A stretch of 64,000 nucleotides of DNA from Candidatus Woesearchaeota archaeon (GTDB lineage Archaea > Nanobdellota > Nanobdellia > Woesearchaeales > SKGA01). Position 1 is the stretch's first letter. Each line of letters starts with the position of its first letter. Location: positions 582 through 64,581 of the forward strand of contig JAIPJP010000002.1 in assembly GCA_021734105.1 (NCBI GenBank), given 5' to 3'. The position numbers were made by a program, and so were the translations under genes. Below, piece after piece: positions 1-64,000 of the stretch. The notes under the pieces are model-generated. The model saw nothing but the letters and a program-made list of their open reading frames with translations, had not been told where the DNA came from and did not search any database.

Positions 1-2
1 GT

Positions 3-944
3 TTGGCTCCAGTTGCAAAAGAACTTTCCAAACTACTTAAGAGAACAATTGAACTACACCCTATTATTGACGCGCCAACCAACCCCAAACAAAAAATAGT
101 TCTTCTTGAAAATTTACGATTCTATGACGGAGAAAAAAAAGGCGATATCAAATTTGCAAAACAACTTGCAAAACACGCTGATGTCTATATTGATGATGCA
201 TTTGGCACCATGCACCGAAAAGATGCGTCTGTTTATGCACTACCTAAACTCTTGCCACATGCAGCAGGATTACTTGTAGAACAAGAAATAAAAAATGTTC
301 ATCTCAATCATAAAAAACCACTCGTAGCCATTTTTGGCGCAGCAAAAATAAGTGATAAATTACCACTTTTTAAAAAACTCCTTGCAAAAGTAGACAAACT
401 CATTTTAGGTGGTGGTGTGGTCTTTACGTTTATGCGTGCAGCTGATATTGCTGTTGGACATTCACTCGTCGAAGAAGACATGATTCCTGAAGCAAAAAAA
501 TTGTTAAAAAAATATGGTGCAAAAATTATTTTTCCAACAGACTTTGCAGTTGCTACACCAGCTCATTTTAAAGGGAAAACGAAGATTGACAAAAAACAGA
601 TTACTATTGTTGACTTTGCAGAAATTCCAAAAACGAAAGCAGCATACGATGTTGGTTCTAAATCAGTGAAACTTTTTTCAGCAGTTTTAGGTTCGGCAAA
701 AACCGTTGTATGGAATGGACCGCTTGGTGTCTTTGAAGTCAAACCATTTGATAAAGGAACAAATACTATTATTAAATTCTTAGCAGAACATAATATGACG
801 ACCATTATTGGGGGAGGCGATACTGCAAGTGCAGTGCATAAAACAAACTATGCAGAAAAAATGACGCACATCTCCACAGGTGGCGGTGCTAGTTTAGAAC
901 TTTTAGCGGGAAATAAACTTCCCGCAATTGAGGTGCTTAAGTAA
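3..944 (+). CDS. pgk: Phosphoglycerate kinase, C-terminal ~310 aa (gene continues upstream of the window)
   Basis: ORF runs from the window edge. PGK-like motifs: hinge/C-domain GGGVVFTF, nucleotide-binding region and C-terminal GGGDTASAV...ISTGGGASLELL. A PGK is about 400 aa, so the N-terminal ~90 aa are missing. Confidence 0.88.
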   Translation: MAPVAKELSKLLKRTIELHPIIDAPTNPKQKIVLLENLRFYDGEKKGDIKFAKQLAKHADVYIDDAFGTMHRKDASVYALPKLLPHAAGLLVEQEIKNVHLNHKKPLVAIFGAAKISDKLPLFKKLLAKVDKLILGGGVVFTFMRAADIAVGHSLVEEDMIPEAKKLLKKYGAKIIFPTDFAVATPAHFKGKTKIDKKQITIVDFAEIPKTKAAYDVGSKSVKLFSAVLGSAKTVVWNGPLGVFEVKPFDKGTNTIIKFLAEHNMTTIIGGGDTASAVHKTNYAEKMTHISTGGGASLELLAGNKLPAIEVLK

Positions 945-945
945 A

Positions 946-1389
946 TTATTTATTCTTGAGTAATTGCCCCGCATGAACAATATTTTTATAGAACTCAGGC
1001 GTCTTTTTTGCCATACCTAGTACTTCGCCTTCTTCATTTTGCACAATAACTTGTTTTGCGTCCATATCACCAGATAAAACATTATTTGGAAACGCGTCTC
1101 GACCACATACAAAGAGCCATGCAGCTTTCTCATTAAGCACGATTTTCTGGCTCGTATGAGGTGTAATTAAACGTAAGAGATTTATTGAAGGAGTAAAATG
1201 ATGTTTGTTTCTCGTTCCCAAAAATAAGCCTGTTGCAACAGGCTCTTCTGGTGTCTTCTCCAAAAGCGGTTGGGCACTAGAATGAGGCATATATACGGCC
1301 TTATGAATACTTATTGCGCCATTTAACGGGATTTCTAATTGAGTAAATTTATGTATAAATGTATTCATATCTTGAATTGCTGAGTCCAT
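946..1389 (-). CDS. Hypothetical protein (147 aa), no family recognised
   Basis: Long ORF with no better competing frame. Convergent with pgk. No motif I can name with confidence. Confidence 0.45.
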   Translation of the reverse strand: MDSAIQDMNTFIHKFTQLEIPLNGAISIHKAVYMPHSSAQPLLEKTPEEPVATGLFLGTRNKHHFTPSINLLRLITPHTSQKIVLNEKAAWLFVCGRDAFPNNVLSGDMDAKQVIVQNEEGEVLGMAKKTPEFYKNIVHAGQLLKNK

Positions 1390-1410
1390 ACTTAAGGGTA
1401 AGAAACAAGT

Positions 1411-1421
1411 TTTTTTATATA
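1411..1421 (+). promoter_or_regulatory. Putative archaeal TATA box (TTTTATATA) about 28 nt upstream of the Rpp21 start, implying a leaderless transcript
   Basis: TTTTTATATACTTG lies 25–30 nt before the ATG at 1445, with no Shine-Dalgarno in between. Confidence 0.4.
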
Positions 1422-1444
1422 CTTGTGTTTTTTAACAATTCTTA

Positions 1445-1756
1445 ATGGCAAAACCAAAAGGTCCTGCAAAACGAGCACAATATCATATTGACGAATTATC
1501 TGTTATTTATCAGCAAGAACGCCAAACGGCAGGGCTACGATCTGAACGTTATCTTTATCTTATTAGACGGTTAGGTATGAAATTTAGACTATCTCTTCCT
1601 CGAGACGTTAAACACTCTTATTGCAAACACTGTAAAACTCCTTTTTTACCTGGAAAAAATTGTCGTATGAGAACTCGTGGCGGGATTCTTGTGTTTTATT
1701 GCTTTACTTGTAAGAATTATACGAGATTACCTTTAAATAAAGAGCATACGAAGTAA
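1445..1756 (+). CDS. rnp4: RNase P protein component Rpp21/Rpr2 (zinc-ribbon subunit)
   Basis: 103-aa basic protein. N-terminal helical region (RYLYLIRRLGMKFRLSLPRDVK) is followed by CKHCKTPFLPGKNCRMRTRGGILVFYCFTCKNY, the 4-Cys zinc ribbon typical of Rpr2/Rpp21. Confidence 0.7.
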   Translation: MAKPKGPAKRAQYHIDELSVIYQQERQTAGLRSERYLYLIRRLGMKFRLSLPRDVKHSYCKHCKTPFLPGKNCRMRTRGGILVFYCFTCKNYTRLPLNKEHTK

Positions 1757-1759
1757 TAG

Positions 1760-1978
1760 TTATATCTTTTTTTTCTTTTTTTTACTTCTACGATGGGTTA
1801 ATGCGTAATCTGTATGATGAATAAAGAAGAAATATAGTCCTGTGAGGACTAAAAGTAAACCGAATAAGAATATAATAAAATCAATAAGTTGAGGGATGAT
1901 AACTACCAGGCCAAAAAGAATTAGGGTCGCACCTAGCACTCTAAAAGTCAGCTCTTGATAACGTTCTTTATCTTTCAT
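1760..1978 (-). CDS. Small membrane protein (72 aa, 2 TM helices, poly-Lys tail)
   Basis: Two hydrophobic helices (LGATLILFGLVVIIPQLIDFIIFLFGLLLVLTGLYFFFI) followed by RRSKKKKKKI. Confidence 0.4.
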   Translation of the reverse strand: MKDKERYQELTFRVLGATLILFGLVVIIPQLIDFIIFLFGLLLVLTGLYFFFIHHTDYALTHRRSKKKKKKI

Positions 1979-2156
1979 AGTTCATTTGCTACAAGGGGTT
2001 TGCAGCCCCGTGAACTCATCCAACATCATTATATTGCCTGAAATGGCCATTTTCAGTGGTTTTAAGGCACGGGGCAAATTGTTTATTATTCGCTCGCTTT
2101 TTAAATGTTTTGAAATTAACTATTAGTTGTTACTATAAAGGAATAACAAAAAGGAA

Positions 2157-2169
2157 ATATTTATAAATG
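2157..2169 (+). promoter_or_regulatory. BRE/TATA-like promoter motif TTTATAAATGA about 30 nt upstream of the small ORF at 2193
   Basis: Same 11-mer recurs at ~17567, ~25588 and ~27669. Confidence 0.4.
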
Positions 2170-2192
2170 AGCTCTTCATAAAAAGTGCTACA

Positions 2193-2333
2193 ATGGAAAA
2201 AATTGTTATAGATTTAGGAAAAGGCGTAGTATTAGTTGCGCCTGTAAAACGCAAGATGACCGTTGATGAATGGAAACGGATGAGCTCTTATGTTAGTAGC
2301 TTAATTAAAGATTCTTTACTACGAGTAAAATAA
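2193..2333 (+). CDS. Small protein, 46 aa (MEKIVIDLGKGVVLVAPVKRKMTVDEWKRMSSYVSSLIKDSLLRVK). Not in the supplied ORF track because it is below the length cut-off.
   Basis: ATG sits 30 nt downstream of the TTTATAAATGA promoter motif (leaderless geometry). Clean ORF ending in TAA just before the 2346 gene. The beta-strand-rich N-terminus loosely resembles AbrB/MazE-type swapped-hairpin proteins, but this is uncertain. Confidence 0.35.
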   Translation: MEKIVIDLGKGVVLVAPVKRKMTVDEWKRMSSYVSSLIKDSLLRVK

Positions 2334-2345
2334 AGAGGGCTAGTT

Positions 2346-2645
2346 ATGGAATATGATGAAGAACACGAAGATTATGATCCGGATCTGTTTGATGAATTTG
2401 GAGAAGGTTTTGAAGATGACTTTGACGTTGTTGGGGAAAAAGTTTACGAAAAAGCATTCGAAGAAGCAAGCATGGATGCAAGCGCAACAGAATCTGTTGC
2501 GATAGATGAATCTGTTAATGAAGATGATTATGAGTTTGACTCTGTTGTTGGCGGTCGAGATAAAAAGCCAGTTATGAGTTTACTCAACAAAGGAAAATTA
2601 TCTAAATACGAAATGGATGATCTTTTAAACACTATTGATGAATAG
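2346..2645 (+). CDS. Highly acidic hypothetical protein (99 aa, about 40% Asp+Glu)
   Basis: MEYDEEHEDYDPDLFDEFGEGFEDDFD... First gene of a tightly packed four-gene, same-strand cluster ending in bud32. Confidence 0.5.
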   Translation: MEYDEEHEDYDPDLFDEFGEGFEDDFDVVGEKVYEKAFEEASMDASATESVAIDESVNEDDYEFDSVVGGRDKKPVMSLLNKGKLSKYEMDDLLNTIDE

Positions 2646-3152
2646 GTGAAATCTTTGCTACCTCCTATTGATTTTATTCAATTATTAAATGAGCTATCTC
2701 CTTTGCAGATTCAACAACGTTTTACTTTAGAAAAAAATTTGTTAACTCCTCCGTCATGCTTTACTTATATTACTCTTTTTGAAACCGAACTTCCTAGACC
2801 ATTGGGCGTTATGGAACTTTTTTATTTTAGTTTTCAAAAAAATATTTGTTGGCAAGATGTATTACCTTTAGATAATGCTCGTTTTCTTACTTACGATACT
2901 TCTCGATTGTATACTTCTAATCACGAACCAAAAAGTTTTGGCTTAGGAACATTGGCTCATGTTAAAACTCTTTTGAAAGCTGTACAAGAAGACTCTTCAG
3001 TTTTAGAAACAACCATAGAAAGTTCAAAACAAGTTTCTTTAGAACGCATTGGTCATTTAGCAGCAATGGGTTTAACAACGCAACCGACACCCTTTAGAAA
3101 TTATTTAGAAAAATCAATTAATTACGCAAACAGCAAAGGGTTTTTATTCTAA
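2646..3152 (+). CDS. Hypothetical protein, paralog A of a tandem pair (168 aa, GTG start)
   Basis: Same length as, and alignable with, the next ORF. Shared blocks: FGLGTLAHVKTLL vs YKLGTLAHVLSLYGIL, and IGHLAAMGL...YANSKGFLF vs IAHLAAMGI...YVNSKGFIF. Confidence 0.55.
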   Translation: MKSLLPPIDFIQLLNELSPLQIQQRFTLEKNLLTPPSCFTYITLFETELPRPLGVMELFYFSFQKNICWQDVLPLDNARFLTYDTSRLYTSNHEPKSFGLGTLAHVKTLLKAVQEDSSVLETTIESSKQVSLERIGHLAAMGLTTQPTPFRNYLEKSINYANSKGFLF

Positions 3153-3153
3153 A

Positions 3154-3660
3154 ATGACACAAACCAAAACGACACCATTTCTAGAAGACGTCATTTTAAA
3201 AATTTCTCCTCAGCTTTTATCTCAAAAAATTACTTTGAATTATAATTATTTTGTTGATCCTATTTCGTATGAATTTTTTTTTGATGATGTCATTAAATTA
3301 GGAAACGTTTTTTTTAATTTTGATGTGGTAGAAAATCATCTTTTTTGGTTGCAATTCTATCCTCTCAGTACAGCAGAAGCTAAATCTCTTCATAAAGGAA
3401 ATCTTTATAATCCTCACAAGAAAAGTTATAAGTTGGGAACGCTTGCTCACGTTCTTTCATTATATGGAATACTTCAGGATATACCTGAATTATTTCAAGG
3501 TTCTATTTCTCATCCTGGCATTCCCTCAAGTGGACGAATAGCACATCTTGCGGCGATGGGTATAGATTATGAAAAAATATATTCTTTTAAAGATTATTTT
3601 AGCAAGTCACTTGAGTATGTAAACAGCAAAGGATTTATTTTTCCAGAGAAACCTTTTTAA
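3154..3660 (+). CDS. Hypothetical protein, paralog B of the tandem pair (168 aa). Its stop overlaps the bud32 start (TAATG).
   Basis: See paralog A. One-nucleotide stop/start overlap with the downstream kinase gene. Confidence 0.55.
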   Translation: MTQTKTTPFLEDVILKISPQLLSQKITLNYNYFVDPISYEFFFDDVIKLGNVFFNFDVVENHLFWLQFYPLSTAEAKSLHKGNLYNPHKKSYKLGTLAHVLSLYGILQDIPELFQGSISHPGIPSSGRIAHLAAMGIDYEKIYSFKDYFSKSLEYVNSKGFIFPEKPF

Positions 3661-4298
3661 TGTTGACTTTTTTCTTTTCTTTTATGGCTATTATTTCACA
3701 AGGTGCAGAAGCAACACTTACACTAGTTGATGATAAGGTGTATAAAGAGCGAACACCAAAATCATATCGATTATCTCAAGTTGATGACGCGCTTCGACTT
3801 TCTCGAACCAATAGGGAACGCAAAGTTTTGATTAAAGCAAAAGAATTAGGCTTGCGCGTTCCAGAAGTATTTCCTAGTGATAAAAAATTCACTTTGGTTT
3901 TAGAATATATTAAAGGTGGTCGACTTAAAGATTGGCTTAATGGTGATGGAAAAGAAAATCTCTCTTGTGCAGAAATTTACTTAAAACAAGTAGGAATTTG
4001 GTTAGCGACGCTTCATAATAATGATATTTTACATGGAGATTTAACTACTTCAAATGTTCTTCTTTCAAAACAAGGTGAGTTAGTATTAATTGATTTCGGA
4101 CTTTCTTTTTTTTCAAAAAAAATAGAAGATAAAGCCGTTGATTTACATTTATTTGAGCAAGGACTACGCAGCACCCATTACAAACATGCAGAAACATTTT
4201 TTCACTTTTTTTTAACAGGATATGGGGCAAGTACAACCTATACTGCGGTGTTTGATAGATTAGAAATAGTACGTGCTCGTGGAAAAAATAAACATTAA
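3660..4298 (+). CDS. bud32: Bud32/PRPK-type atypical serine/threonine protein kinase (KEOPS subunit). The true start is probably the internal Met at ~3687.
   Basis: Short RIO-like kinase with glycine loop SQGAEATL, catalytic HGDLTTSNVLL, and LIDFGLS (DFG-like). About 200 aa, as expected for archaeal Bud32. Confidence 0.75.
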   Translation: MLTFFFSFMAIISQGAEATLTLVDDKVYKERTPKSYRLSQVDDALRLSRTNRERKVLIKAKELGLRVPEVFPSDKKFTLVLEYIKGGRLKDWLNGDGKENLSCAEIYLKQVGIWLATLHNNDILHGDLTTSNVLLSKQGELVLIDFGLSFFSKKIEDKAVDLHLFEQGLRSTHYKHAETFFHFFLTGYGASTTYTAVFDRLEIVRARGKNKH

Positions 4299-4388
4299 TT
4301 TTTTTTGGGTGATTATTGCGTGTGCGAACATTTTTTTTACTTGTTTTAATCAGTAGTTTTTTATACTCCTTAAAACTTCTTCTTTTCT

Positions 4389-6155
4389 ATGAACAGGGGG
4401 ATTTTTGTTGTCATAGTCTTACTTTTTATTCCTTTAGTAAGTGCTGCAAATACGGATGACGTTTTATCTATTACACTTCTTTCTGTAAGTGAACAAGACA
4501 ATGGTACATTTATTGGCGGTACTGCAGAACTTTATTTACAACTACGACCTGGACATGGTGCTATATTTATTGAAAGTTATCCTTTATCAAAACTAGATAC
4601 GCAAGTAGCAACGCGACTTGCAAATGAAATTGCTTGCGAGTTTACTACACAAGATTGCAATGCTTATGATTTTTTTTACACATTACAAGCTGATGCTCCG
4701 CTTATTGGGGGTCCTAGTGCAGGTGGTGCAACAGCATTACTTACTCTTGCGGCTTTAGAAGATCTTGCACTTAAAGATACTGTTGCAATGACTGGCGCAA
4801 TAAGCTCGGGAGGAATAATTACTCCTGTTGGGCGTGTGAAAGAAAAGATACTTGCTGCTTCACTATCTGGACATGAATTAGTCATTGTTCCAAACTTAAG
4901 TTTTTCAAGAAATACAACTCCTTCCACGACTTATTGGTTAAATGATTCTGAAATTAATAATTCAACGGATGATTCAGTATCATTAAATTTTAAAGAATTT
5001 GTTGATTTACCTATTGTGGTAGAACCTGTTATTACTTTACCTGAAGCATTAGCAATTGCAACAACTGATGCAGTCGATATTTCTTCATCTCCCTTTTTTG
5101 TTGATAAACAATATGCTCATCAAATGAAACTTACATCGAGCATTCTTTGTAATCGTTCATCAGAAATACAATCACAGCTAAAAAATGAAACAGTGAACAC
5201 TTCGCTTTATTTTCTTGTTGAAGACTTTTTGAATAAGTCACAAACTGCATTACGCCAAGAAGATTATTATGCTAGAGCATCATTTTGTTATTCAGCAAAT
5301 ATTAACCTTCGAGAATTACTCGTTACGAATTTATCCCAAGATGTTAAACAAGAAAACTTACGGCGACTACAAACTTCAATTATTTTTTTAGAAGAACAAA
5401 TTGATACCCGCGAACTCAAAGTTTTTTCGGATTTAGAAACATATTTTATAGTGAAAGAACGATTACTTGAAGCTCAATTTTATATTGATGAAATTAATAC
5501 TACAAATATTTCATCACGATTACTTGCACTAGGCATAGAGCGATATTATAGTGGTGTTGCATGGAGTTCTTTTTTTAATTTGCCTGGAGAGCCACTTGTT
5601 ATTAACGAAGACGAATTATTGCTTGCAGCACTCCAAGAATTTTCTCAAGTGGAAAGTAGAATTAATTATTTGAAACTGTATCTTCCTGATTATTTTTTAC
5701 AAAGCACTGAAGAACAACTTACGCAAGCAAAAAAATATTTTAGGCAAGAAGAATATGGGTTAGCACTCTTTAAAGCAACAAAAACGCGTGCAGAACTAGA
5801 TGCATATTTAGCAACTTTTGCTTTAACAAAAGAAAATATGAAACCGTTACTTACTGCAAAACTTGCTCGCGCACAAGATGTTATTGCCTCACAGCAAGAA
5901 TTTCCTCTTTTAGGATATAGTTATTTTGAATATGGTACTGCCTTGGCAGACTCAGAACCATCCACTGCTTTGCTTTATAGTGAATATGCTTTAGCATTTA
6001 GCGACTTAGATGATTATTTTTCCTCACCTCAGACTCAACTAATACCTATTTCTTTTGAAACAGTTAATTTTTATGTGTTTTTTACAGGTTTAGGTCTTGG
6101 TCTTCTTATTCTTGTGTTAAGGGAAAACTTTATTAAGCGTCGCACAAAGAAATGA
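4389..6155 (+). CDS. Secreted/membrane-anchored Lon-like (S16) peptidase-domain protein without an AAA module
   Basis: N-terminal signal peptide. S16 catalytic signature PLIGGPSAGGATALLTLAAL (Ser) and GRVKEKILAA (Lys). Long helical C-terminal region, then a terminal TM helix plus basic tail (FFTGLGLGLLILVLRENFIKRRTKK). Many N-x-S/T sequons. Confidence 0.6.
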   Translation: MNRGIFVVIVLLFIPLVSAANTDDVLSITLLSVSEQDNGTFIGGTAELYLQLRPGHGAIFIESYPLSKLDTQVATRLANEIACEFTTQDCNAYDFFYTLQADAPLIGGPSAGGATALLTLAALEDLALKDTVAMTGAISSGGIITPVGRVKEKILAASLSGHELVIVPNLSFSRNTTPSTTYWLNDSEINNSTDDSVSLNFKEFVDLPIVVEPVITLPEALAIATTDAVDISSSPFFVDKQYAHQMKLTSSILCNRSSEIQSQLKNETVNTSLYFLVEDFLNKSQTALRQEDYYARASFCYSANINLRELLVTNLSQDVKQENLRRLQTSIIFLEEQIDTRELKVFSDLETYFIVKERLLEAQFYIDEINTTNISSRLLALGIERYYSGVAWSSFFNLPGEPLVINEDELLLAALQEFSQVESRINYLKLYLPDYFLQSTEEQLTQAKKYFRQEEYGLALFKATKTRAELDAYLATFALTKENMKPLLTAKLARAQDVIASQQEFPLLGYSYFEYGTALADSEPSTALLYSEYALAFSDLDDYFSSPQTQLIPISFETVNFYVFFTGLGLGLLILVLRENFIKRRTKK

Positions 6156-6158
6156 GTT

Positions 6159-6881
6159 ATGAAAAGAGGTGTTGTGCTAGCTTTAGTAGTTGTACTATTA
6201 CTTTTTACTAATACTGTTCTTGGTGTAGATCCCGCTCCTGAAACTCCAGGAGAAATTACAACGCCTCCCGTTCCAGATGCTAATGATACAGATACAACAA
6301 TCACGCCAAGTTCTTCATCTAGTTCAAGGAATAATAATAATGTTGAGTATAATGATTCAACAATATATCCTGATGATAATTTTACTTTAATATCTTCTGC
6401 TTTAGGCACATCAGGAGAGTATACGGCTGCAACTACTGATGTTGTTACTGATACAAATGCACTAAGCGATTCAATTGTTTCTGGAGATAATGATGTTGAC
6501 GCAACAGATAATGCATATGATACTGATTCTAGCGAAACAAACTCGCAAATGACTTCTTTTTCAGGTCTTACTCTCATACTTATTGTTATCGTTGTTGTTT
6601 TAGTACTTGGCTTTGCAGGATTTTTAATCTATTTTTTTCATTCTAAAAAATCAATACAAGCTACGAATCAAGCACAAGCAACAAATCCTACACAATCTAT
6701 GAATCAGACGCAAGCAGAAGGTTTAGGGCAAGTTGAAGTATCGTTTGAACTTACACAATACGTGCTTTCTTGTCAAGCAGCTAACATTCCCAAAGAACAA
6801 TTATTTCAAATATTACTAGAAAATGGTTATGATGCAGAAACAGCAAATGCAGCCTTACAACAATATGTGGTGCATTCCTAA
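6159..6881 (+). CDS. Membrane protein: signal peptide, Thr/Ser/Asp/Asn-rich low-complexity ectodomain, one TM helix, and a short C-terminal helical domain of UBA-like character
   Basis: MKRGVVLALVVVLLLF... Low-complexity TPPVPDANDTDTTITPSSSSSS... TM helix LTLILIVIVVVLVLGFAGFLIYFF. C-terminus EQLFQILLENGYDAETANAALQQY. Confidence 0.5.
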   Translation: MKRGVVLALVVVLLLFTNTVLGVDPAPETPGEITTPPVPDANDTDTTITPSSSSSSRNNNNVEYNDSTIYPDDNFTLISSALGTSGEYTAATTDVVTDTNALSDSIVSGDNDVDATDNAYDTDSSETNSQMTSFSGLTLILIVIVVVLVLGFAGFLIYFFHSKKSIQATNQAQATNPTQSMNQTQAEGLGQVEVSFELTQYVLSCQAANIPKEQLFQILLENGYDAETANAALQQYVVHS

Positions 6882-6985
6882 ATATTTACTTTTAAAGAGT
6901 AAATTTTATATAGTATTTAGCTGATAACTCCTGTTGTAGTTACTTATTGGTATACTTACTATACATATTATTGAGGTTGAATATA

Positions 6986-8827
6986 ATGAAAAAACATGTT
7001 CTTTTAGCACTTCTTGTCGTTTCTTTACTGGCGTTTTCAGCGTGTACAACAGAAAACCCTTACGGTTCTTTGCCTGACGCTCCAGAGGGCTTTGATGAGT
7101 CAAATGGAAATCTTGCAGGTCAAGCAATAGAAGGTTTCTCTGCTGTTGAAATAGGTGTTGTGCCTGTTATTAATTGGGATGTAGACCCGTCTGATATTGA
7201 ATTTTCCTCTTTAGATGATGTCCTAACTATGACTTTACATTTGGTTCCTGACGATGAAGTAGTTTATAAAAAAGGGTATGTTGCGTTACAAGATGGCTCT
7301 TGGGAGTCATTTACTTTTTCAGGTGATTTAATTGGACCTTGGGCGTTACGAAACGTTCAAAAAGAATTTTCCTTTTCACCTAGTGATTTTGGCCTTACAT
7401 CGGATAACCTTTCTGAACTAGATAATTATATTCTTCTTTACTCTTGTAAAGCAATCTATAACGAGAATCAAACAGTGATTGAATGGGATTGTAATGAAGA
7501 TAAATGGCAAGTACTTAAGTTTGATGCGCAATTAGTTATAGAACCCGTTTGCACTAATGAGCTTGATTGTGTTCATGATGGTCAATGTATACCTAATGAA
7601 TATTACAATGAAACAACTGCCTATGGTTGCTTAAACGGAGTTTGGACTCATTTCCCTGATGGTCCTGAAGATAATGGCACAACTGAAGAACCAATTAGTT
7701 GTATTGATTCTGATGGTGGCATTAATCCAGACGTGAAAGGAGAGATTTCAGGGGATGTGCCTCCTAATTTAGGTATATTTGTTGACAGGTGTTTGGATGC
7801 AGGTGATAATTCTATGGGTTATAACCTTCGAGAAACATATTGTGATGTTAATGATAAGAATGCTGACGGTTATGCAGGTACTGCAGAACTTATTGCTTGT
7901 CCTCATGGCTGTGAAGATGGTGCTTGTTTGCCTGAATCAACCTCTGATGAGCTTATTGTTTGTTATCCTGATGTTGATAGTGATGGCGAAGGATACATTT
8001 ATACAGTCGGTGATAATCAAGATGGTTATGATTGGGAAACTTCTCTTCTTGAATCGCAGATAACATCGTATCCTGAAAATCCATCAGCTCTGCCGGTTAA
8101 TGTAACGCTTGATATATCATCATCTTGTGATGATTTAAGGCTTGTTGTTTCTTATGTGAACTCATCATCTGATTTGGCTAATGGTACGCCGTCCTCTACA
8201 ACTGAAGCTTGTTCTGGAGACTTAACTTCTGATCCGAGTCATGATTTATCCTTGGATATGTTTTGTTCTTTCTTTTCTCTTGATAATTGTTCACTTTCAG
8301 GACTATGTACTGAAGTTAATGGTGCTTGCGCCCCAAAAGAAATTACTTCCTGTGGCGAAATTAGAGATTCAATCCTTTGTGGAGCTTCAGCGTCCGGTTG
8401 TACCTGGTCAGGAGACGAAAATAAAACATGCGCTAAAACGTGGTTTACTGATTGTAAGGATTGGAGTGATTGTCAGGATGGTCAGCAAAAACGAGACTGT
8501 ATGTTAAACACTTGTTATGGTGCTGAGGCTGCTATTGATTCTCGAGCTTGTAGTGAAACTTACACCTGTAAACCAGACCCTGCAGGGTTTGATTCTCTTC
8601 TAGAAGTTAGCGGTGCGGATGACGATTTCATTACCAACTTTTTGGTTGAATCTAATGCTTGTCTTGTAGCTTCAAATACAACTGATGAAGCATCGCTGTG
8701 TTTTGAAAATTCTGAACATTACGCTACTGGAAGCGTTATATCGCATGCACTTGCATTAATTGATGCTTGTTTTACTCAAACTTCCGAAGGTGATTGTTTG
8801 AATGAGATGTATTGCGTTTGGCAGTAA
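6986..8827 (+). CDS. Cysteine-rich secreted protein, lipoprotein-like (lipobox-like LLAFSAC). Track ORF starts at 6947, but the Met at 6986 has a GAGGT Shine-Dalgarno 10 nt upstream.
   Basis: MKKHVLLALLVVSLLAFSAC signal peptide. About 50 Cys spaced in pairs (CTNELDCVHDGQC, CPHGCEDGAC, ...). Asp/Gly-rich. Confidence 0.55.
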   Translation: MKKHVLLALLVVSLLAFSACTTENPYGSLPDAPEGFDESNGNLAGQAIEGFSAVEIGVVPVINWDVDPSDIEFSSLDDVLTMTLHLVPDDEVVYKKGYVALQDGSWESFTFSGDLIGPWALRNVQKEFSFSPSDFGLTSDNLSELDNYILLYSCKAIYNENQTVIEWDCNEDKWQVLKFDAQLVIEPVCTNELDCVHDGQCIPNEYYNETTAYGCLNGVWTHFPDGPEDNGTTEEPISCIDSDGGINPDVKGEISGDVPPNLGIFVDRCLDAGDNSMGYNLRETYCDVNDKNADGYAGTAELIACPHGCEDGACLPESTSDELIVCYPDVDSDGEGYIYTVGDNQDGYDWETSLLESQITSYPENPSALPVNVTLDISSSCDDLRLVVSYVNSSSDLANGTPSSTTEACSGDLTSDPSHDLSLDMFCSFFSLDNCSLSGLCTEVNGACAPKEITSCGEIRDSILCGASASGCTWSGDENKTCAKTWFTDCKDWSDCQDGQQKRDCMLNTCYGAEAAIDSRACSETYTCKPDPAGFDSLLEVSGADDDFITNFLVESNACLVASNTTDEASLCFENSEHYATGSVISHALALIDACFTQTSEGDCLNEMYCVWQ

Positions 8828-8850
8828 GTACTTAGTGAGTCGTTTCCCAA

Positions 8851-8884
8851 ATGGTCTTTTCTTTTTTTTCTCTTTTTTTTGGTT
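8851..8884 (+). terminator. Oligo-T tract (archaeal-type terminator) just downstream of the Cys-rich protein gene
   Basis: CTTTTCTTTTTTTTCTCTTTTTTTTGGTTTC immediately after the stop at 8827. Confidence 0.4.
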
Positions 8885-8889
8885 TCTAG

Positions 8890-9075
8890 TTTTTTCAGAA
8901 ATAAAACCCTGAGAATAACTCGTTGTCACTCCTCATCTCAGCATTTGATTTCTTTTAGAAATAAAACCCCGAGACAAACTCATTTCATTCGTAGTCTCAG
9001 GCTTTTATTTTGCATAGCAAAATAAAACCCTGAGAAGACCACAAACAGAGTTTGCGGTCCTCCCGGGAAAAAGAG
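8890..9075. repeat. Three tandem imperfect copies of a ~24-nt motif (aGAAATAAAACCCyGAGAa...) spaced about 60–65 nt apart, each followed by an inverted repeat able to form a hairpin and a T-rich tract
   Basis: Copies at ~8897, ~8957 and ~9020. Hairpins: CTGAGA...TCTCAG, GAGAC...GTCTC, GAAGACC...GGTCCTC. Confidence 0.6.
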
Positions 9076-9193
9076 GTGAGTGTAAAAGTGAGATTCACTT
9101 CAAACCAACCTGCTTAAAACATGAAAAAACTTTCCCATATATAAATGTTTCTTGATTGTAACCATTTTAAAATGAATACAAAAATAAGATAAT

Positions 9194-9766
9194 TTGCCAA
9201 GCAGAAGCTTTAAGAAGGCGAAATACATTCTAACATATATGGTGGATTATATATCTGATTTCACACAAAAGACTTATACTTCTAAAGCGTTTGCAACGCT
9301 TGTAGAACATCGTATTCGAAAAGACTGGAGAATAGGTAATATCTTTGATAAACGAAAAAAATATGCCCTTGTAGATGATAATACTCTTACTACTAACCTT
9401 CTTAAGGAGTTTGTACACAAGATTTTTGCTGGACATCTTACTATGAAATTAGTCGCTTCTGCAAACGAAATTTCTCAAGATCAAGAACTACTCATTAGCG
9501 ATTGTTTAGATACTTATCTTGCAAAACGACTCGATGTATTTTTAGATAAAAAAGATTTTAAGGTCTTTTCTGAACTCGTTCCCTTGCGATCACTCACCAA
9601 ACAAGAATGTGAACAACTCGCAACGATATGGAATATTTCTGGAACGTCCATTCCAGAAGAACACACGTTCATAAAAAATTTACATGCACAATACAAGCAA
9701 ACAAAACAAAGCATGCTTAAAAGTTTCTTAGCGCTAGAAGCTATTGAAAAATCTTCGGAAAAATAG
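9194..9766 (+). CDS. Hypothetical protein (190 aa)
   Basis: ORF only. No motif recognised. Confidence 0.4.
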   Translation: MPSRSFKKAKYILTYMVDYISDFTQKTYTSKAFATLVEHRIRKDWRIGNIFDKRKKYALVDDNTLTTNLLKEFVHKIFAGHLTMKLVASANEISQDQELLISDCLDTYLAKRLDVFLDKKDFKVFSELVPLRSLTKQECEQLATIWNISGTSIPEEHTFIKNLHAQYKQTKQSMLKSFLALEAIEKSSEK

Positions 9767-9805
9767 TCGTTGTATTCTTAAGCAAGTTTTACACATATAT
9801 TTTTT

Positions 9806-10195
9806 ATGCGACGAATCATATTTTTTACACTCTATATTATTATTCTTTTATTATTATATGTTCAATTACCAGAACGAATAATCTATGAAGATGATGAAGG
9901 ATTCACTGAAGTATTTTTTTGTCAAGAAATAAATTGTAGTGCCTTTTTAGTTGATTTATTTGAAGCAAGTAATAATACTTTCTGCGCATTTTATGACTTA
10001 GACGAACCATCGATTATCGCAGGGATTAAACAGAATAATGCGCGTGTTTTATTATTTGAAGATAATTATGAATTTGATTTTTCAAAACAAATTGTTCCAG
10101 TAACAAGTAAAGGACTCATGCATAATAAAATATATTCATGGAAATATTATTATATTTCTCTATCTGATATGAAATATAAATTTTTAAATGTTTAA
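9806..10195 (+). CDS. Hypothetical protein with N-terminal TM/signal anchor (129 aa)
   Basis: MRRIIFFTLYIIILLLLYVQL hydrophobic N-terminus. Confidence 0.4.
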   Translation: MRRIIFFTLYIIILLLLYVQLPERIIYEDDEGFTEVFFCQEINCSAFLVDLFEASNNTFCAFYDLDEPSIIAGIKQNNARVLLFEDNYEFDFSKQIVPVTSKGLMHNKIYSWKYYYISLSDMKYKFLNV

Positions 10196-10199
10196 ATAT

Positions 10200-11264
10200 T
10201 TAACTACTAGTCGAGAATTGCCTTCGATACTCAAAAATACCTTCGCTGGAGTTATACATTTTTAGTAATTTTTCGTTATTCTTTCTATTGTCTCTTAATT
10301 TCTTTACAAAGTATTTGATATCTCCAGCAGGTTTAAATTGCTTAATTGCCTTTAGAAATTGATCTGATGCAATTATTGAACCTGTGAGGATGGTTACTGT
10401 CTTGAATTCCCTATCGAATGCCATTTCTTTCTCTTTGATATTGATAAGAAGTGCTTTAAAATGCTTAATCAAGTTGATTTGTTTCATAAATGCGTTTTGT
10501 CTTTGTGATGTTTTATAGAGAAACTTACTTGTTTTTTGTATATTCTTAAGACTTTGAACAATTTTTCTCTTTAAAAAGTCCTTATCCTTATCGTGAATCT
10601 TTATTTTTTCATTGTCTATCAAAGAACCAATATGTTTTGCAATTACTTGTCTTGTCTTAGAAATATCTATCAAATCAATAAATTCGTCCCATCTCATTTT
10701 ATTGATTTTAGCTTTAGAATAGCTCATATTTTCTTTGTAGATTATTTGCTTCCTGAACAAATCTTTCATATCTTTTGTGAATAACTCTGCCAAATCAGGA
10801 TTTAATCTGTTGAGATTTCTTAGAAATTGCTTAATGCTTTTCTCATGGAGAATATTTTCATAGAATTTTCTCATTAAATTAGAGTTTTCTTTTAAAGGAT
10901 AGTAGAAGAGTAATTGAATGATGTCTTCAATTATTTTTTCTTTAAGTACTACGAATCGTATTGGTTTTTGATGTGGTTTGTCTTTAGGCGGTTCAATCCA
11001 ACCTAATTCATTAAGAATTGTATAAAACCCTTTGATGTTACTTGTTCCATAAAATTTACGTTCACCCATGCAATCCATTAAATCGTTTTTACAAGTTACT
11101 TCTTCAGTAAGCATCTTAATAATGGCCTTAGTATAGAATTTGTTGTCAAGAATGCTTTTTTTAAGAATATATTCTTCTGAGCCACCTTCTTCGACTATTT
11201 GTTCTTTTTTCTCTCTAGTCATGTAACTCATTCCCTTCCGAGATGCATTCTTTTTTTGAGCCAT
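10200..11264 (-). CDS. Hypothetical Lys-rich protein (354 aa)
   Basis: Long ORF with no competing frame. Basic, so possibly nucleic-acid binding. No named motif. Confidence 0.45.
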   Translation of the reverse strand: MAQKKNASRKGMSYMTREKKEQIVEEGGSEEYILKKSILDNKFYTKAIIKMLTEEVTCKNDLMDCMGERKFYGTSNIKGFYTILNELGWIEPPKDKPHQKPIRFVVLKEKIIEDIIQLLFYYPLKENSNLMRKFYENILHEKSIKQFLRNLNRLNPDLAELFTKDMKDLFRKQIIYKENMSYSKAKINKMRWDEFIDLIDISKTRQVIAKHIGSLIDNEKIKIHDKDKDFLKRKIVQSLKNIQKTSKFLYKTSQRQNAFMKQINLIKHFKALLINIKEKEMAFDREFKTVTILTGSIIASDQFLKAIKQFKPAGDIKYFVKKLRDNRKNNEKLLKMYNSSEGIFEYRRQFSTSS

Positions 11265-11445
11265 AATAGTTAGGTTTGATTGTTTCCTTATAAGTATTTT
11301 TCTATTTGATATGAAATCGTGATTTTTTTTATTAACTCAGCTTCTTTTAATTTTACTATGGAATTATCCAAACTTAAAGAATTTATCAATTCTGAATTTG
11401 CAGAATTGTTTGTGAAATGGGCTAGAGAGTCTGATAATCAAATGA

Positions 11446-11718
11446 ATGGGGGTGAGTATCATGAGTGAAGAACCTTTTGCAAAGAAAGTTGATACGAAGA
11501 AATATCTAACGCTATCTTTCTTTTGTCAAAGAAATGATTTCCGTGTTTGTCCAAATTGTGGTTGTGTTACAATTTTAGATGCTGACAAGTTAGACAATTT
11601 AACTACTAAAGAGAGGATTGATTTTGTTTTTGATAATAAATTCAAAATACATCTAGGTCTTTGTTCAGATTCATGTGCTAAAGAATTTTTAGGAGGTCTT
11701 TATGATGTCTACAAATGA
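11446..11718 (+). CDS. Small zinc-finger protein (CPNCGC...C..C), 90 aa
   Basis: Cys cluster CQRNDFRVCPNCGCV...CSDSCAKEF. Overlaps the start of the downstream P-loop gene, which suggests coupling. Confidence 0.4.
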   Translation: MGVSIMSEEPFAKKVDTKKYLTLSFFCQRNDFRVCPNCGCVTILDADKLDNLTTKERIDFVFDNKFKIHLGLCSDSCAKEFLGGLYDVYK

Positions 11719-13294
11719 TAAAAATGCACATGAGCAAAAGGACAATTCTTCTTCGGAAGAATTTGTTCAATCTGATTTTGGTAAGTTCTATATTGAAGCA
11801 CAAGAGGATGGAAATTATTTGATGAATTATAAAGAAGATAATTCTGATACTGTCTCCTCAAAGGTTATAGATGGGGTTTTTAACTTTTTAAAGTTTAGAA
11901 GGTTTGTAAGAGAAAACATGATTGACCTTGGAAGTCGTAATAATAAAGAAATGTATGATGAAATTTGTAAGCTAAAGAAACTAATTAAACTAAATAAAGA
12001 GAATACAATCAACCCAATAGACAGTTTCTTTGAAGATAGTGAGTTACTAGAAAACAATCAGTTGGTTATAGATGAACAGTTAGCATATACTATGTGCAAC
12101 GGTTACAATACTATTCTTGTAACATATGAAAAGGGATTCGAATTTATTGATGAAGATGATAGATTTAGAAAATATCCCAAGATGAAGTCAAATTTATTGA
12201 CGAAACGAGGTAAACAAAAATTAGAATCAAAACTAGTTAATGAAAATATCTTTAATGATTTAAAGCAATTGTTGCTAAAATATGCAGAATTGCCTGAAAG
12301 CGATTTGAATATTGTTTTATTTTACATTTTTCATTCTTACTTACACAATATACAAGGTAGTACAGTCTATCTTTATTTTACAGGAATGCCTGGAACTGGT
12401 AAATCTTCTATTCTAAAATTTCTAAAACTTGTTACTTGGAATGGTCAGTATGTTTGCAATCTATCTGCTTCATCTTTGTTTAGAGAAGTGCATGTGCTAC
12501 AACCAACATTAAATATTGATGAAATTGACAAGGTTGGTCAAGACATGTATAGTTCTATTCAAGGACTAATTCATAGTGGGTACTCTAAAGGAGGTGTTGT
12601 TAAACGTACAGAAAGAACCACTCTGGGGAACTTTGTACCTACTGAGTTCCGTGTATTTTGTCCCAAAACGTTTACCAGTAATTCTCCAATTTTTGTAGAT
12701 AGTTTCAAAAGTAGATGTATTCAGATAATACCTCAAAAAACTAGTAGGTTCATCTACCCAATAGACATACTTTCGAAAGAAGATTTGGATACCTTCTCGG
12801 ACATTCGTGATGATATTTACATATACATGTTAAAATATGGTATGGATATTTTTGATATTTTCAAAGATGAGATTGAAAATCCTCAAAGAATATCTACTAG
12901 AAAGAATCAGTTAATTTCTGTTTTAAATTGTTTTAATAAGCATTTCAATGTTAATATGGATATTGAGAAAGCACTTCAAAAAAAAGAGGAATTTACACAT
13001 CCATTCCAAGACCACTACTTTCTAATTTTGGAAATATTAGCTGAGAATATAAAAGATGGCTACTGTACTATACGGCCTAGTGATTTAGCTAAAAAAATGA
13101 ATTACAAATTAGAAGGAGAAAACTTGCTAAGACACCATGTAACTTCCATCAGTGCTGGAATGAAAATGACCAATCTTGGTTTTTCAGAATTTAAAAGGCT
13201 AAATACCTCACACGGTTATCATTATGATATTCCGATGGAAAGAATAAAAAGAGCCATAATGATTAATGGATTTGACATTCAGATTCCTGAATAA
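11702..13294 (+). CDS. P-loop NTPase, putative SF3-helicase-like/primase-associated replication protein of a mobile element
   Basis: Walker A YFTGMPGTGKSSILKF, Walker B LNIDEIDKVG, and a downstream Arg-containing segment. Central position of the NTPase domain with an N-terminal ~220-aa region matches plasmid/viral replication initiators. Confidence 0.45.
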   Translation: MMSTNDKNAHEQKDNSSSEEFVQSDFGKFYIEAQEDGNYLMNYKEDNSDTVSSKVIDGVFNFLKFRRFVRENMIDLGSRNNKEMYDEICKLKKLIKLNKENTINPIDSFFEDSELLENNQLVIDEQLAYTMCNGYNTILVTYEKGFEFIDEDDRFRKYPKMKSNLLTKRGKQKLESKLVNENIFNDLKQLLLKYAELPESDLNIVLFYIFHSYLHNIQGSTVYLYFTGMPGTGKSSILKFLKLVTWNGQYVCNLSASSLFREVHVLQPTLNIDEIDKVGQDMYSSIQGLIHSGYSKGGVVKRTERTTLGNFVPTEFRVFCPKTFTSNSPIFVDSFKSRCIQIIPQKTSRFIYPIDILSKEDLDTFSDIRDDIYIYMLKYGMDIFDIFKDEIENPQRISTRKNQLISVLNCFNKHFNVNMDIEKALQKKEEFTHPFQDHYFLILEILAENIKDGYCTIRPSDLAKKMNYKLEGENLLRHHVTSISAGMKMTNLGFSEFKRLNTSHGYHYDIPMERIKRAIMINGFDIQIPE

Positions 13295-13913
13295 TATTTT
13301 TATTTGAAATTCTGGAAAGGTATTTTGTAAATAAACCAGTTCCACTGGTTATTATTTCTTCTTTATCTCCTTCTTCAAAAGCAAGTATTAGTCTTGATGA
13401 TTTTTCTTGAGAATCAAGTAGCCCACTTATATTTTTACTAAGATTATTTCTTTGCAACGGATCGTCACATCTTCTAAAATCTCTTAGTAGTACATCAATC
13501 ATGTATTGTCTTGTGTCTTTAACTCTTTTTATGATTGTATCTGGATGTATATCGAGTTTTTGATATGCTGTTGGAAGATATTCTCTGAATGTAAATCTGC
13601 TTATCTTTAATTTATCTAAATCATCTTCAGTAATGTCTATATATGGCTTTTTTGTTCTTTCCCCCAATACTTTCATTAGCCATATATGTGGGACAATAGA
13701 ACGAGGTTTACACCCTCTTTTGGTTAATGATGAATTCTTAAATTGTTCAAGTGTTGCTTTTTGTTCATCTGATAATTTAGAATGATAAATTGTATTCTCA
13801 ATTTGGTCTATGAACTTTTGTTCTAATTCTGCTTCCTCATCAATAAATTGATAATTCTTATTTAAGCTCTGAAGATGCTTCTTTCTTTCTATTCCTCTGG
13901 ACATTCTAACCAT
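13263..13913 (-). CDS. Hypothetical protein (216 aa). Recombinase-like role considered but not supported.
   Basis: ORF at the right edge of the putative element. No clear R..HxxR..Y tyrosine-recombinase or serine-recombinase signature. Confidence 0.35.
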   Translation of the reverse strand: MVRMSRGIERKKHLQSLNKNYQFIDEEAELEQKFIDQIENTIYHSKLSDEQKATLEQFKNSSLTKRGCKPRSIVPHIWLMKVLGERTKKPYIDITEDDLDKLKISRFTFREYLPTAYQKLDIHPDTIIKRVKDTRQYMIDVLLRDFRRCDDPLQRNNLSKNISGLLDSQEKSSRLILAFEEGDKEEIITSGTGLFTKYLSRISNKNIIQESECQIH

Positions 13914-13996
13914 ATTTAAGCCCTCTATGTTTATATATGAATTTAATATTTCATATCAAATAGAGAGTTTCAATAATATTTCCATGAGTAAATAAT

Positions 13997-14632
13997 ATGC
14001 ATCATAAATTTTGTGTGTTTGATAACCGCTATGTACTTACAGGTACTTGGAATCCAACAAACCGAGGAACAAATGTAAACGATAATTATATTATGTTTAT
14101 TGCTTCACAAAAAATGGCTGCACGATTCTTGCAAGAGTATGCGTTTATCGTATCTGGTGAAGTCCAGCCAGAACCACTTTTTCTGCATCTTGTAGAACAG
14201 CCTATTCAACTCTATTTTTGTCCAACACATCATTGTGAAACTCGGGTGCTTAGTGCACTCTCAAAAGCAAATGAATCCATACAAGTACTCGCGTTTTCAT
14301 TTACGAGTAAACCAATTGCAGAACTTTTAGTGAATAAATCATTGGCAGGAGTGAATGTGAGTGTTGTCTTTGAGAAAACAAGAATTACTCGGTATAGCCA
14401 ATACGAATATTTATCTGCAAATGGTGTTTCTGTCTTTAAGGATACAAACAAATACACTATGCACGAAAAACTATTTATTATAGATAATAATACAGTAATA
14501 GCAGGATCGTATAATCCAACACAATCAGCAACAACAAGAAATGAGGAAAATATATTAATAATACAAGATAAAGAACTCGCACAAGAATTTATTAGAGAAT
14601 TTACAAGAATACTAAACCTTGCAAAACAATAG
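13997..14632 (+). CDS. Phospholipase-D-family (HKD) protein with two HKD motifs, apparently 5'-truncated: the first HKD begins at residue 2. Likely Nuc/endonuclease- or cardiolipin-synthase-like. Possibly a pseudogene remnant.
   Basis: MHHKFCVFDNRYVLTGTWNPTNRG (HxKx4Dx6GSxN) at the extreme N-terminus. Second complete PLD domain ends in HEKLFIIDNNTVIAGSYNPT. An in-frame stop lies 2 codons upstream of the ATG, and the preceding ~80 aa of a normal first PLD domain are absent. Confidence 0.6.
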   Translation: MHHKFCVFDNRYVLTGTWNPTNRGTNVNDNYIMFIASQKMAARFLQEYAFIVSGEVQPEPLFLHLVEQPIQLYFCPTHHCETRVLSALSKANESIQVLAFSFTSKPIAELLVNKSLAGVNVSVVFEKTRITRYSQYEYLSANGVSVFKDTNKYTMHEKLFIIDNNTVIAGSYNPTQSATTRNEENILIIQDKELAQEFIREFTRILNLAKQ

Positions 14633-14759
14633 TATTAAGGTTTCTCGTTATAGTTCTTTAAAAACAACTAGTTTTCTTCACAGCAAACTTTAAATACTCA
14701 CCAAGGCTCTTTCTTAGAGCGTGAAAACGCAATAAAGAAATGAACAGAAGGGTGGATAT

Positions 14760-15221
14760 ATGGCAATACTAAACTTTAATTTTAATAAAATTCTTGTAGA
14801 AAGAACGGGAAAAGCATCTAAACAAATGAATATCAAATCAGGCATGAATATTACTGATGTTATTTCTTCAGATGTCGTTAAAGGAACAGGTCAAAAAGCA
14901 TACGCAATCAAATTTACGTTTGAAGTAAACTACGAACCAAAAGTAGCACAAATACTCCTGGAAGGAGCAATAACTTATCTTGCAGACGAAACACTTGGTA
15001 AAGAAATAGAGGAAACGTGGGCAAAAAATAAGCTCCTCCCCAAAAGCATTACGCTTAATGTTTTTAACAGAATATTACATAATTGTAATGTTGAAGCCTT
15101 AATCTTAAGCAAAGAACTTAGTTTACCAGCGCCAATTCAATTACCAAAAGTAAAAATGGCTGAAAATACTCAAGCTCCAGCTTCAAAAGATGACTCTTTA
15201 ACTACAGAAGCAAACAAATAA
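14760..15221 (+). CDS. Hypothetical protein (153 aa) immediately upstream of cdc48
   Basis: ORF with a GGGTGG Shine-Dalgarno-like sequence. N-terminal beta-rich domain and C-terminal low-complexity tail. No family recognised. Confidence 0.45.
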   Translation: MAILNFNFNKILVERTGKASKQMNIKSGMNITDVISSDVVKGTGQKAYAIKFTFEVNYEPKVAQILLEGAITYLADETLGKEIEETWAKNKLLPKSITLNVFNRILHNCNVEALILSKELSLPAPIQLPKVKMAENTQAPASKDDSLTTEANK

Positions 15222-15239
15222 TTTTTTAGGTGAATATGC

Positions 15240-17468
15240 ATGACCGATGTTCAACTCAAAGTAGCAGAAGCATTCCAAGACGATATTAGTAAAGGACTTG
15301 TTCGTATAGATAAATCTTTTATGGATGAACTAGGTGTAACCCCTGGAGATGTTGTTTCTCTTGCAGGCGAACGAATGTCTGTTGCAAAAGTAGAACGAAG
15401 TCTTCCAGGAGATATAGGTCTTGCAATCATTCGAATGGATGGGCTTACCAGAAGAAATGCAGGAGCAAGAATTGGCGAGTATGTTAAAATTGAAAAAATT
15501 GAAGCAGTAGCTGCACAACAAGTTACCATAGCACCAGCACGAGAAGGTATCAAAATAAAAATAGATAATCCGGAACTTCTAAATAGATTTTTACTTGGAC
15601 GAGTTATGCAAAAAGGAGATCTCATCAGTTTAGGCACACACCAATTTCAATTCGCATTCGGTGATCTTAAATTTGTTGTCGCAGATACCAATCCAAAAAA
15701 ACAACCAGTTTTTATTGGATCAACATCACAAGTAGATTGTTTAAGCGAAGCAGTAGAACTTAAAGATGAACCTGTCGTGCCAGAAGTAACCTATGAAGAT
15801 ATTGGAGGACTTGCCGACGAACTTGTTAAAATCAGAGAAATGATAGAACTACCTCTTCGACATCCAGAACTCTTTGATAGATTAGGTATTGAACCGCCAA
15901 AAGGAGTGCTCTTACACGGACCTCCCGGAACAGGAAAAACGCTTCTAGCAAAGGCTGTTGCAAACGAAACGAACAGTAATTTTTATGTTATTAATGGACC
16001 AGAAATTATGAGTAAATTTTATGGACAATCAGAAGAAAACCTCAGAAAAATTTTTGAAGAAGCAGAAAAAAGCGCGCCATCAATAATTTTTATTGATGAA
16101 ATCGACGCGATTGCACCAAAACGAGAAGAAAGCAAAGGTGAAGTAGAACGAAGAGTTGTAGCACAACTCCTCACTATTATGGATGGTCTTGCATCTCGAG
16201 GACGAGTCGTTGTTATGGCAGCAACTAATATTCCTAACTCTATTGATCCCGCACTTCGAAGACCAGGACGATTTGATAGGGAACTAGAACTTGCAGCACC
16301 AGACGTTTCTGGGAGAGAAAACATTCTAAAAATTCATACAAGAAATATGCCTCTAGGTGGAAAAGTTGATTTGAAAATTCTTGCGCAATTAACCCATGGC
16401 TTTGTTGGTGCAGACCTTGCATCACTTGCTAAAGAAGCCGCAATGAATGTACTTCGAAAGTTACTTCCTGAACTAAAAGTTAGTGACGATGATACTGCTG
16501 TTATCCCACCAGAAATACTAGATAAAATTGTAATTACTCAAAAAGATTTAATTGATGCACTTAAAGTCGTACGACCAAGTGCTATGCGAGAAGTACTTAT
16601 TGAAACACCGAGCACCAAATGGGCTGATATTGGTGGACTTGAAGATGTGAAACAAGAACTTATTGAAGCAGTAGAATGGCCGCTAAAACACAAACCCGTC
16701 TTTAAGAAATTAGGCGTTCGACCACCAAAAGGAGTGCTTATTTATGGTCCTCCAGGAACAGGAAAAACACTTCTAGCAAAAGCTGTTGCAAACGAAGCAG
16801 AAGCAAACTTTATTGCCATTAAAGGACCTGAATTATTATCTAAATGGGTCAATGAAACACCGCAATTGGTAAAAAAAATTTTTGATAAAGCACGTCAAGT
16901 AGCACCTTCGATAATTTTTATTGATGAAATTGATGCCATTGCAGAAAAAAGAGGTTCTGATGGTGGAAGAAATGCATCTTCGGGACATATGAATGCAGTA
17001 AATCAATTATTAACTGAAATGGATGGTTTACAAGGACTTAACGATGTTGTTGTTATTGCAGCAACAAACAGACCAGACACCATGGATACAGCTTTACTTC
17101 GACCAGGACGATTTGATAGAATAGTTTTAGCTAGTGTTCCAGATACTAAAGGTCGAGAAGCAATCTTTAAAGTTCATACTGAACACATGCCGCTTGCAGA
17201 AACAGTGGATATTAAAGATCTCGTTGCAAAAACAGATGGCTATGTAGGAGCTGATATTGAAGCAGTATGTCGAGAAGCAGCAATGTTTGAACTACGAAAA
17301 GATATGGATGCAACAGAAATTTCTAAAAAATCTTTTGATAAAGCACTTAAAAAAGTACGACCAAGTGCAAGCAAAGAAATACAAGCAGCATACGCCTCGC
17401 TTCAAGAACAATTTACTAGTGCTCGAGGTAAAGAGTTTAAAGAAGAACGTCCAAGTTATTATGGTTAA
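15240..17468 (+). CDS. cdc48: CDC48/VCP-like AAA+ ATPase (N domain plus two AAA domains)
   Basis: Two Walker [18 protein letters not shown] repeats, Walker [12 protein letters not shown] twice, and the second-region-of-homology [20 protein letters not shown]. Confidence 0.95.
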
Positions 17469-17566
17469 ACATTAAGTTAAATAGGGCGTGTTTAACGCTG
17501 ACTATAATTTGCTGATTAGGAGACTGGTGTTATTATCTTCTTGCTTTGTTCTATTTTAACGCATCA

Positions 17567-17579
17567 TTTATAAATGAAA
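17567..17579 (+). promoter_or_regulatory. TTTATAAATGA promoter motif in the 265-nt cdc48–dys intergenic region, about 155 nt upstream of the dys ATG
   Basis: Exact recurrence of the 11-mer. Implies a long leader or a separate small transcript. Confidence 0.35.
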
Positions 17580-17732
17580 ACGTGTTCTTTGTTTTTAATG
17601 GCCACTTTTAACGCTGTGAAATCAAACAGTTAAATACTTCTTTCTAGGTTGCATAGGCTTAATTTACTAGTGTTTTATTACTAGTTTATTATTTTATTTC
17701 TTAGAAAATATTTTACGAAAGAGGAGATTATA

Positions 17733-18788
17733 ATGGTTGAACGATATGATGCATTAACAGACGAACAAATAAAAAAAGCGCATGACGCGAATTACGTAGT
17801 GCCAACCATGACACTTGATGACTGGACGAGCGTTGCAGGATATGATTTTGAAGGGGAGTTTGACGCTAACAAATTCTTTGAAAGTTTTTTTACCACAGGC
17901 TTTCAAGCAACAGATTTAGCGCGAGCAATAGGAACGCTTAAAGAAATGAAAGAAACGGGCGCGACCATATTTTTAGGATTTACGAGCAACATGGCTAGTT
18001 GTGGGGTGCGAGACATTATCACGTATCTTTGCAAACATAAACTGGTTGATGTGCTTGTTACCACCGTTGGTGGTGTTGAAGAAGATATTATGAAAACCAT
18101 GAAGCCCTTTGTTTTGGGAAACTATGATGCGCCAGGAAAATTCTTACGAGATAATGGTATTAATAGAACGGGAAATATCTTTATTCCAAATGACCGCTAC
18201 TTGTATTTTGAACGATTTATGCAACCATTCTTTAAACGTATAAATGAAGAATATAACCACGTTATTTCTACAAAAGATTTTTGCAAAGAAATAGGTAAAG
18301 AGGTAGATGACGAATCATCAATATATTATTGGTGTTATAAAAATGACATACCTGTTTTTTGTCCAGCACCAACAGATGGTTCAATTGGCGATCTTATGTT
18401 TTTCTTTAAACAAAAACATCCCGAATTTAAGATTGATTTAGCAGACGATATTGTAGACATAACTAAGATTGCAATGAACGCTGAAAAAACAGGCATAATT
18501 GCAATAGGCGGGTCAGTTCCTAAACATCATATTGCAAATGTTAATCTTTTTCGAGATGGAGCAGACTACGCCATTTATCTGACAACTGCCCATGAATTTG
18601 AAGGAAGCAACGCAGGAGCAAACCTTGAAGAAGCAATTAGCTGGGGAAAAGTAAAAGATAATGCCAAACGCGTAAAAGTTGTGGGTGATGCAAGTATTAC
18701 TTTCCCGCTCTTAGTTGCAGGAGCCTTTAAACTGAATATGACTTCTCCTAATTCGAAGAACTTTGATTCTCAGTCACCACAACATTAA
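17733..18788 (+). CDS. dys: Deoxyhypusine synthase
   Basis: DHS family features: GFTSNMASCGVRDIITYL, NAD-binding GGVEEDIMK, AIGGSVPKHHIANVNL. Confidence 0.85.
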   Translation: MVERYDALTDEQIKKAHDANYVVPTMTLDDWTSVAGYDFEGEFDANKFFESFFTTGFQATDLARAIGTLKEMKETGATIFLGFTSNMASCGVRDIITYLCKHKLVDVLVTTVGGVEEDIMKTMKPFVLGNYDAPGKFLRDNGINRTGNIFIPNDRYLYFERFMQPFFKRINEEYNHVISTKDFCKEIGKEVDDESSIYYWCYKNDIPVFCPAPTDGSIGDLMFFFKQKHPEFKIDLADDIVDITKIAMNAEKTGIIAIGGSVPKHHIANVNLFRDGADYAIYLTTAHEFEGSNAGANLEEAISWGKVKDNAKRVKVVGDASITFPLLVAGAFKLNMTSPNSKNFDSQSPQH

Positions 18789-18837
18789 TAAAGTAAAACT
18801 ATCAAAAAGCTCTTATTATCCTTATGAGGTAGGTAAA

Positions 18838-19083
18838 ATGTGTTTCCTAAAAAAACTATTTAATTGTAAAAAACGGTCTATAAAGACTAAATCTGTTGTG
18901 AAAACAACGAGTGTAACTAAAGCCAAGACTCCTAAAAAGAAGTCTGTTAAAAAAGCTCCTGTTAAGAAGGCTTCTATTAAGAAAGCACCTATAAAAAAAG
19001 TAAGCAAAAAAGCAGTAGTAAAAAAAGCAACTCCTAAGAAAAAGGTTTCTGTTAAAAAGAAGACTGTTAAGAAGAAAAACTAA
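18838..19083 (+). CDS. Small Lys-rich basic protein with KKAx(V/I)KK repeats (histone-H1-tail-like, putative nucleic-acid-binding). Track ORF begins at 18763 (TTG) inside dys, but the Met at ~18838 with GAGGTAGG Shine-Dalgarno is more plausible.
   Basis: KAKTPKKKSVKKAPVKKASIKKAPIKKVSKKAVVKKATPKKKVSVKKKTVKKKN. Confidence 0.45.
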   Translation: MCFLKKLFNCKKRSIKTKSVVKTTSVTKAKTPKKKSVKKAPVKKASIKKAPIKKVSKKAVVKKATPKKKVSVKKKTVKKKN

Positions 19084-19255
19084 TTTTTTTTAAACTTTCT
19101 TTTTATACTGGCTAGTTAAAGAATTTTTTCTTTGGGGTTTATTCTTTTTTTTTAAGTTATATATTTTTTTTATCATAACTATTTGTTAATTACTATCTTG
19201 AGTAGAATGTTTCTTTTATAGTTGAGTGAATGTATCCTATTTGAAACTATTTCTG
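19084..19255. terminator. T-rich convergent intergenic region (oligo-T tracts on both strands) between the Lys-rich protein gene and the ABC transporter gene
   Basis: Multiple T8–T9 runs. Confidence 0.35.
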
Positions 19256-21043
19256 TTATTTTGTTGTTTTTTCATATTTTTTTAGTAAGCGTCTAAACGC
19301 GGCTGAATTTTTCTTTAACTCATTATAACTGCCACTAGCAATAATCTTGCCTTGTCTAAAAAAATAAATAGTATCAAACAACGGCAATAAGTGTAGTCGA
19401 TGAATGGATGAAATAATTGTTTTTTGCTTAAACGACTTGAAAATATTTTTATAAATTTCTAACTCATTTTTAGCATCAACGCTACTTGTTGGCTCATCAA
19501 GCAGGATGATTTCTTTTCCTTCACTGGCAAACAAACCTCGGGCTAAAGCAAGCCGCTGCTTCTCACCACCGCTTAAATTGACTCCTTTTTCAACAATTGA
19601 AGAATTCCACTTATGTGGTAAGCGATTAACCACATCAGTAAACTTTGCAATATTGGTGTATTTCTTAATGTGCCCAAGACTTGCATACATGCCTACACTA
19701 ATATTATCTTTAATTGTTGTTGTGAAAATTTCAGGATCCTGCGGAATGAGTGAAATATTGGTACTTAATTTACTAAAACCCTTGGAAATATATTTATCAT
19801 CAACAAACACTTTTACCTTTCTAGGTTTGTAAAGTTCTCTAATAATCTTAAGCATCGTGGTTTTACCACTCCCACTTTCACCGATAAACGCAATTCTTTC
19901 TTTTCGTTTAATAGTTAAATTAATATTGTTCAAGTGCAAATGATGTCCCTTTATATCTTCATATTGAAAGTCTAACTTGTCTATACGAATAGTCTTCCAG
20001 TTATCTAGTTTTACTGGTTTAACTGTTTCTTTTTTAGTAAACAAATCAGAGATTTCTTCAGCATTAGCAACGTCAGCCCGCCATTTAACAATATCTCCAT
20101 ACCGATAAGCAAAATGATAAAAGAGGCTACCAATTTTTCCTGTATAGGCAAAGAGTGCAGAAACTGTACCAACCATGACAACGGTTCCAGATTTCATATT
20201 CTGATAAAAATATACGCCAATTACTAAAAAACTCATGATGACTACGCACATGGAGACAAAAAACCATTTGAGTTCAATAAGCTTATTAGTTTTTACATCA
20301 TAATGATATGGCTCAATCATCTTGCGAAAAATAGCGCCTGAAACAAGGCGTTGAATACGCAAAATAATAACTGTTGTGATGTTACTTAAGGTATCAAAGA
20401 TTTTAGCAGCAATACCATTATACATTTTATTCAATTTCTTAATTCGTTTGATAAGAAACTTATCCATTTTAACAACAATGAATAAGGTGATGATTATCAT
20501 ACCAAGAACAATGTAACTAGAGCTTACGTTAAAATAAACAAGCGCGATATATGAGGTTAAAAATTTAACAATGAATTGGACCACTTCAAACGTTCTTGTA
20601 CCGAATGCACGCAAACCCTCACTTGCTTTTTCAATTTTGTCAATGGTATCGCCAGAATGATGATCTGCATGCCACTTTGCAGGCAAATCCATAGTGCCAT
20701 CAAGCAAATGTTTTCGGTAATTAATTTTAGCAATAAAACCATTGGCCATTTCCATGACTCGAGCAGGACCATGAAACACCCAAAATAACATCTCTATTCC
20801 AATAAATGATGCAAGCCACCATAATAACGTTTTAAAATTTTCTTCTATAATGCCTTGCACTTGAATAATATTAAGCACTTTTGCAATGATGAGGGGTTCT
20901 AGAAACATTAAACTCTGTGCTAGTATGAATAAAACTAAGTATATGACAAGATTTCTTCTATTGCCTTCAGAGAACTCCCAGAGTTTTTTAAACATAAAAA
21001 CAATAGGGCCTTGTTTAGACTTATCTTTAACCATTACATCCAC
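19256..21043 (-). CDS. ABC transporter, fused permease/ATP-binding protein (MsbA/exporter type)
   Basis: Six N-terminal TM helices. NBD with Walker A GESGSGKTT, signature LSGGEKQRLALAR, Walker B ILLDEPTS. Confidence 0.9.
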   Translation of the reverse strand: MDVMVKDKSKQGPIVFMFKKLWEFSEGNRRNLVIYLVLFILAQSLMFLEPLIIAKVLNIIQVQGIIEENFKTLLWWLASFIGIEMLFWVFHGPARVMEMANGFIAKINYRKHLLDGTMDLPAKWHADHHSGDTIDKIEKASEGLRAFGTRTFEVVQFIVKFLTSYIALVYFNVSSSYIVLGMIIITLFIVVKMDKFLIKRIKKLNKMYNGIAAKIFDTLSNITTVIILRIQRLVSGAIFRKMIEPYHYDVKTNKLIELKWFFVSMCVVIMSFLVIGVYFYQNMKSGTVVMVGTVSALFAYTGKIGSLFYHFAYRYGDIVKWRADVANAEEISDLFTKKETVKPVKLDNWKTIRIDKLDFQYEDIKGHHLHLNNINLTIKRKERIAFIGESGSGKTTMLKIIRELYKPRKVKVFVDDKYISKGFSKLSTNISLIPQDPEIFTTTIKDNISVGMYASLGHIKKYTNIAKFTDVVNRLPHKWNSSIVEKGVNLSGGEKQRLALARGLFASEGKEIILLDEPTSSVDAKNELEIYKNIFKSFKQKTIISSIHRLHLLPLFDTIYFFRQGKIIASGSYNELKKNSAAFRRLLKKYEKTTK

Positions 21044-21143
21044 ACAACCATTAGATGATGCAAATCCTTTAAAAAGATTTGGTAGCTACTGGGCAACACT
21101 GCCGCGCAATATTTATAACTGAAAAGAATTATCTCTTAACAAT

Positions 21144-22442
21144 ATGGATATATCAAGCATACCCCTACTGTCCAAAGTTTCTCTTCAAACATCCCAACAT
21201 ACTTACGAGGGCCTCTTTATGCCTTTGGATGGCGATTATGTAGTTATTAAACTTACTTCAGGCTATAATGTTGGTATTCACCCAAAACACATACAACAGG
21301 TGAAGATTTTAGAAGAGTCACGAGTGCCTCGTCAAGAAACATCATTATCCATACAACAAGACACCTCGTTGCCTGTTGTCAAAATATTGCATACTGGAGG
21401 AACTATCGCCTCAAAAGTAGATTATACGACAGGTGGAGTGAATGCAGCGTTTGACCCTGCAGAATTACTACAACTATTCCCAGAACTAAAAAATATTGCT
21501 CGCATTGAAAGTGAATTCTTAGGAAACATGTGGAGTGATGACTTTCGATTTGCGCATTTTAACCAAATAGCAACAAAAATATTTCAAGGAGCACAACAAG
21601 GCATCACAAAATTTATTGTAGGAAGTGGTACAGACTTCTTGCATTATCTTTCGGCAGCACTCTCTTTTATTCTCAAAGACGTTTCTGTGAGCGTTCTTGT
21701 CGTAGGAAGTCAACGAAGTAGTGATCGAGGAAGCAGCGATGCTGCAATGAATCTTATTTGCGCGACACAATTTCTAGTTAACACTCCCTGTAGCGGTGTA
21801 AGCGTTTGTATGCACGGTTCGCAAAGCGACGATGCGTGTCACATTATTTCAGGAACGCACGCAAGAAAAATGCATAGCTCAAGACGAGACGCGTTTCAAC
21901 CAATTAATGATGAAATCATTGCAACTATTCATTATCAAGACGGGTCAATTATTCTTAATAAAGAACTTAGTCAAACACAAACAAAACAATTACCAACAGC
22001 GCTTCCACTTTTTAACGAGCAACTCAAAGTAGGATTGCTTTATTCAAAGCCACAACTTTTTGAAGAAGAACTTGCAGTTTATGAAACGTTTGATGGACTA
22101 GTGTTAGCGGGCTCGGGTCTTGGACAATTTCCTGTGAGTGTTCCAAATGATAACTGCGCAGAACACGAACAAATTTTCAAAACACTTGTAATCTTAGCAA
22201 AAAAAATACCAGTTGTGATGAGTGTGCAAACTATTTATGGGCGAGTGCATATGAACGTGTATAGTCCTGCACGACGACTTCAAGACATAGGTATACTTGG
22301 CCACGGCTCAACAATGATGCCGGAAGTAGCCTACATTAAACTTGCATGGCTCTTAAGTAATTACTCGCCAGAAGAAACTAGAAAACTCTTTATGCAAGAT
22401 ATTGTTGGTGAATTGAATAATTATGAATCAAATAGAATATAA
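21144..22442 (+). CDS. gatD: Glutamyl-tRNA(Gln) amidotransferase subunit D (asparaginase-like)
   Basis: Asparaginase active-site block VKILHTGGTIASKVDYTTGG. Directly upstream of gatE, the standard archaeal arrangement. Confidence 0.85.
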   Translation: MDISSIPLLSKVSLQTSQHTYEGLFMPLDGDYVVIKLTSGYNVGIHPKHIQQVKILEESRVPRQETSLSIQQDTSLPVVKILHTGGTIASKVDYTTGGVNAAFDPAELLQLFPELKNIARIESEFLGNMWSDDFRFAHFNQIATKIFQGAQQGITKFIVGSGTDFLHYLSAALSFILKDVSVSVLVVGSQRSSDRGSSDAAMNLICATQFLVNTPCSGVSVCMHGSQSDDACHIISGTHARKMHSSRRDAFQPINDEIIATIHYQDGSIILNKELSQTQTKQLPTALPLFNEQLKVGLLYSKPQLFEEELAVYETFDGLVLAGSGLGQFPVSVPNDNCAEHEQIFKTLVILAKKIPVVMSVQTIYGRVHMNVYSPARRLQDIGILGHGSTMMPEVAYIKLAWLLSNYSPEETRKLFMQDIVGELNNYESNRI

Positions 22443-22463
22443 TCTTTATACTTGTAACGAACT

Positions 22464-24302
22464 ATGAAACTTAAAACTGACATTACGGAAAGCGACCATA
22501 AAGAACTCGGTCTAAAGTGTGGACTAGAAATACATCAACAGCTAGAAGGCAAAAAGTTATTCTGTAATTGCCCCACAGTTATTCGAGATGATACGCCTGA
22601 CTTTGAAATAATCCGCAATCTTCGAGCAAGCGCAGGAGAAAGCGGCGATGTTGATGCAGCAGCACTAGCCGAAACAAAGAAGGAAAAGTATTTTTTGTAT
22701 GAGGGTTATGATGATACCACTTGTCTTGTGGAGCAGGATGAAGAACCGCCAGGGGAAGTAAATTCAGCCGCTCTGCGTTCTGCTATTCAGGTTGCAAAGC
22801 TACTTAATATGAACATTGTTGATCAACTCCGCTTCATGAGAAAAACAGTTGTAAATGGTTCAAACACATCGGGCTTTCAACGAACAGGTCTTGTCGCAAC
22901 ACAAGGTATGCTAAGAACAGGGAAAGGAAAATTTTGTGGTGTAGAATCACTTGGCCTTGAAGAAGACTCCTGTAAAGACATAGAAAAAACAACTGATTAC
23001 ACCAAATATAATTTATCTCGATTAGGCATTCCTCTCTTAGAACTTGCAACAGCACCAGACATTAGCACGCCAGACGAAGCAAAAGACGTTGCAGAATATA
23101 TTGGTATGATTATGCGAAGCCTGCCGAACGTGAAGCGAGGACTAGGAACTATTAGACAAGACGTGAATATCTCCATAGCTAAAGGTGTTCGCGTAGAAAT
23201 TAAAGGAGCGCAAGACCTTAAGATGATTCCAACAATTCTGCGTAATGAAATGCTCAGGCAACATAATCTTTTAGACATATTTGAAGAACTTAATAAGCGA
23301 GGAGCAACAGTTGGTAAAGACATTATTGATGTAACTTCTCTTTTTACTTCAAGCACATCAAAAGTAATTACTACGGCCCTTGCAAAAGATACTGGCGTGG
23401 TGCTTGCGCTACCTCTTTATAGTTTTGGAGGACTAACCAAACTAGAAACGCAGCCAGGACGACGTTATGGAAGCGAGCTTTCTGACTATGCAAAAGTGAT
23501 GGGCGTTGCAGGATTATTTCATGCAGATGAATTACCAAACTATGGCATAACTCAAGCAGAAAAAGATAATGTATTTGCAGAGCTGAAACTTGATGCAACC
23601 AAAGATAATTTTTTACTCATTGCTGATACTACAGATGTTGCACAGCGAGCACTTAGTAATGCCCAAGACAGAGCAGCAGACTTTACACTACGTAAAGAAG
23701 TAAGAACAGCAAAACCAGATGGCACAAGCGTCTTTATGCGCCCCATGCCAGGTGCCTCGCGTATGTACCCAGAAACAGATGTGAAACCAATTGTTATAGA
23801 TGCAGATGCAGTTAAGATTCCCGAACTACTCAGTGAGAAGATTGGAAAGCTTGTTAAACAATTTGGCATCGCAGAAGATATTGCAAAACGATTACTTAAA
23901 GACGGCATTGATCTACCTGCATTAACAAAGAAATATCCGAACCTAAAAGCAGCCTTTATTATTGATACCTATTATTCATTACCTTCCATGATTAAGAAAA
24001 AACAAGGTGTGGATGTAGATATTATTTCTCATGCAGATACACTTTTTGCAAAACTTAATGATAATAAAATAACTAAAGATTCTTTTGAAGAATTACTTGC
24101 TCTTTTATCGCAAGGAAAAGAAGTTGATTGGTCTACATATGAATTGGTTGATATTGCAGATATTACCGATGATGTGAAAGCAATCATTGTAGAGATGAAA
24201 GGAGCGCCAATGGGCGCAATCATCGGCAAAGTCATGAATAAGTATAAAGGACGTGTAGATGGTAAAGAACTTGCAAAACTTGTTGCGCAACTTCATAAAT
24301 AA
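22464..24302 (+). CDS. gatE: Glutamyl-tRNA(Gln) amidotransferase subunit E
   Basis: GatB/E-like catalytic region (GLEIHQQL, CNCPT Cys pair), archaeal-specific insertion and C-terminal YqeY-like tail. 612 aa. Confidence 0.9.
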   Translation: MKLKTDITESDHKELGLKCGLEIHQQLEGKKLFCNCPTVIRDDTPDFEIIRNLRASAGESGDVDAAALAETKKEKYFLYEGYDDTTCLVEQDEEPPGEVNSAALRSAIQVAKLLNMNIVDQLRFMRKTVVNGSNTSGFQRTGLVATQGMLRTGKGKFCGVESLGLEEDSCKDIEKTTDYTKYNLSRLGIPLLELATAPDISTPDEAKDVAEYIGMIMRSLPNVKRGLGTIRQDVNISIAKGVRVEIKGAQDLKMIPTILRNEMLRQHNLLDIFEELNKRGATVGKDIIDVTSLFTSSTSKVITTALAKDTGVVLALPLYSFGGLTKLETQPGRRYGSELSDYAKVMGVAGLFHADELPNYGITQAEKDNVFAELKLDATKDNFLLIADTTDVAQRALSNAQDRAADFTLRKEVRTAKPDGTSVFMRPMPGASRMYPETDVKPIVIDADAVKIPELLSEKIGKLVKQFGIAEDIAKRLLKDGIDLPALTKKYPNLKAAFIIDTYYSLPSMIKKKQGVDVDIISHADTLFAKLNDNKITKDSFEELLALLSQGKEVDWSTYELVDIADITDDVKAIIVEMKGAPMGAIIGKVMNKYKGRVDGKELAKLVAQLHK

Positions 24303-24307
24303 TTTTT

Positions 24308-25351
24308 TTAAATTCTCTCTTTTGGTTTTTTAATACCGCCTTGCTCTAAACTGTTCATATATGCTTTTCTAATGTTAAAGCCATAGATACTCAGGATACC
24401 TACACCTATTAACGTCCATAAGAAATCTCGAGCCCTAATAACAATAGAAAGCGCAACACCTGCTGCAACATTAAGCCGAAGCATTGCAAAGACAGAAATT
24501 TGAGCAGCTTCTAAAACACCTAACGCTAAAGGTATGGGGATTAAATAAGCAAAACCAAGAACGGTAATAATAAGAAATAATCCTGCAAAGCTAATTTCGC
24601 CGATGCCAAAAATCATGAGTACGCTTTTGTATTCAATAAACATTAAAAGCCAAGCAGCTGTGGTAATAAACATGATTTTGTTAAACACTACTTTATGATC
24701 TTTTCGAAATGCAATCATCCACCCATCCATTTCAATAATATTCTCTTCCCACTTTTGTAATTTTTTTATTCTATTGAGTCGAAGAAAACGAAACAATCCC
24801 AAAATAAGATTTTTATCACTAATAATTAAAAAATAAAACCAAGTTAATAATACAATCATGATAACTACTAAAATAACCATGCCAATAACTAAGTTTTCAG
24901 GAAGGGCTAGTGTTAATAATGCAATAATAATGCCGAATACAAATAATACTCCAGTTATTGCAAGTTCAGCAATTTTATCAATAGCAACTGTTGAGAAACC
25001 TCTGCGAAACGTAGCTCCTTGTCGTTGCAGAAGCATTGCCCGAAGAGGCTCGCCGCCAACTTTAGCAACAGGAGTAATAAAACTAATACCAAAACCAACA
25101 ATACGATACAGAAATGTTTTCCAAAACGAAATCTTGATTTGTGCAGTCTTAATAATTAAATGCCAACGCCAAGTGTGGAGCAACATAATACTTATGCTCG
25201 CAAGAATAAATCCCCACATAGCAAGACTGTTTCCATGTTGAAATGAATTAATAACATTAAGTAAAGGAATTTCTTGAAAAACCTTTGCAACAATAGCAAT
25301 ACCAATAAGAACTGAAATAACTACCGTGGCAACAGTCCAATGCTTTTTCAT
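24308..25351 (-). CDS. Integral membrane protein of the flippase-like / lysyl-phosphatidylglycerol-synthase-TM-like (UPF0104) type
   Basis: About 8 predicted TM helices across the whole 347 aa. No soluble domain. Confidence 0.5.
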   Translation of the reverse strand: MKKHWTVATVVISVLIGIAIVAKVFQEIPLLNVINSFQHGNSLAMWGFILASISIMLLHTWRWHLIIKTAQIKISFWKTFLYRIVGFGISFITPVAKVGGEPLRAMLLQRQGATFRRGFSTVAIDKIAELAITGVLFVFGIIIALLTLALPENLVIGMVILVVIMIVLLTWFYFLIISDKNLILGLFRFLRLNRIKKLQKWEENIIEMDGWMIAFRKDHKVVFNKIMFITTAAWLLMFIEYKSVLMIFGIGEISFAGLFLIITVLGFAYLIPIPLALGVLEAAQISVFAMLRLNVAAGVALSIVIRARDFLWTLIGVGILSIYGFNIRKAYMNSLEQGGIKKPKERI

Positions 25352-25393
25352 GCTATTTTCCTGAATTCGTTTATTTAAATAGTGCTAGGATAA

Positions 25394-25520
25394 CGGACCT
25401 GGGAGGATTCGAACCCCCGACCTATTCCTTAGGAGGGAATCGCTCTATTTGCCCCGAAAACAGAATTCTGCCTTTCAGTGTTCTGCATTCCGTCACTCGC
25501 CCAGGGTGAGCTACAGCTCC
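25394..25520 (-). tRNA. tRNA-Arg (anticodon CCU) interrupted by a ~50-nt intron at a non-canonical position in the D-arm region (around positions 21–26)
   Basis: Read on the minus strand: 5' GGAGCUG-UA-GCUC-ACCCUGGG...[intron]...GAGC-G-AUUCC-CUCCUAA-GGAAU-AGGUC-GGGGG-UUCGAAU-CCUCC-CAGGUCC-G. Canonical T-arm (GGTTCGAATCC), variable loop AGGUC, anticodon stem AUUCC/GGAAU, loop CUCCUAA with U33 and A37. One G·G mismatch in the acceptor stem as read. A TATA-like TTTAATAG sits about 28 nt upstream on the minus strand. Confidence 0.75.
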
Positions 25521-25585
25521 ATGATTTTAAGGGACGTTGTTTAGCTATTAAAGTTACTTATTTTCTTTCTGCTTTTAATCGTTAG

Positions 25586-25598
25586 TTTTATAAATGAG
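25586..25598 (+). promoter_or_regulatory. TTTATAAATGA promoter motif about 30–50 nt upstream of the 25616/25637 surface-protein start. Divergent from the tRNA promoter.
   Basis: Exact 11-mer recurrence. Confidence 0.45.
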
Positions 25599-25615
25599 TT
25601 CACCTAAAATTAGGT

Positions 25616-27472
25616 TTGATTAGGGTGGGTAACACGATGAATGTACATATAATGAGGCGAAGCATAGCTTTTTTTATTGCAACTCTTGTGCTGCTTTTTG
25701 CAGTTCAAGGAGCTCTAGCTGCAGAAGACCGCTCATTTACCGTTGTTAACTCTAAAGATTGGCAAGATTTATTTTTAGGAACAATATATGCTTCAGCAAC
25801 AAATTCAGATATTATCTTTTTTACCAACCTTGCAGATACACAACTCAAGACAAAAATGATGACGCTTGATGATTCCATTATGGTTTTTGAATCAAAAAAT
25901 AATCCTGTCGTCAAAAATTATCCTTCTCTGCTTAAAGTTAATGGCTATAATGACTATGACTCCATTTTTTATGATTCATTTCACGATTTGCAAGAAATTA
26001 TGGTTGATGATTTAGGAAACGAAATAGAGGGCTATTTTGTTTTTGAAGCATCCTTTGGAATGAACCCTGTTGCAGCAACACCTTACATTGTTAAAAAAAA
26101 TTATTTTCCTCTTTTTTTAGATGAACAAAGTAAGCGTTTTATTAAATCAACAACGAATAATGAAGAAACATTTATTGTCGGGCGTGTACCTATACGTTTT
26201 GCACAAGATTTGCAAGGAACACGCATAGATGGTTTTTCTTATGAATCATTAGAAACAGTGACTAATTTAGTTATAGATGAATTTCCTGATTCTGAATGGG
26301 GATTGCTTACACGTATAGATCTTGTTGACTTAGAATCCATTAAAAAACCTCTTCCAGTTCTTGTTTATTATGGGGATGAATATATAGATACATTAGCTAA
26401 TTTAGTTAAGCAAACAGATATTTCAAATTTTGAAGTAATCGGCGGTCCAACAGTTGATATCGCGCGAACATTAGAAATTCGTTCACAACGAAACCTCAAC
26501 TTTATGTTAAAATATGGTCGACGGGTGACAAACTATCCAGGTTATACAAACGAAGTACTTGATTTAGATTCTGTACGATTCGCTTACCCTGTAGAATTAT
26601 TAGATATTGTTAATGCGACCTACTATGAAGCAATGGGCATTTTAGCAATTACCTATGAAAATCAAGGAAATGTAGATTTACTTCACTTTTCAAACTTAGA
26701 ATTTGCAGGTTCAGCACTTTCCGATGTCATGACGCATTTTATTCTAGAGCAAGAACAAAAAACAATTCCTTTTCAAATACTTCCCGAAACAGAAAAGTTT
26801 GATTTAACAGTAACTACTCGATATGGAGAATCCATTCCTTTAAAATTTGAAATTGGATCAGATAAAGATACGCTTTTTTATCAAGAAGAGGTAGCTGTTA
26901 TTTCAGATTATCAAGAAACAGCAGAGATAGAGTATGTTTCCTCAATTTTTGATACGACTACAGGAGAACTAGAACTTGTTTATAACAATCCAACAGCAAA
27001 GCCAGTGCATATTTATGCTGAACTTATTGTTTCTAATGCCGATGTAGTATCATCCCCTGTCATTACCATTCAACCTGGCGAAAAAGAAGACTTGGTTGTT
27101 GCAACACCATTTATTTCAGATGAATTCATTGTTGGGCAAACTATAGATGTTATTACTTATTATGGTCACCGAGATACGCTTTTAAGTCAAACAAATAGTT
27201 TTGTAGTGAAAGCAAAAGGACCTTTTAGTGCGCTTACTGGTTGGGTAACGCTTGATTATGATAATAAACCTGTTGGCGCGAGCGTGACTACATTACTTAT
27301 CTTAGCAATCATTGCAGGCATTATATTCTTTATTTTGAAACGAAGAAAACAAGATACTGCTCCTAAAAAACCAACAAAATCGCTAAAATCATCAACAAAA
27401 CGTTCTTTACCTAAAAAAAAGTCTGCGAATAAGTCATCAAAGAAATCAACAAGAAAGTCTTCGCGCAAATAA
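25616..27472 (+). CDS. Membrane-anchored surface protein P1: signal peptide, large ectodomain, C-terminal TM helix, Lys/Ser-rich basic tail
   Basis: Signal peptide RRSIAFFIATLVLLFAVQGALAAED. C-terminal TM LLILAIIAGIIFFIL followed by KRRKQDTAPKKPTKSLKSSTKRS... N-terminal block AEDRSFTVVNSKDWQDL resembles that of the 52348 protein. Confidence 0.6.
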   Translation: MIRVGNTMNVHIMRRSIAFFIATLVLLFAVQGALAAEDRSFTVVNSKDWQDLFLGTIYASATNSDIIFFTNLADTQLKTKMMTLDDSIMVFESKNNPVVKNYPSLLKVNGYNDYDSIFYDSFHDLQEIMVDDLGNEIEGYFVFEASFGMNPVAATPYIVKKNYFPLFLDEQSKRFIKSTTNNEETFIVGRVPIRFAQDLQGTRIDGFSYESLETVTNLVIDEFPDSEWGLLTRIDLVDLESIKKPLPVLVYYGDEYIDTLANLVKQTDISNFEVIGGPTVDIARTLEIRSQRNLNFMLKYGRRVTNYPGYTNEVLDLDSVRFAYPVELLDIVNATYYEAMGILAITYENQGNVDLLHFSNLEFAGSALSDVMTHFILEQEQKTIPFQILPETEKFDLTVTTRYGESIPLKFEIGSDKDTLFYQEEVAVISDYQETAEIEYVSSIFDTTTGELELVYNNPTAKPVHIYAELIVSNADVVSSPVITIQPGEKEDLVVATPFISDEFIVGQTIDVITYYGHRDTLLSQTNSFVVKAKGPFSALTGWVTLDYDNKPVGASVTTLLILAIIAGIIFFILKRRKQDTAPKKPTKSLKSSTKRSLPKKKSANKSSKKSTRKSSRK

Positions 27473-27666
27473 TTTTTTTTCTTTTTCTTACTGTTTAACT
27501 AATTTATTTCTTTGTAACATATTTAACCATTATTTAATTAGGTTCTGTTGCTAGCGTGCTAACTTGAACAGTGTAATGGATTTTTGATGATTTTATTTAT
27601 GTATGTTTCTTTTTTTGTCCGTATTCATTGATGACAACAAAGAATTTCTCTGTGTTCTTAAGCGTT

Positions 27667-27681
27667 AAATTTATAAATGAA
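27667..27681 (+). promoter_or_regulatory. TTTATAAATGA promoter motif about 190 nt upstream of the giant ORF. A second TATA-like TTTATAAT sits at ~27851, only ~10 nt before the ATG.
   Basis: Exact 11-mer recurrence. Implies either a long 5' leader or a misplaced start. Confidence 0.35.
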
Positions 27682-27868
27682 GACCATCACAGTAATAGTA
27701 ATTAACTTTTGTGGGAAGTAGTTATTGGAAGGGTGTGGATGTAATTTTCTTCTAAGACTTTACCACGACAAAATATAGCGAGAGCTATGTGCAAAATTCC
27801 TGTTTAGAGGTGGGTGTACAATTAATAGCGTCACACGCAAGTATAGTGTATTTATAATAGTCTTTTTC

Positions 27869-30800
27869 ATGCTTTTTCTAGCTACGGCGACAGTCTTTTC
27901 TTTTACAGAACAAACATCCTCTGAGACTCTTTCTGTACATTTTCCACAACTTTCTGAGCGTACTCTTGAAATAACTTCTCAGGCAAGCAACTACACTATA
28001 GAAAACCTTACTCGAAACCCCATAGTGTTTGGAAAACCAGTCAGTTGGGAACTTCTTCTTTCTGATGGTGTTCAATTATTTAACGTTGAATATACTACGC
28101 CTCCCGTAGTTGTAGCATCCACACAAACTAATACTGCAACGACCTGGCAAAAAGAATTAACTTTTAGTACTAATTTCACCGAAGGTTATGCTAATATTTC
28201 TTATGAGGATGTTCTCCCGCATTTAACAAACTTTACTATTACCCCTCCTATTAGCTATGCAATAGGTTATAATAATGCAATTAGTTTTACACTTCCACAA
28301 TTAGTGTTAGAAGAAACAATTCTTTTACAAGCATCTTTTTTAGATACTAATAACTCAATTTTTAATACTACAAACACTTCGCCTTTGATTAACATAAATA
28401 CAAGCCACACCAATCAAACAGTTGTTGTTAACCACACCTTTCCAACCCCACAAGAAACACTTAAAACTCAACAAGCAAAAAGTAAGCATGGCAACTTTGC
28501 TTTAACTCTGGCTAAAGGTCAAATCAAAAAAATAGCTATGGCTGATGATTTTTTCCTAACTGTAGAACTAGAAAATATCACTCAACCAGAGAATACAACA
28601 ATTGATATTGAACTACCTAAACCAGTTCATAAAAATATACATCTTTATCTTTGGTATGAAACACCAACTGGTGATTTTAAATCAATTCCTTACATCTTTT
28701 CTAAAAATAGAAAAACACTCACTTTACATTTAGCGGACTTAGCACTCGCACCAAGAGCAGGCGCAATGAAATTTAGACTCAAAGTTGGCCTTTCTGACTA
28801 TGCTGTTTCTGTGAATAAAAAATCTGCACAAGAAGTAGATGCAGTTATTGATTCAAAACTAGTAGTATTTGAAACGGCATTTGCAGATGTACAATCATTT
28901 TCCATTGTTGATCCAGAAAACTTGCCAGAAGTTCCACAACAAGCAGGCGAGTTTACTCACAAACTTCTCAAATTCACGTTAGAAAATCTCACGCAACCAA
29001 ACGTTACTATTAACTTAACATTTGATGATTTACCTGAAGATTTCCAACTATGGAAATTTAATGCAAACACAGGCAACTGGTACACTTTCCCTTACACACA
29101 ACTTGACGCAAATACGCTGCAAATTACTCTTGTTGATGGAGGACTAGGGGATGATGACGGAATTGTTAATGGAATAATTGTTGATGACTTGGGTATCACC
29201 TTGGGCTGGCAAAACGATAGCTTTGACTGGCGAATTGCATTTAACGTTACTGCAACATCGGGAAGCCTAGTTAATTATTCAACACTAGTACTTCTTAATA
29301 ACACAGTTTTTAATTTTAGCAACGCGCAAGACGATTTAGCAGACCTTCGAATAGCTTACTACAATGCAACAGCAGACACGGAAACGCTCGTTGCTCATTG
29401 GGTGGAAAACTACGATCAAAACTTTAGCTCAGGAAGCACTGCTGCACGTGTATGGTTTAAAGCACTCTACTTGGCAAACAATACTAACACCACCTTCTTT
29501 GTCTATTATGGAAACCCATCAGCAAGCTCAACTGCAAACGGAAGCGACGTATTTCTTTATTTTGATGACTTTGAAAACGGCATCGGATTTGATACAGGAG
29601 AATTATCTTTAGTACAAAACACTAGTTCAGCAAAAACAGGAACCTATGGAATTTCAGGAGATGGAACTGAAACGTATGATCAAGCATTTAATTCAGGTGT
29701 AAACAGTGGACAAGATATTGTTGTTGAGTCATGGGTGAAAAGTTGGGATTGTGATAAATCTCAAGACACTTCTCTTGCAGGTGTCATGGTTGGCCATCCA
29801 ACAGTAGGAGTGGACCAAGATGGCTATCAAGCATATCTTGATGAACGAGGAAGTCCTTATTTAGGAATTAGACAAGATTATGACAACGGAGATGTTATAG
29901 CAAGTGCAACATCCCCTATAACAACATTTGACACGTGGTATTTTCATAGCTTTACTTGGACAACAGCTAATGAACTTATTTTCAAATTGTATGATGAAGA
30001 CAGATCATTACTGCAAACAATTTCTGCAACAGATGCAACATATACAGATGGAGAATTTGGAATTGGCGCTTGGGGATGTGCGAACTGGGACGAATTTAGA
30101 ATGAGACCATACACTGCAACAGAACCAACCATAACATTTTATTCGGGAAGCGATTTTGTAGGTATAGCAAACATATCTATAGATAGACCAGTTAACGAGT
30201 CAAATCAAACACGTATACAATCATTTACTATGAATGGAACACTTGTTTGTTCTCGAGGACAATCATGCGGAAATGTTAGTACTTATTTTCAATATTATAC
30301 AACGGCAGCACCAACACAAAGCTGGTTTGAAACATCCTATACTGATTTTAATGATTCTGATTTTGAAAATACTTATAATATATCCTCATCACAAAACGGA
30401 TTTATTTCTTTAGATGTAGTTAATTCAGGTCATGAATGGTGGAATGTTGACTGGTCAAATAGAATGCCGCTAAAGATTTCAAATGTAACAGCGAATGCAA
30501 CAGCAATTCCTGTAAAACTTATTATTAATTCTTCAATGGTCGGTACTTCTTTTGACTGGACTACTGATTATAACTCGTCACGTTTTATTTGGATGAATGA
30601 AACAAGCGGTCTAGCGCAATCAGCAGATTACTGGATTGAAGAATGGAATACAGGTGCTCAAAATGCAACTATTTGGGTAGAAATTCCTTATCTTGAAGAA
30701 AATACGAATACCTCACTATATTTGTATTATGGTAATGATGCAGTCACAACACTTTCAGATGTGGATTCAGTATTTTTATTCTATGATGACTTTAGCGACG

Positions 30801-33800
30801 GAAATGATGATGGTTGGACTGTTCGAAGTGGAACATGGGTCGTAGAAAATAATGAGTCATACTATCAAACAACAACATTAACCACTTATTTGATATCTGA
30901 AGCAGGTGATTCCTCTTGGGAAGATTATACTGTTGAAACATCAATAAACATGACTGGCTTTGGAGGCTCAACATTTTTTGCAGGGCTACTTTACCGCTAT
31001 CAAGATACAAACAATCATTATGCAGTTATTTTGGATGACCGTGCAGATGATAGCATTTGGCTTCGACAATGGATAGAGGGAAGCTACGCAACAGAAGATC
31101 AAGAATGGAATGATGTAAATGTAGATTTAAATGTTTTTTTACCCTTACGAGTTGATATATTTACTAACGATGCAGGAACGCATACCAACAGAATACATTT
31201 CGATAACACGATAAAAGAATATAACTACTCTGCGTTTGGAGCTGGTAATATTGGATTAATTGCTCATAACACGCAACCACGATATGATTTTGTTAGCGTA
31301 AGAAAATTTACGCCATCACAACTTGTTGTTACTAATTATTCTTCAGAAGAACTCAACGTTTCTTCAAACGGAGAATATTATTCGAATATTTATGACTTTG
31401 AAACAGAAGACGTAACTTTTGAGAAAATTTATTGGACTTCATCAGTTCCAGGGCAAACAAGTTTTTCAATGCATACGCGCTCATCAGTAGGACTTGCAGG
31501 CGCATGGTACTCAGCAGACTGGCCATACCAAAAAGAAATAAACATCAGTAACACAGCAGGACCACTTTACGAATACCAAGTATTTGTACAAGCGAACCTT
31601 TCAACTGAATACGCAGCAGGAAAAATACAAAACAACTGTAGTGATGTACGATTTATCTATCTTAACCAAACGTCTTTAGAACAACAAGAAGTAAACTTCT
31701 TTACTGATGCTTGTGATCTCACCAATGAAGACATTGCAGATTTTTGGGTGAAAGTTCCTTTCCTAAAAAATGGTACTATAACTAAACTCTACTTATACTA
31801 TGGAAATAACTCCTTGCCTTCAGCAAGCAATATTGCAAACACGTTTACCTATACTACCAATAGAACAGTTGGTTATGTAGTAAGTAATATGAGCGCTCGA
31901 AATGGTATTCGCGTCACGAGTTTAGAAGATAACAATGAAATAGCAGTTGGCAGCGTAGGACATCAATTAAATGAATTTGACAACGAACTTGTCGTAGGAG
32001 GAAGTCTTACTATTGGCTCGGCAATTAAAGCAAAAAACCTTATTCAAGCAGAAGGAAACGGTGATGCAGACGACATGATAGTTCCACTATCATGGGCAGC
32101 GACACATTTTGTCTATGAAGGTATGCGATCAGATAATGATACGTATTGTTTTGTCTCGCCATGGGGCACAGCAGAAGTTAATTTGAGCGAAACAGGAGTT
32201 TTGCAATGGACTGACAATGTAACAGCAGCGGGCGTTTGCTATCAAGCAGATTTTGCTTCAAACACTGCAACAACAGTTGATTCATCTATTCCAATACTTG
32301 CCTACCACCACGGAAGAGATATTTCTCAACCGCCACGAGACTCATGGCCATTTTATCCAGCATCAACAGGACCACTATATCACCCTTCACGATCTAACGC
32401 CATTTATATTGGCGTTGGAGAAAATATCACTACGCTCACTTGCTATGGGAGTGATGGTACTTCACAAACAAGAAGTAATGTCGCTGCATTTGGCTATACT
32501 GATTGTACATCTCTATCAAATGGAAACTCGGGAAGCGGTGCTGCAGCAAAAATCGTTTCAGACTATCCTATTGGTGCTGTACAACAAGCAGATCACGACG
32601 GGACAGAATCAACTGTCTTTGTACCTCGAAAAGAAATGGGAACCGTCTTTGGAGCATACCACGACGCAGAGTACATTGCTCTTGTTTCTCCTTACTCTGG
32701 ATTTGACTGCGACTTATATGATTCCTCAGGATTTGATAGTACAGCAACATTTAGCACATCCTCAACAGAAGGCGTTGCAAAAGCGTGCTTTGGCTGTGGA
32801 TCAGATGCGACTTACATAACAGGTCCGTGGAAAGTTGTGTGTGAACAACCAGTCTGGATATACTATGAAGAAGATAGTGATGGTGATGAAACAAATCTCT
32901 TTGGCTATAAACAAATGAGACAATATGTCTATCCAGCACCAACCGTAGCTGTTGAGTTAGATGAACTTAATTATACGTATGTTTCTGGAAATCCAGATGA
33001 TTTTTATCAGTGGTCGCCATGGTTTTTAGAAACAGATAACACCTCAATTAGTTCACCAGATAATAGATATTTACAATATCGAGTCACACTTTCCACAACA
33101 AATTCTACAAAATCACCAATTCTAGATGATGTTACTTTAGAATATAAAATCATAGCAAACGCTTGGAAAAATATGAAACCTTCGGGAACATCATTTACTG
33201 CTAATAGTCCATATAGTTCTCTTCTTAATCAAACAGTAAATGTCACACCATCGCTAGCAGTAACGCCACAAGAAGTAGGAACCTATCTTGTCAGACTCCT
33301 TGCAAACAGCAGTTCACTTAGCGAAACATTCATCTCAGAAAATCGAAGCATTACTATTAATTTACAACCAGCATTCTCAAGCTTTACAACATCATCAAAC
33401 TTAGTTGCGCGTGATGGAGAAATTACGTTATCAGCACTGTTTTTAGATGACGTGGCTTCACCAATAAAATACTACAACGTTAGTTTTTATGATGAAACAG
33501 GAAATGGCAGTCGCTATTTTATTGGGTGGGCAATTACTGATGAAACAGGCTATGCAACAACAACCTACACGATTCCAAGCGATGCAACCTACGGCACGCA
33601 TATACTTAATGTTTCCTACAACGGCTCAACAACAAATTATATTAATAAAGCAGAACGAACAAGAACGATTAAAGTTTCTTCATCACCAGTAGTTCATGAC
33701 GTTTTTACTACTCCTGCAAATTTCGGCTACGGATTTAATATTTCTATTCAAGCAAATATAACTGACGGTGTTGGTCTTGATACAGTTCTAGTTAATATTA

Positions 33801-36800
33801 CAAATGAATCAGGACAAACTGAAACTCATGAAATGACTTTGCTTGATGGCTTCTATGTTTATAATTTTAGTCAACCATGGCTTAAACAAAATTATAATTA
33901 CACTATTATTGCAAATAATACTGATAGCGTTACAACAATAGCAACAGGAAATACTTTTGGTCTGGTTGTTCAATCATATGTTGATATAAAAACAGAAAAG
34001 GATGCTTATAGAAATAATGAGTTAGTAGAACTTTCCTTAACTAAAGGTCAATGGCCTGAAATGGAAGGTTGGCTTTATCGACTACCTGTTAATATAACTT
34101 CAGAAGCAAGTCTGACCGATTATCAAGTTCAAATTAATTTAGATTCTTCGAATTTTAGATTTAGCGAGTCAAATAATGGCTCAGATATACGATTCACTTA
34201 TTATAATACAACAACGGGCAATGAAACAAACATTTCTCATTGGACTGAAAGTTATAATGCAACAGCTCAAAGCGCAACCATTTGGGTAAACGTACCTGAA
34301 ATTTCAGATACCGTTCAAACAAAAATCAATCTTTATTATGGAAATGATAATGTGAATTCATCAAGTAATGGAACAAACACCTTCATTTACTTTGAAGACT
34401 TTGACACCACGCCATTTGATTGGTATAATAGTCCTGCAGGAAGTGGTGTTGTTTTAGATAGTACTCGCGCATATAGTGGCACATACTCAGGTCATAAAAT
34501 CGGAGGAAATGATTATCGAGGAGCTATAGAAGATGTAGGAACGACCTTTGGTCGAGATGTCATTATGGAGTTTTGGGTAAATAGAAATGCAGCTTTTGGT
34601 GGTGGACAAGTTGATCGTATAGGTTTTATTGAAGGAACGGGGGATGGTTATGGTTGGGCATTTGATCATAATGCAGACGACATTTTAACCGATGTACGAA
34701 CAAACTACGGGCCCGCTACATTGAATCCAACTTCAACACCAGATGTTATGGATGAATGGGTCTTTGGACAATTTGTCGTTAAAGCATCAGGAGTTGTTGA
34801 AGCATATCGATATGTTGATGGTACGCTTTTGGGAAGCATGGCAACAACTAGCTCAACACATAACGCCTTTAATCGCGTTTATATTTTTGGAGGGTATGAT
34901 TATTGGGTAGATGATATACGAATTAGAAAAACTAGTGACACTGCTTTTCTAACAACCTCATTTGGCACTGAAGAAGTTGATGCTCTTGGCTTAATTAATG
35001 AGGAAAATACAAAATTTAAAGGAGACTTAAAAATGATAGTCCAACGATGGACTGGCTCTGCGTGGCAGAATCTAAACCCTCCTGTCATCGAAGATGATGA
35101 GCAAATTCTCGATACTTACGAAGTTGTAGATCTAGCATCCATTTGGGACGCAGCAGGTGCATGGAACACCACAACAAGAGCACCAGGAACCTACAGAATT
35201 TACGCAATTATGGAAGACTCCTCAAATAACCTCCTTGAAAATATTGACGGCACTTATATTGTAGGTTCAGCAAACTTTACTATTAAAGAATCAGAAGTGC
35301 GACTCGTTAACCTTACTTACGAAAATGAATTTGAACAAGGTCTCCTTGCATATGAAACAGGCGATGTTATAGACTGGATAAATGCAACCGTTCAAGCATT
35401 TGAAAACATTGCGTATGACGCGAACGCGACATTGAGCCTTCTAGATAGCTCTAAATCATCTGTTGGCTGGGGACCACAAAGCGAAACAAAACTCTGTGGG
35501 GATCTTTTAGAAAATCAGACGTGCGAACAACAATGGAATAACGCAAGCAATGGATACATTATTCCAACTGATGCAGCATCAGGAACCTACACGTTTTACT
35601 GGGATGTTCTTTCTACATCGGAAAACGGACAAGAATACAGCAATAATTCTATTTCCTTTGCTGTTCACAACATTCCTCAAACAGCAAACACTAGCCTTTC
35701 ACAAACAAGAGTCTACAAGCCAAATAGTACTATCTTTAATGTAACTTTTACCAATTTATGGAATGAAAACTTAAGTGGTGTTTCAGCAAACATTAACTGC
35801 CCAGCATTCAGCGGGTTTACCTGCCAGAACTTGACGCCAACAACGTTTAGCAGTATTGAAAACGAAACAGACTTCACCATACAATTTAACGTGAGCGCAA
35901 ATGAAAGCGTGCCGTCAAATGATTATAACTTAACTGTAGAACTTAATTACACCAACCCGGGCGGAGAAACAAAATCTTGGAATGCAACAGCAAACACTTT
36001 GCTGGAAGTGCGACTTGCAGGTATACTCGTTATCACTGATTACTTGCACCCAATAACGGTAACTAGAAACAATAATGCAAACTTTTACGCATACATGAAT
36101 AATAGCGGCGACACCATAGCAACAAACGCTTGGCTAAACTACACGTTCCCGACAGGCTGGACTGTAACAACAGGAAATCAAGACGAATCATTTGCAAGCA
36201 TTCCAATTAATGGAGTTGTATGGAACAATATTACCGCGCAACCAGGAATTAACGCACTCTTAGGGTCAAGAACTATTCGACTCGATTCAAACGCAGATGA
36301 CGGAAGAAACGACTTTAAACAATATACTGTAACTGTTTATGCAAACACGTCACTTTCATTAACAAAAAACCTTAGCATTGTAAATCGAGGAGAACACATT
36401 GGATTAACAGGAACACTTACGTACGATAATGGAACGCCTGTAACTAACCGCTGGATATATTTTTACGATGAAACAGAAAACACTTACCTTGGCGCAAATC
36501 AAACAAACGCACTAGGACAAGCAACACTGGCTTATTATATTAACTCCTCTTCAACCTTAAGTTTGCACACACTTAATGCAAGCTTTAACGGCACAACAAG
36601 TCTTTACCTTCGGCCAACAGCGACAACAACAAGTATTGACGTTCATGAAAAACCACAATTTTCAAACGTGCTTATTTCACCAAACCTTTCTGGCTATGGA
36701 AGCAATGTCTACATAAATTCAACTGTAACAGATATTGACGTCTTTGACGAAATAGATACCGTCTGGGCAATTATTACTTATCCAGACGCTTCAACACAAC

Positions 36801-39800
36801 GAGTAAACCTTACTAATGTACCTCCCGATGATTTTTATTATATTTTTAATGAAACATGGGAATTAGGAAACTACGCTGTAACACTTTATGCAAATGACAC
36901 GACTGGCGCGCAAAACAATTCAAACAGCTATTCATTTAGCGTTAACGCAAGCCTTCTTCTTTCTATGCAAACAGCACAAAACAGCTATTCTCAAAACGAA
37001 GAAGTAAACTTAAGTGATGGCGGTCTAACTTCTTGGTGGAATACAGACTGGCCATACCGAATAGCAATCACTGCAGAAAACACCGCAGAAAACTTAACTG
37101 ACTATCAACTCTTTATCAGACGAAACCTAGGAACAGCTTATACCAACGGAAACATCCAAGCAGATTGTAGCGACGTACGATTCACGTATTATAACACAAC
37201 AGCACAAACAGAACAAGAAATAACGTTTTATACGGACTATTGTAGTTTAACATCAATTAACAACGCAGACTTCTGGGCAAAAATACCTTTTATGCAAAAC
37301 GCAACCAACACAACAGTTTACTTATACTATGGTAATAATCAAGCAACAGATGCAAGCAACCTTACAGCAACATTCACCTATGACTCGCCAAAAACTATTG
37401 GGTACGTTGTCGGCGAAGATCACGTAAGCAATGGACTAGAAATTATGAGTTATGTTGCAAGTAACGAAGTTAATGTGGGTGCAAGTACGTATACTTTAGG
37501 AGAATTCGGCACACAAACAGTGAGCTCAGGACTTTCTCTTGCAACAGAAATTCAAGCAAAAGATGCAGTGCAAATAGAGGGAGCAGGAGCAGACGATGAC
37601 ATTATCGCGCCAGTATCATGGGCATCAACCGAATTTATTTTTGGTGGTATGCGATCAAACGACCGATTTTGTATGTTGAGTCCATGGGGCAGTGCGAGCG
37701 TTACTATTTATGATGGTGGAAGTAGTGATTGGTCAGGAACAGTAACAAGTAGCGGAACATGCCAAACAGTTGATATTAGTAACGGGAATGCAGCACGTGT
37801 TGTTTCAGACATACCTATTTTAGTAGTAAAAACATCTACAAATAGTCGAGACGCGTATACCTTTTATCCAGCAACAACTGATGATATTTATGGAGGCTCA
37901 GCATCAAATGCTGTTTTTATCGCATCAGGACCAAGCGTTACTGCAGTAAGCTGCATTGGCGCAGATGCAACTTCAGGAAGTACATCAATTCCTGCAAATG
38001 ATGAATATGACTGTGGTGCAGATGTAACTACGGGAGATTCAGGTTCGGGAACAGCAGTAAAAGTAGTATCTGATTATAAAATAGGGGCAATACAACAAGC
38101 AGATCATGATGGGACGGAATCTACTGTTCTTGTTCCAACAAAAGAATTTGGAACAGTCTTTGGCTCAGGACTTGACGCACAATACATTGCAGTAGTTTCA
38201 CTCACGCAAAATAATAATTGTAGTATTTACACATCAGGCGGTCTTTTTGACTGGGATATTTCAACTGGAACAAGTGCTCTTTCTCAAGCTTGCTTTGGTT
38301 GTAACTCGGATAGTGTCTTTGTATCGGGCCCATGGAAAATGGAATGCGAACAACCTGTTTGGGCTTATTATGAGGATGATAATGATCATGAAACAAATAT
38401 GCTTAGTTATAAACAGCTCAGACAATACGTGCACCCTGAACCAAGCTTAACGTATTCTAGCGAACAAAGCAGAGGATCAAAAGTTTACAATCAACAAACA
38501 AACACGCATAAAGGATACGTACTCTTAACTGTTCAAGAAAACTCAACAGGAAGTTGGAATCACGTCGCAACTATTAGTAATGACACGAGCACACTGCGAA
38601 GTATTCCTGCAACAGGATTAGACTTAGCAACTATTTGGAATAGTGTTTCTTGGAACACAGGAACAATTGCTGCAGGAACCTATCGTGCATACGGAGCATT
38701 GCAAGACGATCAAGGAACAACATTAACAAACTATGATTCTTCAGAAATAACGGGCGATTGGGAATTCATTCTTGAAGCGCCAGACCTACACTTAGCAATT
38801 GATGATCTGCGCATTTATGATGTCACTGAAACAGCACAAGCAAACTGGAGAATTTATACTGGCGACTTAATTGGATCAGGACTAAACAACTCGCACACGC
38901 TTTACAAAGATGATATCTACCGAATAGAAGTCGATGTAGAAAATATTGGATCAACAACATGGACAATTAATGATACAACTATTAATTACTCGAATTTTAA
39001 TCAGAATTGGACGATTAACGAAACGGATTATATTTGGTACTCGACACTTGCTACCATTGCAAATCGACGAGCAGACACGTCAAAACTTTCAGGAAATTTC
39101 ACTGACACAATCACTTGGGATATTAGTAGTAATCAAGGAACTGTCGCTGCAGGAGACGTTGCAACATTCTTTTTTATTATTAATATGAGTGAGGAAGATA
39201 CGAAAGGCATTCGATTTAGAATAGAGCACCCTGACTTTGACATTTCAGACTACTCCACCTTAGAAAGTATTATTTTTACAGTCAACGCCCCAGCACTTTA
39301 CAACGACATCTACAATTTTACTGATACAAAAGTAATCAGAGGAGACAACACAACACTTTACGCGCGATGGGATAAAACAATTGGAGAAGCAAATTTTACC
39401 TACAACGTCGTTACACCAGTAGGCTACGCCACCTATCAAAACACTACTCCTGCAAATACGAAAAATTGGTCAAATTATACTATTAATACTGGTTCCACCT
39501 GGTTTTTAGGAAATCACAGTGCAAAAATAATCGTAGAAGATCAAAGTGGCAATACCAACACCTCTTTACCTTACTTAACGTTTGGAGTTTGGGGCCATGC
39601 ACAACCAACATCCATACAACTTAACACTAGCAATATTGCCGTAGGCGACAATGTTTCTATTCAATGTAGAATTACAGACGCAACAAACGGAAATAGCGTT
39701 ATCGCAGGATATAACGTAAGCTTTACTAATGGAACAGATACTCTTGGCTGGAACACAACTAGTGCTACAGGATGGGCAGTATTTAATTATCATGATCTTA

Positions 39801-42800
39801 CAGCGGGCTCAGAGCAAGTCGGTTGTTTTATTACCGAATCAGCCGCAGATTTTTACACTATTGGTGCTCTTAATAGCACTATGACAACACTTCTTACAAC
39901 AGAAGAAGTACTTCCAACTTACTCATCGCTATCAGGACCAACAACTGCACATAAAGGAGATGTTGTTGGACTTAATAGTTATTGGCAAGATAATTTCGGC
40001 CTTGACTTTGCAAACCTTTCAACAAACGCAACAGGAACCTTTGCAAATGCTAGTCGCTTAGAAATTTCAGGACTTGCTGACTGGGCAAATTTTAGTTATA
40101 CGATTCCGACATCAATGACCCCTGGGACTTTAGGATGGAAAGTACATGGTGTTGATACTTCAGGAAATGTGAACACTACTTATGTTTCAACTATAGCTGT
40201 CTGGGGATATTCTGAAATTGGCTCTTCAACACTTAGTCCTGCAAGTGTGCAAGAAGGCAATCCAACAACTATGGGTTGTCGAATTGTAGATGAGCAATCT
40301 CTTAGCGCACTTTCAAATTATAACGTTACTTTTTATTATCAAAACAAATCAAACCCTGGCTACATTTATCTGGGTTACAATCTAACCAATACGACAGGAT
40401 GGGCAAATTACAATTTCATACTTCCTAATGCATCAACCTATGATATTAAATGTAATATTACTGATGATGCAACGCAACAATACAACTCTTCAACACCATT
40501 TTTTGCAGTAAAAGAACTTAATGTTGTATCGAGCGCAGACGTATATCCGCCACTCATTATTAATGGAAATTATGGTATAAATGATACTGAACTTTATAGA
40601 GGACAATGTTTCATGGTCTATGGTGAATGGAACGAATCAATTAATGAATCTTGGATACAATACAATAACACACCAACAAACATCACTGAATTTAATGGCA
40701 CTGCACCATTCACTGCAAACTGGACAAACATATCTATTTGCACCAACAATACCTGGGTCCCAGGAGAATATACTGTCCAACTCTTTGCAAAAGACCAAGA
40801 AGGAAACCTTAACAACACGTTATCAACACTATCTTTTGAAGTAAAAGCACGAGCAAACCTTTCGTGGATAGGACCGATAGGCGACCTTAATAGAACAACA
40901 ATAAATTTGAGTTGTCAAGTACATGACTTTGATACAGGAGACCCTATCAGCGGATACACTGTTCGATTCTACGATGGAGATGAAGGAAGCACCTTAGGTA
41001 ATGTAGCAACTAACGCAAGCGGTGTTGCAACACTGGAATATGATTATACAATCATTAACTCAGGAAATCCAGTTAACGTAGGACCAGACGCACTTTCGTG
41101 TCAGATATTTGTATCAGCAGGCTATGAACTTGCAACCAGCTTTGTAGAAGAAACTGTCTACTTTTACGGCGACCTTGCTGCAAATATTACAACGCCAGTT
41201 TCAGGAGCAATTATGCACACAGGAGTTGCAGAATCATTAGTAGTTAATGCTGAAGATGAATTTGGTAACACAGTAAGGGATATTAATGGTAACGTAGCAA
41301 CCATAGATGCAACTTGGAAAAATAGCACGCAAACAACACTTGCAACGGGGGCTAGCACTACTTGGTCAATTCCTGCAACGTACGCAACAGGAGTAGAAAC
41401 CATCACAGTAAATATTACTGAGCCCTATTATCGATGGAACACTGATAGTGTTAATGTAAATATCTGGGGCTATGCAGATGTGACCATTTCAACACCTCCA
41501 GCAGGAACTTATGCGAATAATACGCCTTTGATGCTGACGTGTCGAGTAACTAACAGCGCAACAGGACAAGGAATAAACACGTACCCTATCGCATTTTATA
41601 ATGATTCAACACTTCTTACAACAACACCTGCAAACGCAACAGGCTATGCAACCTACACGATTAACACTAACACCATGCAAGAAGGAGACCGTGTTCTTCG
41701 ATGCGAAATTGATAACAACGCTCCACTTCTTTATAACAAAAGCAGCGCATATCAAAGTAATGTTAGCGTCATTGTAGATGCATCAGCACCCGTAATTATG
41801 TATACAGCAAGTAGTGATGCAAACAACACTTATAATAGAAACTGGATTTACGCGCGAGTACTTCTTACTGAACCAAACCTTGACACACTTTACTTAAATT
41901 GGAATGGAACAAACGAAACATTCACCGCAAGTGCAGGAAACGAATACTGGACAAACAAAACAGGACTTGGAGACGGAAACTATACGTACCTTGCTTGGGC
42001 AAACGACACTGCAGGAAACACAGGTCAATCACTTCTTCGAAAAGTAATTGTTGATACAACTTCTCCAGTTGTTACCATTTATTCTCCGCAAGAACAACCA
42101 TACAACGCAACAACACTTCTTATTAACTATACAGTAACTGATGCAAATGTTGACGCTTGCTGGTATAACCTTGATAATAACGCAACAACAAATAGTACTT
42201 TAACTGGATGTCAACTAGATAACTTAACGAGTCTAAGTGAAGGAAATCACAGCATCATAATATATGCAAATGACACTGCAGGAAACCTTGGACAAACAGC
42301 AATTAATTTCTCTGTAGATACTACCTTCCCAACAGTAAGCATCAGCCACCCAGTTAATACTTCATCTTACTTTGATGATAACGTACAAGACCTAAACTTT
42401 AGCACAGGAGACGACATTGCACTCGACTCTTGCTGGTACACCTTAGATAACGGCGCAGAAGCACCTATACCTGGCTGCGCAAATACCAGTATTTCTGGAT
42501 TAACCAATGAAAACCACACGTTAAGTGTTTTTGTTAACGACACAGCAGGAAACGTAAACAACGAAACAATTTGGTTTATTATTAACTTAAACAAACTTAT
42601 TCCTCTACCAGTAGCGCCAGAAAATAATTCTTATCTTAACAACCAAACCATTTATGTGAATGCAACAACAAATATTAACGCAACATCTTGTAATTACTCT
42701 ATTGATGACGGCGTACCAAGTAGTATGACTAACTCAACAAACCTTGATTGGTATGCACTCACGCCAGCTTTAACAGAAACATTCCATAATCTCACCTTCT

Positions 42801-45800
42801 ATTGTTGGAATGGTAGCGCAAATATTCAAACCGAATATCGATACTTTACTATTGATGTAACTGCTCCAGTAGTATCCTATGAATTACCTACTGATACTGA
42901 TGGTCTTGGTGTTGGACGAAACTGGACGCTTATTAATATTTCAACAAACGAACCAACAAACGTAGGTATCTTAGAATGGTATAACGGCGCAACCTATCAA
43001 AATTATACGATGAACAAAGCAAGTAACACTAGCTACTGGATAAATATGTCGGGACTAGCAGATGATACTTATTCGTATAGAGTCTTTGCAAACGATTCAG
43101 CAGATAACTTTGGCAACACCACGTCAAGAACAATTATTGTTGCAACAACCATTCCATATATTATGCTTACTTCCCCAGTTAACACAACCGAATACACGTC
43201 TAATCTACTTTGGCTTAATGCAACAGCAAGCAAACCGATTAGCACCTGGACGTTTGAACTTAATGAAGAGAACTACACCTTCACACCAGATATTATTTTC
43301 CCAGCAGAACTCTTTGAAAACAATTTAACTGTCTACGCAACAGACGCAGACAACAACACAGGAAAAATAACTATCGCATTCACTGTTAATAACACGGTAA
43401 CATGGACAGATACCTTCCAGACATACGCAGGACTTACAGCAGCAGAAAACTTAGCAGTAGATACCAACGCAAGTGTAGATTTTTGTTGGCCAGTTCTACG
43501 AAACGAAACTTTCTCTGCACAAAATAACATGGAAGCTTGTTGGCATTACCGTCAACCAGTATCAGTCACATCAACAACAACGTTAATAGATTATCAAACA
43601 GTATTGCACTTAAACATTAGCAGTTTGGTAAGTAGTAGTAAAGCAAATGCTGACTGTAGCGATTTACGATTTACCTATTATAATGAAACAACAAATCAAG
43701 ATGAACTCATTGATTACTTCTTAGATGATTGTAGTAATACTGACGATGTACAGGTATGGCTAAAATTACCTCTTATTAATTCATCATCAAAAGTGCACGT
43801 CTATTATGGAAATCCTCGCGCAGAAGACAAATCAAACGGAACTGCAATCTTTGAACTTTTTGAGCCATTTAATTCAGTAACGGTAGGAAACTGGGGAAGC
43901 AACGCAGCAAACTGGGCTAGCTCAAACGGCATTTCTTATCCAACAACATCTGGCGGTTCATCGCAAATTACTTCAACAACTGCAACATCCACTCAATATG
44001 CAATAGAACTAAAACTAGCAGGAAACTCAACATCGGGGTCTGCAGGACGATTCTTCTTTGGACGACCAGCAGGCGCAAACAAATACATGGGACTTTACAT
44101 CGACCCTCCAGGAAACAGAGTACGACTCTTTAACAACGCATATACTGATTATACTATTAATGCATCCGAACAAAATAAATACTCCTTAGTAGCAGACTTT
44201 GTTAACAACAACTATACCCTTCATGTCAATAACAGTGTTTCTCCACAAATAGAACTTTCCACTAGCGCAACAGGAAGCATTCCAAATCCAATTTTTTACT
44301 CTTACTATACACAAGGTCTTCTTTTAGACTACTACGCACTTCGTAAATATTCGCCAAACCATCCAACAGTAGGTAGTATGGGTGGAGAAGAAACACCAAT
44401 AACTAACGCGACCTTTAGAAGTAAACTTATCTCGCCAAACCCATTTGGCGCATGGGTTAATTTTATTGCTTCAGGAAATTTCCCTGCTGGAACGGACGTA
44501 ACATTCCAACTTCGAAATGCAACAGATGCAAATATTTGTGGTAATTTAACATATGCTCAAGTATCCGCAGGCTACGAGCCATGCATGAATGCAGCATTTT
44601 TTACAGATGTTTACCTTTGGGCGCAATTAGAAACAACAGCAACATTGAGCACACCTTATTTATTTAATTGGACGATAGAATGGAATACTTCTATGACTGA
44701 TAACATAGTTCCGCAAGTAACGGTGACTTCGCCTTTAGCAATTACGCAAAACCAATCAACATCAGTTCTGCTTCAAGCAACTGTTATTGACAATGTTAAT
44801 ATGAGTCACGTTTTTGCTAATGTTTCTTGGGATGCAGGAGTAAACTGGGAGAACATAGAACTTATCAAACAAGGAACAAGTAACACCTATAATGCAACAT
44901 TCACTAATACTAGCTTAATTGGTGTTTACAACGTAGCTTTCTTTGCAAATGATTCCCGAAATAATATTAATGATACAGAAACTGGCAATTTTACCATTCG
45001 AGACTCAGTGGGACCGACTATTAATTCTCATAACGCATCACCATCACCAACTGCATATGAATTAAACATTACTATTCTTGCAAACGTAACTGACAATCTT
45101 GGTGTTGGTGACGTTTTCGTAGAAATTGAAAACACTAACTATACTATGCAACCGCTTGGTGGTCAAGTATATAGTTATGAATTTAACACAACAGATTATG
45201 CAGCAGGAACCTATAATTACTATATTAATGCAAATGACACGAGCAATCCTACTAACTGGGCAATTGAACAAACAGGAAGCTTTACCATTGCTCAAGCAAC
45301 CAGCAACATATCGCTTTTTATTAATGGCACACAAGGAAACTACGAAACAAATCAAGACTATCAAATAAATCTCAGCGCAATCATTACCAAGCCATCGCCG
45401 ACAACAGACTATATTGCAATCTTTGTCAATGGCACATTATCGGCAAACGCATCAGGGACAGCAGAAAACATCACCAGCTTTACACCAGGAACATATAATA
45501 TCTCCGCATCTTATTTAGGAAACGAAAATTACACGAGCGCCAGTGTATGGTATACGTTAACTGTTAACGACACCGAAGCACCAATCATTAACAATTATAA
45601 TGCAACGCCAAACCTGACTGCATATAGAAACGAAATTACTATTTTTGCAAACATCACCGATAATATTCTTGTAGATACGGTACTTGTAGAAATCGTTGGT
45701 GTAAATTATAGTATGAATGGACCGCCAGGAGATATTTATAATTACACGTTTAACACAACTGATTATGCGGCTGGCTTTTACAATTATACTATTTGGGTTA

Positions 45801-48800
45801 ACGACACCGCAAATAATAGCGCAACAAAACAAACAGGCAACTTCACCATAATTCAAGTAACAAGTATTCTTGCACTCTATTTGAATGGCACGCAAGGTAA
45901 TGAAAATGCAACGACAGCAGACATTATTAACATTACTAGCGTGTTAACACTACCAGCAGGAACATCTGACTTTGTACAAATCTACAGAGAAGGTTTGCTT
46001 ATTGCAAATAGCAGCAGTCCAGCAGTAAATATTTCGCAGCAACCACTCGGTTATCATAATATCACAGCTGAATTCTTAGGTAATGTCAATTTCACAGGAA
46101 CTAGTGTGATGTGGTTCCTTAATATCACGGATGGCACCCCTCCAAGTATTAACTCCCACAATGCAACACCAAACAGTACCATTTACGGCAACAACATAAC
46201 GCTTTATGCAAACGTCACAGATAATGTTGCCGTTGATACTGTTTATTTTGAAATTAATGGCGTGAACCAATCAACAACGCCTGCTGGAGATATTTATAGT
46301 TATGAATTTAATACAACAGATTATGCTGTCGGATTCTACACGTATCGAGTACTGGCGAATGATTCATCAGATAATTTTGCAACACCACAAATAGGAAACT
46401 TCACTATTTTTCCGGCTACTAGCGAGCTTCATCTTTATTTGAATGGTACCGAAGATAATGTAAGCTTTGATGAGGACTTGTTGATTAATTTGACTGCTGA
46501 TTTGAGTGTTCCTGTTCTTGGTGAGAATGTTTGGATTTTGCTAGATGGTGTGAGTGTTGCTAATAGTTCTAGTCCTGCTGTAAATATTTCTGCTCATCAG
46601 CCTGGAGTCTATAATATTACCGCTGTGTATGCTGGCAATGAGAATTATTCTGGAACTCGTGTTACTTGGTTTATGACCATTAACGACACGACAAATCCAA
46701 ATGTAACTGCATTATTACCAACCACAGGATTTGTAATCAATGATTCTATGCCTATTCTTATTAGTGCGAATATAACTGATAATGTAAATGTAAGCAAAGT
46801 CTTTGCAAATGTAAGTTGGAATGGTATGTATAATTACATTGAATTAACAAGCACAAACAATTTAACGTATAATTACACGTTTACTAATACTTCCTGGGTA
46901 GGAAATTATGGTGTACTCTTCTTTGCAAATGATTCTGTCAATAATATTAACAATACAGAAACAACCTGGTTTAATGTTACGTTCTCAGATGATCAAGCAC
47001 CAAACATTACTAGTTTTAATGCAACTCCAAACGTAACCAGTTATGGTAACAATATCACTATTTATGCAAACGTGACTGACAATGTCGATGTGAGTGATGT
47101 ATTTGTAGAATTTGATGGTACGAATTACAGCATGACTAATGATAGTCTACCTGGAGTCGGTGGTTCAATTTATGGTTATAGATTCAATACAAGTAATTAT
47201 GCAGTAAACATTTATTCATTTAGAATTGTAGCAAATGACACAAACAAAACCCATCTTCTTACGGCAAACTTTACACAACTAACAACAGGCGATGCACTTA
47301 CTGGTCTTTTAAGTTATTGCGAACTACGCGAAAATAGTACGAATAATTGGTCATCACCAATAAAAATGTCTTATGATTCTGAAACAACAACCTATAGCGC
47401 AACACTACCTTCCCCTAAACAATATTGGTTTCAAATAACTTGTGTGGATACAAAACAGGAAACAAATTTATTTATTATTGGTGATGTAGATACTAGCAAA
47501 CCAAAACTCATTGATTTACCAACAAATGAATTGTTTATTGAGGATTTATATGAACCGGTTAATGATACTAATTCGCCAACAACAATCACCTATCAAACAA
47601 GCAATGGTAATTTTGTTTTAACAACAACAGAAGGTATCTTAGAAGAATTTGGCGTTACTGATACTTTGGCTCTTTTTTTTACTATACGTAATGTTAGCAG
47701 TAAACCGGTTGCTGTTGATTTGGCATTACCTTTTGCATTACCTAAAGGATTACATTTCTATTTATGGAAAGAAGTTAACGGTGAAACAATTGCTGTACCT
47801 TATGAAATTTCTTCTGATAGCAGAAGTCTGACGCTGATTTTACAAGATGGCGTTATTGATGAAGATGGACTTGTTAATGGCGTTATTGTTGATCCTTTAC
47901 AACTTATGTTACCTACCTACGATTTCTTTGTCTCAAAAACCAATACAACTAGTACACACGTAACGGTTGCTGAGCGAGAATTTTTCGTAACAACACCTAA
48001 AGGAGCATTGGAGTCCGTGGCATTGGTAGATCCCCTCAATCTGCCAAACTTGCCCGGTACTCCAAACTCCTTTACACATAAACTCGTGCGCTTCACAGCC
48101 GACACGCTTGGTGCTGAAGCGCTCGATGTTTATTTGACCTATGATGACTTACCAATAGAATTTGAACTATGGAAATTTAATTCTCAAACCATTGCATGGT
48201 ATGAGTTTCCTTACGAAAGAATTGATGAAAAAACTATTATGATAACTTTGTATGATGGCGGCTTAGGAGATGATGACGGAGAAGTTAATGGTATTATTGT
48301 TGATGATGTGGGCATAATTAGTTTAGGAACAGAACTGCGCATTGGCGATTTGAGTGACTCACAAACAGTTTATTCGAATGAACAAAATTATTTCTATGCT
48401 AATTATACGAACGCATCAGACGGTAGCGCAATTAACGACACTATTGGCTATTGCGAATTCACAGAAAATAGCACTGGTAGTTGGAGCGCACTTGTGAATA
48501 TGACGTATAATTATGAGAATGGATTGTATGAACTTAATAGAACAATAACGACAGGTACGCATATGTTTAATGTGAGTTGTTTTTCAACAGATGTACGTTA
48601 TCAAAACATAACGCTTAATGAAACATTCAATATAACGCTCTTTGTAGATGAAGCGCCAGTAATTGAAATACAACTACCTGCAGCAAACGTAGTGACTACA
48701 GTTCAAAATGTTAGTTTTTCCTGTGGATTTACTGATACACTTAACTTAGCAAACATTACACTTTACTTAACAAATGCAACAAACGAATCATTTGGTGTTA

Positions 48801-50518
48801 ACGATACAACGATTGTTAGCGGACTTTCCAATAGTTCCTCTTGGGAATACGCGCTAGATAGAGGAACATATACTTGGAATTGCCTTGCAGAAGACAATGC
48901 CTCGCAAGCAACAGGAGGAGTGAATAAAACAATATATGTGAATGAACCAGCAAACGCAACATACACAGGATTTAGTGGGAATACTACGGCATTTAACACC
49001 TATCCAACACCTGAAGCAATACTTGGCGCAACACTTGACGCACCTGGCGATGCACAAATAGAATGGAACGGTGTTGTGAATGCAAGTAATCAAGACTTCG
49101 ATAGTTTTGTTACGCTCGGACAAAATGTGGTGAGTGTAGATATTGGTGGATTAGATACTAGTTTTAACAGCAGTGCAAATGTCACGCTTCGAAATATTTC
49201 TTGGGCGTATCCAGTAGTTTATCGCAATGGTGTGCTTTGTACTGGTTGTGACGTACTGAGTTATGCAAATGATGTATTGGTCTTTAACGTCACAGGATTT
49301 TCATCTTATACAACCGGCGAAGGAACAAACCTGTCTATTTGGGATACCAGTGATAGTGTGGAAGTCTTTAACGACGAACAAAATATCTTTTATGCAAATT
49401 ACACCAACATTACAGATGGTAGTGCAATTACTGGTCTTGACGTATATTGCGAGTTCACAGAAAATAGCACGGGAACTTGGAGCGCACTTAATAATATGAC
49501 TTACAATATAACAAGTGGTCTTTATGAATATAATAAAACACTCCATGATGGTATTTCACAATTCAATGTAAGTTGTTATAATGATCAAAACTATGCAAAC
49601 CTATCGCTTGTTGATAGCGTGAATATCACTCGACGACCAACAAGAGAACTCCATATCCTTAACATTACGTACTCATCATCATCGCCAATTGAAGGAACAA
49701 GCGTCACAGTATATGTGAACGTTTCAAATACAGGAAATGAATCAGCAACAAATTTCACACTCGATGTAAATGTTTCCTTATGGAATGGAACAGCTGGCGT
49801 TTTTGATGAAACATTATCTCTTGTTAATCAAAATATTGCAGATGCAACAACAACACTGTTTGAACTTTCTTGGACGGCTCAACCAGGAACCTATATTTTT
49901 GATGCTTATGTTGATAGCGAGTTTAACGTAACAGAACTCAATGAAACCAATAACACGTTTAGTACTAATGTAACAGTTGATGCATGGGCATATCAACACG
50001 GAGAAATAAACCATACTGTTGTTTTAGGGGCGGGTACAAATGAAGTCTTGAACTGGTCAGATGACTCTGAAGACGGTTATGTCTTTTTTTATGATTATGA
50101 TTCTTCTATTAATCTTCTTGCGCTTGAAGCATTAGGAACAGGAAGCAATGATTTTATAGAAGCAGATGAGGCGCTAGGCATGACTGGATTTAGTGATTCT
50201 ATAGCTGAACTCTTTGATGCAGACGGTAATGATATAGCAGATAGCACAACAAGTGTTACGGTCTTTGGCACCACCTATAATGATGTGCCAACAACGCTCT
50301 CAACGAACTCCTCCTCTTCATTTACTACAGGAATAATGTGGGATGCAACAGGAGGGGGCGAATATGACGGTAGTCAAGACCTTGTCATCGTTGCAATAGT
50401 AAGCGCTACTACTGCCGGCGCTTATGGCACTTATGATTATGAGGTTCGCGTGCCTGCTTTACTTAAATCATGGAAAGGCAGCAACGACTTTTTTGCTTAC
50501 GCAACAGAATTCACCTAA
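27869..50518 (+). CDS. Giant multi-domain cell-surface glycoprotein (7,549 aa) with DUF2341-like + LamG-like modules, Ig-like tandem repeats and a CARDB-like domain
   Basis: Uninterrupted 22.6-kb ORF. Six modules at aa ~450, 860, 1220, 2070, 3070 and 5230 carry the DUF2341-type signature W.YR..I.I.N...L.DYQ....N.....CSD(V/I)RF.Y.N......E....E.....A.(F/I)WVK(V/I)P.......(L/I)Y.YYGN. Most are followed by a LamG/concanavalin-like segment (e.g. GIGAWGCANWDEFRMRPYT). A CARDB-like domain sits near the C-terminus (VSNTGNESATNFTLDV...LNETNNTFS). There are hundreds of N-x-S/T sequons. No C-terminal TM helix. Confidence 0.85.
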   Translation: MLFLATATVFSFTEQTSSETLSVHFPQLSERTLEITSQASNYTIENLTRNPIVFGKPVSWELLLSDGVQLFNVEYTTPPVVVASTQTNTATTWQKELTFSTNFTEGYANISYEDVLPHLTNFTITPPISYAIGYNNAISFTLPQLVLEETILLQASFLDTNNSIFNTTNTSPLININTSHTNQTVVVNHTFPTPQETLKTQQAKSKHGNFALTLAKGQIKKIAMADDFFLTVELENITQPENTTIDIELPKPVHKNIHLYLWYETPTGDFKSIPYIFSKNRKTLTLHLADLALAPRAGAMKFRLKVGLSDYAVSVNKKSAQEVDAVIDSKLVVFETAFADVQSFSIVDPENLPEVPQQAGEFTHKLLKFTLENLTQPNVTINLTFDDLPEDFQLWKFNANTGNWYTFPYTQLDANTLQITLVDGGLGDDDGIVNGIIVDDLGITLGWQNDSFDWRIAFNVTATSGSLVNYSTLVLLNNTVFNFSNAQDDLADLRIAYYNATADTETLVAHWVENYDQNFSSGSTAARVWFKALYLANNTNTTFFVYYGNPSASSTANGSDVFLYFDDFENGIGFDTGELSLVQNTSSAKTGTYGISGDGTETYDQAFNSGVNSGQDIVVESWVKSWDCDKSQDTSLAGVMVGHPTVGVDQDGYQAYLDERGSPYLGIRQDYDNGDVIASATSPITTFDTWYFHSFTWTTANELIFKLYDEDRSLLQTISATDATYTDGEFGIGAWGCANWDEFRMRPYTATEPTITFYSGSDFVGIANISIDRPVNESNQTRIQSFTMNGTLVCSRGQSCGNVSTYFQYYTTAAPTQSWFETSYTDFNDSDFENTYNISSSQNGFISLDVVNSGHEWWNVDWSNRMPLKISNVTANATAIPVKLIINSSMVGTSFDWTTDYNSSRFIWMNETSGLAQSADYWIEEWNTGAQNATIWVEIPYLEENTNTSLYLYYGNDAVTTLSDVDSVFLFYDDFSDGNDDGWTVRSGTWVVENNESYYQTTTLTTYLISEAGDSSWEDYTVETSINMTGFGGSTFFAGLLYRYQDTNNHYAVILDDRADDSIWLRQWIEGSYATEDQEWNDVNVDLNVFLPLRVDIFTNDAGTHTNRIHFDNTIKEYNYSAFGAGNIGLIAHNTQPRYDFVSVRKFTPSQLVVTNYSSEELNVSSNGEYYSNIYDFETEDVTFEKIYWTSSVPGQTSFSMHTRSSVGLAGAWYSADWPYQKEINISNTAGPLYEYQVFVQANLSTEYAAGKIQNNCSDVRFIYLNQTSLEQQEVNFFTDACDLTNEDIADFWVKVPFLKNGTITKLYLYYGNNSLPSASNIANTFTYTTNRTVGYVVSNMSARNGIRVTSLEDNNEIAVGSVGHQLNEFDNELVVGGSLTIGSAIKAKNLIQAEGNGDADDMIVPLSWAATHFVYEGMRSDNDTYCFVSPWGTAEVNLSETGVLQWTDNVTAAGVCYQADFASNTATTVDSSIPILAYHHGRDISQPPRDSWPFYPASTGPLYHPSRSNAIYIGVGENITTLTCYGSDGTSQTRSNVAAFGYTDCTSLSNGNSGSGAAAKIVSDYPIGAVQQADHDGTESTVFVPRKEMGTVFGAYHDAEYIALVSPYSGFDCDLYDSSGFDSTATFSTSSTEGVAKACFGCGSDATYITGPWKVVCEQPVWIYYEEDSDGDETNLFGYKQMRQYVYPAPTVAVELDELNYTYVSGNPDDFYQWSPWFLETDNTSISSPDNRYLQYRVTLSTTNSTKSPILDDVTLEYKIIANAWKNMKPSGTSFTANSPYSSLLNQTVNVTPSLAVTPQEVGTYLVRLLANSSSLSETFISENRSITINLQPAFSSFTTSSNLVARDGEITLSALFLDDVASPIKYYNVSFYDETGNGSRYFIGWAITDETGYATTTYTIPSDATYGTHILNVSYNGSTTNYINKAERTRTIKVSSSPVVHDVFTTPANFGYGFNISIQANITDGVGLDTVLVNITNESGQTETHEMTLLDGFYVYNFSQPWLKQNYNYTIIANNTDSVTTIATGNTFGLVVQSYVDIKTEKDAYRNNELVELSLTKGQWPEMEGWLYRLPVNITSEASLTDYQVQINLDSSNFRFSESNNGSDIRFTYYNTTTGNETNISHWTESYNATAQSATIWVNVPEISDTVQTKINLYYGNDNVNSSSNGTNTFIYFEDFDTTPFDWYNSPAGSGVVLDSTRAYSGTYSGHKIGGNDYRGAIEDVGTTFGRDVIMEFWVNRNAAFGGGQVDRIGFIEGTGDGYGWAFDHNADDILTDVRTNYGPATLNPTSTPDVMDEWVFGQFVVKASGVVEAYRYVDGTLLGSMATTSSTHNAFNRVYIFGGYDYWVDDIRIRKTSDTAFLTTSFGTEEVDALGLINEENTKFKGDLKMIVQRWTGSAWQNLNPPVIEDDEQILDTYEVVDLASIWDAAGAWNTTTRAPGTYRIYAIMEDSSNNLLENIDGTYIVGSANFTIKESEVRLVNLTYENEFEQGLLAYETGDVIDWINATVQAFENIAYDANATLSLLDSSKSSVGWGPQSETKLCGDLLENQTCEQQWNNASNGYIIPTDAASGTYTFYWDVLSTSENGQEYSNNSISFAVHNIPQTANTSLSQTRVYKPNSTIFNVTFTNLWNENLSGVSANINCPAFSGFTCQNLTPTTFSSIENETDFTIQFNVSANESVPSNDYNLTVELNYTNPGGETKSWNATANTLLEVRLAGILVITDYLHPITVTRNNNANFYAYMNNSGDTIATNAWLNYTFPTGWTVTTGNQDESFASIPINGVVWNNITAQPGINALLGSRTIRLDSNADDGRNDFKQYTVTVYANTSLSLTKNLSIVNRGEHIGLTGTLTYDNGTPVTNRWIYFYDETENTYLGANQTNALGQATLAYYINSSSTLSLHTLNASFNGTTSLYLRPTATTTSIDVHEKPQFSNVLISPNLSGYGSNVYINSTVTDIDVFDEIDTVWAIITYPDASTQRVNLTNVPPDDFYYIFNETWELGNYAVTLYANDTTGAQNNSNSYSFSVNASLLLSMQTAQNSYSQNEEVNLSDGGLTSWWNTDWPYRIAITAENTAENLTDYQLFIRRNLGTAYTNGNIQADCSDVRFTYYNTTAQTEQEITFYTDYCSLTSINNADFWAKIPFMQNATNTTVYLYYGNNQATDASNLTATFTYDSPKTIGYVVGEDHVSNGLEIMSYVASNEVNVGASTYTLGEFGTQTVSSGLSLATEIQAKDAVQIEGAGADDDIIAPVSWASTEFIFGGMRSNDRFCMLSPWGSASVTIYDGGSSDWSGTVTSSGTCQTVDISNGNAARVVSDIPILVVKTSTNSRDAYTFYPATTDDIYGGSASNAVFIASGPSVTAVSCIGADATSGSTSIPANDEYDCGADVTTGDSGSGTAVKVVSDYKIGAIQQADHDGTESTVLVPTKEFGTVFGSGLDAQYIAVVSLTQNNNCSIYTSGGLFDWDISTGTSALSQACFGCNSDSVFVSGPWKMECEQPVWAYYEDDNDHETNMLSYKQLRQYVHPEPSLTYSSEQSRGSKVYNQQTNTHKGYVLLTVQENSTGSWNHVATISNDTSTLRSIPATGLDLATIWNSVSWNTGTIAAGTYRAYGALQDDQGTTLTNYDSSEITGDWEFILEAPDLHLAIDDLRIYDVTETAQANWRIYTGDLIGSGLNNSHTLYKDDIYRIEVDVENIGSTTWTINDTTINYSNFNQNWTINETDYIWYSTLATIANRRADTSKLSGNFTDTITWDISSNQGTVAAGDVATFFFIINMSEEDTKGIRFRIEHPDFDISDYSTLESIIFTVNAPALYNDIYNFTDTKVIRGDNTTLYARWDKTIGEANFTYNVVTPVGYATYQNTTPANTKNWSNYTINTGSTWFLGNHSAKIIVEDQSGNTNTSLPYLTFGVWGHAQPTSIQLNTSNIAVGDNVSIQCRITDATNGNSVIAGYNVSFTNGTDTLGWNTTSATGWAVFNYHDLTAGSEQVGCFITESAADFYTIGALNSTMTTLLTTEEVLPTYSSLSGPTTAHKGDVVGLNSYWQDNFGLDFANLSTNATGTFANASRLEISGLADWANFSYTIPTSMTPGTLGWKVHGVDTSGNVNTTYVSTIAVWGYSEIGSSTLSPASVQEGNPTTMGCRIVDEQSLSALSNYNVTFYYQNKSNPGYIYLGYNLTNTTGWANYNFILPNASTYDIKCNITDDATQQYNSSTPFFAVKELNVVSSADVYPPLIINGNYGINDTELYRGQCFMVYGEWNESINESWIQYNNTPTNITEFNGTAPFTANWTNISICTNNTWVPGEYTVQLFAKDQEGNLNNTLSTLSFEVKARANLSWIGPIGDLNRTTINLSCQVHDFDTGDPISGYTVRFYDGDEGSTLGNVATNASGVATLEYDYTIINSGNPVNVGPDALSCQIFVSAGYELATSFVEETVYFYGDLAANITTPVSGAIMHTGVAESLVVNAEDEFGNTVRDINGNVATIDATWKNSTQTTLATGASTTWSIPATYATGVETITVNITEPYYRWNTDSVNVNIWGYADVTISTPPAGTYANNTPLMLTCRVTNSATGQGINTYPIAFYNDSTLLTTTPANATGYATYTINTNTMQEGDRVLRCEIDNNAPLLYNKSSAYQSNVSVIVDASAPVIMYTASSDANNTYNRNWIYARVLLTEPNLDTLYLNWNGTNETFTASAGNEYWTNKTGLGDGNYTYLAWANDTAGNTGQSLLRKVIVDTTSPVVTIYSPQEQPYNATTLLINYTVTDANVDACWYNLDNNATTNSTLTGCQLDNLTSLSEGNHSIIIYANDTAGNLGQTAINFSVDTTFPTVSISHPVNTSSYFDDNVQDLNFSTGDDIALDSCWYTLDNGAEAPIPGCANTSISGLTNENHTLSVFVNDTAGNVNNETIWFIINLNKLIPLPVAPENNSYLNNQTIYVNATTNINATSCNYSIDDGVPSSMTNSTNLDWYALTPALTETFHNLTFYCWNGSANIQTEYRYFTIDVTAPVVSYELPTDTDGLGVGRNWTLINISTNEPTNVGILEWYNGATYQNYTMNKASNTSYWINMSGLADDTYSYRVFANDSADNFGNTTSRTIIVATTIPYIMLTSPVNTTEYTSNLLWLNATASKPISTWTFELNEENYTFTPDIIFPAELFENNLTVYATDADNNTGKITIAFTVNNTVTWTDTFQTYAGLTAAENLAVDTNASVDFCWPVLRNETFSAQNNMEACWHYRQPVSVTSTTTLIDYQTVLHLNISSLVSSSKANADCSDLRFTYYNETTNQDELIDYFLDDCSNTDDVQVWLKLPLINSSSKVHVYYGNPRAEDKSNGTAIFELFEPFNSVTVGNWGSNAANWASSNGISYPTTSGGSSQITSTTATSTQYAIELKLAGNSTSGSAGRFFFGRPAGANKYMGLYIDPPGNRVRLFNNAYTDYTINASEQNKYSLVADFVNNNYTLHVNNSVSPQIELSTSATGSIPNPIFYSYYTQGLLLDYYALRKYSPNHPTVGSMGGEETPITNATFRSKLISPNPFGAWVNFIASGNFPAGTDVTFQLRNATDANICGNLTYAQVSAGYEPCMNAAFFTDVYLWAQLETTATLSTPYLFNWTIEWNTSMTDNIVPQVTVTSPLAITQNQSTSVLLQATVIDNVNMSHVFANVSWDAGVNWENIELIKQGTSNTYNATFTNTSLIGVYNVAFFANDSRNNINDTETGNFTIRDSVGPTINSHNASPSPTAYELNITILANVTDNLGVGDVFVEIENTNYTMQPLGGQVYSYEFNTTDYAAGTYNYYINANDTSNPTNWAIEQTGSFTIAQATSNISLFINGTQGNYETNQDYQINLSAIITKPSPTTDYIAIFVNGTLSANASGTAENITSFTPGTYNISASYLGNENYTSASVWYTLTVNDTEAPIINNYNATPNLTAYRNEITIFANITDNILVDTVLVEIVGVNYSMNGPPGDIYNYTFNTTDYAAGFYNYTIWVNDTANNSATKQTGNFTIIQVTSILALYLNGTQGNENATTADIINITSVLTLPAGTSDFVQIYREGLLIANSSSPAVNISQQPLGYHNITAEFLGNVNFTGTSVMWFLNITDGTPPSINSHNATPNSTIYGNNITLYANVTDNVAVDTVYFEINGVNQSTTPAGDIYSYEFNTTDYAVGFYTYRVLANDSSDNFATPQIGNFTIFPATSELHLYLNGTEDNVSFDEDLLINLTADLSVPVLGENVWILLDGVSVANSSSPAVNISAHQPGVYNITAVYAGNENYSGTRVTWFMTINDTTNPNVTALLPTTGFVINDSMPILISANITDNVNVSKVFANVSWNGMYNYIELTSTNNLTYNYTFTNTSWVGNYGVLFFANDSVNNINNTETTWFNVTFSDDQAPNITSFNATPNVTSYGNNITIYANVTDNVDVSDVFVEFDGTNYSMTNDSLPGVGGSIYGYRFNTSNYAVNIYSFRIVANDTNKTHLLTANFTQLTTGDALTGLLSYCELRENSTNNWSSPIKMSYDSETTTYSATLPSPKQYWFQITCVDTKQETNLFIIGDVDTSKPKLIDLPTNELFIEDLYEPVNDTNSPTTITYQTSNGNFVLTTTEGILEEFGVTDTLALFFTIRNVSSKPVAVDLALPFALPKGLHFYLWKEVNGETIAVPYEISSDSRSLTLILQDGVIDEDGLVNGVIVDPLQLMLPTYDFFVSKTNTTSTHVTVAEREFFVTTPKGALESVALVDPLNLPNLPGTPNSFTHKLVRFTADTLGAEALDVYLTYDDLPIEFELWKFNSQTIAWYEFPYERIDEKTIMITLYDGGLGDDDGEVNGIIVDDVGIISLGTELRIGDLSDSQTVYSNEQNYFYANYTNASDGSAINDTIGYCEFTENSTGSWSALVNMTYNYENGLYELNRTITTGTHMFNVSCFSTDVRYQNITLNETFNITLFVDEAPVIEIQLPAANVVTTVQNVSFSCGFTDTLNLANITLYLTNATNESFGVNDTTIVSGLSNSSSWEYALDRGTYTWNCLAEDNASQATGGVNKTIYVNEPANATYTGFSGNTTAFNTYPTPEAILGATLDAPGDAQIEWNGVVNASNQDFDSFVTLGQNVVSVDIGGLDTSFNSSANVTLRNISWAYPVVYRNGVLCTGCDVLSYANDVLVFNVTGFSSYTTGEGTNLSIWDTSDSVEVFNDEQNIFYANYTNITDGSAITGLDVYCEFTENSTGTWSALNNMTYNITSGLYEYNKTLHDGISQFNVSCYNDQNYANLSLVDSVNITRRPTRELHILNITYSSSSPIEGTSVTVYVNVSNTGNESATNFTLDVNVSLWNGTAGVFDETLSLVNQNIADATTTLFELSWTAQPGTYIFDAYVDSEFNVTELNETNNTFSTNVTVDAWAYQHGEINHTVVLGAGTNEVLNWSDDSEDGYVFFYDYDSSINLLALEALGTGSNDFIEADEALGMTGFSDSIAELFDADGNDIADSTTSVTVFGTTYNDVPTTLSTNSSSSFTTGIMWDATGGGEYDGSQDLVIVAIVSATTAGAYGTYDYEVRVPALLKSWKGSNDFFAYATEFT

Positions 50519-50670
50519 AAATTTTAAGCAAACACGTTTTAGAGCTTCTTCTTAAGGAATTTAATTGTTTTAAGCTTTTTCTACAGTATTTTCTTGTTGT
50601 TTTCCCTCAAAAAAGAAAACACATCTTTAAATACTAATGTATTCAAATATACAGATAACCATACTAAGAT

Positions 50671-51450
50671 ATGGTCGATATTGATTACGATACACGGGGC
50701 ATAAGTCCTATCGTAATTCATGATTTTGTAAAAAATAACAACCAAAATGAGGTGTGTGAGACAATGAAAAAAATTGCAATTTTAATGGTCGTTGCTGTTC
50801 TAGCAATTGGAATGGTAATGGCAGCAGAACCTGGTCAAATAGACTCAGTTACTTCGGTAGACTTAGGAGAATATACTTCTAACGCAGGCCAAAGTATAAA
50901 TCTTCAATCAGGTAATGTAACAGATGCAGACCTTTCAGCAAGAGTATCCACTTTTGTCTGGGCAGGTCTTGTTGGTGACGTAGGCGGTGACATCGTATTA
51001 GGAACCGGAAATGGCGCAGGACAAATTCTTTACAACTGGTCAGCACAAGGTGCAGTTGTCTATGCAAGTGAAGCAGCAGCAATTGATTGGACTGATGGTA
51101 ACATAATCCCTCTTGCGGTAGGAAATATTCCACCACAGGTTAATACAGGTGCAGCAGATGATTATACCAATACTTTTACTGGAAATGAAGCTATGACTGC
51201 TTCAGCGATTTATGATACGGTAGCACTAGTGCCTTTTGCAACAACCTGGGACAATACTACGACTGCTATATGGAAAACGTATTCATTTGAAGATGATGCA
51301 GCTGATGAACCTATTTGGGCTGGCGAAGTGCAAACAGGCGGTACGTCATTTAATGGAAGTGTAGTTGATTACCAAATGATTCTTCCGGAAGACGGTCGTT
51401 CTAACGATGTAAGTCTAACTCAGTACTTCTTGTGGGCAGAATTAGTCTAA
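50671..51450 (+). CDS. Small secreted protein S1 (probable start at the Met at ~50764: MKKIAILMVVAVLAIGMVMAAEPG). Paralog of the next gene.
   Basis: Signal peptide. Conserved blocks shared with S2: TTWDNTTTAIWKTYSF...IWAGEVQTGG...VVDYQMILPEDG vs TTTWQDGTQGSLRTYAL...IWAGKAQGNVQG...TVDYQLLVPAFG. Confidence 0.55.
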   Translation: MVDIDYDTRGISPIVIHDFVKNNNQNEVCETMKKIAILMVVAVLAIGMVMAAEPGQIDSVTSVDLGEYTSNAGQSINLQSGNVTDADLSARVSTFVWAGLVGDVGGDIVLGTGNGAGQILYNWSAQGAVVYASEAAAIDWTDGNIIPLAVGNIPPQVNTGAADDYTNTFTGNEAMTASAIYDTVALVPFATTWDNTTTAIWKTYSFEDDAADEPIWAGEVQTGGTSFNGSVVDYQMILPEDGRSNDVSLTQYFLWAELV

Positions 51451-51492
51451 GCCTTACGGCTTTTTTTCTTTTTTTTCTTTTTTTTATTCTCT
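51451..51492 (+). terminator. Oligo-T terminator-like tract after S1 (TTTTTTTCTTTTTTTTCTTTTTTTTATTCTC)
   Basis: Three consecutive T7–T8 runs directly after the stop codon. Confidence 0.4.
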
Positions 51493-51546
51493 CATTCTTT
51501 GCATTAAGTAAAAAGTTATTTAAATAGAAAAACTCCAATAACTCGT

Positions 51547-52239
51547 ATGAATGAGGCGCAAACCATGAACCGACCTACCATCCTTTTACTAGTGGCTTTG
51601 TTTTTTATTACAGGTTTAGCCTCGCTAGCTTTAGCAGAGCCTACAGGCGCAACGATTACGCCGGGTGTCTCTGAAACAACGGTCCTACCAGCAGCACAAG
51701 CACTTAATATTCAAGGAGGTTATGTTACCTACGTTGATGTTCGAGGAGGAATTGTGACAACGCGATGGGGAGGCTTTTTTGGAAACATCACAGGAGAAGC
51801 AAGGCTCGGGGATGGCAGCGGCAATTACTATTATATATGGACGGTAACTGATCCAACAAACGCAGTTGTTTATGTTTCAACAGACTCCATTACGAGCTGG
51901 GACTTTACCGATTTTCGACCAGCAAACGCAGGCGATATGCCTGCATATTTACAAGCATCAGTAACTGATAATTTTGCCTCAACATTCACGCAAGCTGAAG
52001 CATTTGATAGTGCAAGTCTATTTATTCCTGTTACACCTTACACGACCACGTGGCAAGACGGCACGCAAGGAAGCTTACGCACCTACGCACTGTATAATTC
52101 AGCAGATAATGCAGTAATTTGGGCAGGAAAAGCGCAAGGAAATGTACAAGGCTTCCAACCAGGAAAAACCGTTGATTATCAACTCCTCGTTCCAGCGTTT
52201 GGCACCGAAACCTATAATTTCTATTTAGAACTGCCTTAA
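51547..52239 (+). CDS. Small secreted protein S2 (230 aa), paralog of S1
   Basis: Signal peptide MNRPTILLLVALFFITGLASLALAEP. See S1 for the shared blocks. Confidence 0.55.
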   Translation: MNEAQTMNRPTILLLVALFFITGLASLALAEPTGATITPGVSETTVLPAAQALNIQGGYVTYVDVRGGIVTTRWGGFFGNITGEARLGDGSGNYYYIWTVTDPTNAVVYVSTDSITSWDFTDFRPANAGDMPAYLQASVTDNFASTFTQAEAFDSASLFIPVTPYTTTWQDGTQGSLRTYALYNSADNAVIWAGKAQGNVQGFQPGKTVDYQLLVPAFGTETYNFYLELP

Positions 52240-52295
52240 TGTTTATTCTATGCAAGCTTAGGTTATTAATTGTAACAGCACTTTCTAGCGAAATG

Positions 52296-52306
52296 TTTAT
52301 AAATCC
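52296..52306 (+). promoter_or_regulatory. TATA-like TTTATAAAT about 45 nt upstream of the 52348 start, with a GGGGAG Shine-Dalgarno 8–10 nt before the ATG
   Basis: Sequence motif plus spacing. Confidence 0.35.
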
Positions 52307-52347
52307 TTAGCAAGGTTAGATAGTATATTAAAGGGGAGTTAACTAGT

Positions 52348-54075
52348 ATGCAACAGAACACTATAACATTGTTTTTACGAGTCTTTCTTTTGGCTTTACT
52401 ACTCGTTTTTTCCACCGGTATTGTCAGCGCAGAAGACGTTACTGTAATTAATTCGGAAGACTGGGTGGATGTGTATAGCGTCATGCTTAAATCAGCTCTT
52501 GAAGGACGACGAGCACTCTTTGTAAATGGGGACTCGGCAACAGGATTTGCAAACATCATAAACCCTTTAGACACTTTACAAGTATACACTTCTGTTGATA
52601 CGCCTTATATTGATCAACTAGATAAACAATTAACAAGTATAGGTTATGATGTACGTACGGCATACGCAAACACAAATTTTAACTACGATTTAGACCCTGG
52701 AACAGGAAATTACATTCTTATTTCGCTTGATAATCCTCGTATTGCAGCATCCATCGCGCCACTTGCAGTAAAGCAAAATGCGTGGGTGTTTATCGTTGAT
52801 AAAGAAAATGCAGCAGATATTGCAAAAGCAACAAAAGGAGCTACATCTGTTATCGCTGTAGGAAACTTTGGGCGAGACGTACTAAAAAAAATACAACCTC
52901 GATTTACTACATGGATTAACACCGGCGATTTATATGCCGATAGTCAAGAAATAGCAACGTTATTAGGTGTTAAAAAAACAGTTATTTTAACAGACGGATC
53001 ATTTATTGAAACAGAATTTTTCGCCTCAAGTAATCCAGTACTTCTCTCCGGACCAACACGACTTTTTAGCAAAACATTTGCATTTCTTGAAGCAAACGAG
53101 GTAAGTTCAGTTGTTATTGTAGGTAATCAACTCGCAGCAATAGGCGAGCAAATAAGAGATAAAAGCAACAAAGAAATCAGCGTGTTTATTAAATTTGGAC
53201 AAGGAGACACGATGAAATCAGCAAATATTTACGCACTCTCTATGTTTCCACTACCCGTTTCACGATTAGGACTTACCGTGCAACAAGCAATCTATAATCC
53301 CGCAACACAAGAACTCATTGCAACGTTTAAGAACACTGGAAATATCGGTGTATACGAACTTTCCACCATTGTTATTAAAAATGGCGAGGAAGAGCTTGCA
53401 AGCGTTTCTTTACCTGATGTAACGTATATTGCAGGAGGAGAATTATTACCTGTTATTTTCCCTGTAGCATTGCCCATAGAACTTATTACGCCGCAAACAA
53501 GTGTAGAATTTTATACTTCTTATGGTATAACGCCCACAGGACTTGATAGATTTCTTACAGAAGATAATATTTTAGGTAATCCATTCACCCTGCCTTTAAC
53601 TTTACAAACAATTGCTGATGATGGAACGCTACTTTACTTGGTTGATTCGTCCTACTACAAAGGAATTGATCGTGTAGGTGTAGAATTACACAACCCAACA
53701 GACATTGATGCATACGTTTCTGTAAAAGTAAATGAAATTATGGTAAATGGTCTTCCTAAAACCTTGTACAAACAAGGAAAAGTAAAAGCAGGACAAACAA
53801 CTATTTTGTACTTACCTGCAAAACTTGATAGAATTGATTTACAAGAAAATGAAGAACTAGCAATTGTAGTAACGTATGGTAAAGATGAGTCTATGCTCTT
53901 AAAAACTATTTCTGCAAAACAACCATTTAAAGTAGTCTCGGGAGGAAGAATAACAGGTCTTGTTACAGGAATCGGAGGAGGCTCTGCGGCAATAGGCTGG
54001 GGAATTGTAATGATTGTACTTTTAGGAAGCCTTTATGTTGCATATTTCTTCGTTCGAAAAAAGAATAATTCTTAA
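52348..54075 (+). CDS. Membrane-anchored surface protein P2 (signal peptide, ectodomain, C-terminal TM plus short basic tail). Distant paralog of P1 (25616).
   Basis: Signal peptide FLRVFLLALLLVFSTGIVSAED. N-terminal block AEDVTVINSEDWVDV matches P1 AEDRSFTVVNSKDWQDL. C-terminus GGGSAAIGWGIVMIVLLGSLYVAYFFVRKKNNS. Confidence 0.6.
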   Translation: MQQNTITLFLRVFLLALLLVFSTGIVSAEDVTVINSEDWVDVYSVMLKSALEGRRALFVNGDSATGFANIINPLDTLQVYTSVDTPYIDQLDKQLTSIGYDVRTAYANTNFNYDLDPGTGNYILISLDNPRIAASIAPLAVKQNAWVFIVDKENAADIAKATKGATSVIAVGNFGRDVLKKIQPRFTTWINTGDLYADSQEIATLLGVKKTVILTDGSFIETEFFASSNPVLLSGPTRLFSKTFAFLEANEVSSVVIVGNQLAAIGEQIRDKSNKEISVFIKFGQGDTMKSANIYALSMFPLPVSRLGLTVQQAIYNPATQELIATFKNTGNIGVYELSTIVIKNGEEELASVSLPDVTYIAGGELLPVIFPVALPIELITPQTSVEFYTSYGITPTGLDRFLTEDNILGNPFTLPLTLQTIADDGTLLYLVDSSYYKGIDRVGVELHNPTDIDAYVSVKVNEIMVNGLPKTLYKQGKVKAGQTTILYLPAKLDRIDLQENEELAIVVTYGKDESMLLKTISAKQPFKVVSGGRITGLVTGIGGGSAAIGWGIVMIVLLGSLYVAYFFVRKKNNS

Positions 54076-54160
54076 TAGCGTGCTACAACTTATTAATCTT
54101 TTAACATAACTATTTTTTATTAACGCTAAATACATAAACCCCACTCACTTTCTTTTTATT

Positions 54161-55156
54161 ATGCGCATAAAAGAAACCTGTGAAGATTTTCTTGTAGAAG
54201 AATTAATAGATACATCGCTTGTTAGTCAAGACTCTACTGCATATCATCTTTACAAACTTAAGAAAACAAACTATACAACCGAGCGAGCAGTACAACACAT
54301 CGCAAGAGCCCTACATCTTCCAAGAAAATTTATAGGTTATGCAGGGGCAAAAGATAAACGCGCAGTAACCACCCAATATATTACCACAAAAGGAGTGAAA
54401 AAAGATAACGTTTTAAGTCTTGAATTAAAAGATATTGCGCTAGAGTTTGTCGGATATGCAACTGAGCAACTCACCCTGGGAAAATTATCTGGCAATACAT
54501 TCACGATTAATGTACAAGAACCAGATTTTATTCCAGCAGTAATTCCTGAAACATTTGTTGTACCTAATTATTTTGACGAACAACGATTTTCAAGTAATAA
54601 TGCAGCAATAGGAAAAGCAATCTTAAAAAAAGAATTTAAAGCAGCAGCAGAACTCATCATTGGAAGCGATACTGATTATGGTAGTATACTTGTTCACTAT
54701 TTGCAAAACCACGAAAGTGATTATGTGGGTGCTATTCATAGACTCCCTAAAAAAATACTCCTTTTTTATGTGCACGCCGTGCAAAGTCTTTTGTTTAATG
54801 AATTACTTGCAAAAGAAATTAAAGACGGATTTAACGTACCCTATTCGCAAGGAATTTTTTTGTTCTCAAAAAACTTATTAGAGCCAACACCGCAAACACT
54901 TCCACTTATAGGTTATGATTCAGAATTAACAACAAAACAAGAAGAACTTCTTACTCTTCACGGCTTGGATAGACGAAATTTCATTGTTAAACAATTTCCA
55001 GAACTAACATTGGCAGGTGATAGTCGAGCAACAACAATACAGGTCACTTATTGTAAAGTATTACAACAAGAAAAACAACATATAACTATTGCGTTTACGC
55101 TGCCGAAAGGAGCCTACGCAACAATAGTACTTAAACAGCTTTTTGCCAGTCGATAA
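54161..55156 (+). CDS. truD: tRNA pseudouridine(13) synthase TruD (archaeal)
   Basis: TruD catalytic block YAGAKDKRAVTTQYIT (GxKDxxAxTxQ). N-terminal MRIKETCEDFLVEE. Size 331 aa. Confidence 0.75.
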   Translation: MRIKETCEDFLVEELIDTSLVSQDSTAYHLYKLKKTNYTTERAVQHIARALHLPRKFIGYAGAKDKRAVTTQYITTKGVKKDNVLSLELKDIALEFVGYATEQLTLGKLSGNTFTINVQEPDFIPAVIPETFVVPNYFDEQRFSSNNAAIGKAILKKEFKAAAELIIGSDTDYGSILVHYLQNHESDYVGAIHRLPKKILLFYVHAVQSLLFNELLAKEIKDGFNVPYSQGIFLFSKNLLEPTPQTLPLIGYDSELTTKQEELLTLHGLDRRNFIVKQFPELTLAGDSRATTIQVTYCKVLQQEKQHITIAFTLPKGAYATIVLKQLFASR

Positions 55157-55781
55157 TTTTTTGTAAGATATCCTCAGATTCAGTTCTAACATCGAAGTCG
55201 CCAGGAATATCTAAAACAGGAATTTCTTTTTCTCTTAAAAAAGTAAGCACGGGACTTGTTTTTTCTTCGTAAATAGCAAGTCTTTCTTTGAGCACTTCAG
55301 GAGTATCATCTTTTCGCTGAATGAGTTTTTTACCATCAATATCACATATACCTTCTACCTTTGGTGGTTTTGTTTTAAGGTTATATGTTGCGCCGCACGC
55401 ACACACCCTCCTATTAGATAAACGCTCAATAATCTTTTCATTATCAATGACAACGTGAATAATTCCTGTGAGATTTGTAATTTTAAGTAAAGCTTCAGTC
55501 TGATATAAAGTTCTAGGGTAGCCATCAAGAAGAAAAGAAGTTTTATCTCCTAATTGTTTGAGTTTATGGCTGATTACTTCAATAGTTAAGCTATCGGGAA
55601 CGAATTTTCCTGCTTGCATGAGCGGATTAATTTCTTCTCCAAACTTTTTTTGAACATCCTTGTCATATCTAAGTAAATCCCCCATGGAAAGATGGGTGAT
55701 GTGAACACCTTTAATAAGTAATTCTGAAACAGTACCCTTTCCCGCTCCAGGAGCGCCCATGATTAATAATTTCATTGTCAT
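55131..55781 (-). CDS. adk: Adenylate kinase (long form with zinc-binding lid)
   Basis: P-loop IMGAPGAGKGT, AMP-binding GDLLR, and Cys4 lid CACGATYN...CDIDGKKL. Its 3' end overlaps the truD 3' end by ~26 nt (convergent). Confidence 0.9.
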   Translation of the reverse strand: MTMKLLIMGAPGAGKGTVSELLIKGVHITHLSMGDLLRYDKDVQKKFGEEINPLMQAGKFVPDSLTIEVISHKLKQLGDKTSFLLDGYPRTLYQTEALLKITNLTGIIHVVIDNEKIIERLSNRRVCACGATYNLKTKPPKVEGICDIDGKKLIQRKDDTPEVLKERLAIYEEKTSPVLTFLREKEIPVLDIPGDFDVRTESEDILQKIIDWQKAV

Positions 55782-56013
55782 AGTACCTATTAAAGAAGGA
55801 AGTGTTTTTAAGTTTTACCTTAAATAGATTTCAATCAATCAACATTCTGCAAAGGGTTATTTTTTGAGAAGACGCCTTGTTTTTATTACTTGAACTAATA
55901 ATTGTCTGATGTTGTTATTCCTAGAGTTTTTCTCTGAGCGCCAAAAATTTTCGCTTTTTTAACGAATATGTTTAACTTAAAAATATTTAAGGTATTATTG
56001 TTGGTTGTCACAT

Positions 56014-59000
56014 TTATTTTTTTGCGAAGAATTTTTGAATTTGTTCTTGATAATGATTTACTGATACTTTCATCTTCCACGTCTTTGGAAAGCAGCGATA
56101 ATACTGAGGCCATGTGAAACGTTCATCAAGAAACACAATAACGCCCCTGTCTGTTTCGCTTCTAATACAGCGCCCAGCACTTTGAATAATTTTGTTAAAG
56201 GCTGGAAACACATAGCCGTAATCCCAGCCTTTACTGAATTTTTTATCATAATACTCAATTAATGCTTTAGTTTCAAGGTCAGGTCTGCCTAAAGGAAGAC
56301 CCACAACGACAACACCTTTAAGCTCCTCGCCTGGAAGATCAATACCTTCACTAAAACTACCTCCCACAACAGCTAAAAGACACGCGCCGGTGAGTTGTTG
56401 GCGACGAAACGAGAGAATAACTTCCTCTTTTTCTTGCTTACTCATATCTTGATACTCATGCAGCATCGCTTTTTCTACTTTAGAAAGATAGGTATCAATA
56501 GCATCTTTCATTTGGTAACTAGGGAAAAAAACAGCTATATTACCAGGCACTTCATTAATAACACTAGTAAGGATTTTTGCTATTTCCTGATATTGCCCCT
56601 CATTTCTTGTTGTGTATTTAGTGCTTGTTTTTGCAATAATAAGATTAAGACTGTTTTTTTCAGGAAAAGGAGACGGATAGGTTTCCTCTACAGTTCCTGG
56701 AGGAAAACCCAAAAGCTCACTATACATTTTTGTTGGTGTGAGCGTTCCACTCATCAAAATAGTGCTACTAGCCTTTAACACAACTTCTTTAGCAATAATA
56801 CTTGGATCAAGACAACGATAACTCAGCGTAATATTTTCTTGATTATACGCTCGTTTCTTACTAATAATGCGAGTAAAACCATCATCTTTACCTATCCAAC
56901 TATCAAGAAAATCAGCAACAGCTCCAAGAGAGGATAATTTTTGTTCTTCGCGAATGTTATCGGCAATTTTGTACAATTCTTCAGTTAAAGGAATAAGAGA
57001 AGTTATTTTTTCTGCTTGGAGTGTGAATGTTTCTTGAGAAACAAATTTTTCATCATCACTACCTTTCATAAGATCACGCAATAATTTTGCAAATTGACCC
57101 ATCACATGTTCAATAGCTAGATGTCCAAATTTTTTAGCTTCACTTGCAGCGCGCTTGAGTAAAACAAGCGAGAGATTCGCAGTTGCTAAATCTTTAATAC
57201 GATTAGGTAAATTATGTGCTTCATCAACAATAATAATGGCGTTTTCTAATTCTTTTTTATTCTTTTTAAGAAATGTTTCTCGAATGCGAGGATGAAAAAG
57301 ATAATAATAATCAGCAATAATAACGTGCGCCTTTGCAGCCATAAGAAGCGCGATTTCATAAGGACAAACTTTATACTCTTTACCTGTTTTCATGGTTTCT
57401 TCAACAACACTAGGACCCATTTGCTCCATTTCAGCAAGTGCGAGTCGAGCGTTAGGCGTTAATTGTTCTCCTCGTTTTAAGTTTTCATAAAACTCGCAGC
57501 GTTTATCTTCTCGAAGTGTACGACAATACTCATTAAACTCGCCAGTTGGCAAAGTCGTTACCCCTGGTTGCAAACACATCCATTTTTTACCAACGATATC
57601 TGCTCCCGAAAGCTCGATATTATGTCGTTTTCTTATTGCTTGCAAAGTTTCAATAGCAATTTTATGTTGCGTATTTTTAGAAGTGAGAAAAAAGATTGTT
57701 TTGCCTTTGTCAAGTGCTTGCGAAAGAACTGGCGCGATACTTGCAGCAGTATTATGGAGGATGATGCCATTTCCAATAAAGTTTTTAGTTAGGGGGATTG
57801 AGGCATCATAAACGAAATCTTTCTTGGTTTTTTTTATTTTAACTATTTTATCCCAAAAAATATTTGAATTCGCAAGTTCTTTTAATTTATTAAACGATTC
57901 GCTTGTTTTATCTGTTTTTTTCTTAAAATAGCGCACTGTTTTTTTGAGTCCTTCCTTTGACGGATTTCTTTGATTGTATAAATAACTTTCAATAATTCGA
58001 TATTCTTTTTCTCTTGAATAAGGTATTTGTAGCTCTTCTTTACACTTTTTGATTAGTGAATTAATTTCAGGGATTATGTTAATATTGGTGTTATTTTCTT
58101 TTTTAATTAATTCGTTTAATCGTTCTTGTTTATATTTGATTCTAAGCTTTATTTGTGCATGAAATTTCTTATTATTCTCCGTATCGCAAGTATAAATTCT
58201 GAAATACTTTTTATTTTTAACATATTTTTCTTTAATAATTGGATAAATATCTAAAGCTAGGAGTGCATGAAGAAGACTGTTTTTCAAATTCTCACTTTTT
58301 GTACATAATTCAATAGTTGTATTGTCAAAAATAGATCCGTTTGTATCGTAAATTCCAGCAATTACTTCTTTTAATAATTCCTTGTTTTTAAAAAATATGT
58401 TTGGAATTGAAACTTTGCTTGTTTTATTTGAAGTTGGAAAACCAAGACTAAATAGTAAACTTATTAATGGTTTATTTTCAAAATAATAATCTATATCCGA
58501 ACCTGTTTTTTTTCTTATATTTGATTTTGTTTCTTTGGCTATTTCTTTGAATGTTGATAAAATTTCTTTGTCTTTTGTACTTAAGTTTATTGCCTTACGT
58601 TTTCCAGAATCAATGAATCCATCACCAATTATTAATCCGACAAAATAGGCAAATTTTTTATCGATATGGGGAATTATTCTGTGATTGATTCCCATTCTTC
58701 CAATTTCTTCAACTCTGAAATATTTAGGATGGATATTTATTAAATGAATTATTTTTCTGATGTCTTTAATCTGTATGACTTGTTGTTTGGCTATTTTCTT
58801 TATTTTATCTTGTGAGATCCCAGAACTTTTTGATATATCTTTAAACGTTAAATTATTTTGTTGTTTGAATTTTAAAAGCTCCCCACTAATAAGGGGTTTT
58901 GTTTTTATGGTGGTTTTATCTAAATAATTATTTTTTAATTTTAGATATTGATCTAGTTTTATGTCGATCTTATCTTCTAGTATGTTTAGTTTGGATGGTG

Positions 59001-59406
59001 ATGCAATGTATCCTTCTTCTTTAAGATCTTTTAACTTGATCCATTCTGTTTTTCCATTTTTAATTGAGAAAAATTTATGATCGTCAGTAACTTCTATTTC
59101 CCTACCTGTTTTTGTAGTTAATTTATACAGTTGACTCTTTTTTTTCTTTATTATTTGTCCTTGCTTTACTTGTATTTTGAGGTTTTTATCAAGGCTATTG
59201 GTTTTAATCTGTTTTAAGTATATATCTTCTATTTTTTCAAGACCGTCTTGAGTTAAAATTAAAGTATCTTTGCCAACGCATTTACCAAGACCAGTTGGTG
59301 CATGGATGACTATGTTATTTTTGTTTTCTACTTCCTTTGCAATGAGTTGTACCATATCTTTTTGAATAGGTCGAGCAGACTCGTGAGGAAAAAGAATTGT
59401 AGACAT
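56014..59406 (-). CDS. XPD/Rad3-family (DinG-like) ATP-dependent DNA helicase precursor containing a ~510-aa intein inserted in the Walker A P-loop
   Basis: Extein reads ...HAPTGLGK|TAASIAPVLS... across the intein. Downstream are the 4Fe-4S-type Cys region, DEAH box (IIVDEAHNL), and helicase motifs III–VI (…SGTLTP…, VVGGSFSEGIDLPG, QSAGRCIRSETDRGVIVFLDERF). Extein is about 620 aa. Confidence 0.9.
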   Translation of the reverse strand: MSTILFPHESARPIQKDMVQLIAKEVENKNNIVIHAPTGLGKCVGKDTLILTQDGLEKIEDIYLKQIKTNSLDKNLKIQVKQGQIIKKKKSQLYKLTTKTGREIEVTDDHKFFSIKNGKTEWIKLKDLKEEGYIASPSKLNILEDKIDIKLDQYLKLKNNYLDKTTIKTKPLISGELLKFKQQNNLTFKDISKSSGISQDKIKKIAKQQVIQIKDIRKIIHLINIHPKYFRVEEIGRMGINHRIIPHIDKKFAYFVGLIIGDGFIDSGKRKAINLSTKDKEILSTFKEIAKETKSNIRKKTGSDIDYYFENKPLISLLFSLGFPTSNKTSKVSIPNIFFKNKELLKEVIAGIYDTNGSIFDNTTIELCTKSENLKNSLLHALLALDIYPIIKEKYVKNKKYFRIYTCDTENNKKFHAQIKLRIKYKQERLNELIKKENNTNINIIPEINSLIKKCKEELQIPYSREKEYRIIESYLYNQRNPSKEGLKKTVRYFKKKTDKTSESFNKLKELANSNIFWDKIVKIKKTKKDFVYDASIPLTKNFIGNGIILHNTAASIAPVLSQALDKGKTIFFLTSKNTQHKIAIETLQAIRKRHNIELSGADIVGKKWMCLQPGVTTLPTGEFNEYCRTLREDKRCEFYENLKRGEQLTPNARLALAEMEQMGPSVVEETMKTGKEYKVCPYEIALLMAAKAHVIIADYYYLFHPRIRETFLKKNKKELENAIIIVDEAHNLPNRIKDLATANLSLVLLKRAASEAKKFGHLAIEHVMGQFAKLLRDLMKGSDDEKFVSQETFTLQAEKITSLIPLTEELYKIADNIREEQKLSSLGAVADFLDSWIGKDDGFTRIISKKRAYNQENITLSYRCLDPSIIAKEVVLKASSTILMSGTLTPTKMYSELLGFPPGTVEETYPSPFPEKNSLNLIIAKTSTKYTTRNEGQYQEIAKILTSVINEVPGNIAVFFPSYQMKDAIDTYLSKVEKAMLHEYQDMSKQEKEEVILSFRRQQLTGACLLAVVGGSFSEGIDLPGEELKGVVVVGLPLGRPDLETKALIEYYDKKFSKGWDYGYVFPAFNKIIQSAGRCIRSETDRGVIVFLDERFTWPQYYRCFPKTWKMKVSVNHYQEQIQKFFAKK
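57751..59280 (-). mobile_element. Intein with LAGLIDADG homing-endonuclease domain (about 510 aa) within the XPD helicase gene
   Basis: Begins CVGKDTLILTQDG (Cys1, block A) directly after GLGK. Ends ...FIGNGIILHN followed by extein Thr+1. Two LAGLIDADG motifs: FVGLIIGDGFID and LKEVIAGIYDTNGSI. Coordinates derived from residue positions 43–552 of the track ORF. Confidence 0.8.
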
Positions 59407-59458
59407 AGAAAGGAGTGTATTGCGTTTGCTTAAAAAGGTTATGCGTGCTTGAGCAGTG

Positions 59459-60211
59459 CTATTTTTGATTTTTAGACGATTTTTCTAACGATTCTTTATA
59501 TTTATCATGACGCTGTTTAATTTTATCTTTTATACTCTTAAGCCAAACAACACTCTTACTGGATGTATCTTTAGCTTGCTCTTTTGCTTTTTGTCGATAA
59601 GTATTCAGTTTAAGAGAATAATCTTTATGGATGAGGACTTTATCACCTTTATTATTGCCCCACGTATCAAAATACATGCCCATTGCAATACCAAGCTCAT
59701 CTTTAGGCTGTGCATGCTCCGCAGGATAACCAATAGTAATAATACTTTCTACACGACCATTACCCGTGACACCAAAGAGCTTATCAACCTGTTCTTGGTC
59801 AAATCCCCCTATCCAACACGCACCCAAACCTAATGCATGCGCAGCTAGAAGAATGTTTTGCGTGGCAGCAGCAGCATTTTGTGTTGCAAAAACGTGACGA
59901 CCACGCTCACCAAACCACTTGGCTTGCTCTTTTGGTTGCGAACAAACGACAATAATTGCTGGAGCAGATGTTATCCACATTTGATCCATACACAGGTCAG
60001 GAAGCTGGTAAATAATATTTTTATTAGTTGAAATAATGAACCGATAATCTTGCAAATTACCTGCTGTTGGGGCTTTCATACCCATTTCCACTAACAAACC
60101 TAATTCAGTTTGATCAATAGGTGTAGCGCGATACATACGAATAGAACGTCGACTTTCTAGCACGTCAAAAAAATCAGTTTTCATTGTAATTTCATCCCAC
60201 ACATATGACAA
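59459..60211 (-). CDS. Nitroreductase-family (FMN-dependent NAD(P)H oxidoreductase) protein with a Lys-rich C-terminal extension
   Basis: FDVLESRRSIRMYRATPID N-terminal signature. Conserved Gly-rich and dimer-interface blocks (LLAAHALGLGACWIGGFD). Probable start at the MKTDFF Met. Confidence 0.75.
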   Translation of the reverse strand: MSYVWDEITMKTDFFDVLESRRSIRMYRATPIDQTELGLLVEMGMKAPTAGNLQDYRFIISTNKNIIYQLPDLCMDQMWITSAPAIIVVCSQPKEQAKWFGERGRHVFATQNAAAATQNILLAAHALGLGACWIGGFDQEQVDKLFGVTGNGRVESIITIGYPAEHAQPKDELGIAMGMYFDTWGNNKGDKVLIHKDYSLKLNTYRQKAKEQAKDTSSKSVVWLKSIKDKIKQRHDKYKESLEKSSKNQK

Positions 60212-60510
60212 TAATGTGATGTGTTATAATTTTTTGCTTTGCACCTAGGACATAAGATGATACGGGGAGTAGGCAGGGGCATCCCTGCAATTTTTTGGGC
60301 AATTTTTTCTTCAGTTATATGACCTTTATTTTTCCACCATGCAATAATAATTTTAAGCACGCCAAATGCAGCGATTGCAATACCGATGTACATAAATACT
60401 TTCATAGCTGGGCTGTTGTTGAGCCGTTCATTAATAAATGATGCATATGCTGCAATCATACCGCCCAACGCGATGAGAAGCCACGATGGCACGCCTTTTT
60501 TTCTTCTCAT
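60181..60510 (-). CDS. Small membrane protein (2 TM helices) with C-terminal zinc ribbon (CPRCKAKNYNTSHYCHMCG)
   Basis: Hydrophobic N-terminal half. Cys-x2-Cys...Cys-x2-Cys at the C-terminus. Confidence 0.45.
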   Translation of the reverse strand: MRRKKGVPSWLLIALGGMIAAYASFINERLNNSPAMKVFMYIGIAIAAFGVLKIIIAWWKNKGHITEEKIAQKIAGMPLPTPRIILCPRCKAKNYNTSHYCHMCGMKLQ

Positions 60511-60898
60511 ACATATAATCCTCTTTTTAAATACATCTGAGGCTTTATTCCTTTTAAATATTGCGAAAACAAGGCGTTGTCCAGAATAATTTGGTATATT
60601 GTCTTGAAGATTTTTTAGACAAACAAATTTTACGCTTTAAAAGTGTAAAATGGTGTTGGGTTATGCTTAAAAAGAACATGATGGCATGAGCATTACTTCT
60701 ATTGTGAGTTCATTTCTTGATAAGTTCTTTTAAGTAGAGTGAGAATAATTCTTCGCAGTAGATACATTAATTTCTTTCAAAAATAGAACCGAAAATAATG
60801 GTGTGTTGCGAAAATAACTTTTTTTAAGCTTCTTTTTAAGCGACCTCATAAACTTTAAATAGATGTACATCTAAAAATAAGGCAAACGAGGATGTCTT

Positions 60899-61276
60899 AT
60901 GATGGATTTACAATTAACTTGCTCAAAATGTGGTGTAGTATTAACTGCGGATAACACGCGAGCACTTCCTGAAGGAAAGGGCTTTGTATGCAAAGATTGT
61001 TATGATGTTGGAAGTCCGCGACTCACTAGAACAGGATTTGCAGATGTCTCTGAGCGAAAACAACCCTTACGAGAAAATACGCTCTCTTCTGAACCCTCAA
61101 GAGAAGTATTAGGAAGCGCAGATTCATTTTTTGATCTTAAAGAATATATTTGTCATGAATGTGGCTATTCTTTTAAGAAAAATCCTGAATTTCCTGTGCA
61201 CGTTTGTCCCTACTGCGGAAAGCGTGGAACGGTTGCACAAAAAATAGATAATGCAGCAGGAGAATTTGTTGAATAA
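60899..61276 (+). CDS. Double zinc-ribbon protein (125 aa)
   Basis: CSKCG...CKDC and CHECG...CPYCG Cys4 pairs. Confidence 0.45.
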   Translation: MMDLQLTCSKCGVVLTADNTRALPEGKGFVCKDCYDVGSPRLTRTGFADVSERKQPLRENTLSSEPSREVLGSADSFFDLKEYICHECGYSFKKNPEFPVHVCPYCGKRGTVAQKIDNAAGEFVE

Positions 61277-61286
61277 ATCTTACGTC

Positions 61287-63386
61287 TTATTTTCTTACGA
61301 TTATTCTTTTTACACTTTTTATTACAAAAATCATTGTTGCTATACATAACGAGAGAATGATAAATGTTATGAGCATAACAAGAAATCGTTGGAGCTGCGG
61401 TCTTGTTTTACCAACAAGTTTCTCACCAAGGGCTGTTCCAATTTTATTTACTTGAATAGAAAATCTATTTATACAACCAATAATTTTCTGACCGAATGTA
61501 TCTGCAACCATGGTCGTGTATATCACTTCTTCTTGAGTAATAATTTTTCCCTCATTATCAGTAAACATAGCGCTTGCCACGAATGTATTTTTACCTAGCG
61601 CTAATGTTTGCCCTTCAATAATCACTTCAAACGCTTTACTTTCACTAAACGTAGTAAAATCCCACGATTCAGCAATAAGACCATTAGTTAAGAGGATGTG
61701 CACATCTGTAGGGTGAGATAAAGATGTTTTATTAACAAAGAGTTTAATGCGCGTTTGCTCATCAAAATGAACTACATTAGGCATATGTGCTTGAGTAATT
61801 TCTAGATGAGGTGTATCGCTCACTTTATACGTTACAAACGTCTGATATTCTTTATCTGCAGATTCTACAACAACCGTATGAACACCCAACATAGACGTAT
61901 CGGGAGTAATTGTTATTGCATCACTCTTGCTTTGCAAAACTTGACAATTATCTTCTAAACAAAGAGAAATAGGAAACTCATCTTTACTAAAAGAACAGGT
62001 GATTAGTAAAGTATTACCGAACAAAATATTATTTTTTCCTTCGCAATTAATTACCACTTCTTTTTCTTCACTTAAAACCAAAAATTGTTCCATATATAAT
62101 TTACTATATTTTTCTCCACTTTGCTCTACTTTAAAAAAAGTTTCCACGTTTTCTTTTTGAGAAGTAAATGCTGTTAGTGGAAATGTGTATACAAAATCAT
62201 TTGTTAAACTATCATCAACTTTAACCAACCAAAATAATTTCTTCTCTTCAAAAGGCTTAAGCAATACTCTTTGTTGTAATTCATCAAAAAAAGTTAATCC
62301 TTCTGTTTTAGCAAGATTAATTTCCTCAACAACATAAAAATCCTGATTGTTCTTAATAGTTGCACTAACAAGATTATATGATTCAAAACCAATAAGAGGT
62401 TCTTGCGGAGTAATTGAGACGCTGGTTAATGGCTTTATGCTATCGCCAGTACGCACGATATCTGTTTTAAATGTTAATTCAGAAGGTTTAAAATCAAATC
62501 CTTGTCCACGCGTTGCATATTTTACTGAAGGGTAACTTCCATCAACACGTTTAGCAAGTTCAATATGCGTGGCGTCAACAAAACCATACTGTTCATAGGT
62601 TACATCAAACGGCACCCAACCAACGTCTGGAAAATATATTTCAGCCCAACCATGATTACCCCATTTTGTTTCGATAAGATCGCTATACGCGATACCTGAG
62701 ACAAACCGAGCAGGAACACCAACAGCACGATTAAAAGAAATAAATAAATTAGTTATTTCATCACATACACCATAACGATTTTCATACACCCAACTAGAAG
62801 GTTGATTAACATCGCTGGTAATGGTGGAAAGATTATATGAAATTTCTTTATTCACCCACTGAGCAAATGCAAACTCGAGTTCATATAAATCATCAACACC
62901 GTTAGCAAGCAAAAAAGCAGTATGCTCAATTTCATCATTACTATCAATATACTCCGTTGTATCAAGATATTTTTGAATGCTAACCGGTACCTGTTTTATA
63001 GGGAAAGGAATTTTTTCTTTGACGTGTATCCTTGTAGCATTTGTTTGTATATTTGCACTTGAGCTTATGTCAACACGCAACTCTTGAGGATTTTCCCAAT
63101 GAAAAAGTATATTATTATCTGTAATCTCTTTAGGCTTTGGAATAAACTCTTGATTAAGCACTGTTTGTCGAGGCGATTCTTGAGGAATTAATTCAAGCTC
63201 AATAGTAATATAATTAACATCATATGTACTTGTATCTGGAATAATAGTAAGCTCGTTGGTAATTGTTTGATTTAGTATTAATGAATCATAATAATAGATG
63301 TCATTAGCCAAACTAAACGGTATGAGCACAAGAATACTTATTATAAGTAGCATAATTGCTTGTAGAACGCGCTCACGTTTTTTCAT
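61287..63386 (-). CDS. Transglutaminase-like domain membrane protein (N-terminal signal anchor, large ectodomain with TGase core, C-terminal TM helix). Track ORF extends to 63500, but the Met at ~63386 (MKKRERVLQAIMLLIISILVL) is the likely start.
   Basis: Cys-His-Asp triad context: YGVCDEITNLFISFNRAVGVPARFVSGIAY, GNHGWAEIYFPDVGWVPFDVT. C-terminal TM FLVMLITFIILSLCIATMIFVI. Confidence 0.7.
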   Translation of the reverse strand: MKKRERVLQAIMLLIISILVLIPFSLANDIYYYDSLILNQTITNELTIIPDTSTYDVNYITIELELIPQESPRQTVLNQEFIPKPKEITDNNILFHWENPQELRVDISSSANIQTNATRIHVKEKIPFPIKQVPVSIQKYLDTTEYIDSNDEIEHTAFLLANGVDDLYELEFAFAQWVNKEISYNLSTITSDVNQPSSWVYENRYGVCDEITNLFISFNRAVGVPARFVSGIAYSDLIETKWGNHGWAEIYFPDVGWVPFDVTYEQYGFVDATHIELAKRVDGSYPSVKYATRGQGFDFKPSELTFKTDIVRTGDSIKPLTSVSITPQEPLIGFESYNLVSATIKNNQDFYVVEEINLAKTEGLTFFDELQQRVLLKPFEEKKLFWLVKVDDSLTNDFVYTFPLTAFTSQKENVETFFKVEQSGEKYSKLYMEQFLVLSEEKEVVINCEGKNNILFGNTLLITCSFSKDEFPISLCLEDNCQVLQSKSDAITITPDTSMLGVHTVVVESADKEYQTFVTYKVSDTPHLEITQAHMPNVVHFDEQTRIKLFVNKTSLSHPTDVHILLTNGLIAESWDFTTFSESKAFEVIIEGQTLALGKNTFVASAMFTDNEGKIITQEEVIYTTMVADTFGQKIIGCINRFSIQVNKIGTALGEKLVGKTRPQLQRFLVMLITFIILSLCIATMIFVIKSVKRIIVRK

Positions 63387-63544
63387 ACACTCTTTATAAC
63401 AAGGCGTATTTATATACTTTACTTCAAAGAGTCTAGTGCTACTAAGAACTATATTAAAAAAATGTACTGAAAATTTTTTCTTTGGAGCGTACTTTCTCAC
63501 TCTTTAAGGCGCGAGCATGATGTTTGCAAAGATTTTTATTATTT

Positions 63545-64000
63545 TTAAGTGAATGTTTTTAATGTTGTTTGTCTTTTTTTGTTGAGAAGTTCTTTTGTTG
63601 TCTTCCATTCGAGACGCACAAATTCATATTCTTTAAGTTTGTTGAAATTCTCATAAAGACAATGAATAGTATTTGCGTCTGCTGGATAACCAGAACCTAA
63701 TCGGAGATTGAGTTTTTTAGCCATTTTTTCTATAGCTTTATCACGAGTAACTTTAGCAAGAATTGATGCAGCAGCAACTTGTGCGTGGTTTAAGTCTGCT
63801 TTATACTCTGCAAGAATAGGAATTGCGCTAGCAGGAAAAGAAAGCTGACTTCGCACTTTTGCAACATAATCCTCTTTATTCTTACTTGGCAGATCAAGAA
63901 TTATTTTTTGTACGCTAACTTTTTGAATAAGTCGTTTAATAAGTTTGCCAGAGGTGAATGCTTCTAAATCATTAAGTGAAGAATGAGGATTACTAATTGA
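63545..64000 (-). CDS. rnhB: Ribonuclease HII, C-terminal part (gene continues beyond the window end)
   Basis: In-frame translation from the window edge gives ...SNPHSS...DYVAKVRSQLSFPASAIPILAEYKADLNHAQVAAASILAKVTRD..., matching the RNase HII C-terminal conserved region. The M at 63856 in the track is an internal GTG, not the real start. Confidence 0.75.
   Translation of the reverse strand, partial: SISNPHSSLNDLEAFTSGKLIKRLIQKVSVQKIILDLPSKNKEDYVAKVRSQLSFPASAIPILAEYKADLNHAQVAAASILAKVTRDKAIEKMAKKLNLRLGSGYPADANTIHCLYENFNKLKEYEFVRLEWKTTKELLNKKRQTTLKTFT

Follow-up and report, generated by a model that had tools for sequence, protein, structure and literature searches.

The 64-kb window, the whole stretch of Ca. 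Woesearchaeota DNA analysed here, carries six ORFs (190, 129, 354, 90, 530 and 216 aa) between a gene for a Cys-rich protein and a fragment of a PLD gene. A sequence-only reading had taken these as a six-gene element starting at position 9130, with hairpin repeats at its left boundary and, at its right boundary, a PLD gene that had lost its 5′ end. All six ORFs are present, but two of them (190-aa and 129-aa) are host DNA, and the actual left core begins at 10118. The PLD fragment does mark the right boundary, but its 5′ half survives as the 129-aa ORF: this ORF (9806-10195) and the fragment (13997-14632) are two halves of a single Nuc-like PLD nuclease gene, and the break falls precisely on the first HxK catalytic motif of this gene. 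The repeats, three 35-nt units at 8890, 8950 and 9011 together with a 19-nt hairpin at 8995-9035, are real but lie 1.1 kb outside the element. The 190-aa ORF (9194-9766) also falls outside. Coordinates are collected in Table 1.

Table 1 Features of the interrupted PLD locus (positions in the window)
Feature	Position	Strand	Description
Host PLD gene, 5′ half	9806..10117	+	signal/anchor peptide; reads to ...SKGL
attL core ATGCATAATAAA	10118..10129	+	element-type repeat copy; codes M-H-N-K
Left inverted-repeat arm	10125..10183		best-matched 10136-10183; holds near-palindromic motif TCTATCTGATATGAAAT
354-aa Lys-rich protein	10200..11264	-	adjoins left end in all Rep-type relatives
Third, internal copy of terminal-repeat motif	11295..11327		TCTATTTGATATGAAAT at 11301-11317
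90-aa zinc-ribbon protein	11446..11718	+	Cys-x2-Cys...Cys-x3-Cys; also 5′ of Rep in L001, L002 and L099
Short Rep, 529/530 aa	11702..13294	+	predicted helicase half of primase-helicase family
216-aa fusion ORF, 3′ part	13263..13607	-	from the element's 154-159-aa gene
Integrase remnant	13608..13913	-	first 102 codons of ~518-aa tyrosine recombinase; in-frame fusion
Right inverted-repeat arm	13940..13998		best-matched 13940-13987; near-identical to integrase-proximal end of L007 element
attR core ATGCATCATAAA	13997..14008	+	host-type copy; codes M-H-H-K of first HKD motif
Host PLD gene, 3′ half	13997..14632	+	PLDc_2 3e-36; MCF7798365.1

The 3′ half of the PLD gene begins precisely at MHHKFCVFD and contains the second HKD motif, MHEKLFIID, and the ORF of the 5′ half continues across the core into the element before stopping. 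When the halves were rejoined in silico, the product read ...SKGLMHHKFCVFDNRYVLTGTWNPT, with a PLDc active-site match spanning the junction (PLDc motif at residues 103-123) and two PLDc_2 stretches (PLDc_2, 1.9e-37). The rejoined protein is a two-HKD PLD, and its nearest solved structure is the Nuc endonuclease 1byr (7e-19). In the window, the gene is now broken into ORFs of 129 and 211 aa, the first of its two HKD motifs having been struck. The exact rejoined sequence was absent from the sequence collection searched; the searches yielded neither an empty site nor an undisrupted orthologue of this PLD gene.

The insert itself (10130-13996; 3,867 bp, 3.9 kb) is bracketed by a 12-bp direct repeat whose copies, ATGCATAATAAA and ATGCATCATAAA, differ at one base. 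The left copy is identical to the cores around a related element in L002 and to the end of contig L099. The AT-richness on which the sequence-only reading had relied is borne out for the insert (29.3% GC, compared to 36.1% for the remainder of the window), but other stretches of the window are equally AT-rich, so that composition by itself is no proof of an element. Both ends carry arms of a terminal inverted repeat (59 nt, 81% complementary) that is imperfect, with ~50 nt well matched; its score of 27 was the highest, compared to 14.4 ± 1.5 (maximum 18) in a control of 40 dinucleotide shuffles. The arms, ~50 nt long and 27 bp apart, are unlike the core-site geometry of classical tyrosine recombinases, and any role of theirs is putative. 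The terminal-repeat motif occurs exactly three times in the window, at both ends and in the intergenic region from which the 354-aa gene and the Zn-ribbon/Rep operon diverge. All three positions are kept in L099/L007 and two in L001, and the internal copy is a candidate operator or origin site.

Searches of the element's ORFs against Pfam, PHROGs and NCBIfam gave nothing significant, the best results being weak, sub-threshold AAA matches for the 530-aa protein, whose family has no Pfam model. This protein contains Walker A (GMPGTGKS, K234) and Walker B (D273-E274) motifs, TSN327, an invariant R338 and a winged-helix-like C-terminal end. It is without the ~305-aa AEP-like N-terminal domain carried by relatives of 827-846 aa, and the same 529-aa form occurs in the 13.2-kb relative described below. 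Within the family, the N-terminal domain is found fused to D5_N/DUF5906 or MCM, and the C-terminal domain to DnaG-type primases. Fold matches of Rep were to ASFV PrimPol, Prim-PolC, CAPP and RepB′, and a fold search against viral proteins returned solely primase-helicases (D5-, VirE-, NrS-1- and twinkle-like), 26 of them at E<=1e-3 (best E 1.4e-10). The AF2 models are mediocre (pLDDT 64-65), and that of Rep is poor in the P-loop core. The fold matches, and the AEP-like domain in relatives, support the view that the 530-aa ATPase corresponds to the helicase portion of a primase-helicase of viral/plasmid type that would act in replication, as its Walker A/B layout had led the sequence-only reading to propose.

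The 90-aa ORF overlaps the Rep start by 17 nt, as had also been noted earlier for a small Zn-finger ORF, and the two are therefore probably translationally coupled. The 354-aa protein is identical to MCF7798361.1 of Ca. Woesearchaeota, and a search of 5.8 billion proteins gave no more than 4 homologues. Its model (AF2 pLDDT 64) shows a helical domain preceded by an N-terminal part that may be a winged helix; the structure search gave no match for it. The genes of the replication module are intact, and dN/dS values of 0.024 for Rep and 0.12 for the 90-aa gene against the 13.2-kb relative, and of 0.08 for the 354-aa gene against L099, point to purifying selection, strong for Rep, along the lineages separating the window copy from that relative.

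The insert is co-linear with both ends of a 13.2-kb element from other metagenomes at 82-90% nucleotide identity: window positions 10121-13634 match L099 at 89.5%, and 13609-14007 match L007 at 82.5%. This parent-type element is a composite of these two contigs, which come from two samples and overlap by 5.5 kb at 99.5%; all sequences compared are metagenome assemblies. The window copy differs from it by a single ~9.4-kb deletion. The missing DNA comprises most of a tyrosine-integrase gene including the catalytic domain, a serine resolvase, methyltransferase/restriction genes and toxin-antitoxin-like cargo. A further contig, L005, reproduces both junctions and is identical to the window; it may derive from reads that also went into the MAG. 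Nor was any circular (attP) form detected.

The deletion has left its trace in the 216-aa ORF. Residues 4-102 share 74% identity with residues 1-99 of a 518-aa Phage_integrase protein, and the 3′ part of the ORF encodes a stretch with 53% identity to the 159-aa protein of L002. The junction lies at ~13605-13615, with ~8 nt of imperfect microhomology. The 216-aa protein is thus the in-frame scar of the ~9.4-kb deletion, joining 5′ codons of the integrase to the 154-aa gene, and it keeps zero catalytic residues. Full-length relatives of this integrase are ~520 aa long, with a SAM-like N-terminal part, an HTH at the C-terminus and, in addition, a Cys4 zinc-ribbon-like segment; in a full-length relative, Phage_integrase was detected at 3.9e-24, with R197, K224, H294-x2-R297 and Y330 conserved. 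The att core lies ~84 bp upstream of the integrase start, outside the ORF, so that integration leaves the integrase gene unsplit. No second integrase was found in the window. The sequence-only reading had seen no integrase here and had considered either a novel one or a decayed element; the remnant in the 216-aa ORF speaks for ordinary tyrosine-recombinase integration, and its truncation by the later deletion for decay.

Six further loci (L002, L007, L009, L100, L101 and L103) carry integrases that are 45-81% identical. A PLD gene fragment starting M/V-H-x-K adjoins the element in all six, in five of them a PLDc_2 fragment. When the window is included, the host DNA at the integrase end begins (A/G)TGCA(T/C)(A/C)A(T/C)AA(A/G), encoding M/V-H-H/N-K, in 7/7 loci, with the same core and orientation over host GC contents from 30% to 49%. 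The target in L002 amounts to a 29-codon HxKx4D remnant only, lacks Pfam support and could be a secondary site. Since L100, L101 and L009 carry different replication or virion modules, targeting tracks the integrase and neither Rep nor the 354-aa gene. This specificity has a limit, as a 37%-identical integrase adjoins a HAD-hydrolase gene instead. The named integrase relatives come from Woese-, Micr- and Nanoarchaeota. In L100, the element supplies the last 55 codons of a PLD gene, the host ORF stays intact (359 aa, two-HKD), and the original 3′ end (59 codons) has been displaced to a position beside the integrase; no replacement PLD 3′ end is present in the window lineage (window, L099/L007 and L002).

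The inverted repeats, far above chance, and the short direct repeat on both sides of the insert could also be those of a cut-and-paste or self-synthesising transposon, as transposase sites and target-site duplication, respectively. Its machinery would be the 354-aa protein, for which Pfam, PHROGs, NCBIfam and structure searches gave no assignable function, or the ATPase as an IstB/TnsC-like helper. We regard this explanation as highly improbable. A duplication would give identical copies, whereas the left copy is the core of related elements and the right copy consists of host codons; one sequence in one orientation is used at seven of seven independent loci; and specificity tracks the tyrosine integrase even in elements devoid of the 354-aa and Rep genes. 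Furthermore, Pfam, PHROGs and NCBIfam searches gave no transposase signature, whether DDE, Cas1 or another, and the ATPase clusters with primase-helicases.

We conclude, with a probability of about 85%, that a ~13-kb integrative, plasmid-like DPANN element has left an immobilised deletion derivative in the window, and that this decayed element belongs to an undescribed family of DPANN integrative elements whose attB is of a new kind. The integrated, plasmid-like nature proposed by the sequence-only reading is supported by the split gene, the att repeats and the 13.2-kb relative, and we found neither conserved housekeeping synteny, nor a uniform composition, nor a cellular ATPase family for the 530-aa protein. 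The parent would have been a circular replicon, its replication aided by Rep as helicase, by the Zn-ribbon protein coupled to it and by the 354-aa protein; the intergenic region with the third copy of the terminal motif probably includes an operator or origin. Its integrase is likely to have recombined the attP core with the look-alike host codons ATG-CAT-CAT-AAA (M-H-H-K). At every locus, the variable core bases after ATGCA are element-type at the 5′ part of the gene and host-type beside the integrase, and from this we infer a crossover at or 5′ of core position 6. A later microhomology-mediated deletion would have taken out the catalytic half of the integrase, leaving a remnant unable to excise alone and the nuclease gene disrupted.

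The same deletion could instead have produced a live, streamlined, satellite-like mini-element, retaining both att sites, the replication module and a regulatory fusion protein, which the integrase of a full-length relative would excise and mobilise in trans. The att cores and inverted-repeat arms at the two ends are intact, as are the 354-aa, 90-aa and Rep ORFs (dN/dS 0.02-0.12 against the 13.2-kb relative), the fusion ORF is open and in frame, and the same integrase clade is distributed over several element types. However, low dN/dS mainly records pre-deletion history, the window contains no second integrase, only a single copy in a single genomic context is known (the window and the identical L005), and a free or re-integrated 3.9-kb form was not found in three collections. 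We consider mobility of this kind unlikely.

Equally doubtful is a parent that was a virus, which would make the window a provirus remnant. L101, with the same integrase clade and PLD target, encodes a large terminase, the fold matches of Rep are to viral proteins, and archaeal virion proteins are frequently missed by profile searches. However, no virion genes were detected in the 13.2-kb parent, and Pfam and PHROGs gave no capsid, terminase or portal signal in it or in L002; both encode Rep, resolvase, restriction-modification and toxin-antitoxin-like genes, and the small serine resolvase is plasmid-typical.

The preferred reading, a decayed integrative plasmid-like element, has parallels among known systems. 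Archaeal elements with AEP primase-superfamily 3 helicase replication proteins include the pRN1 ORF904-type plasmids and their integrated relatives, and the Rep family described here similarly combines an N-terminal prim-pol-like domain, a P-loop helicase and a winged-helix end. Like archaeal cryptic integrated elements and integrative plasmids, the element is small, virion-less and integrated by a tyrosine recombinase (PMC6563490). Its relatives share restriction-modification and toxin-antitoxin cargo with the thaumarchaeal iMGEs, for which protein-gene integration is documented, 14 of 68 being integrated in 3′-distal parts of genes (Krupovic et al. 2019, PMC6563490). Unlike iMGE- and pRN1-type elements, its Rep, 354-aa, 90-aa and 154-aa proteins match no Pfam, PHROGs or NCBIfam family, the Rep of the window lineage is entirely without a primase domain, the hosts are DPANN archaea (Ca. 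Woesearchaeota for the window), and integration occurs at the codons for the catalytic motif of a PLD nuclease.

Phage 21 and e14 integrate at the 3′ end of E. coli icd and supply a replacement end. The L100 element likewise provides a replacement PLD 3′ end and keeps the host ORF, whereas the window lineage has none and the window PLD gene is broken. Lambda-type (non-suicidal) archaeal tyrosine integrases (PMC8371274) also have a SAM-like N-terminal part, a Phage_integrase domain with R, K, HxxR and Y, short direct-repeat cores, and an att core outside an ORF that is not split; the relatives of the window integrase are unusually long (~520 aa), with the Cys4 zinc-ribbon-like segment and C-terminal HTH, and the window retains just 102 non-catalytic codons. 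The attB is not a tRNA gene, and the few protein-gene targets listed in PMC8371274 (HMG-CoA reductase, a cation-efflux gene and AsnC) are none of them PLD-type. An incomplete integrase gene at one end recalls SSV-type 'suicidal' integrases, in which attP lies inside the ORF and recombination splits the gene into halves that persist at opposite ends (PMC7253208, PMC8371274). In contrast, the window element has its attP core upstream of the ORF, and it was the internal 9.4-kb deletion that took away the missing part of the integrase gene. TIR/TSD transposons such as IS elements and casposons likewise have inverted repeats at their termini and a short direct repeat on either side, but the window element has no transposase or Cas1, its direct repeats are non-identical, and its target is fixed and orientation-specific.

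The right boundary of the insert had been described as a gene without its 5' end, and this was borne out: the missing 5' half is a 129-aa ORF across the insert. This ORF starts with a signal/anchor peptide and ends in ...VTSKGLMHNK plus 21 unrelated residues, and the 'truncated PLD' gene on the other side has the N-terminus MHHKFCVFDNRYVLTGTWNPT and matches PLDc_2 (3e-36). Joining the halves at the common M-H-x-K yields a 315-aa protein with two PLDc_2 stretches, two HxKx4Dx6G(S/T)xN motifs, as in Nuc-like PLD nucleases, and a PLDc active-site match that spans the junction. At the DNA level, left flank, one core and right flank form a continuous two-HKD PLD ORF, the arrangement of an att-bounded element. 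The solved relatives of the rejoined protein are the Nuc endonuclease (1byr, 7e-19, the closest), Zucchini (4.7e-13) and NucT (4.4e-6). Because the halves rejoin to a two-HKD PLD with the active-site match over the junction, they are one Nuc-like nuclease gene split in the first HKD motif.

The direct repeats for which the sequence-only reading had suggested a search were found as the 12-bp cores ATGCATAATAAA (left) and ATGCATCATAAA (right), the left copy lying elsewhere than near 8.9-9.1 kb. The two cores differ at 1/12 positions: the copy on the side of the PLD 5' half carries the element-type base, that on the side of the 3' half the host-type base. Variable core positions in L100, a contig with a related integrase, show the same arrangement. 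Because the one-base difference separates element-type (5') from host-type (3'), it fits attP x attB recombination, with an exchange that we infer to lie at or 5' of core position 6. The first HKD motif of the window PLD gene has 1 mismatch to the core versus 3 for the second motif, and the gene was broken because this better-matching motif was hit. As to an empty site, the rejoined PLD protein was absent from a collection of 15 billion proteins in an exact-sequence look-up. No related genome was present among GTDB representatives, no attP contig or circular form was found in GTDB genomes, IMG/VR or JGI metagenomes, and tRNA and Rfam scans of the region and of the window revealed no RNA gene and no tRNA target.

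Coordinates of the features in the window and in contigs carrying relatives
Feature	Sequence	Position	Strand	Remarks
35-nt repeat array	window	8890-9045
19-nt hairpin	window	8995-9035		from fourth, inverted repeat copy
190-aa ORF	window	9194-9766		TTG start
129-aa ORF	window	9806-10195		PLD 5' half
Left core	window	10118-10129
Insert	window	10130-13996		3,867 bp
Inverted repeat, left arm	window	10125-10183
Inverted repeat, right arm	window	13940-13998
354-aa gene	window	10200-11264	-
Third copy of inner motif	window	11301-11317
Rep gene	window	11702-13294	+
Segment aligned to L099	window	10121-13634
Segment aligned to L007	window	13609-14007		integrase end of L007
Deletion junction	window	~13605-13615
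Right core	window	13997-14008
'Truncated PLD'	window	13997-14632		PLD 3' half
XPD/Rad3-like ORF	window	56014-59406	-	1130 aa
Most AT-rich stretch	window	~57.5-59.5 kb		25-29% GC
Element	L007	1-9860		31% GC
Host DNA	L007	9870-17495		49% GC
PLD gene and displaced 3' end	L100	18779-19858, 9723-9902
Right-hand host DNA	L002	16249-16340
Terminase-bearing element	L101	10001-21563		also L102
Integrase beside HAD-hydrolase gene	L104	6898-7654		also L105, L106
Contig end at core or terminal repeat	L099	11144		end
Contig end at core or terminal repeat	L001	1		start
Contig end at core or terminal repeat	L102	1		start

No integrase had been evident at first reading, which does not hold: residues 4-102 of the 216-aa ORF are 74% identical to residues 1-99 of a 518-aa integrase, in which the gene module of the relative in L002 terminates. 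The latter protein matches Phage_integrase (PF00589, 3.9e-24) and carries the tyrosine recombinase signature, with R197, K224, H294, R297 and Y330 conserved. The 216-aa ORF is a chimera whose residues 73-214 are 53% identical to the 159-aa protein of L002. It has no Pfam match, its integrase-derived part comprises residues 1-102 only and includes no catalytic residue, and no further integrase occurs in the 64-kb window.

DNA alignment matched most of the insert to L099 (89.5% identity) and its right end to the integrase end of L007 (82.5%). These two contigs overlap over 5.5 kb at 99.5% and so give one 13.2-kb element. Because the window aligns to both ends of this element, its copy corresponds to the 13.2-kb element minus a single ~9.4-kb deletion, with ~8 nt of imperfect microhomology at the junction. 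All data are metagenomic assemblies, in which the parent element is a two-contig composite and L005, a contig identical to the window, may be dependent on the Woesearchaeota MAG. In L007 the integrase gene is itself fragmented, forming three ORFs, with its N-terminal ~30 codons out of frame and a second break near codon 344; having passed between hosts of very different kinds, this copy, too, seems to be in decay.

Other modes of insertion were rejected. An SSV-type suicidal (split) integrase is contradicted by the position of the core, 84 bp upstream of the integrase start and hence outside the ORF, and by the other element end, which has the stop codon of the 354-aa gene and no integrase fragment. 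Terminal inverted repeats are present, as a DDE/IS transposon would have them, though the flanking repeats are non-identical (1/12 differs). Against both such a transposon and a casposon, the target is fixed and no transposase or Cas1 domain was detected with Pfam, PHROGs or NCBIfam.

The same target recurs beside related integrases. In 7/7 loci, spanning integrases 45-100% identical and host GC of 30-49%, the host DNA beside the integrase starts (A/G)TGCA(T/C)(A/C)A(T/C)AA(A/G), in one orientation. The L002 element is flanked at both ends by ATGCATAATAAAT, with inverted repeats inside, and the end of L099 stops within the ATGCATAATAAAT core. In L007, where the host has 49% GC, the near-identical integrase-proximal end adjoins a PLDc_2 fragment of 57 aa (MHHKVFIID...), and in L009, L100, L101 and L103 integrases of 45-49% identity each adjoin a 57-63-aa PLD fragment beginning at the HxK motif. 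Gene content varies among the elements, with an AAA_25 protein in L100, a large terminase in L101 and other genes in L009; since they otherwise differ, targeting goes with the integrase and with neither Rep nor the 354-aa gene. An integrase of 37% identity adjoins a HAD-hydrolase gene, not PLD, and thereby bounds the PLD-specific clade.

Taken together, these results make it probable, at roughly three chances in four, that a clade of ~520-aa tyrosine integrases of DPANN archaea uses the M/V-H-x-K codons of secreted Nuc-like PLD genes as attB. The clade would be common to unrelated elements (Rep/resolvase plasmid-like, AAA_25 and terminase provirus), some of them with a replacement 3' end and the window lineage without one, so that the nuclease is knocked out. 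Conservation of the motif would allow one element to enter hosts that differ as widely as 30% and 49% GC. The two outcomes are illustrated by L100 (integrase 46% identical), in which both element ends are on the contig: an intact PLD gene (359 aa, two HKD motifs) runs into the element for its final 55 codons, and the original 3' end, of 59 codons, has been displaced to a position next to the integrase. This element supplies a replacement PLD end and therefore restores its own target; replacement gene ends are also carried by some phages. The window and L099 ends, representing the window lineage, have no such replacement. That the element or its DNA traffic gains from losing an extracellular nuclease is much less certain.

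Several further loci deserve mention. The element of L101 and L102, also at a PLD HxK target, encodes a Terminase_6N large terminase and beta-helix/Big-domain proteins, and presumably represents a head-tailed provirus with a DPANN archaeal host. In L104 the 37%-identical integrase lies 81 bp from the start of the HAD-hydrolase gene, whose N-terminus (VVILLIVFDLDDTL...) starts shortly ahead of HAD catalytic motif I. It may be a second instance of an attB made up of catalytic-motif codons; a direct repeat was not found at this locus. The right-hand host DNA of L002 reads MHNKCCVIDKWRKSPEIIKYLNKFFFVLS*, an HxKx4D start followed by non-PLD sequence, and on the left side the core is ~55 bp from an unrelated divergent gene, so that the target is either a heavily eroded PLD or a secondary site. 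Three independent contigs end in, or a few bases from, the att core or terminal repeat, and L106 probably does so too, its integrase having the same 90-bp offset from the contig start as in L102. Because assemblers break contigs where an element has more than one context, this hints that integrated and other forms coexist in these samples. The integrase alignment recovered from IMG/VR only relatives of 34% identity or less.

Just inside the cores lies a 59-nt inverted repeat, 81% complementary, whose score of 27 is by far the best of the region (dinucleotide shuffles, 14.4 +/- 1.5, maximum 18). Its inner motif TCTATTTGATATGAAAT occurs in only three copies in 64 kb, at the two ends and between the divergent 354-aa gene and the Zn-ribbon/Rep operon. 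We speculate that the 354-aa or Zn-ribbon protein binds this near-palindromic motif at the ends and in the promoter/origin region.

The insert is AT-rich, as the sequence-only reading had stated (29.3% GC vs 36.1% for the rest of the window), but other AT-rich stretches exist. The most AT-rich one falls within an XPD/Rad3-like helicase ORF. Judged from its translation alone, this ORF has an apparent intein inserted at the Walker A motif and bearing a homing endonuclease of the LAGLIDADG type (landmarks …GLGKC/VGKDTLIL…, FAYFVGLIIGDGFID and …GIILHN/T, slashes marking the borders). The tandem hairpin repeats earlier taken as the left boundary are real, but lie outside the element and are unrelated to its boundary. 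They consist of a 35-nt unit (core AAATAAAACCC(T/C)GAGA) repeated three times at ~60-nt spacing downstream of a Cys-rich secreted-protein gene, with a fourth, inverted copy; the four matches in the window all fall in this array, compared with 0.15 expected by chance. The array has no Rfam match and could be a terminator array or small RNA.

All six ORFs of the earlier reading were recovered by ORF listing; as element genes two are lost, the 129-aa ORF being the host PLD 5' half and the 190-aa ORF lying outside the element, directly upstream of the PLD gene. The latter has no Pfam, PHROGs or NCBIfam match, and its exact sequence is absent from the protein collection. The same three libraries gave nothing above threshold for any element ORF. 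MCF7798361.1 and MCF7798365.1 (K9M74_00490 and K9M74_00510), annotated as hypothetical in the MAG of a Candidatus Woesearchaeota archaeon, are identical to the 354-aa protein and the PLD fragment, respectively. Relatives of the 354-aa protein number only four; its AF2 model, of moderate confidence only (mean pLDDT 64, pTM 0.57), shows a possible winged helix followed by helices, and Foldseek found no match in the PDB (best E 0.5, scattered GntR/FCD-like regulators).

In relatives, the module comprises a 354/355-aa gene (-), a ~90-aa Zn-ribbon gene (+), Rep (+), a ~155-aa gene (-), 115-aa and ~70-aa genes and a serine resolvase, after which come cargo genes of the restriction-modification and toxin-antitoxin-like types. 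One contig (L004, the same as L006; CAZLSE010000053.1) carries Rep, 157-aa, 115-aa and resolvase genes with Eco57I/MmeI-type restriction-modification genes in a bin labelled 'uncultured Gammaproteobacteria bacterium'; because the relatives are archaeal, it is probably misbinned. No virion gene was detectable in Rep-type elements. Given this and the small resolvase, we call them plasmid-like, with the usual caveat concerning archaeal virion proteins.

The window Rep has Walker A K234, Walker B D273-E274 (39 aa on), TSN327 and R338, invariant in 25 diverse relatives, in a set and spacing that we take to be the SF3 pattern. The earlier assignment as an SF3-like NTPase thus stands for the motifs, but not for a significant match to a curated SF3 model or solved SF3 structure. 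Pfam gave weak, sub-threshold AAA matches and no curated SF3 or AEP model matched, so that membership is by architecture and fold, not sequence. Against PDB sequences, the single sequence had only chance-level or Walker A-level matches and the 25-sequence profile only the MCM Walker A region (E>0.1). One relative matched RNA_helicase (4e-4) below the cutoff.

The AF2 model used for Rep, that of protein P0002, has pLDDT 65, with the P-loop core below 50. Its top PDB matches were ASFV PrimPol (3.8e-3), Prim-PolC, CAPP Prim-Pol, RepB' and the LigD polymerase domain, none at E<=1e-3, and D5/E5, ORC and MCM were weaker than ASFV PrimPol. Among the predicted viral structures of BFVD, the model, with this low-confidence core (pLDDT <50), gave 26 matches at E<=1e-3 (best 1.4e-10), all primase-helicases, of the D5, VirE, NrS-1 and twinkle types.

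Close Rep relatives are few, and three of them, of 827-846 aa, have an extra N-terminal domain of ~305 aa that is absent from the window Rep (alignment columns 5-309). In these relatives IEFDE, GKS(S/P)HIR and (L/I)DxSL are conserved; the domain has no Pfam match, and Foldseek gave Prim-PolC and CAPP probability 1.0 but E 0.03. From these motifs and models, AEP membership of the 827-846-aa relatives is likely. An exhaustive profile search of metagenomes retrieved 10,607 Rep relatives at E<=1e-3, among which the two domains occur independently: the N-terminal domain is elsewhere fused to D5_N plus DUF5906 or MCM P-loop domains, and the C-terminal P-loop domain, which weakly resembles RNA_helicase and MCM, is joined elsewhere to primases of the DnaG type (Toprim, DNAG_N, CHC2 zinc finger). 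Private decay of a primase domain in the window Rep was rejected: a 529-aa form is present in the 13.2-kb relative too, family members of ~500 aa are common, and comparison of the two copies shows strong purifying selection on Rep (dN/dS 0.024; 0.08 and 0.12 for the 354-aa and Zn-ribbon genes, respectively). With the Rep alignment as query, IMG/VR and JGI metagenomes yielded nothing, and GTDB genomes yielded one contig, already known, from a MAG that bears the label Gammaproteobacteria.

Five 'hypothetical proteins' and one 'truncated' gene thus become a single history of integration followed by deletion. Mobile elements of DPANN archaea are barely described, and this locus gives access to a family that has a replication module and for which attP/attB and the integrase clade are defined. 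No component of the module belongs to a curated family, yet the Rep profile finds >10,000 metagenomic relatives. An integrase with a short 12-bp core for small-genome archaea is also a candidate genetic tool where none exists now.

It is well known that archaea harbour integrated elements that combine AEP-S3H replication proteins with tyrosine integrases, and some of these elements lie in the 3'-distal portion of a protein gene (PMC6563490). Most attB sites in archaea are tRNA genes, and the few protein-gene targets in a review include none of the PLD type (PMC8371274); our literature search for PLD/HKD-targeting integrases or described DPANN integrative plasmids returned nothing relevant. The window object is a decayed integrated element of an ordinary kind; the element family is undescribed, and its protein-gene attB is new and unusually well-defined. 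The use of conserved catalytic-motif codons as integration site, with or without a replacement end, parallels the targeting of tRNA genes and could account for the passage of one element between hosts of very different kinds.

What the first reader, a model, noticed from the sequence alone, without database searches (positions are those of the whole stretch)
25616..54075. 28-kb cell-surface locus: giant gene flanked by paralogous membrane-anchored proteins and followed by two small secreted paralogs
The giant ORF is bracketed by two proteins of identical architecture, P1 at 25616–27472 and P2 at 52348–54075. Both have a signal peptide, an N-terminal AED..V.NS.DW.D block, a C-terminal TM helix and a basic tail. 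Two paralogous ~200-aa secreted proteins, S1 and S2, sit between the giant gene and P2. All five genes are co-oriented and secreted. The arrangement suggests a co-functioning envelope system in which P1/P2 act as membrane anchors or receptors for the anchor-less giant protein, rather than a chance neighbourhood.
Basis: inference. Interest (0 to 1): 0.65.

Follow-up and report, generated by a model that had tools for sequence, protein, structure and literature searches.

The report
Conserved DPANN archaeal surface-protein gene cluster
This is a cell-surface gene set conserved across several lineages of tiny symbiotic (DPANN) archaea, in which a giant anchor-less adhesin ends in the same previously undescribed domain that forms two small secreted proteins, next to two membrane-anchored proteins related to bacterial cell-wall-binding modules; it probably shows how these archaea mount adhesins on their surface.

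Summary
P1 and P2 are full-length paralogs (hhalign probability 100%, E 3e-63). S1 and S2 are paralogs (BLASTP E 2e-29). The 7,549-aa DUF2341 gene is real and has no transmembrane segment.

The window is from a Candidatus Woesearchaeota (DPANN) genome. The neighbourhood is conserved:
- An S gene lies next to the P2 homolog in 20 of 23 species-level genomes. The other three contigs break off at P2.
- A P1 homolog follows in about 9 loci, and a giant DUF2341 gene is adjacent in 9.
- The same set recurs in Aenigmatarchaeota and in a complete Nanohaloarchaeota genome.

1. The giant's last ~198 aa are homologous to S1/S2 (hhalign 97%, E 7e-11). This domain ends 589 representative proteins, always at the extreme C-terminus.
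2. The N-terminal half of P1/P2 is a triple CWB2-like module (profile hit to C. difficile Cwp6, E 9.5e-10), followed by two beta-sandwiches and a TM anchor.
3. S1-type→P1-like and S2-type→P2 gene pairs recur.

Best model, inferred and not shown: P1/P2 form a membrane-anchored platform, and the S-type domain is the module that retains S1/S2 and the giant adhesin on it. I found no Pfam or NCBIfam family, no structural match and no description in the papers searched.

The parts
25637..27472 (+). P1: signal peptide, CWB2-like triple alpha/beta module, two beta-sandwich domains, TM helix (nt ~27266-27346), K/S-rich basic tail. The ORF is open from TTG 25616.
   Evidence: ORF and hydrophobic segments; full-length homology to the P2 family, E 3e-63; the profile containing P1 and P2 N-termini hits the Cwp6 CWB2 region.
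27821..50518 (+). Giant secreted protein (7,549 aa from ATG 27869; probable true start ATT 27821). About six DUF2341 (LamG-like) units, many Ig-like domains, then a CARDB + S-like C-terminal cassette. No TM segment. 372 N-X-S/T sequons.
   Evidence: present as protein P0099 in the public collection.
34175..34420 (+). Best-scoring DUF2341 unit of the giant protein (aa 2103-2184). Other units lie near aa 450-560, 842-970, 1207-1326, 3050-3169 and 5262-5342.
   Evidence: Pfam; internal cross-matches of the 500-aa chunks.
49649..49963 (+). CARDB domain (aa 7261-7365) immediately before the C-terminal domain. The same CARDB-then-CTD cassette is seen in all six other CTD proteins scanned.
49922..50515 (+). 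C-terminal S-like domain (CTD) of the giant protein, aa 7352-7549, homologous to S1/S2.
   Evidence: hhalign 97.1%, E 7.4e-11, 170 columns; CTD HMM hits window S2, E 1.3e-5; it hits S proteins of L026 and L027 at 2e-9 to 3e-12; 589 representatives, domain ends within 4 aa of the C-terminus in 150 of 150.
50764..51450 (+). S1: signal peptide, short T/S/G-rich linker, S domain (begins near the GGNVT-type motif and ends with the protein). The ORF is open from ATG 50671.
51547..52239 (+). S2: signal peptide, linker, S domain. AlphaFold2 gives a beta-rich core (mature aa ~40-201, mostly pLDDT 77-97) and a disordered N-terminal ~36 aa.
52348..54075 (+). P2: signal peptide (aa 1-27), CWB2-like triad (aa ~28-290, nt 52429-53217), two homologous beta-sandwich domains (aa ~300-532, nt 53245-53943), TM helix (aa 547-573, nt 53986-54066), short basic tail.
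   Evidence: (AF2 pLDDT 85.9).
25587..25595 (+). TATA-like box of P1. Equivalent boxes lie at 27670-27678 (giant), 50626-50633 (S1), 51518-51526 (S2) and 52296-52304 (P2).
   Evidence: sequence read directly; function inferred.
27473..27489 (+). T-run directly after P1 (TTTTTTTTCTTTTTCTT). A similar run follows S1 at ~51461-51485. These are candidate archaeal terminators.
   Evidence: sequence read directly; function inferred.

Best explanation
The locus is a lineage-wide DPANN cell-envelope module built from three protein types.

(1) P1 and P2 are type-I membrane proteins. The C-terminal helix sits in the cytoplasmic membrane, two Ig-like beta-sandwich domains form a stalk, and a membrane-distal triad of CWB2-like alpha/beta domains forms a platform.

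(2) The S domain is a ~180-aa all-beta module without recognisable relatives. It occurs alone in S1 and S2. It also forms the strictly C-terminal domain of many large, anchor-less, adhesin-like proteins, here the 7,549-aa, sequon-rich DUF2341 protein.

(3) Proposed mechanism: after Sec export, S-type domains dock non-covalently onto the P1/P2 platform, with cognate pairs S1-P1 and S2-P2, possibly co-assembling with each other. S1/S2 are the default occupants. The giant protein uses its own S-type domain to be held at the cell surface, where its LamG/Ig array reaches out to a host cell or substrate.

Shown: the domain architectures, the homologies, and the conserved co-location.

Inferred: export, physical S-P docking, and the adhesin role.
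For: Homology:
- P1~P2 is full length.
- S1~S2.
- The giant CTD is homologous to the S family (cross-hits).
- The profile of the P family's N-terminal half hits the CWB2 region of C. difficile Cwp6 (PDB 5J72) at E 9.5e-10, spanning two repeats in register. CW_binding_2 is also the Pfam family hit by most P2 homologs (7 of 27, best 7.9e-5).
- AF2 shows three beta-alpha units, two beta-sandwiches and a TM helix. The two sandwiches are duplicates of each other (hhalign 97.4%).

The CTD behaves like a shared module. There are 589 representative proteins at E<=1e-3. In 150 of 150 top hits the domain ends within 4 aa of the C-terminus, in proteins from 130 to 7,549 aa long. Six scanned members have different passenger domains (LamG_3, DUF2341, MG2, Big) but always CARDB+CTD.

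Co-location:
- P2-seeded sample: S lies next to P2 in 20 of 23 loci, and the other three contigs end at P2. P1 is adjacent in ~9 and a CTD giant in 9.
- CTD-seeded sample: P and/or S lie within 10 kb in 3 of 5 loci, including the complete Ca. Nanosalina genome.
- S-seeded metagenome sample: a P gene lies in 17 of 30 loci of at least 4 kb.
- S1-type→P1-like and S2-type→P2 pairs recur in three different arrangements.

Other points:
- The giant has no membrane anchor and 49 sequons per 1000 aa, against 1.7-3.3 in P1/P2.
- The closest relative has a 1,433-aa CTD protein in the same position, 60% identical over the last ~1,100 aa. The C-terminal part is thus conserved while the passenger is expandable.
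Against: - No direct evidence of binding. No complex prediction could be run.
- The only experimentally known ligand of CWB2 triads is a cell-wall polysaccharide, not a protein (established knowledge of C. difficile Cwp/SlpA).
- The association is not obligatory. Four P2 loci with 10 kb on both sides lack a giant gene (L001, L004, L006, L008). Two CTD giants have no P or S gene within reach (L025, L028). Lone S genes sit among housekeeping genes in L035, L046 and L079.
- The S domain also occurs at the N-terminus of ~690-aa proteins that have their own TM helices. It is therefore a general interaction module rather than purely a C-terminal anchor, and S-S co-assembly could replace S-P docking.
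- The five genes appear to be separately transcribed.
- The fold of the S domain has no match that would suggest a binding mode.
Confidence: 0.45

Rival explanations
1. S and P together are the S-layer. S2-P2 and S1-P1 heterodimers tile into a paracrystalline lattice through the CWB2 triads, like the low- and high-molecular-weight halves of C. difficile SlpA. The lattice is tied to the membrane by the P helix. CTD proteins such as the giant replace S at some lattice positions as S-layer-associated proteins. This overlaps with the best explanation but makes the stronger claim of a lattice.
For: - P2 is strongly conserved: 61 database clusters at 34-72% identity, nearly all ~530-630 aa. It sits among housekeeping genes.
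- The S→P gene order recurs.
- P has CWB2-triad homology. In SlpA the CWB2 triad forms the lattice base (PMC8881574, from its abstract and my own knowledge).
- Signal peptide plus C-terminal TM plus basic tail is the classical architecture of archaeal S-layer glycoproteins (established knowledge).
Against: - P1/P2 have almost no N-glycosylation sequons (1.7-3.3 per 1000 aa), unlike typical archaeal S-layer glycoproteins.
- There is no evidence of lattice formation or of high abundance.
- S has no detectable similarity to the SlpA LMW subunit or any S-layer protein.
- Lone S genes exist.
Confidence: 0.22
2. P1/P2 are glycan-binding receptors or adhesins in their own right. The CWB2 triad binds a polysaccharide, either a host cell-wall polymer or the cell's own glycans, including the many N-glycans of the giant protein. 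The S domain has an unrelated role. The genes cluster because all are envelope genes.
For: - The known ligand of CWB2 triads is an anionic cell-wall polysaccharide (established knowledge), and P has CWB2 homology.
- The giant carries 372 sequons.
- Some Woesearchaeota are suspected episymbionts of bacteria (PMC8204110).
Against: - P2 is conserved at 35-70% identity across Woese-, Aenigmat- and Nanohaloarchaeota, which have very different presumed hosts. Host-recognition proteins usually diverge fast.
- This reading does not explain why the S-type domain is shared by S1/S2 and the giant, nor the S→P pairing.
Confidence: 0.15
3. S1/S2 polymerise into a surface fibre or stalk, like donor-strand-exchange 'threads' or bundling pili. 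The giant protein is incorporated at the tip through its S-type domain, and P1/P2 form the membrane base.
For: - S proteins are ~200 aa, Sec-exported and all-beta, with a conserved but poorly modelled N-terminal segment (pLDDT <50 for the first 36 residues).
- The giant carries the same domain at its C-terminus, as tip adhesins of chaperone-usher pili carry a pilin domain (analogy, from my own knowledge).
Against: - The conserved N-terminal motif (GGNVT.(L/V)N) is also present at the start of the giant's CTD and of the TM-anchored S-domain proteins. There is thus no tip-versus-shaft asymmetry.
- No class III (pilin) signal peptide is present. One of 36 S homologs gives a weak Pilin_N match (E 0.1).
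- No similarity to TasA, AbpA or thread subunits was found.
- There is no assembly ATPase or usher in the locus.
Confidence: 0.08
4. There is no functional link. These are independent surface proteins that lie together by descent or shared regulation.
For: - Each gene has its own promoter.
- Gene order is shuffled between genomes and the giant gene is often absent.
- Lone S genes exist.
Against: - The same three families stay within a few kb of each other from Woesearchaeota to Nanohaloarchaeota, despite rearrangements and 25-45% protein identity.
- The giant shares a domain with S.
- Cognate S→P pairs recur.
- For single-copy genes in ~1-Mb genomes, chance proximity within 10 kb would be about 2% (my estimate).
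Confidence: 0.07

Closest known systems
Clostridioides difficile SlpA / Cwp family (CWB2-anchored S-layer and cell-wall proteins)
   Same: Three tandem CWB2-type alpha/beta domains form the surface-proximal platform of a family of paralogous surface proteins. The P-family profile matches the Cwp6 CWB2 region at E 9.5e-10. A small outer partner is encoded just upstream of the CWB2 part, like SlpA LMW before HMW.
   Different: P proteins are archaeal and have their own C-terminal TM anchor plus an Ig-like stalk, so the triad is membrane-distal. No cell wall or PSII-type polymer is known in DPANN. Individual P sequences stay below Pfam's CWB2 threshold (14.8 vs 24.9 bits). The variable 'cargo' proteins share the S-type domain, not the CWB2 module.
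Sulfolobales SlaA/SlaB two-component S-layer
   Same: A membrane-anchored stalk protein with a C-terminal TM helix and beta-sandwich domains holds an anchor-less outer protein. The genes are adjacent.
   Different: No sequence similarity was detected. The outer components here are small (S1/S2) or giant modular adhesins that share a docking-type domain. P has a CWB2-like head.
Cohesin-dockerin display (cellulosomes, also present in some archaea)
   Same: The logic is the same: many different secreted proteins carry one common terminal module that plugs into an anchored receptor.
   Different: No cohesin or dockerin match in Pfam. The S domain is ~180 aa and all-beta, not a ~70-aa Ca-binding dockerin. 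Binding has not been shown.
Type IX secretion C-terminal domain (Bacteroidota CTD)
   Same: A strictly C-terminal beta-rich domain is shared by many large surface proteins with varied passengers.
   Different: The T9SS CTD is an ~80-aa outer-membrane secretion signal that is cleaved off. DPANN archaea have no outer membrane or T9SS. The only NCBIfam hit (PorU-related, 22 bits vs a 450-bit cutoff) lies on the CARDB part. Free-standing S paralogs have no T9SS counterpart.
Giant 'SPEARE' surface proteins of Nanohaloarchaeota (PMC10266531)
   Same: Very large DPANN surface proteins rich in Ig/LamG-type domains, proposed to mediate host contact.
   Different: SPEARE proteins are described as membrane-anchored and contain a VirB4/TraG-like ATPase domain. 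The giant here has no TM segment and no ATPase match, and it ends in the CARDB+S-type cassette.
DUF2341 (MJ1470-type) adhesin-like proteins linked to archaeal type IV pili, and PilY1 (PMC4858521)
   Same: The giant contains about six DUF2341 units well above the Pfam threshold.
   Different: No pilin, assembly ATPase or platform gene lies in this locus. S1/S2 lack class III signal peptides.

Membership tests
CWB2 (Pfam PF04122, cell wall binding domain 2) - for P1/P2 | Sequence match to the family model above the curated threshold | tested here: not met
   Window P2 scores 14.8 bits against a cutoff of 24.9 (E 0.045). P1 gives no hit. 7 of 27 P2 homologs give sub-threshold hits, best E 7.9e-5.
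CWB2 (Pfam PF04122) - for P1/P2 | Profile-level homology to a structurally defined CWB2 triad | tested here: met
   A profile of 28 P-family N-terminal halves hits PDB 5J72_A (Cwp6), residues 97-321, at E 9.5e-10. A second weaker stretch covers 331-433.
CWB2 (Pfam PF04122) - for P1/P2 | Three tandem ~90-aa alpha/beta (toprim-like) units | tested here: inconclusive
CWB2 (Pfam PF04122) - for P1/P2 | Binds a secondary cell-wall polysaccharide | not testable with these tools
   Needs biochemistry.
DUF2341 (PF10102) - for the giant protein | Match above the Pfam gathering score | tested here: met
   232.1 bits against a cutoff of 23.4 with five matched stretches in the first 4,000 aa, plus one more at 43.4 bits.
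CARDB (PF07705) - for the giant protein | Match above the Pfam gathering score | tested here: met
   42.7 bits against 22.7, at aa 7261-7365.
Archaeal S-layer protein | Forms a paracrystalline lattice and is a dominant envelope protein | not testable with these tools
   No expression or imaging data. Signal peptide plus C-terminal TM plus basic tail is compatible, but the sequon density of P1/P2 is low.
Archaeal type IV pilin (class III signal peptide) - for S1/S2 | Short charged N-terminus, a G/A at the -1 cleavage position, then a ~20-aa hydrophobic helix retained in the mature protein | tested here: not met
   The N-termini MKKIAILMVVAVLAIGMVMAAEP and MNRPTILLLVALFFITGLASLALAEP read as Sec-type peptides with an A-x-A-like end. 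Pilin_N matches 1 of 36 homologs at E 0.1.
T9SS C-terminal sorting domain - for the giant CTD | Match to the CTD models and presence of T9SS in a diderm cell | tested here: not met
   No Pfam or NCBIfam CTD match. The organism is an archaeon, as shown by GatD/GatE and TruD in the context.
SPEARE-type giant proteins of Nanohaloarchaeota | Membrane anchor and an internal VirB4/TraG-like ATPase domain (PMC10266531) | tested here: not met
   No TM segment. No ATPase family among the Pfam hits.
Cohesin/dockerin | Pfam cohesin or dockerin match | tested here: not met
   No such hits for P1, P2, S1, S2 or the giant. Type II cohesin structures appear only among insignificant Foldseek hits (TM 0.2, E>0.3).

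The most novel reading that the evidence does not exclude
The S-type domain and the CWB2-like P proteins constitute a previously unrecognised, DPANN-wide protein display or anchoring system. It would be an archaeal counterpart in logic to cohesin-dockerin or SLH/CWB2 anchoring, built on a new fold. Through it these ultra-small symbionts would mount interchangeable, rapidly expanding giant adhesins, and perhaps build their surface layer, making it the physical basis of host attachment.
Probability: 0.3. Interest if true: 0.8.

Novelty: new variant of a known kind. Interest (0 to 1): 0.62.

Why it matters
DPANN archaea depend on contact with host cells, yet how their often gigantic, anchor-less surface proteins are held on the cell is unknown. 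Most DPANN-specific protein families are unannotated membrane or extracellular proteins (PMC8204110).

This locus gives three concrete, testable handles:
- a conserved pair of membrane-anchored CWB2-like proteins;
- a new ~180-aa domain family (589 representative clusters at 50% identity) that marks the C-terminus of many large adhesin-like proteins and also exists as small free proteins;
- their conserved co-location from Woesearchaeota to Nanohaloarchaeota, the latter including a complete genome.

If the docking model is right, it identifies the receptor and the 'address tag' of DPANN surface display. It would also allow the displayed proteome to be predicted from sequence. CWB2-type modules would be extended from Firmicutes cell walls to wall-less archaea.

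Tried and rejected
- Foldseek of the whole P2 model returned only tandem Ig-like matches (transglutaminase beta-barrels, RbmA). It said nothing about the N-terminal half. The CWB2 link came from a sequence profile instead.
- Pfam and NCBIfam give no family for S1, S2 or the CTD. The 'New_glue' hits in 8 of 36 S homologs are taken as compositional (my judgement; the hit positions were not inspected).
- PDB sequence search with the whole P2 and S profiles found only noise.
- Pairwise BLASTP of the giant CTD against S1 and S2 was not significant (E 1-2). Only profiles show the homology.
- The word-indexed protein search with the CTD returned nothing, not even the giant protein itself. The exhaustive HMMER search was needed.
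- Pilin, T9SS, cohesin-dockerin and SPEARE readings were considered and rejected (see the membership tests).
- The donor-strand 'tip versus shaft' idea lost support. The conserved N-terminal GGNVT-type motif is also present at the start of the giant's CTD.
- Literature searches found no description of this module. The term sets were DUF2341+archaea, Woesearchaeota+S-layer, DPANN+giant/adhesin, DPANN+MoxR/DUF58, CWB2+archaea and Nanosalina VS9-1.
- A MoxR-DUF58-vWA operon and an X-Y-Z operon that accompany the cluster elsewhere have no homolog in this window.

Full report
**What is there**

Region 25.6-54.1 kb of the window carries five co-oriented ORFs:
- P1 (25616/25637-27472)
- a 7,549-aa ORF (27869-50518)
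- S1 (50671/50764-51450)
- S2 (51547-52239)
- P2 (52348-54075)

The flanks are archaeal housekeeping genes. Upstream lie GatD, GatE and an LPG_synthase_TM-family membrane protein. Downstream lie TruD, adenylate kinase, an intein-containing XPD helicase and a nitroreductase. P2 is identical to NCBI protein K9M74_00580 of a Candidatus Woesearchaeota archaeon, on a 66-kb contig. The window is therefore from a DPANN archaeon with ~35% G+C.

**Checking the observation**

P1 and P2 both have a hydrophobic N-terminal segment and the motif AED..V.NS.DW.D. Both have one C-terminal hydrophobic helix and a basic tail.

| Comparison | Method | Result |
|---|---|---|
| P1 vs P2 | BLASTP | E 1e-7 |
| P1 family vs P2 family | hhalign | probability 100%, E 3e-63, 536 columns (end to end) |
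| S1 vs S2 | BLASTP | 30% identity, E 2e-29 |

The giant ORF has about six DUF2341 units, Ig-like domains and a CARDB domain. It has no membrane-anchor-like segment.

From its first ATG the giant's signal peptide is truncated. The frame is open upstream, and an ATT at 27821 behind GAGGTG would give a normal signal peptide like those of homologs. This start is an inference.

Each gene has its own TATA-like box, and T-runs follow P1 and S1. The five genes therefore look like separate transcription units rather than an operon.

**Is the neighbourhood conserved?** I sampled it from three independent starting points.

(a) Starting from P2: a scan of one genome per GTDB species returned 23 loci.
- An S-family gene lies next to the P2 homolog in 20 of them. 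In the other three the contig ends at P2.
- A P1 homolog lies directly downstream of P2 in about nine.
- A giant DUF2341 gene is adjacent, on either side, in nine.

(b) Starting from the giant's C-terminal domain, five loci were examined.
- The complete Ca. Nanosalina sp. VS9-1 genome (Nanohaloarchaeota) has a 1,104-aa CTD protein immediately followed by a P1-like gene (E 8e-67). An S gene lies nearby (E 2e-54).
- Locus L026 has P2, P1, a 6,971-aa giant and S.
- L027 has two giants followed by two S genes.
- Two loci have neither P nor S within reach.

(c) Starting from S in metagenomes: 17 of 30 loci of at least 4 kb have a P gene in the flank, and seven also have a CTD protein.

The closest relative (72% P2 identity) has the order MoxR operon, CTD protein, S1, S2, P2, TruD, Adk, XPD. 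This is colinear with the window downstream.

Gene order is otherwise shuffled. The bracketing of the giant gene by P1 and P2 is peculiar to this genome. The association is strong but not obligatory. Four P2 loci with full flanks lack a giant gene. Lone S genes also occur among housekeeping genes.

**New link 1: the giant ends in an S-type domain**

The last ~198 residues of the giant resemble S1/S2. Pairwise BLASTP does not show this. A 32-sequence S profile against a 6-sequence profile of giant C-termini gives hhalign probability 97.1%, E 7.4e-11, over 170 columns. The CTD HMM independently hits S proteins in the window and in other loci.

An exhaustive HMMER search of 1.84 billion representatives with the CTD found 589 proteins at E<=1e-3 and 527 at E<=1e-10. 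In all 150 best hits the domain ends within 4 residues of the C-terminus. Host proteins range from 130 to 7,549 aa, 65 of them at least 1,000 aa long, and many are contig-truncated fragments.

Named members come from Aenigmatarchaeota and Nanohaloarchaeota. Six members scanned all have CARDB directly before the CTD, but different passengers: LamG_3, DUF2341, MG2 and Big domains.

The 1,433-aa positional homolog in the closest relative is 60% identical to the last ~1,100 aa of the giant. The C-terminal part is thus conserved and the passenger is expandable.

The S domain also occurs at the N-terminus of ~690-aa proteins that have their own C-terminal TM helices, encoded next to P2 in some metagenomic loci.

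**New link 2: what P is**

AlphaFold2 of P2 (pLDDT 85.9) gives the following layout:
- a signal helix
- three beta-alpha units (aa ~30-285)
- two beta-sandwiches (aa ~300-530)
- a C-terminal TM helix

The two sandwiches are duplicates of each other (hhalign 97.4%).

A profile of 28 P1/P2 N-terminal halves hits the CWB2 region of C. difficile Cwp6 (PDB 5J72, residues 97-321) at E 9.5e-10. No other natural protein scores better than E 0.6. CW_binding_2 is also the Pfam family matched by the most P2 homologs, always below threshold.

P1/P2 are therefore archaeal, TM-anchored proteins with a membrane-distal CWB2-like triad on an Ig-like stalk.

**New link 3: cognate pairs**

In three differently arranged loci (L012/L042, L041, L049) an S2-type gene directly precedes P2. 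An S1-type gene directly precedes the second, P1-like paralog. This suggests an ancestral S→P two-gene unit that was duplicated.

**The S domain itself**

AlphaFold2 of S2 gives a confident all-beta core (mostly pLDDT 77-97 for residues ~40-201) after a disordered ~36-residue linker. Foldseek finds no relative in PDB or BFVD. Pfam, NCBIfam and PDB sequence profiles find none either. More sensitive fold libraries were unavailable.

**How it most likely works (inference)**

The giant protein has no anchor and carries 372 N-X-S/T sequons, 49 per 1000 aa against 1.7-3.3 in P1/P2. It is built of lectin-like and Ig-like modules, so it looks like a glycosylated adhesin. This rests on the established view of DUF2341/LamG proteins (PMC4858521, PMC10266531).

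A domain that always terminates many different large secreted proteins, and that also exists as small free paralogs, behaves like a shared attachment or assembly module. The partners most consistently encoded beside it are the TM-anchored P proteins.

I therefore propose that S-type domains dock onto, or co-assemble on, the P1/P2 platform. S1/S2 would be the default occupants. The giant adhesin would be retained through its own S-type domain. Confidence is 0.45.

**Rivals**
- S+P heterodimers form the S-layer itself, as in SlpA (0.22; compatible with docking).
- The CWB2 triad binds glycans of a host or of the giant, and S is unrelated (0.15).
- S1/S2 form a fibre with the giant at its tip (0.08). 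This is weakened because the conserved N-terminal motif is shared by S and the CTD.
- There is no functional link (0.07). This is contradicted by conservation across phylum-level distances.

**Known or new**

I found no description of this module in the literature searched. Castelle et al. (PMC8204110) note only that DPANN-specific families are largely unannotated membrane or extracellular proteins.

The logic resembles CWB2/SLH anchoring, SlaA/SlaB and cohesin-dockerin display. The docking-type domain, however, is a new family, and the CWB2-like module sits on a TM-anchored archaeal protein. I rate it a new variant of a known kind, with interest 0.62.

**Caveats**
- All functional statements are inferred from sequence.
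- The taxonomic labels of several TPA records ('uncultured Methanosarcinales') probably do not reflect the true lineage and were not verified.
- Co-location frequencies depend on contig lengths and on my HMM thresholds.

Noticed in passing
window 25394-25520 (- strand): A tRNA-Arg(CCU) gene with a 53-nt intron in the D-loop (25448-25500), between the LPG_synthase-like gene and P1. ARAGORN and Rfam at gathering score find no tRNA in the whole 64-kb window. Rfam scores the 3' part at 28.8 bits against a cutoff of 29. ARAGORN calls tRNA-Arg(cct) once the intron is removed in silico.
   Followed up: yes
window 27821-27869: The giant gene probably starts at a non-AUG codon: ATT at 27821, 8 nt after GAGGTG. 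Only that start gives a complete signal peptide like those of homologs. The TATA-like box lies ~150 nt upstream, implying a long leader.
   Followed up: partly
window 56014-59406 (- strand): The XPD/Rad3-type helicase (DEAD_2, HBB, Helicase_C_2) is interrupted by an intein with a LAGLIDADG homing-endonuclease domain. The orthologs in L001-L003 and L089 are ~620-650 aa and lack the intein.
   Followed up: partly
L001, L002, L004, L008, L011, L014, L015, L018, L025, L026, L031, L040, L043, L089 (e.g. L089:1-3328): A MoxR-type AAA+ ATPase, DUF58 and membrane vWA (BatA-like) operon lies directly beside the S/P/CTD cluster in many DPANN genomes, including the closest relative. It has no homolog in this 64-kb window. 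It may be an assembly or chaperone system for these surface proteins.
   Followed up: partly
L004, L013, L014, L015, L021, L024:15504-21243, L025:1-5545, L026:2595-8240, L049, L061, L078: A second conserved operon often accompanies the cluster. It comprises X (~545 aa, N-terminal S-like segments), Y (~580 aa, CARDB) and Z (~780 aa, C-terminal TM), plus a ~145-aa protein. It is absent from the window.
   Followed up: partly
L066:1878-3944, L070:6081-8120, L071:2401-4470, L076:5955-8141: ~690-aa proteins with an S domain directly after the signal peptide and C-terminal TM helices plus a basic tail, encoded next to P2. The S domain is therefore not restricted to free proteins and C-termini.
   Followed up: partly
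L089:3838-8139 versus window 27869-50518: The closest relative has a 1,433-aa CTD protein at the position of the 7,549-aa giant. Only the last ~1,100 aa (60% identity) and a short N-terminal-proximal stretch are shared, so ~6,000 aa of DUF2341/Ig modules were gained or lost between close relatives.
   Followed up: yes
window 61287-63500 (- strand); L089:17265-19373: A ~700-aa transglutaminase-core protein is conserved in synteny ~7 kb downstream of P2. In bacteria, MoxR-DUF58-transglutaminase sets accompany surface proteins, for example the Bifidobacterium PFNA cluster (PMC8430577). Any link to this locus was not examined.
   Followed up: no
L035:9857-10525, L046:9932-10624, L079:9896-10570: Solitary S-family genes sit among housekeeping genes (for example next to an FtsZ-like gene), with no P homolog within 10 kb.
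   Followed up: partly
L003, L008, L010, L011, L015, L017, L019, L021 (record titles): Several TPA assemblies carrying this DPANN-type cluster are titled 'uncultured Methanosarcinales archaeon', and L023 is titled 'Methanomicrobia archaeon'. L003 shares the window's TruD-Adk-XPD synteny, so at least that label is probably a placeholder or a binning error.
   Followed up: no

Follow-up and report, generated by a model that had tools for sequence, protein, structure and literature searches.

The window, i.e., the whole 64-kb stretch of DNA analysed here, carries genes for GatD/GatE, CDC48 and deoxyhypusine synthase; together with the GenBank label Woesearchaeota, these assign it to a DPANN archaeon, in agreement with the small-genome archaeon proposed in the first-pass annotation. 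No tRNA genes or Rfam families were found in the window. The gene of interest is a single uninterrupted reading frame of 22.6 kb for 7,549 amino acids, as had been recognized initially; its product is identical to MCF7798375.1, a "DUF2341 domain-containing protein" of Candidatus Woesearchaeota archaeon in GenBank, encoded on a 66,125-bp contig. The neighbouring ORFs, which had been thought to average less than 1 kb, have a mean length of 1.22 kb and a median of 1.02 kb. The giant gene, its domains and its flanking genes are arranged as follows:

25616..27472, + strand: upstream partner candidate, 618 aa, with signal peptide, C-terminal TM helix and basic tail
27821..27868, + strand: probable true 5' end, with ATT start, n-region (RK) and first half of the signal-peptide hydrophobic core
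27869..50518, + strand: giant ORF as called, ATG start, 7,549 aa, no internal stops
28601..29200, + strand: "choice-of-anchor U" tandem pair, aa ~245-444 (NCBIfam NF041766)
29336..30118, + strand: module 1, DUF2341 at aa 490-570 (Pfam 55.7 bits) and inferred ConA-like domain at aa ~575-750
30623..31348, + strand: module 2, DUF2341 at aa 919-984 (Pfam 65.4 bits) and inferred ConA-like domain at aa ~985-1160
31586..32968, + strand: module 3, DUF2341 at aa ~1240-1325 and unannotated ~370-aa all-beta QQADHDGTES domain at aa 1330-1700
34175..34948, + strand: module 4, DUF2341 at aa 2103-2184 and ConA-like lectin jelly-roll at aa ~2185-2360
35735..35950, + strand: NPCBM_assoc (NEW3, CARDB-like), aa 2623-2694, 31.4 bits against a cut-off of 24.4
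37136..38458, + strand: module 5, DUF2341 at aa ~3090-3170 and second QQADHDGTES domain at aa ~3172-3530
39155..43408, + strand: two Ig-like arrays with internal repeats, aa ~3763-4420 and ~4633-5180
43652..44398, + strand: module 6, DUF2341 at aa 5262-5342 (Pfam 43-49 bits) and inferred ConA-like domain at aa ~5345-5510
44675..47338, + strand: ~190-aa repeat array, two Ig-like domains per repeat, aa 5603-6490, copies ~50% identical
47666-48316, + strand: second "choice-of-anchor U" pair, aa ~6600-6816 (NCBIfam NF041766)
49646..50515, + strand: C-terminal module, aa 7260-7549, CARDB at aa 7261-7365 and a 185-aa tail domain
50671..52239, + strand: two tandem small secreted paralogues, 259 and 230 aa, stand-alone versions of the giant's tail
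52348..54075, + strand: downstream partner candidate, 575 aa, with signal peptide and C-terminal TM anchor

The giant gene is real, under constraint and modular. Its orthologues, from independent MAGs, are collinear and keep the gene order; the orthologue at locus L004 aligns in one HSP at 62% identity (aa 2-5030, a 5,046-aa alignment with ~20 indel residues) and that at L005 is 47% identical, compared to 72 and 65% identity for GatE in the same two genomes. Conservation relative to the orthologues is even over the length of the protein (0.36-0.81 per 100 aa), composition and codon usage are homogeneous, and codons are used in the gene much as elsewhere in the window (RSCU r = 0.92). A misassembled chimera, several genes fused by the loss of stop codons, or a pseudogene in decay might be suspected in a metagenome-assembled contig where the annotated start is apparently 48 nt off and a 1-nt difference from L004 lies immediately upstream of that start; such an artefact is nevertheless highly improbable, given this homogeneity and at least three independent assemblies in which the frame stays intact for more than 15 kb and the domains come in identical order. 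A chimera in particular is dismissed because the orthologues in independent MAGs are collinear and the gene has no long DNA repeats capable of misleading an assembler; none longer than ~100 nt or above 82% identity was found, and the best repeats are ~100 nt long and at most 82% identical. Composition and codon usage also led to the rejection of horizontal acquisition of the gene; a diversity-generating retroelement as the reason for a giant surface gene in a DPANN archaeon was rejected as well, with no reverse transcriptase among the scanned window ORFs and no repeat of the template/variable type.

The called ATG at 27869 falls inside a hydrophobic segment; the upstream in-frame codons give ...SVTRKYSVFIIVFF (KD19 2.59). 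Since this ATG cuts the hydrophobic segment and the stretch upstream of it is conserved in the orthologues, the real start probably lies further 5', at ATT 27821, where it would restore an N-terminal signal peptide or signal anchor. The in-frame translation from the ATT reads INSVTRKYSVFIIVFF-M-LFLATATVF, with a KD19 peak of 2.59, and a Shine-Dalgarno-like AGAGGTGG lies 5' of it at 27805-27812; the motif SVTRK[YF]SV and a GGTGGG-N4-6-ATT pattern are common to the L004 and L005 orthologues, and L006 has a TTG start followed by a complete signal peptide. The N-termini of the giant and its orthologues resemble a Sec/SPase I signal. No class III (prepilin) signal was found in the window protein or in L004, L005 and L006, where K/R is followed by Y/F/T and G/A is missing at position -1. 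The initial view that the protein has no transmembrane anchor holds for the ORF as called, which contains no hydrophobic segment (maximum KD19 1.48), but the start call had hidden the probable N-terminal signal sequence.

Pfam recovers all six of the DUF2341 domains (PF10102) that had been proposed, each at 43-77 bits against a gathering score of 23.4 bits (individual scores of 55.7, 65.4, 76.7 and 43.4-49.3 bits; 232 bits in total over five stretches in the first half of the protein). The concanavalin/LamG-like segments said to follow most of them fared less evenly. A structural model of module 4 matched ConA-like lectins and CBM66 in a fold search (pLDDT 68, with residues 110-161 poor), and the top structural matches of the ConA-like module are CBM66, galectins and GH-associated beta-sandwiches; via this one modelled module, the giant falls into the ConA-like lectin/glucanase fold at the superfamily level. 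For the heads of modules 1, 2 and 6, the same fold is inferred from similarity among the modules (module 1, aa 491-725, aligns to module 4 at E = 2e-18; module 6 is self-similar to modules 2 and 4; alignment A3 also supports module 2), so that four of the six modules would carry a ConA-like head. Pfam Laminin_G (PF00054, PF02210, PF13385), in contrast, had no match at E<=0.01 on protein halves or at E<=1 on four isolated modules, and the remaining two modules carry a different domain. Modules 3 and 5 (46% identical over ~500 aa; alignments A1 and A2 also support module 5) share the QQADHDGTES domain, which has no Pfam family and no fold match in the PDB; it recurs in giant ORFs of DPANN archaea, of the CPR lineages Paceibacterota and Saccharibacteria, and of Bdellovibrionales, all of them lineages that attach to other cells.

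In region-by-region scans, Ig-like families exceeded their gathering scores, as expected from the first-pass annotation: Big_13 (48.9 bits) and Big_3_3 (47.1 bits, cut-off 27 each), accompanied by a weak Big_3_5, in the two arrays in the middle of the protein, and Big_7 (63.3 bits, cut-off 24.1, four stretches) and Big_3_5 (47.6 bits, cut-off 35.5, three stretches) in the ~190-aa repeat array. The two choice-of-anchor U regions, 41% identical to each other, reached 71.5 and 88.5 bits (cut-off 32 bits), and the predicted C-terminal CARDB-like domain is a nearly complete CARDB (PF07705; 42.7 bits against a cut-off of 22.7; profile positions 4-100 of 101). Catalytic families were not found anywhere in the giant protein in Pfam and NCBIfam scans.

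The density of N-x-S/T sequons is as extreme as had been noted: 372 occur in the giant, against 152 +/- 10 in shuffled sequences (2.45-fold, z = 21), whereas the reversed motif [ST]-x-N is at chance level with 155 occurrences. The sequon ratio is 2.0-3.4 in archaeal giant homologues, ~1 in bacterial CPR giants carrying the same domain, and 1.1 in the cytoplasmic proteins of the window. This directional bias, seen among the homologues only in archaea, fits archaeal N-glycosylation of the giant; no aglB gene was found in the window.

The C-terminal module was 37-42% identical to the C-termini of proteins at loci L006, L023 and L028, and 186 metagenomic relatives were found; in 79 of 79 loci it occupied the extreme C-terminus, of proteins ranging from ~320 to more than 3,600 aa. 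Its tail is homologous to the family of small secreted (sec) proteins encoded directly downstream (hhalign probability 98.8%, E = 6.5e-17, 158 columns), a relationship seen in profile-profile comparison only; a BLASTP comparison of the tail to the two small proteins fell short of significance (E 0.67-2). The two small proteins, the first of which probably starts at 50764, are 30% identical to each other (E = 2e-29); a profile search of Pfam and PDB returned no relatives of the sec family, and NCBIfam yielded nothing meaningful for the neighbouring proteins. The giant belongs to a new family, defined here by CARDB plus a sec-like tail in terminal position of a secreted protein.

The flanking membrane-anchored proteins of 618 and 575 aa are distant paralogues of each other (E = 1e-07) with a conserved architecture, and hhalign relates them neither to the tail nor to the sec family (probability <=2.4%). 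Orthologues of the 618-aa protein are found at the equivalent place in L004 and L005 and next to giants in L006 and L023; homologues of the 575-aa protein lie 3' of a sec-family gene in L052, L084, L086 and L110, and 5' of a giant in L017. Flanks of 3 kb or more were available for 40 loci; a same-strand sec-family gene followed the C-terminal-module gene within 3 kb in 17 of them, and the TM-anchored family was located in 8, counts that were obtained by single-sequence tblastn, which under-detects such divergent families. This conserved downstream cassette lends indirect support to the earlier proposal of anchoring through partner proteins, and the separate encoding of the tail domain as small proteins next door suggests how the giant might be mounted on the cell.

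On balance, we lean towards reading the giant as a secreted, heavily N-glycosylated, non-enzymatic, glycan-binding attachment fibre that is tethered to the cell through this cassette. A Sec-type signal peptide, present only if translation begins 5' of the called ATG, would export the chain, and its ~370 sequons would then be open to the archaeal oligosaccharyltransferase. Outside the cell, the chain may form a string of ~60 beta-sandwich domains in which the Ig-like arrays would act as spacers and each of the six DUF2341 domains would be paired with a putative ligand-binding head, four of them ConA-like lectin jelly-rolls and two QQADHDGTES domains; together, these heads could bind multivalently to glycans or glycoproteins of another cell, presumably the S-layer or envelope of a host. 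The giant appears to lack a membrane anchor of its own, and its C-terminal module can be viewed as a version of the small secreted proteins from directly downstream that has been fused to the giant; going by homology and gene order, the tail may dock into, or co-assemble with, a structure built by these small proteins, and the co-encoded proteins that combine a signal peptide with a C-terminal TM helix would in turn fix this structure to the cell, so that the N-terminal ~7,000 aa would project outward. A role in host attachment finds parallels in the literature: DUF2341 proteins in archaeal type IV pilus loci are predicted pilus-tip adhesins (PMC4858521), one such protein is needed for pilus-dependent transformation in M. 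maripaludis (PMC10133366), and giant LamG/Ig surface proteins of Nanohaloarchaeota have been proposed for host interaction, one of them having been seen by proteomics (PMC6642349; PMC10266531). The pilin-like or FlaF/G-like features of the modules' stand-alone relatives, described below, and the recurrence of the QQADHDGTES domain in cell-attaching lineages also speak for such a role.

Several points count against an attachment fibre: the window is free of type IV pilus and archaellum machinery, the giant's signal is not of class III, the lectin fold comes from a mediocre model of one module, the partner genes were located at only part of the loci, some Woesearchaeota may not be obligate episymbionts, and the conservation of the giant is uniform and indel-poor. 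Adhesins in a host arms race usually have variable tips; with 5,000 aa uniformly conserved at nearly the level of GatE, a structural component of the archaeon's own envelope, i.e., a giant glycoprotein canopy or sheath, fits the conservation pattern equally well. Such a component could parallel the outer protein of an S-layer on its membrane-anchored stalk, following the logic of SlaA/SlaB, or a protective coating of the halomucin type, a precedent cited in PMC6642349 and PMC11573180. The extreme sequon density is typical of S-layer glycoproteins, the conserved adjacency to proteins with a signal peptide and C-terminal TM helix is reminiscent of a stalk or anchor, and the wide size range of C-terminal-module proteins looks as if many cargoes shared one envelope-attachment domain. 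However, known S-layer proteins never approach 7,500 aa or contain six lectin-type modules; the combination of Ig spacers and lectin heads is the architecture of fibrous adhesins; the flanking TM proteins are sequon-poor, unlike typical S-layer glycoproteins; and pilin-like proteins as well as predatory or episymbiotic bacteria also possess QQADHDGTES and DUF2341 modules. An envelope role is, in our judgement, unlikely.

The lectin-like heads could also bind environmental polysaccharides or particles, in substrate capture, biofilm matrix or scaffolding comparable to CBM-rich scaffoldins, instead of another cell. The best structural matches are indeed carbohydrate-binding modules and lectins (CBM66, galectins, GH-associated beta-sandwiches), and NPCBM_assoc and CARDB are frequent in glycan-active surface proteins; yet neither the giant nor its neighbours contain glycoside hydrolase, lyase, dockerin or cohesin domains, members of this group have small genomes, genes for polysaccharide use are missing from the window, and the taxonomic spread of the QQADHDGTES domain favours cell-attached lifestyles; we regard the binding of environmental polysaccharides or particles as improbable. 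Still less probable is a tip or accessory adhesin of a filament resembling type IV pili or archaella, as proposed for the DUF2341 proteins of Methanococcus (PMC4858521; PMC10133366). For both module types, the nearest relatives that stand alone have pilin-like or FlaF/G-like N-terminal helices, and one of them adjoins FlaC/D/E and flagellin genes; among the stand-alone homologues, N-termini are of class III, resemble FlaF/G, or carry the N_methyl prepilin motif of bacteria; the giant and its orthologues, by contrast, lack the [KR]-[GA] prepilin cleavage motif and start with a Sec/SPase I-like signal, genes for PilB/ArlI, PilC/ArlJ, a prepilin peptidase or a pilin are missing from the 64-kb window, and the conserved partners are unrelated proteins of Sec type.

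The giant resembles several known systems without matching any of them. The SPEARE giants of Nanohaloarchaeota (5,998-9,409 aa; PMC6642349; PMC10266531) are likewise multi-thousand-residue extracellular chains of DPANN archaea with a Sec signal, Ig-like and ConA/LamG-type domains, a notable share of a small genome, and a proposed role in host interaction; they differ by a C-terminal TM segment followed by a conserved cytoplasmic ATPase region (VirB4/TraG-like or restriction-enzyme-like) and by an adjacent gene for a VirB4-like ATPase. Pfam and NCBIfam scans found no ATPase or helicase family in the present giant, which ends in CARDB plus the sec-like tail, and the genes downstream encode small secreted proteins and no ATPase; the DUF2341 and QQADHDGTES modules that are its hallmark differ from those described for SPEARE. 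The DUF2341 domain itself, present six times here, is shared with MJ1470-type proteins of pilus loci and with the DUF2341/FhaB giants of Patescibacteria (PMC4858521; PMC10133366; PMC11809585), systems that have in common a predicted adhesive role and include proteins of more than 4,000 aa in ultrasmall episymbionts. The pilus-locus proteins, however, are products at the 0.4-1.4 kb scale with pilin-like N-termini, encoded beside pilus genes, whereas the giant has a Sec-type signal and no pilus genes nearby; the CPR giants, which are not sequon-enriched, share with it only the QQADHDGTES and DUF2341 modules at ~30% identity. Halomucin of Haloquadratum walsbyi and the archaeal "huge proteins" dominated by Laminin_G_3 (PMC11573180) are comparable as extracellular, sugar-related proteins of more than 5,000 aa, and ConA-clan domains are the commonest feature of the huge proteins; halomucin, however, protects a free-living haloarchaeon as a mucin-like coat, and the giant differs by its modular grammar and the missing match to Pfam Laminin_G_3. 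In Sulfolobales, SlaA/SlaB combine a large, glycosylated, anchorless outer protein with a co-encoded Sec-exported protein that has a C-terminal TM helix. The layout of the giant and its TM partner resembles this pair by analogy, with no claim of homology, and the size and lectin content of the giant are unlike SlaA. As an analogy of mechanism only, the tip adhesins of chaperone-usher pili (FimH/PapG) join a large binding part to a C-terminal domain homologous to small subunits of the same operon; there is no sequence or demonstrated fold relationship, chaperone and usher are absent here, and polymerisation of the small proteins is putative.

The first-pass annotation had called proteins of this kind poorly characterised, which is fair; yet it overrated their novelty, because the literature already treats giant LamG/Ig surface proteins of DPANN archaea and giant DUF2341 proteins of CPR bacteria as a class (PMC10266531; PMC6642349; PMC11573180; PMC11809585). 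What appears to be new is the always C-terminal module of ~290 aa, whose last 185 aa are homologous to small secreted proteins encoded directly downstream and followed by a membrane-anchored protein. By analogy with FimH, and as a speculation that we rate as rather doubtful, an undescribed surface-display system of DPANN archaea could consist of the C-terminal module, the two small secreted paralogues in tandem and the protein with signal peptide and C-terminal TM helix; a filament or lattice would arise from the small proteins, and cargoes of ~300 to more than 7,500 aa, the giant being the largest, would be inserted into it via a subunit-like C-terminal domain; the QQADHDGTES domain would then be a new receptor-binding fold common to episymbionts and predators among archaea and bacteria.

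In DPANN archaea and CPR bacteria, whose way of life is attachment to other cells, giant surface proteins are the prime suspects for recognizing and holding a host, although little dissection of them has been attempted. The present family, whose full-length orthologues are 47-62% identical, is suited to evolutionary and structural dissection, and it contains an unannotated 370-aa domain, lacking a solved structural relative, that is found in giants of DPANN, CPR and Bdellovibrionales as well as in FlaF/G-like proteins beside archaellum genes. The terminal domain shared with co-encoded small secreted proteins, together with the membrane-anchored partner, offers a testable hypothesis for the mounting of an anchorless giant; if the cassette is indeed a display or assembly system, it would represent a new piece of archaeal cell-surface biology.

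The frame at 27869-50518 (+) runs for 22,650 nt without a stop codon and encodes 7,549 amino acids, just as the first-pass annotation had described it. The exact protein sequence is already deposited as NCBI MCF7798375.1, 'DUF2341 domain-containing protein [Candidatus Woesearchaeota archaeon]', on a contig of 66 kb, with the consequence that the headline finding is not new; giant LamG/Ig surface proteins of DPANN have been described (PMC6642349, PMC10266531), giant DUF2341 proteins have been noted in Patescibacteria (PMC11809585), and ConA-clan domains are the prevailing feature of archaeal proteins of >5,000 aa, a group whose function 'is not understood' (PMC11573180). The window is of archaeal origin: among its genes are those for GatD/GatE, CDC48, deoxyhypusine synthase, TruD and an XPD helicase that contains an intein, and the giant gene resembles its neighbors in GC content and codon usage (RSCU r = 0.92). 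The other 28 window ORFs of at least 150 aa average 1.22 kb (median 1.02 kb), not under 1 kb as had been stated; the giant is therefore about 20 times the size of a typical gene and takes up 35% of the window. The XPD/Rad3-type helicase (56014-59406, minus strand; DEAD_2, HBB, Helicase_C_2) is split by an intein with LAGLIDADG homing-endonuclease domains. A 737-aa transglutaminase-core protein (61287-63500, minus strand) and a 588-aa protein with a Lon_C proteolytic domain alone (4389-6155) are candidate surface or secreted enzymes, with no link drawn to the giant gene. Sizeable ORFs of 168-626 aa at 6947-8827, 10200-11264 (minus strand), 11702-13294 and 2646-3660 have zero Pfam or NCBIfam matches; such ORFs are usual in DPANN genomes.

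Relatives of the giant, sought in one genome per species, were recovered in 30 loci. The homologous frame of locus L004 has no stop for >5,056 aa, a lower bound since the sequence ends inside the giant gene there and in L005. One HSP pairs it with residues 2-5030 of the window protein (62% identity), and indels add up to only some 20 residues; L005, from a Woesearchaeota MAG, gives the same kind of alignment at 47% identity. Both retain the upstream order GatD, GatE, LPG-synthase-like protein (minus strand), 618-aa surface protein and giant, with GatE 72% (L004) and 65% (L005) identical to that of the window. Large collinear blocks are also shared with L006 (Nanobdellota, 6,089 aa), L028 (>6,607 aa), L014 (4,699 aa), L013, L023 and L024. 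Independent assemblies thus agree in frame and in domain order, and within the gene no DNA repeat exceeds about 100 nt and none is >82% identical. It is accordingly very unlikely that an assembly chimera or the fusion of several genes gave rise to the frame, and an artefact is essentially excluded. The contigs of L004 (CAYRYB010000005.1), L017 and L021 are labeled 'uncultured Methanosarcinales archaeon'; L004 is syntenic with the window's Woesearchaeota locus, its proteins being 62-72% identical, and the label or binning of these MAGs is probably wrong.

The called ATG at 27869 splits a hydrophobic stretch: directly upstream, the codons in frame read INSVTRKYSVFIIVFF, followed by MLFLATATVF, and the 19-residue hydropathy peaks at 2.59 with the upstream codons, against a maximum of 1.48 inside the called ORF. 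An export signal of Sec type, either a signal peptide or a signal anchor, thus appears to be present on the giant; its predicted N-terminus does not contain the [KR]-[GA] motif that archaeal prepilins have. L004 encodes ...IRSVTRKFSVIVVIMF... at its N-terminus, L005 is comparable, with K/R and hydrophobic residues, and L006 has a TTG start and a full signal peptide. No in-frame ATG, GTG or TTG lies between the upstream stop and 27869, and translation probably starts upstream, at ATT 27821, six bases 3' of AGAGGTGG; similar Shine-Dalgarno-like motifs precede several other window genes. The Shine-Dalgarno-like GGTGGG, 4-6 bases and an in-frame ATT recur in the window (27805-27823), L004 (~6356-6373) and L005 (~6365-6382), with a spacer of four to five bases in the last two, and this conserved pattern in three orthologous loci suggests a non-canonical AUU start, perhaps as a brake on initiation for an mRNA of very high cost. 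A conceivable alternative is a sequencing indel that masks a GTG start, as a GTG lies in frame within the GGTGGG motif of L004, where the window differs by one base.

Pfam, NCBIfam and internal similarity give the following domain order.

Domain order of the giant (aa positions; gene on the plus strand)
N-terminal ~200: unassigned
~245-444: two 'choice-of-anchor U' domains
from ~490: DUF2341 module 1
from ~919: DUF2341 module 2
from ~1240: DUF2341 module 3
~1760-2060: Ig-like domains
from 2103: DUF2341 module 4
2623-2694: NPCBM_assoc domain
~2750-3050: Ig-like domains
from ~3090: DUF2341 module 5
~3763-4420, ~4633-5180: Ig-like arrays
from 5262: DUF2341 module 6
5603-6490: ~190-aa double-Ig repeats, about 50% identical
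6458-6557, 6820-6936, 7152-7263: ~100-aa domain, three copies
~6600-6816: second choice-of-anchor U pair
7261-7365: CARDB
7365-7549: 185-aa tail

The six DUF2341 repeats, Ig-like repeats and C-terminal CARDB of the first-pass annotation were all recovered, and no Pfam or NCBIfam catalytic family was found anywhere in the giant. Its 'LamG-like' designation holds at the level of fold for four of the six modules; it does not extend to modules 3 and 5, nor to the Pfam Laminin_G families, which did not match the isolated modules even at E<=1. A structure model of module 4 (aa 2060-2370), from an alignment of four internal copies and six database homologs, reached pLDDT 68 and pTM 0.51 and is poor over the initial 50 residues of its second domain; by this model, the segment after DUF2341 is a predicted ConA-like jelly-roll, and internal homology points to the same domain in modules 1, 2 and 6. 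The nearest stand-alone relatives of the DUF2341 and ConA-like module have 334-452 aa, one of them with an archaeal class III pilin-like N-terminus.

In modules 3 and 5 (46% identical as wholes), DUF2341 is followed by a ~370-aa domain (aa 1330-1700, ~3172-3530), here termed the QQADHDGTES domain, with invariant motifs that include QQADxDGxES and DETN. A Pfam search at E<=0.1 and a profile search of the PDB both came back empty; the domain's structure model (pLDDT 83, pTM 0.85) is all-beta and yields zero Foldseek matches at E<=0.001. Exhaustive phmmer against 1.84 billion cluster representatives returned 443 proteins at E<=0.001; among the best 150 of these, 43 have at least 2,000 aa, 16 have at least 4,000 aa, and approximately 29 are ~845-aa proteins with a FlaF/FlaG-like N-terminal helix (MSGF..IGFMFSFF). 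This ~845-aa family (database entries P0004-P0007, P0027-P0089) joins the helix, DUF2341/LamG and the QQADHDGTES domain. One member lies directly 3' of FlaC/D/E and flagellin-family genes (L001 8246-12529, Nanoarchaeota MAG GCA_048625195.1), and there are hints in this family of an archaellum-like or pilus-like apparatus that bears the QQADHDGTES binding domain. A single Chloroflexota protein combines the domain with a bacterial prepilin N_methyl motif. These pilin- and FlaF/G-like associations of stand-alone relatives agree with the literature, where DUF2341 proteins are taken to be adhesins of type IV pilus-like systems (PMC4858521, PMC10133366). The domain occurs in DPANN (Woese-, Nano-, Aenigmatarchaeota), Thermoplasmata, Paceibacterota, Saccharibacteria, Bdellovibrionales, Acidimicrobiia and Chloroflexota; it has evidently been transferred between episymbiotic bacteria and archaea. 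At three CPR loci (L029, L031, L026; Saccharibacteria, Paceibacterota) it sits inside ORFs of 3,000 to >5,000 aa that in other respects bear no relation to the archaeal giants and are not sequon-enriched. Neither this unannotated domain nor its spread across cell-attached lineages was found described in the literature searched.

The extreme N-x-S/T density previously claimed for the giant is borne out by 372 sequons, where shuffled residues give 152 +/- 10 (z = 21), with the reversed motif (155) at chance level. The sequon ratio is 2.0-3.4 in archaeal giant homologs, 0.96 and 1.11 in CPR giants with the QQADHDGTES domain, and 1.14 in seven pooled cytoplasmic window proteins; the flanking membrane-anchored proteins are poor in sequons. 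Selection for archaeal N-glycosylation would produce this pattern.

Over its last ~290 aa (CARDB and tail) the giant shares 37-42% identity with the C-terminal ends of L006, L023 and L028, also where the ~1,600 aa in between are lacking. A metagenome scan found 186 relatives of this C-terminal module; its end lies 0-18 residues from the stop codon in 79 of 79 judgeable loci, whose ORFs span ~320 aa to >3,600 aa. The two genes directly 3' of the giant encode secreted paralogs, 259 and 230 aa long, at 30% identity (E = 2e-29). The next encodes a 575-aa protein that has both a signal peptide and a C-terminal TM helix and is a distant paralog (E = 1e-07) of the 618-aa protein just 5' of the giant. 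The signal peptide of the first small protein (50671-51450), MKKIAILMVV..., begins at an internal ATG (50764), 31 codons in, and the called start is probably wrong. The membrane-anchored family (25616-27472, 52348-54075; 19 members in the loci) conserves the mature N-terminus VVNSxDWxD. Its members consist of a ~500-aa ectodomain, C-terminal TM helix and basic tail, are sequon-depleted, unlike the giant, and belong to no Pfam or NCBIfam family; kinship with the small proteins was ruled out by comparison.

Among 40 metagenomic C-terminal-module loci with at least 3 kb past the stop codon, 17 have a small-protein homolog on the same strand starting within 3 kb downstream, usually as the next gene and often as a tandem pair; eight have the membrane-anchored family, and four the full window order. 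Only 1 of 30 loci fetched via the QQADHDGTES domain has a small-protein homolog, 5' of another giant. BLASTP gives no link between the giant's tail and the small proteins; profile-profile comparison of 84 tails with 40 small proteins aligns 158 columns (probability 98.8%, E = 6.5e-17), with the common C-terminus ...G.YD[YF][EQ]..VP....Y.[YF]..EL. For the small-protein family, neither Pfam nor PDB sequences gave any relatives. In the literature searched, no description was found of a module that is always terminal, of its homology to the small secreted proteins next to it, or of the conserved cassette.

Since the giant has no anchor of its own, the C-terminal module, which has membrane-anchored partners beside it and is a fused copy of the co-encoded small secreted proteins, is likely its mounting point; by analogy only, the mounting logic would be similar to that of two-domain tip adhesins, in which the C-terminal domain copies the pilus subunit. 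The main rival to attachment is a structural envelope role, which is favored by the strikingly even, indel-poor conservation of the giant; substrate capture and a role at the pilus tip are less likely. The most fitting reading of the giant is a secreted, glycosylated fiber with multivalent binding to glycans, most probably the attachment device of an episymbiotic DPANN cell.
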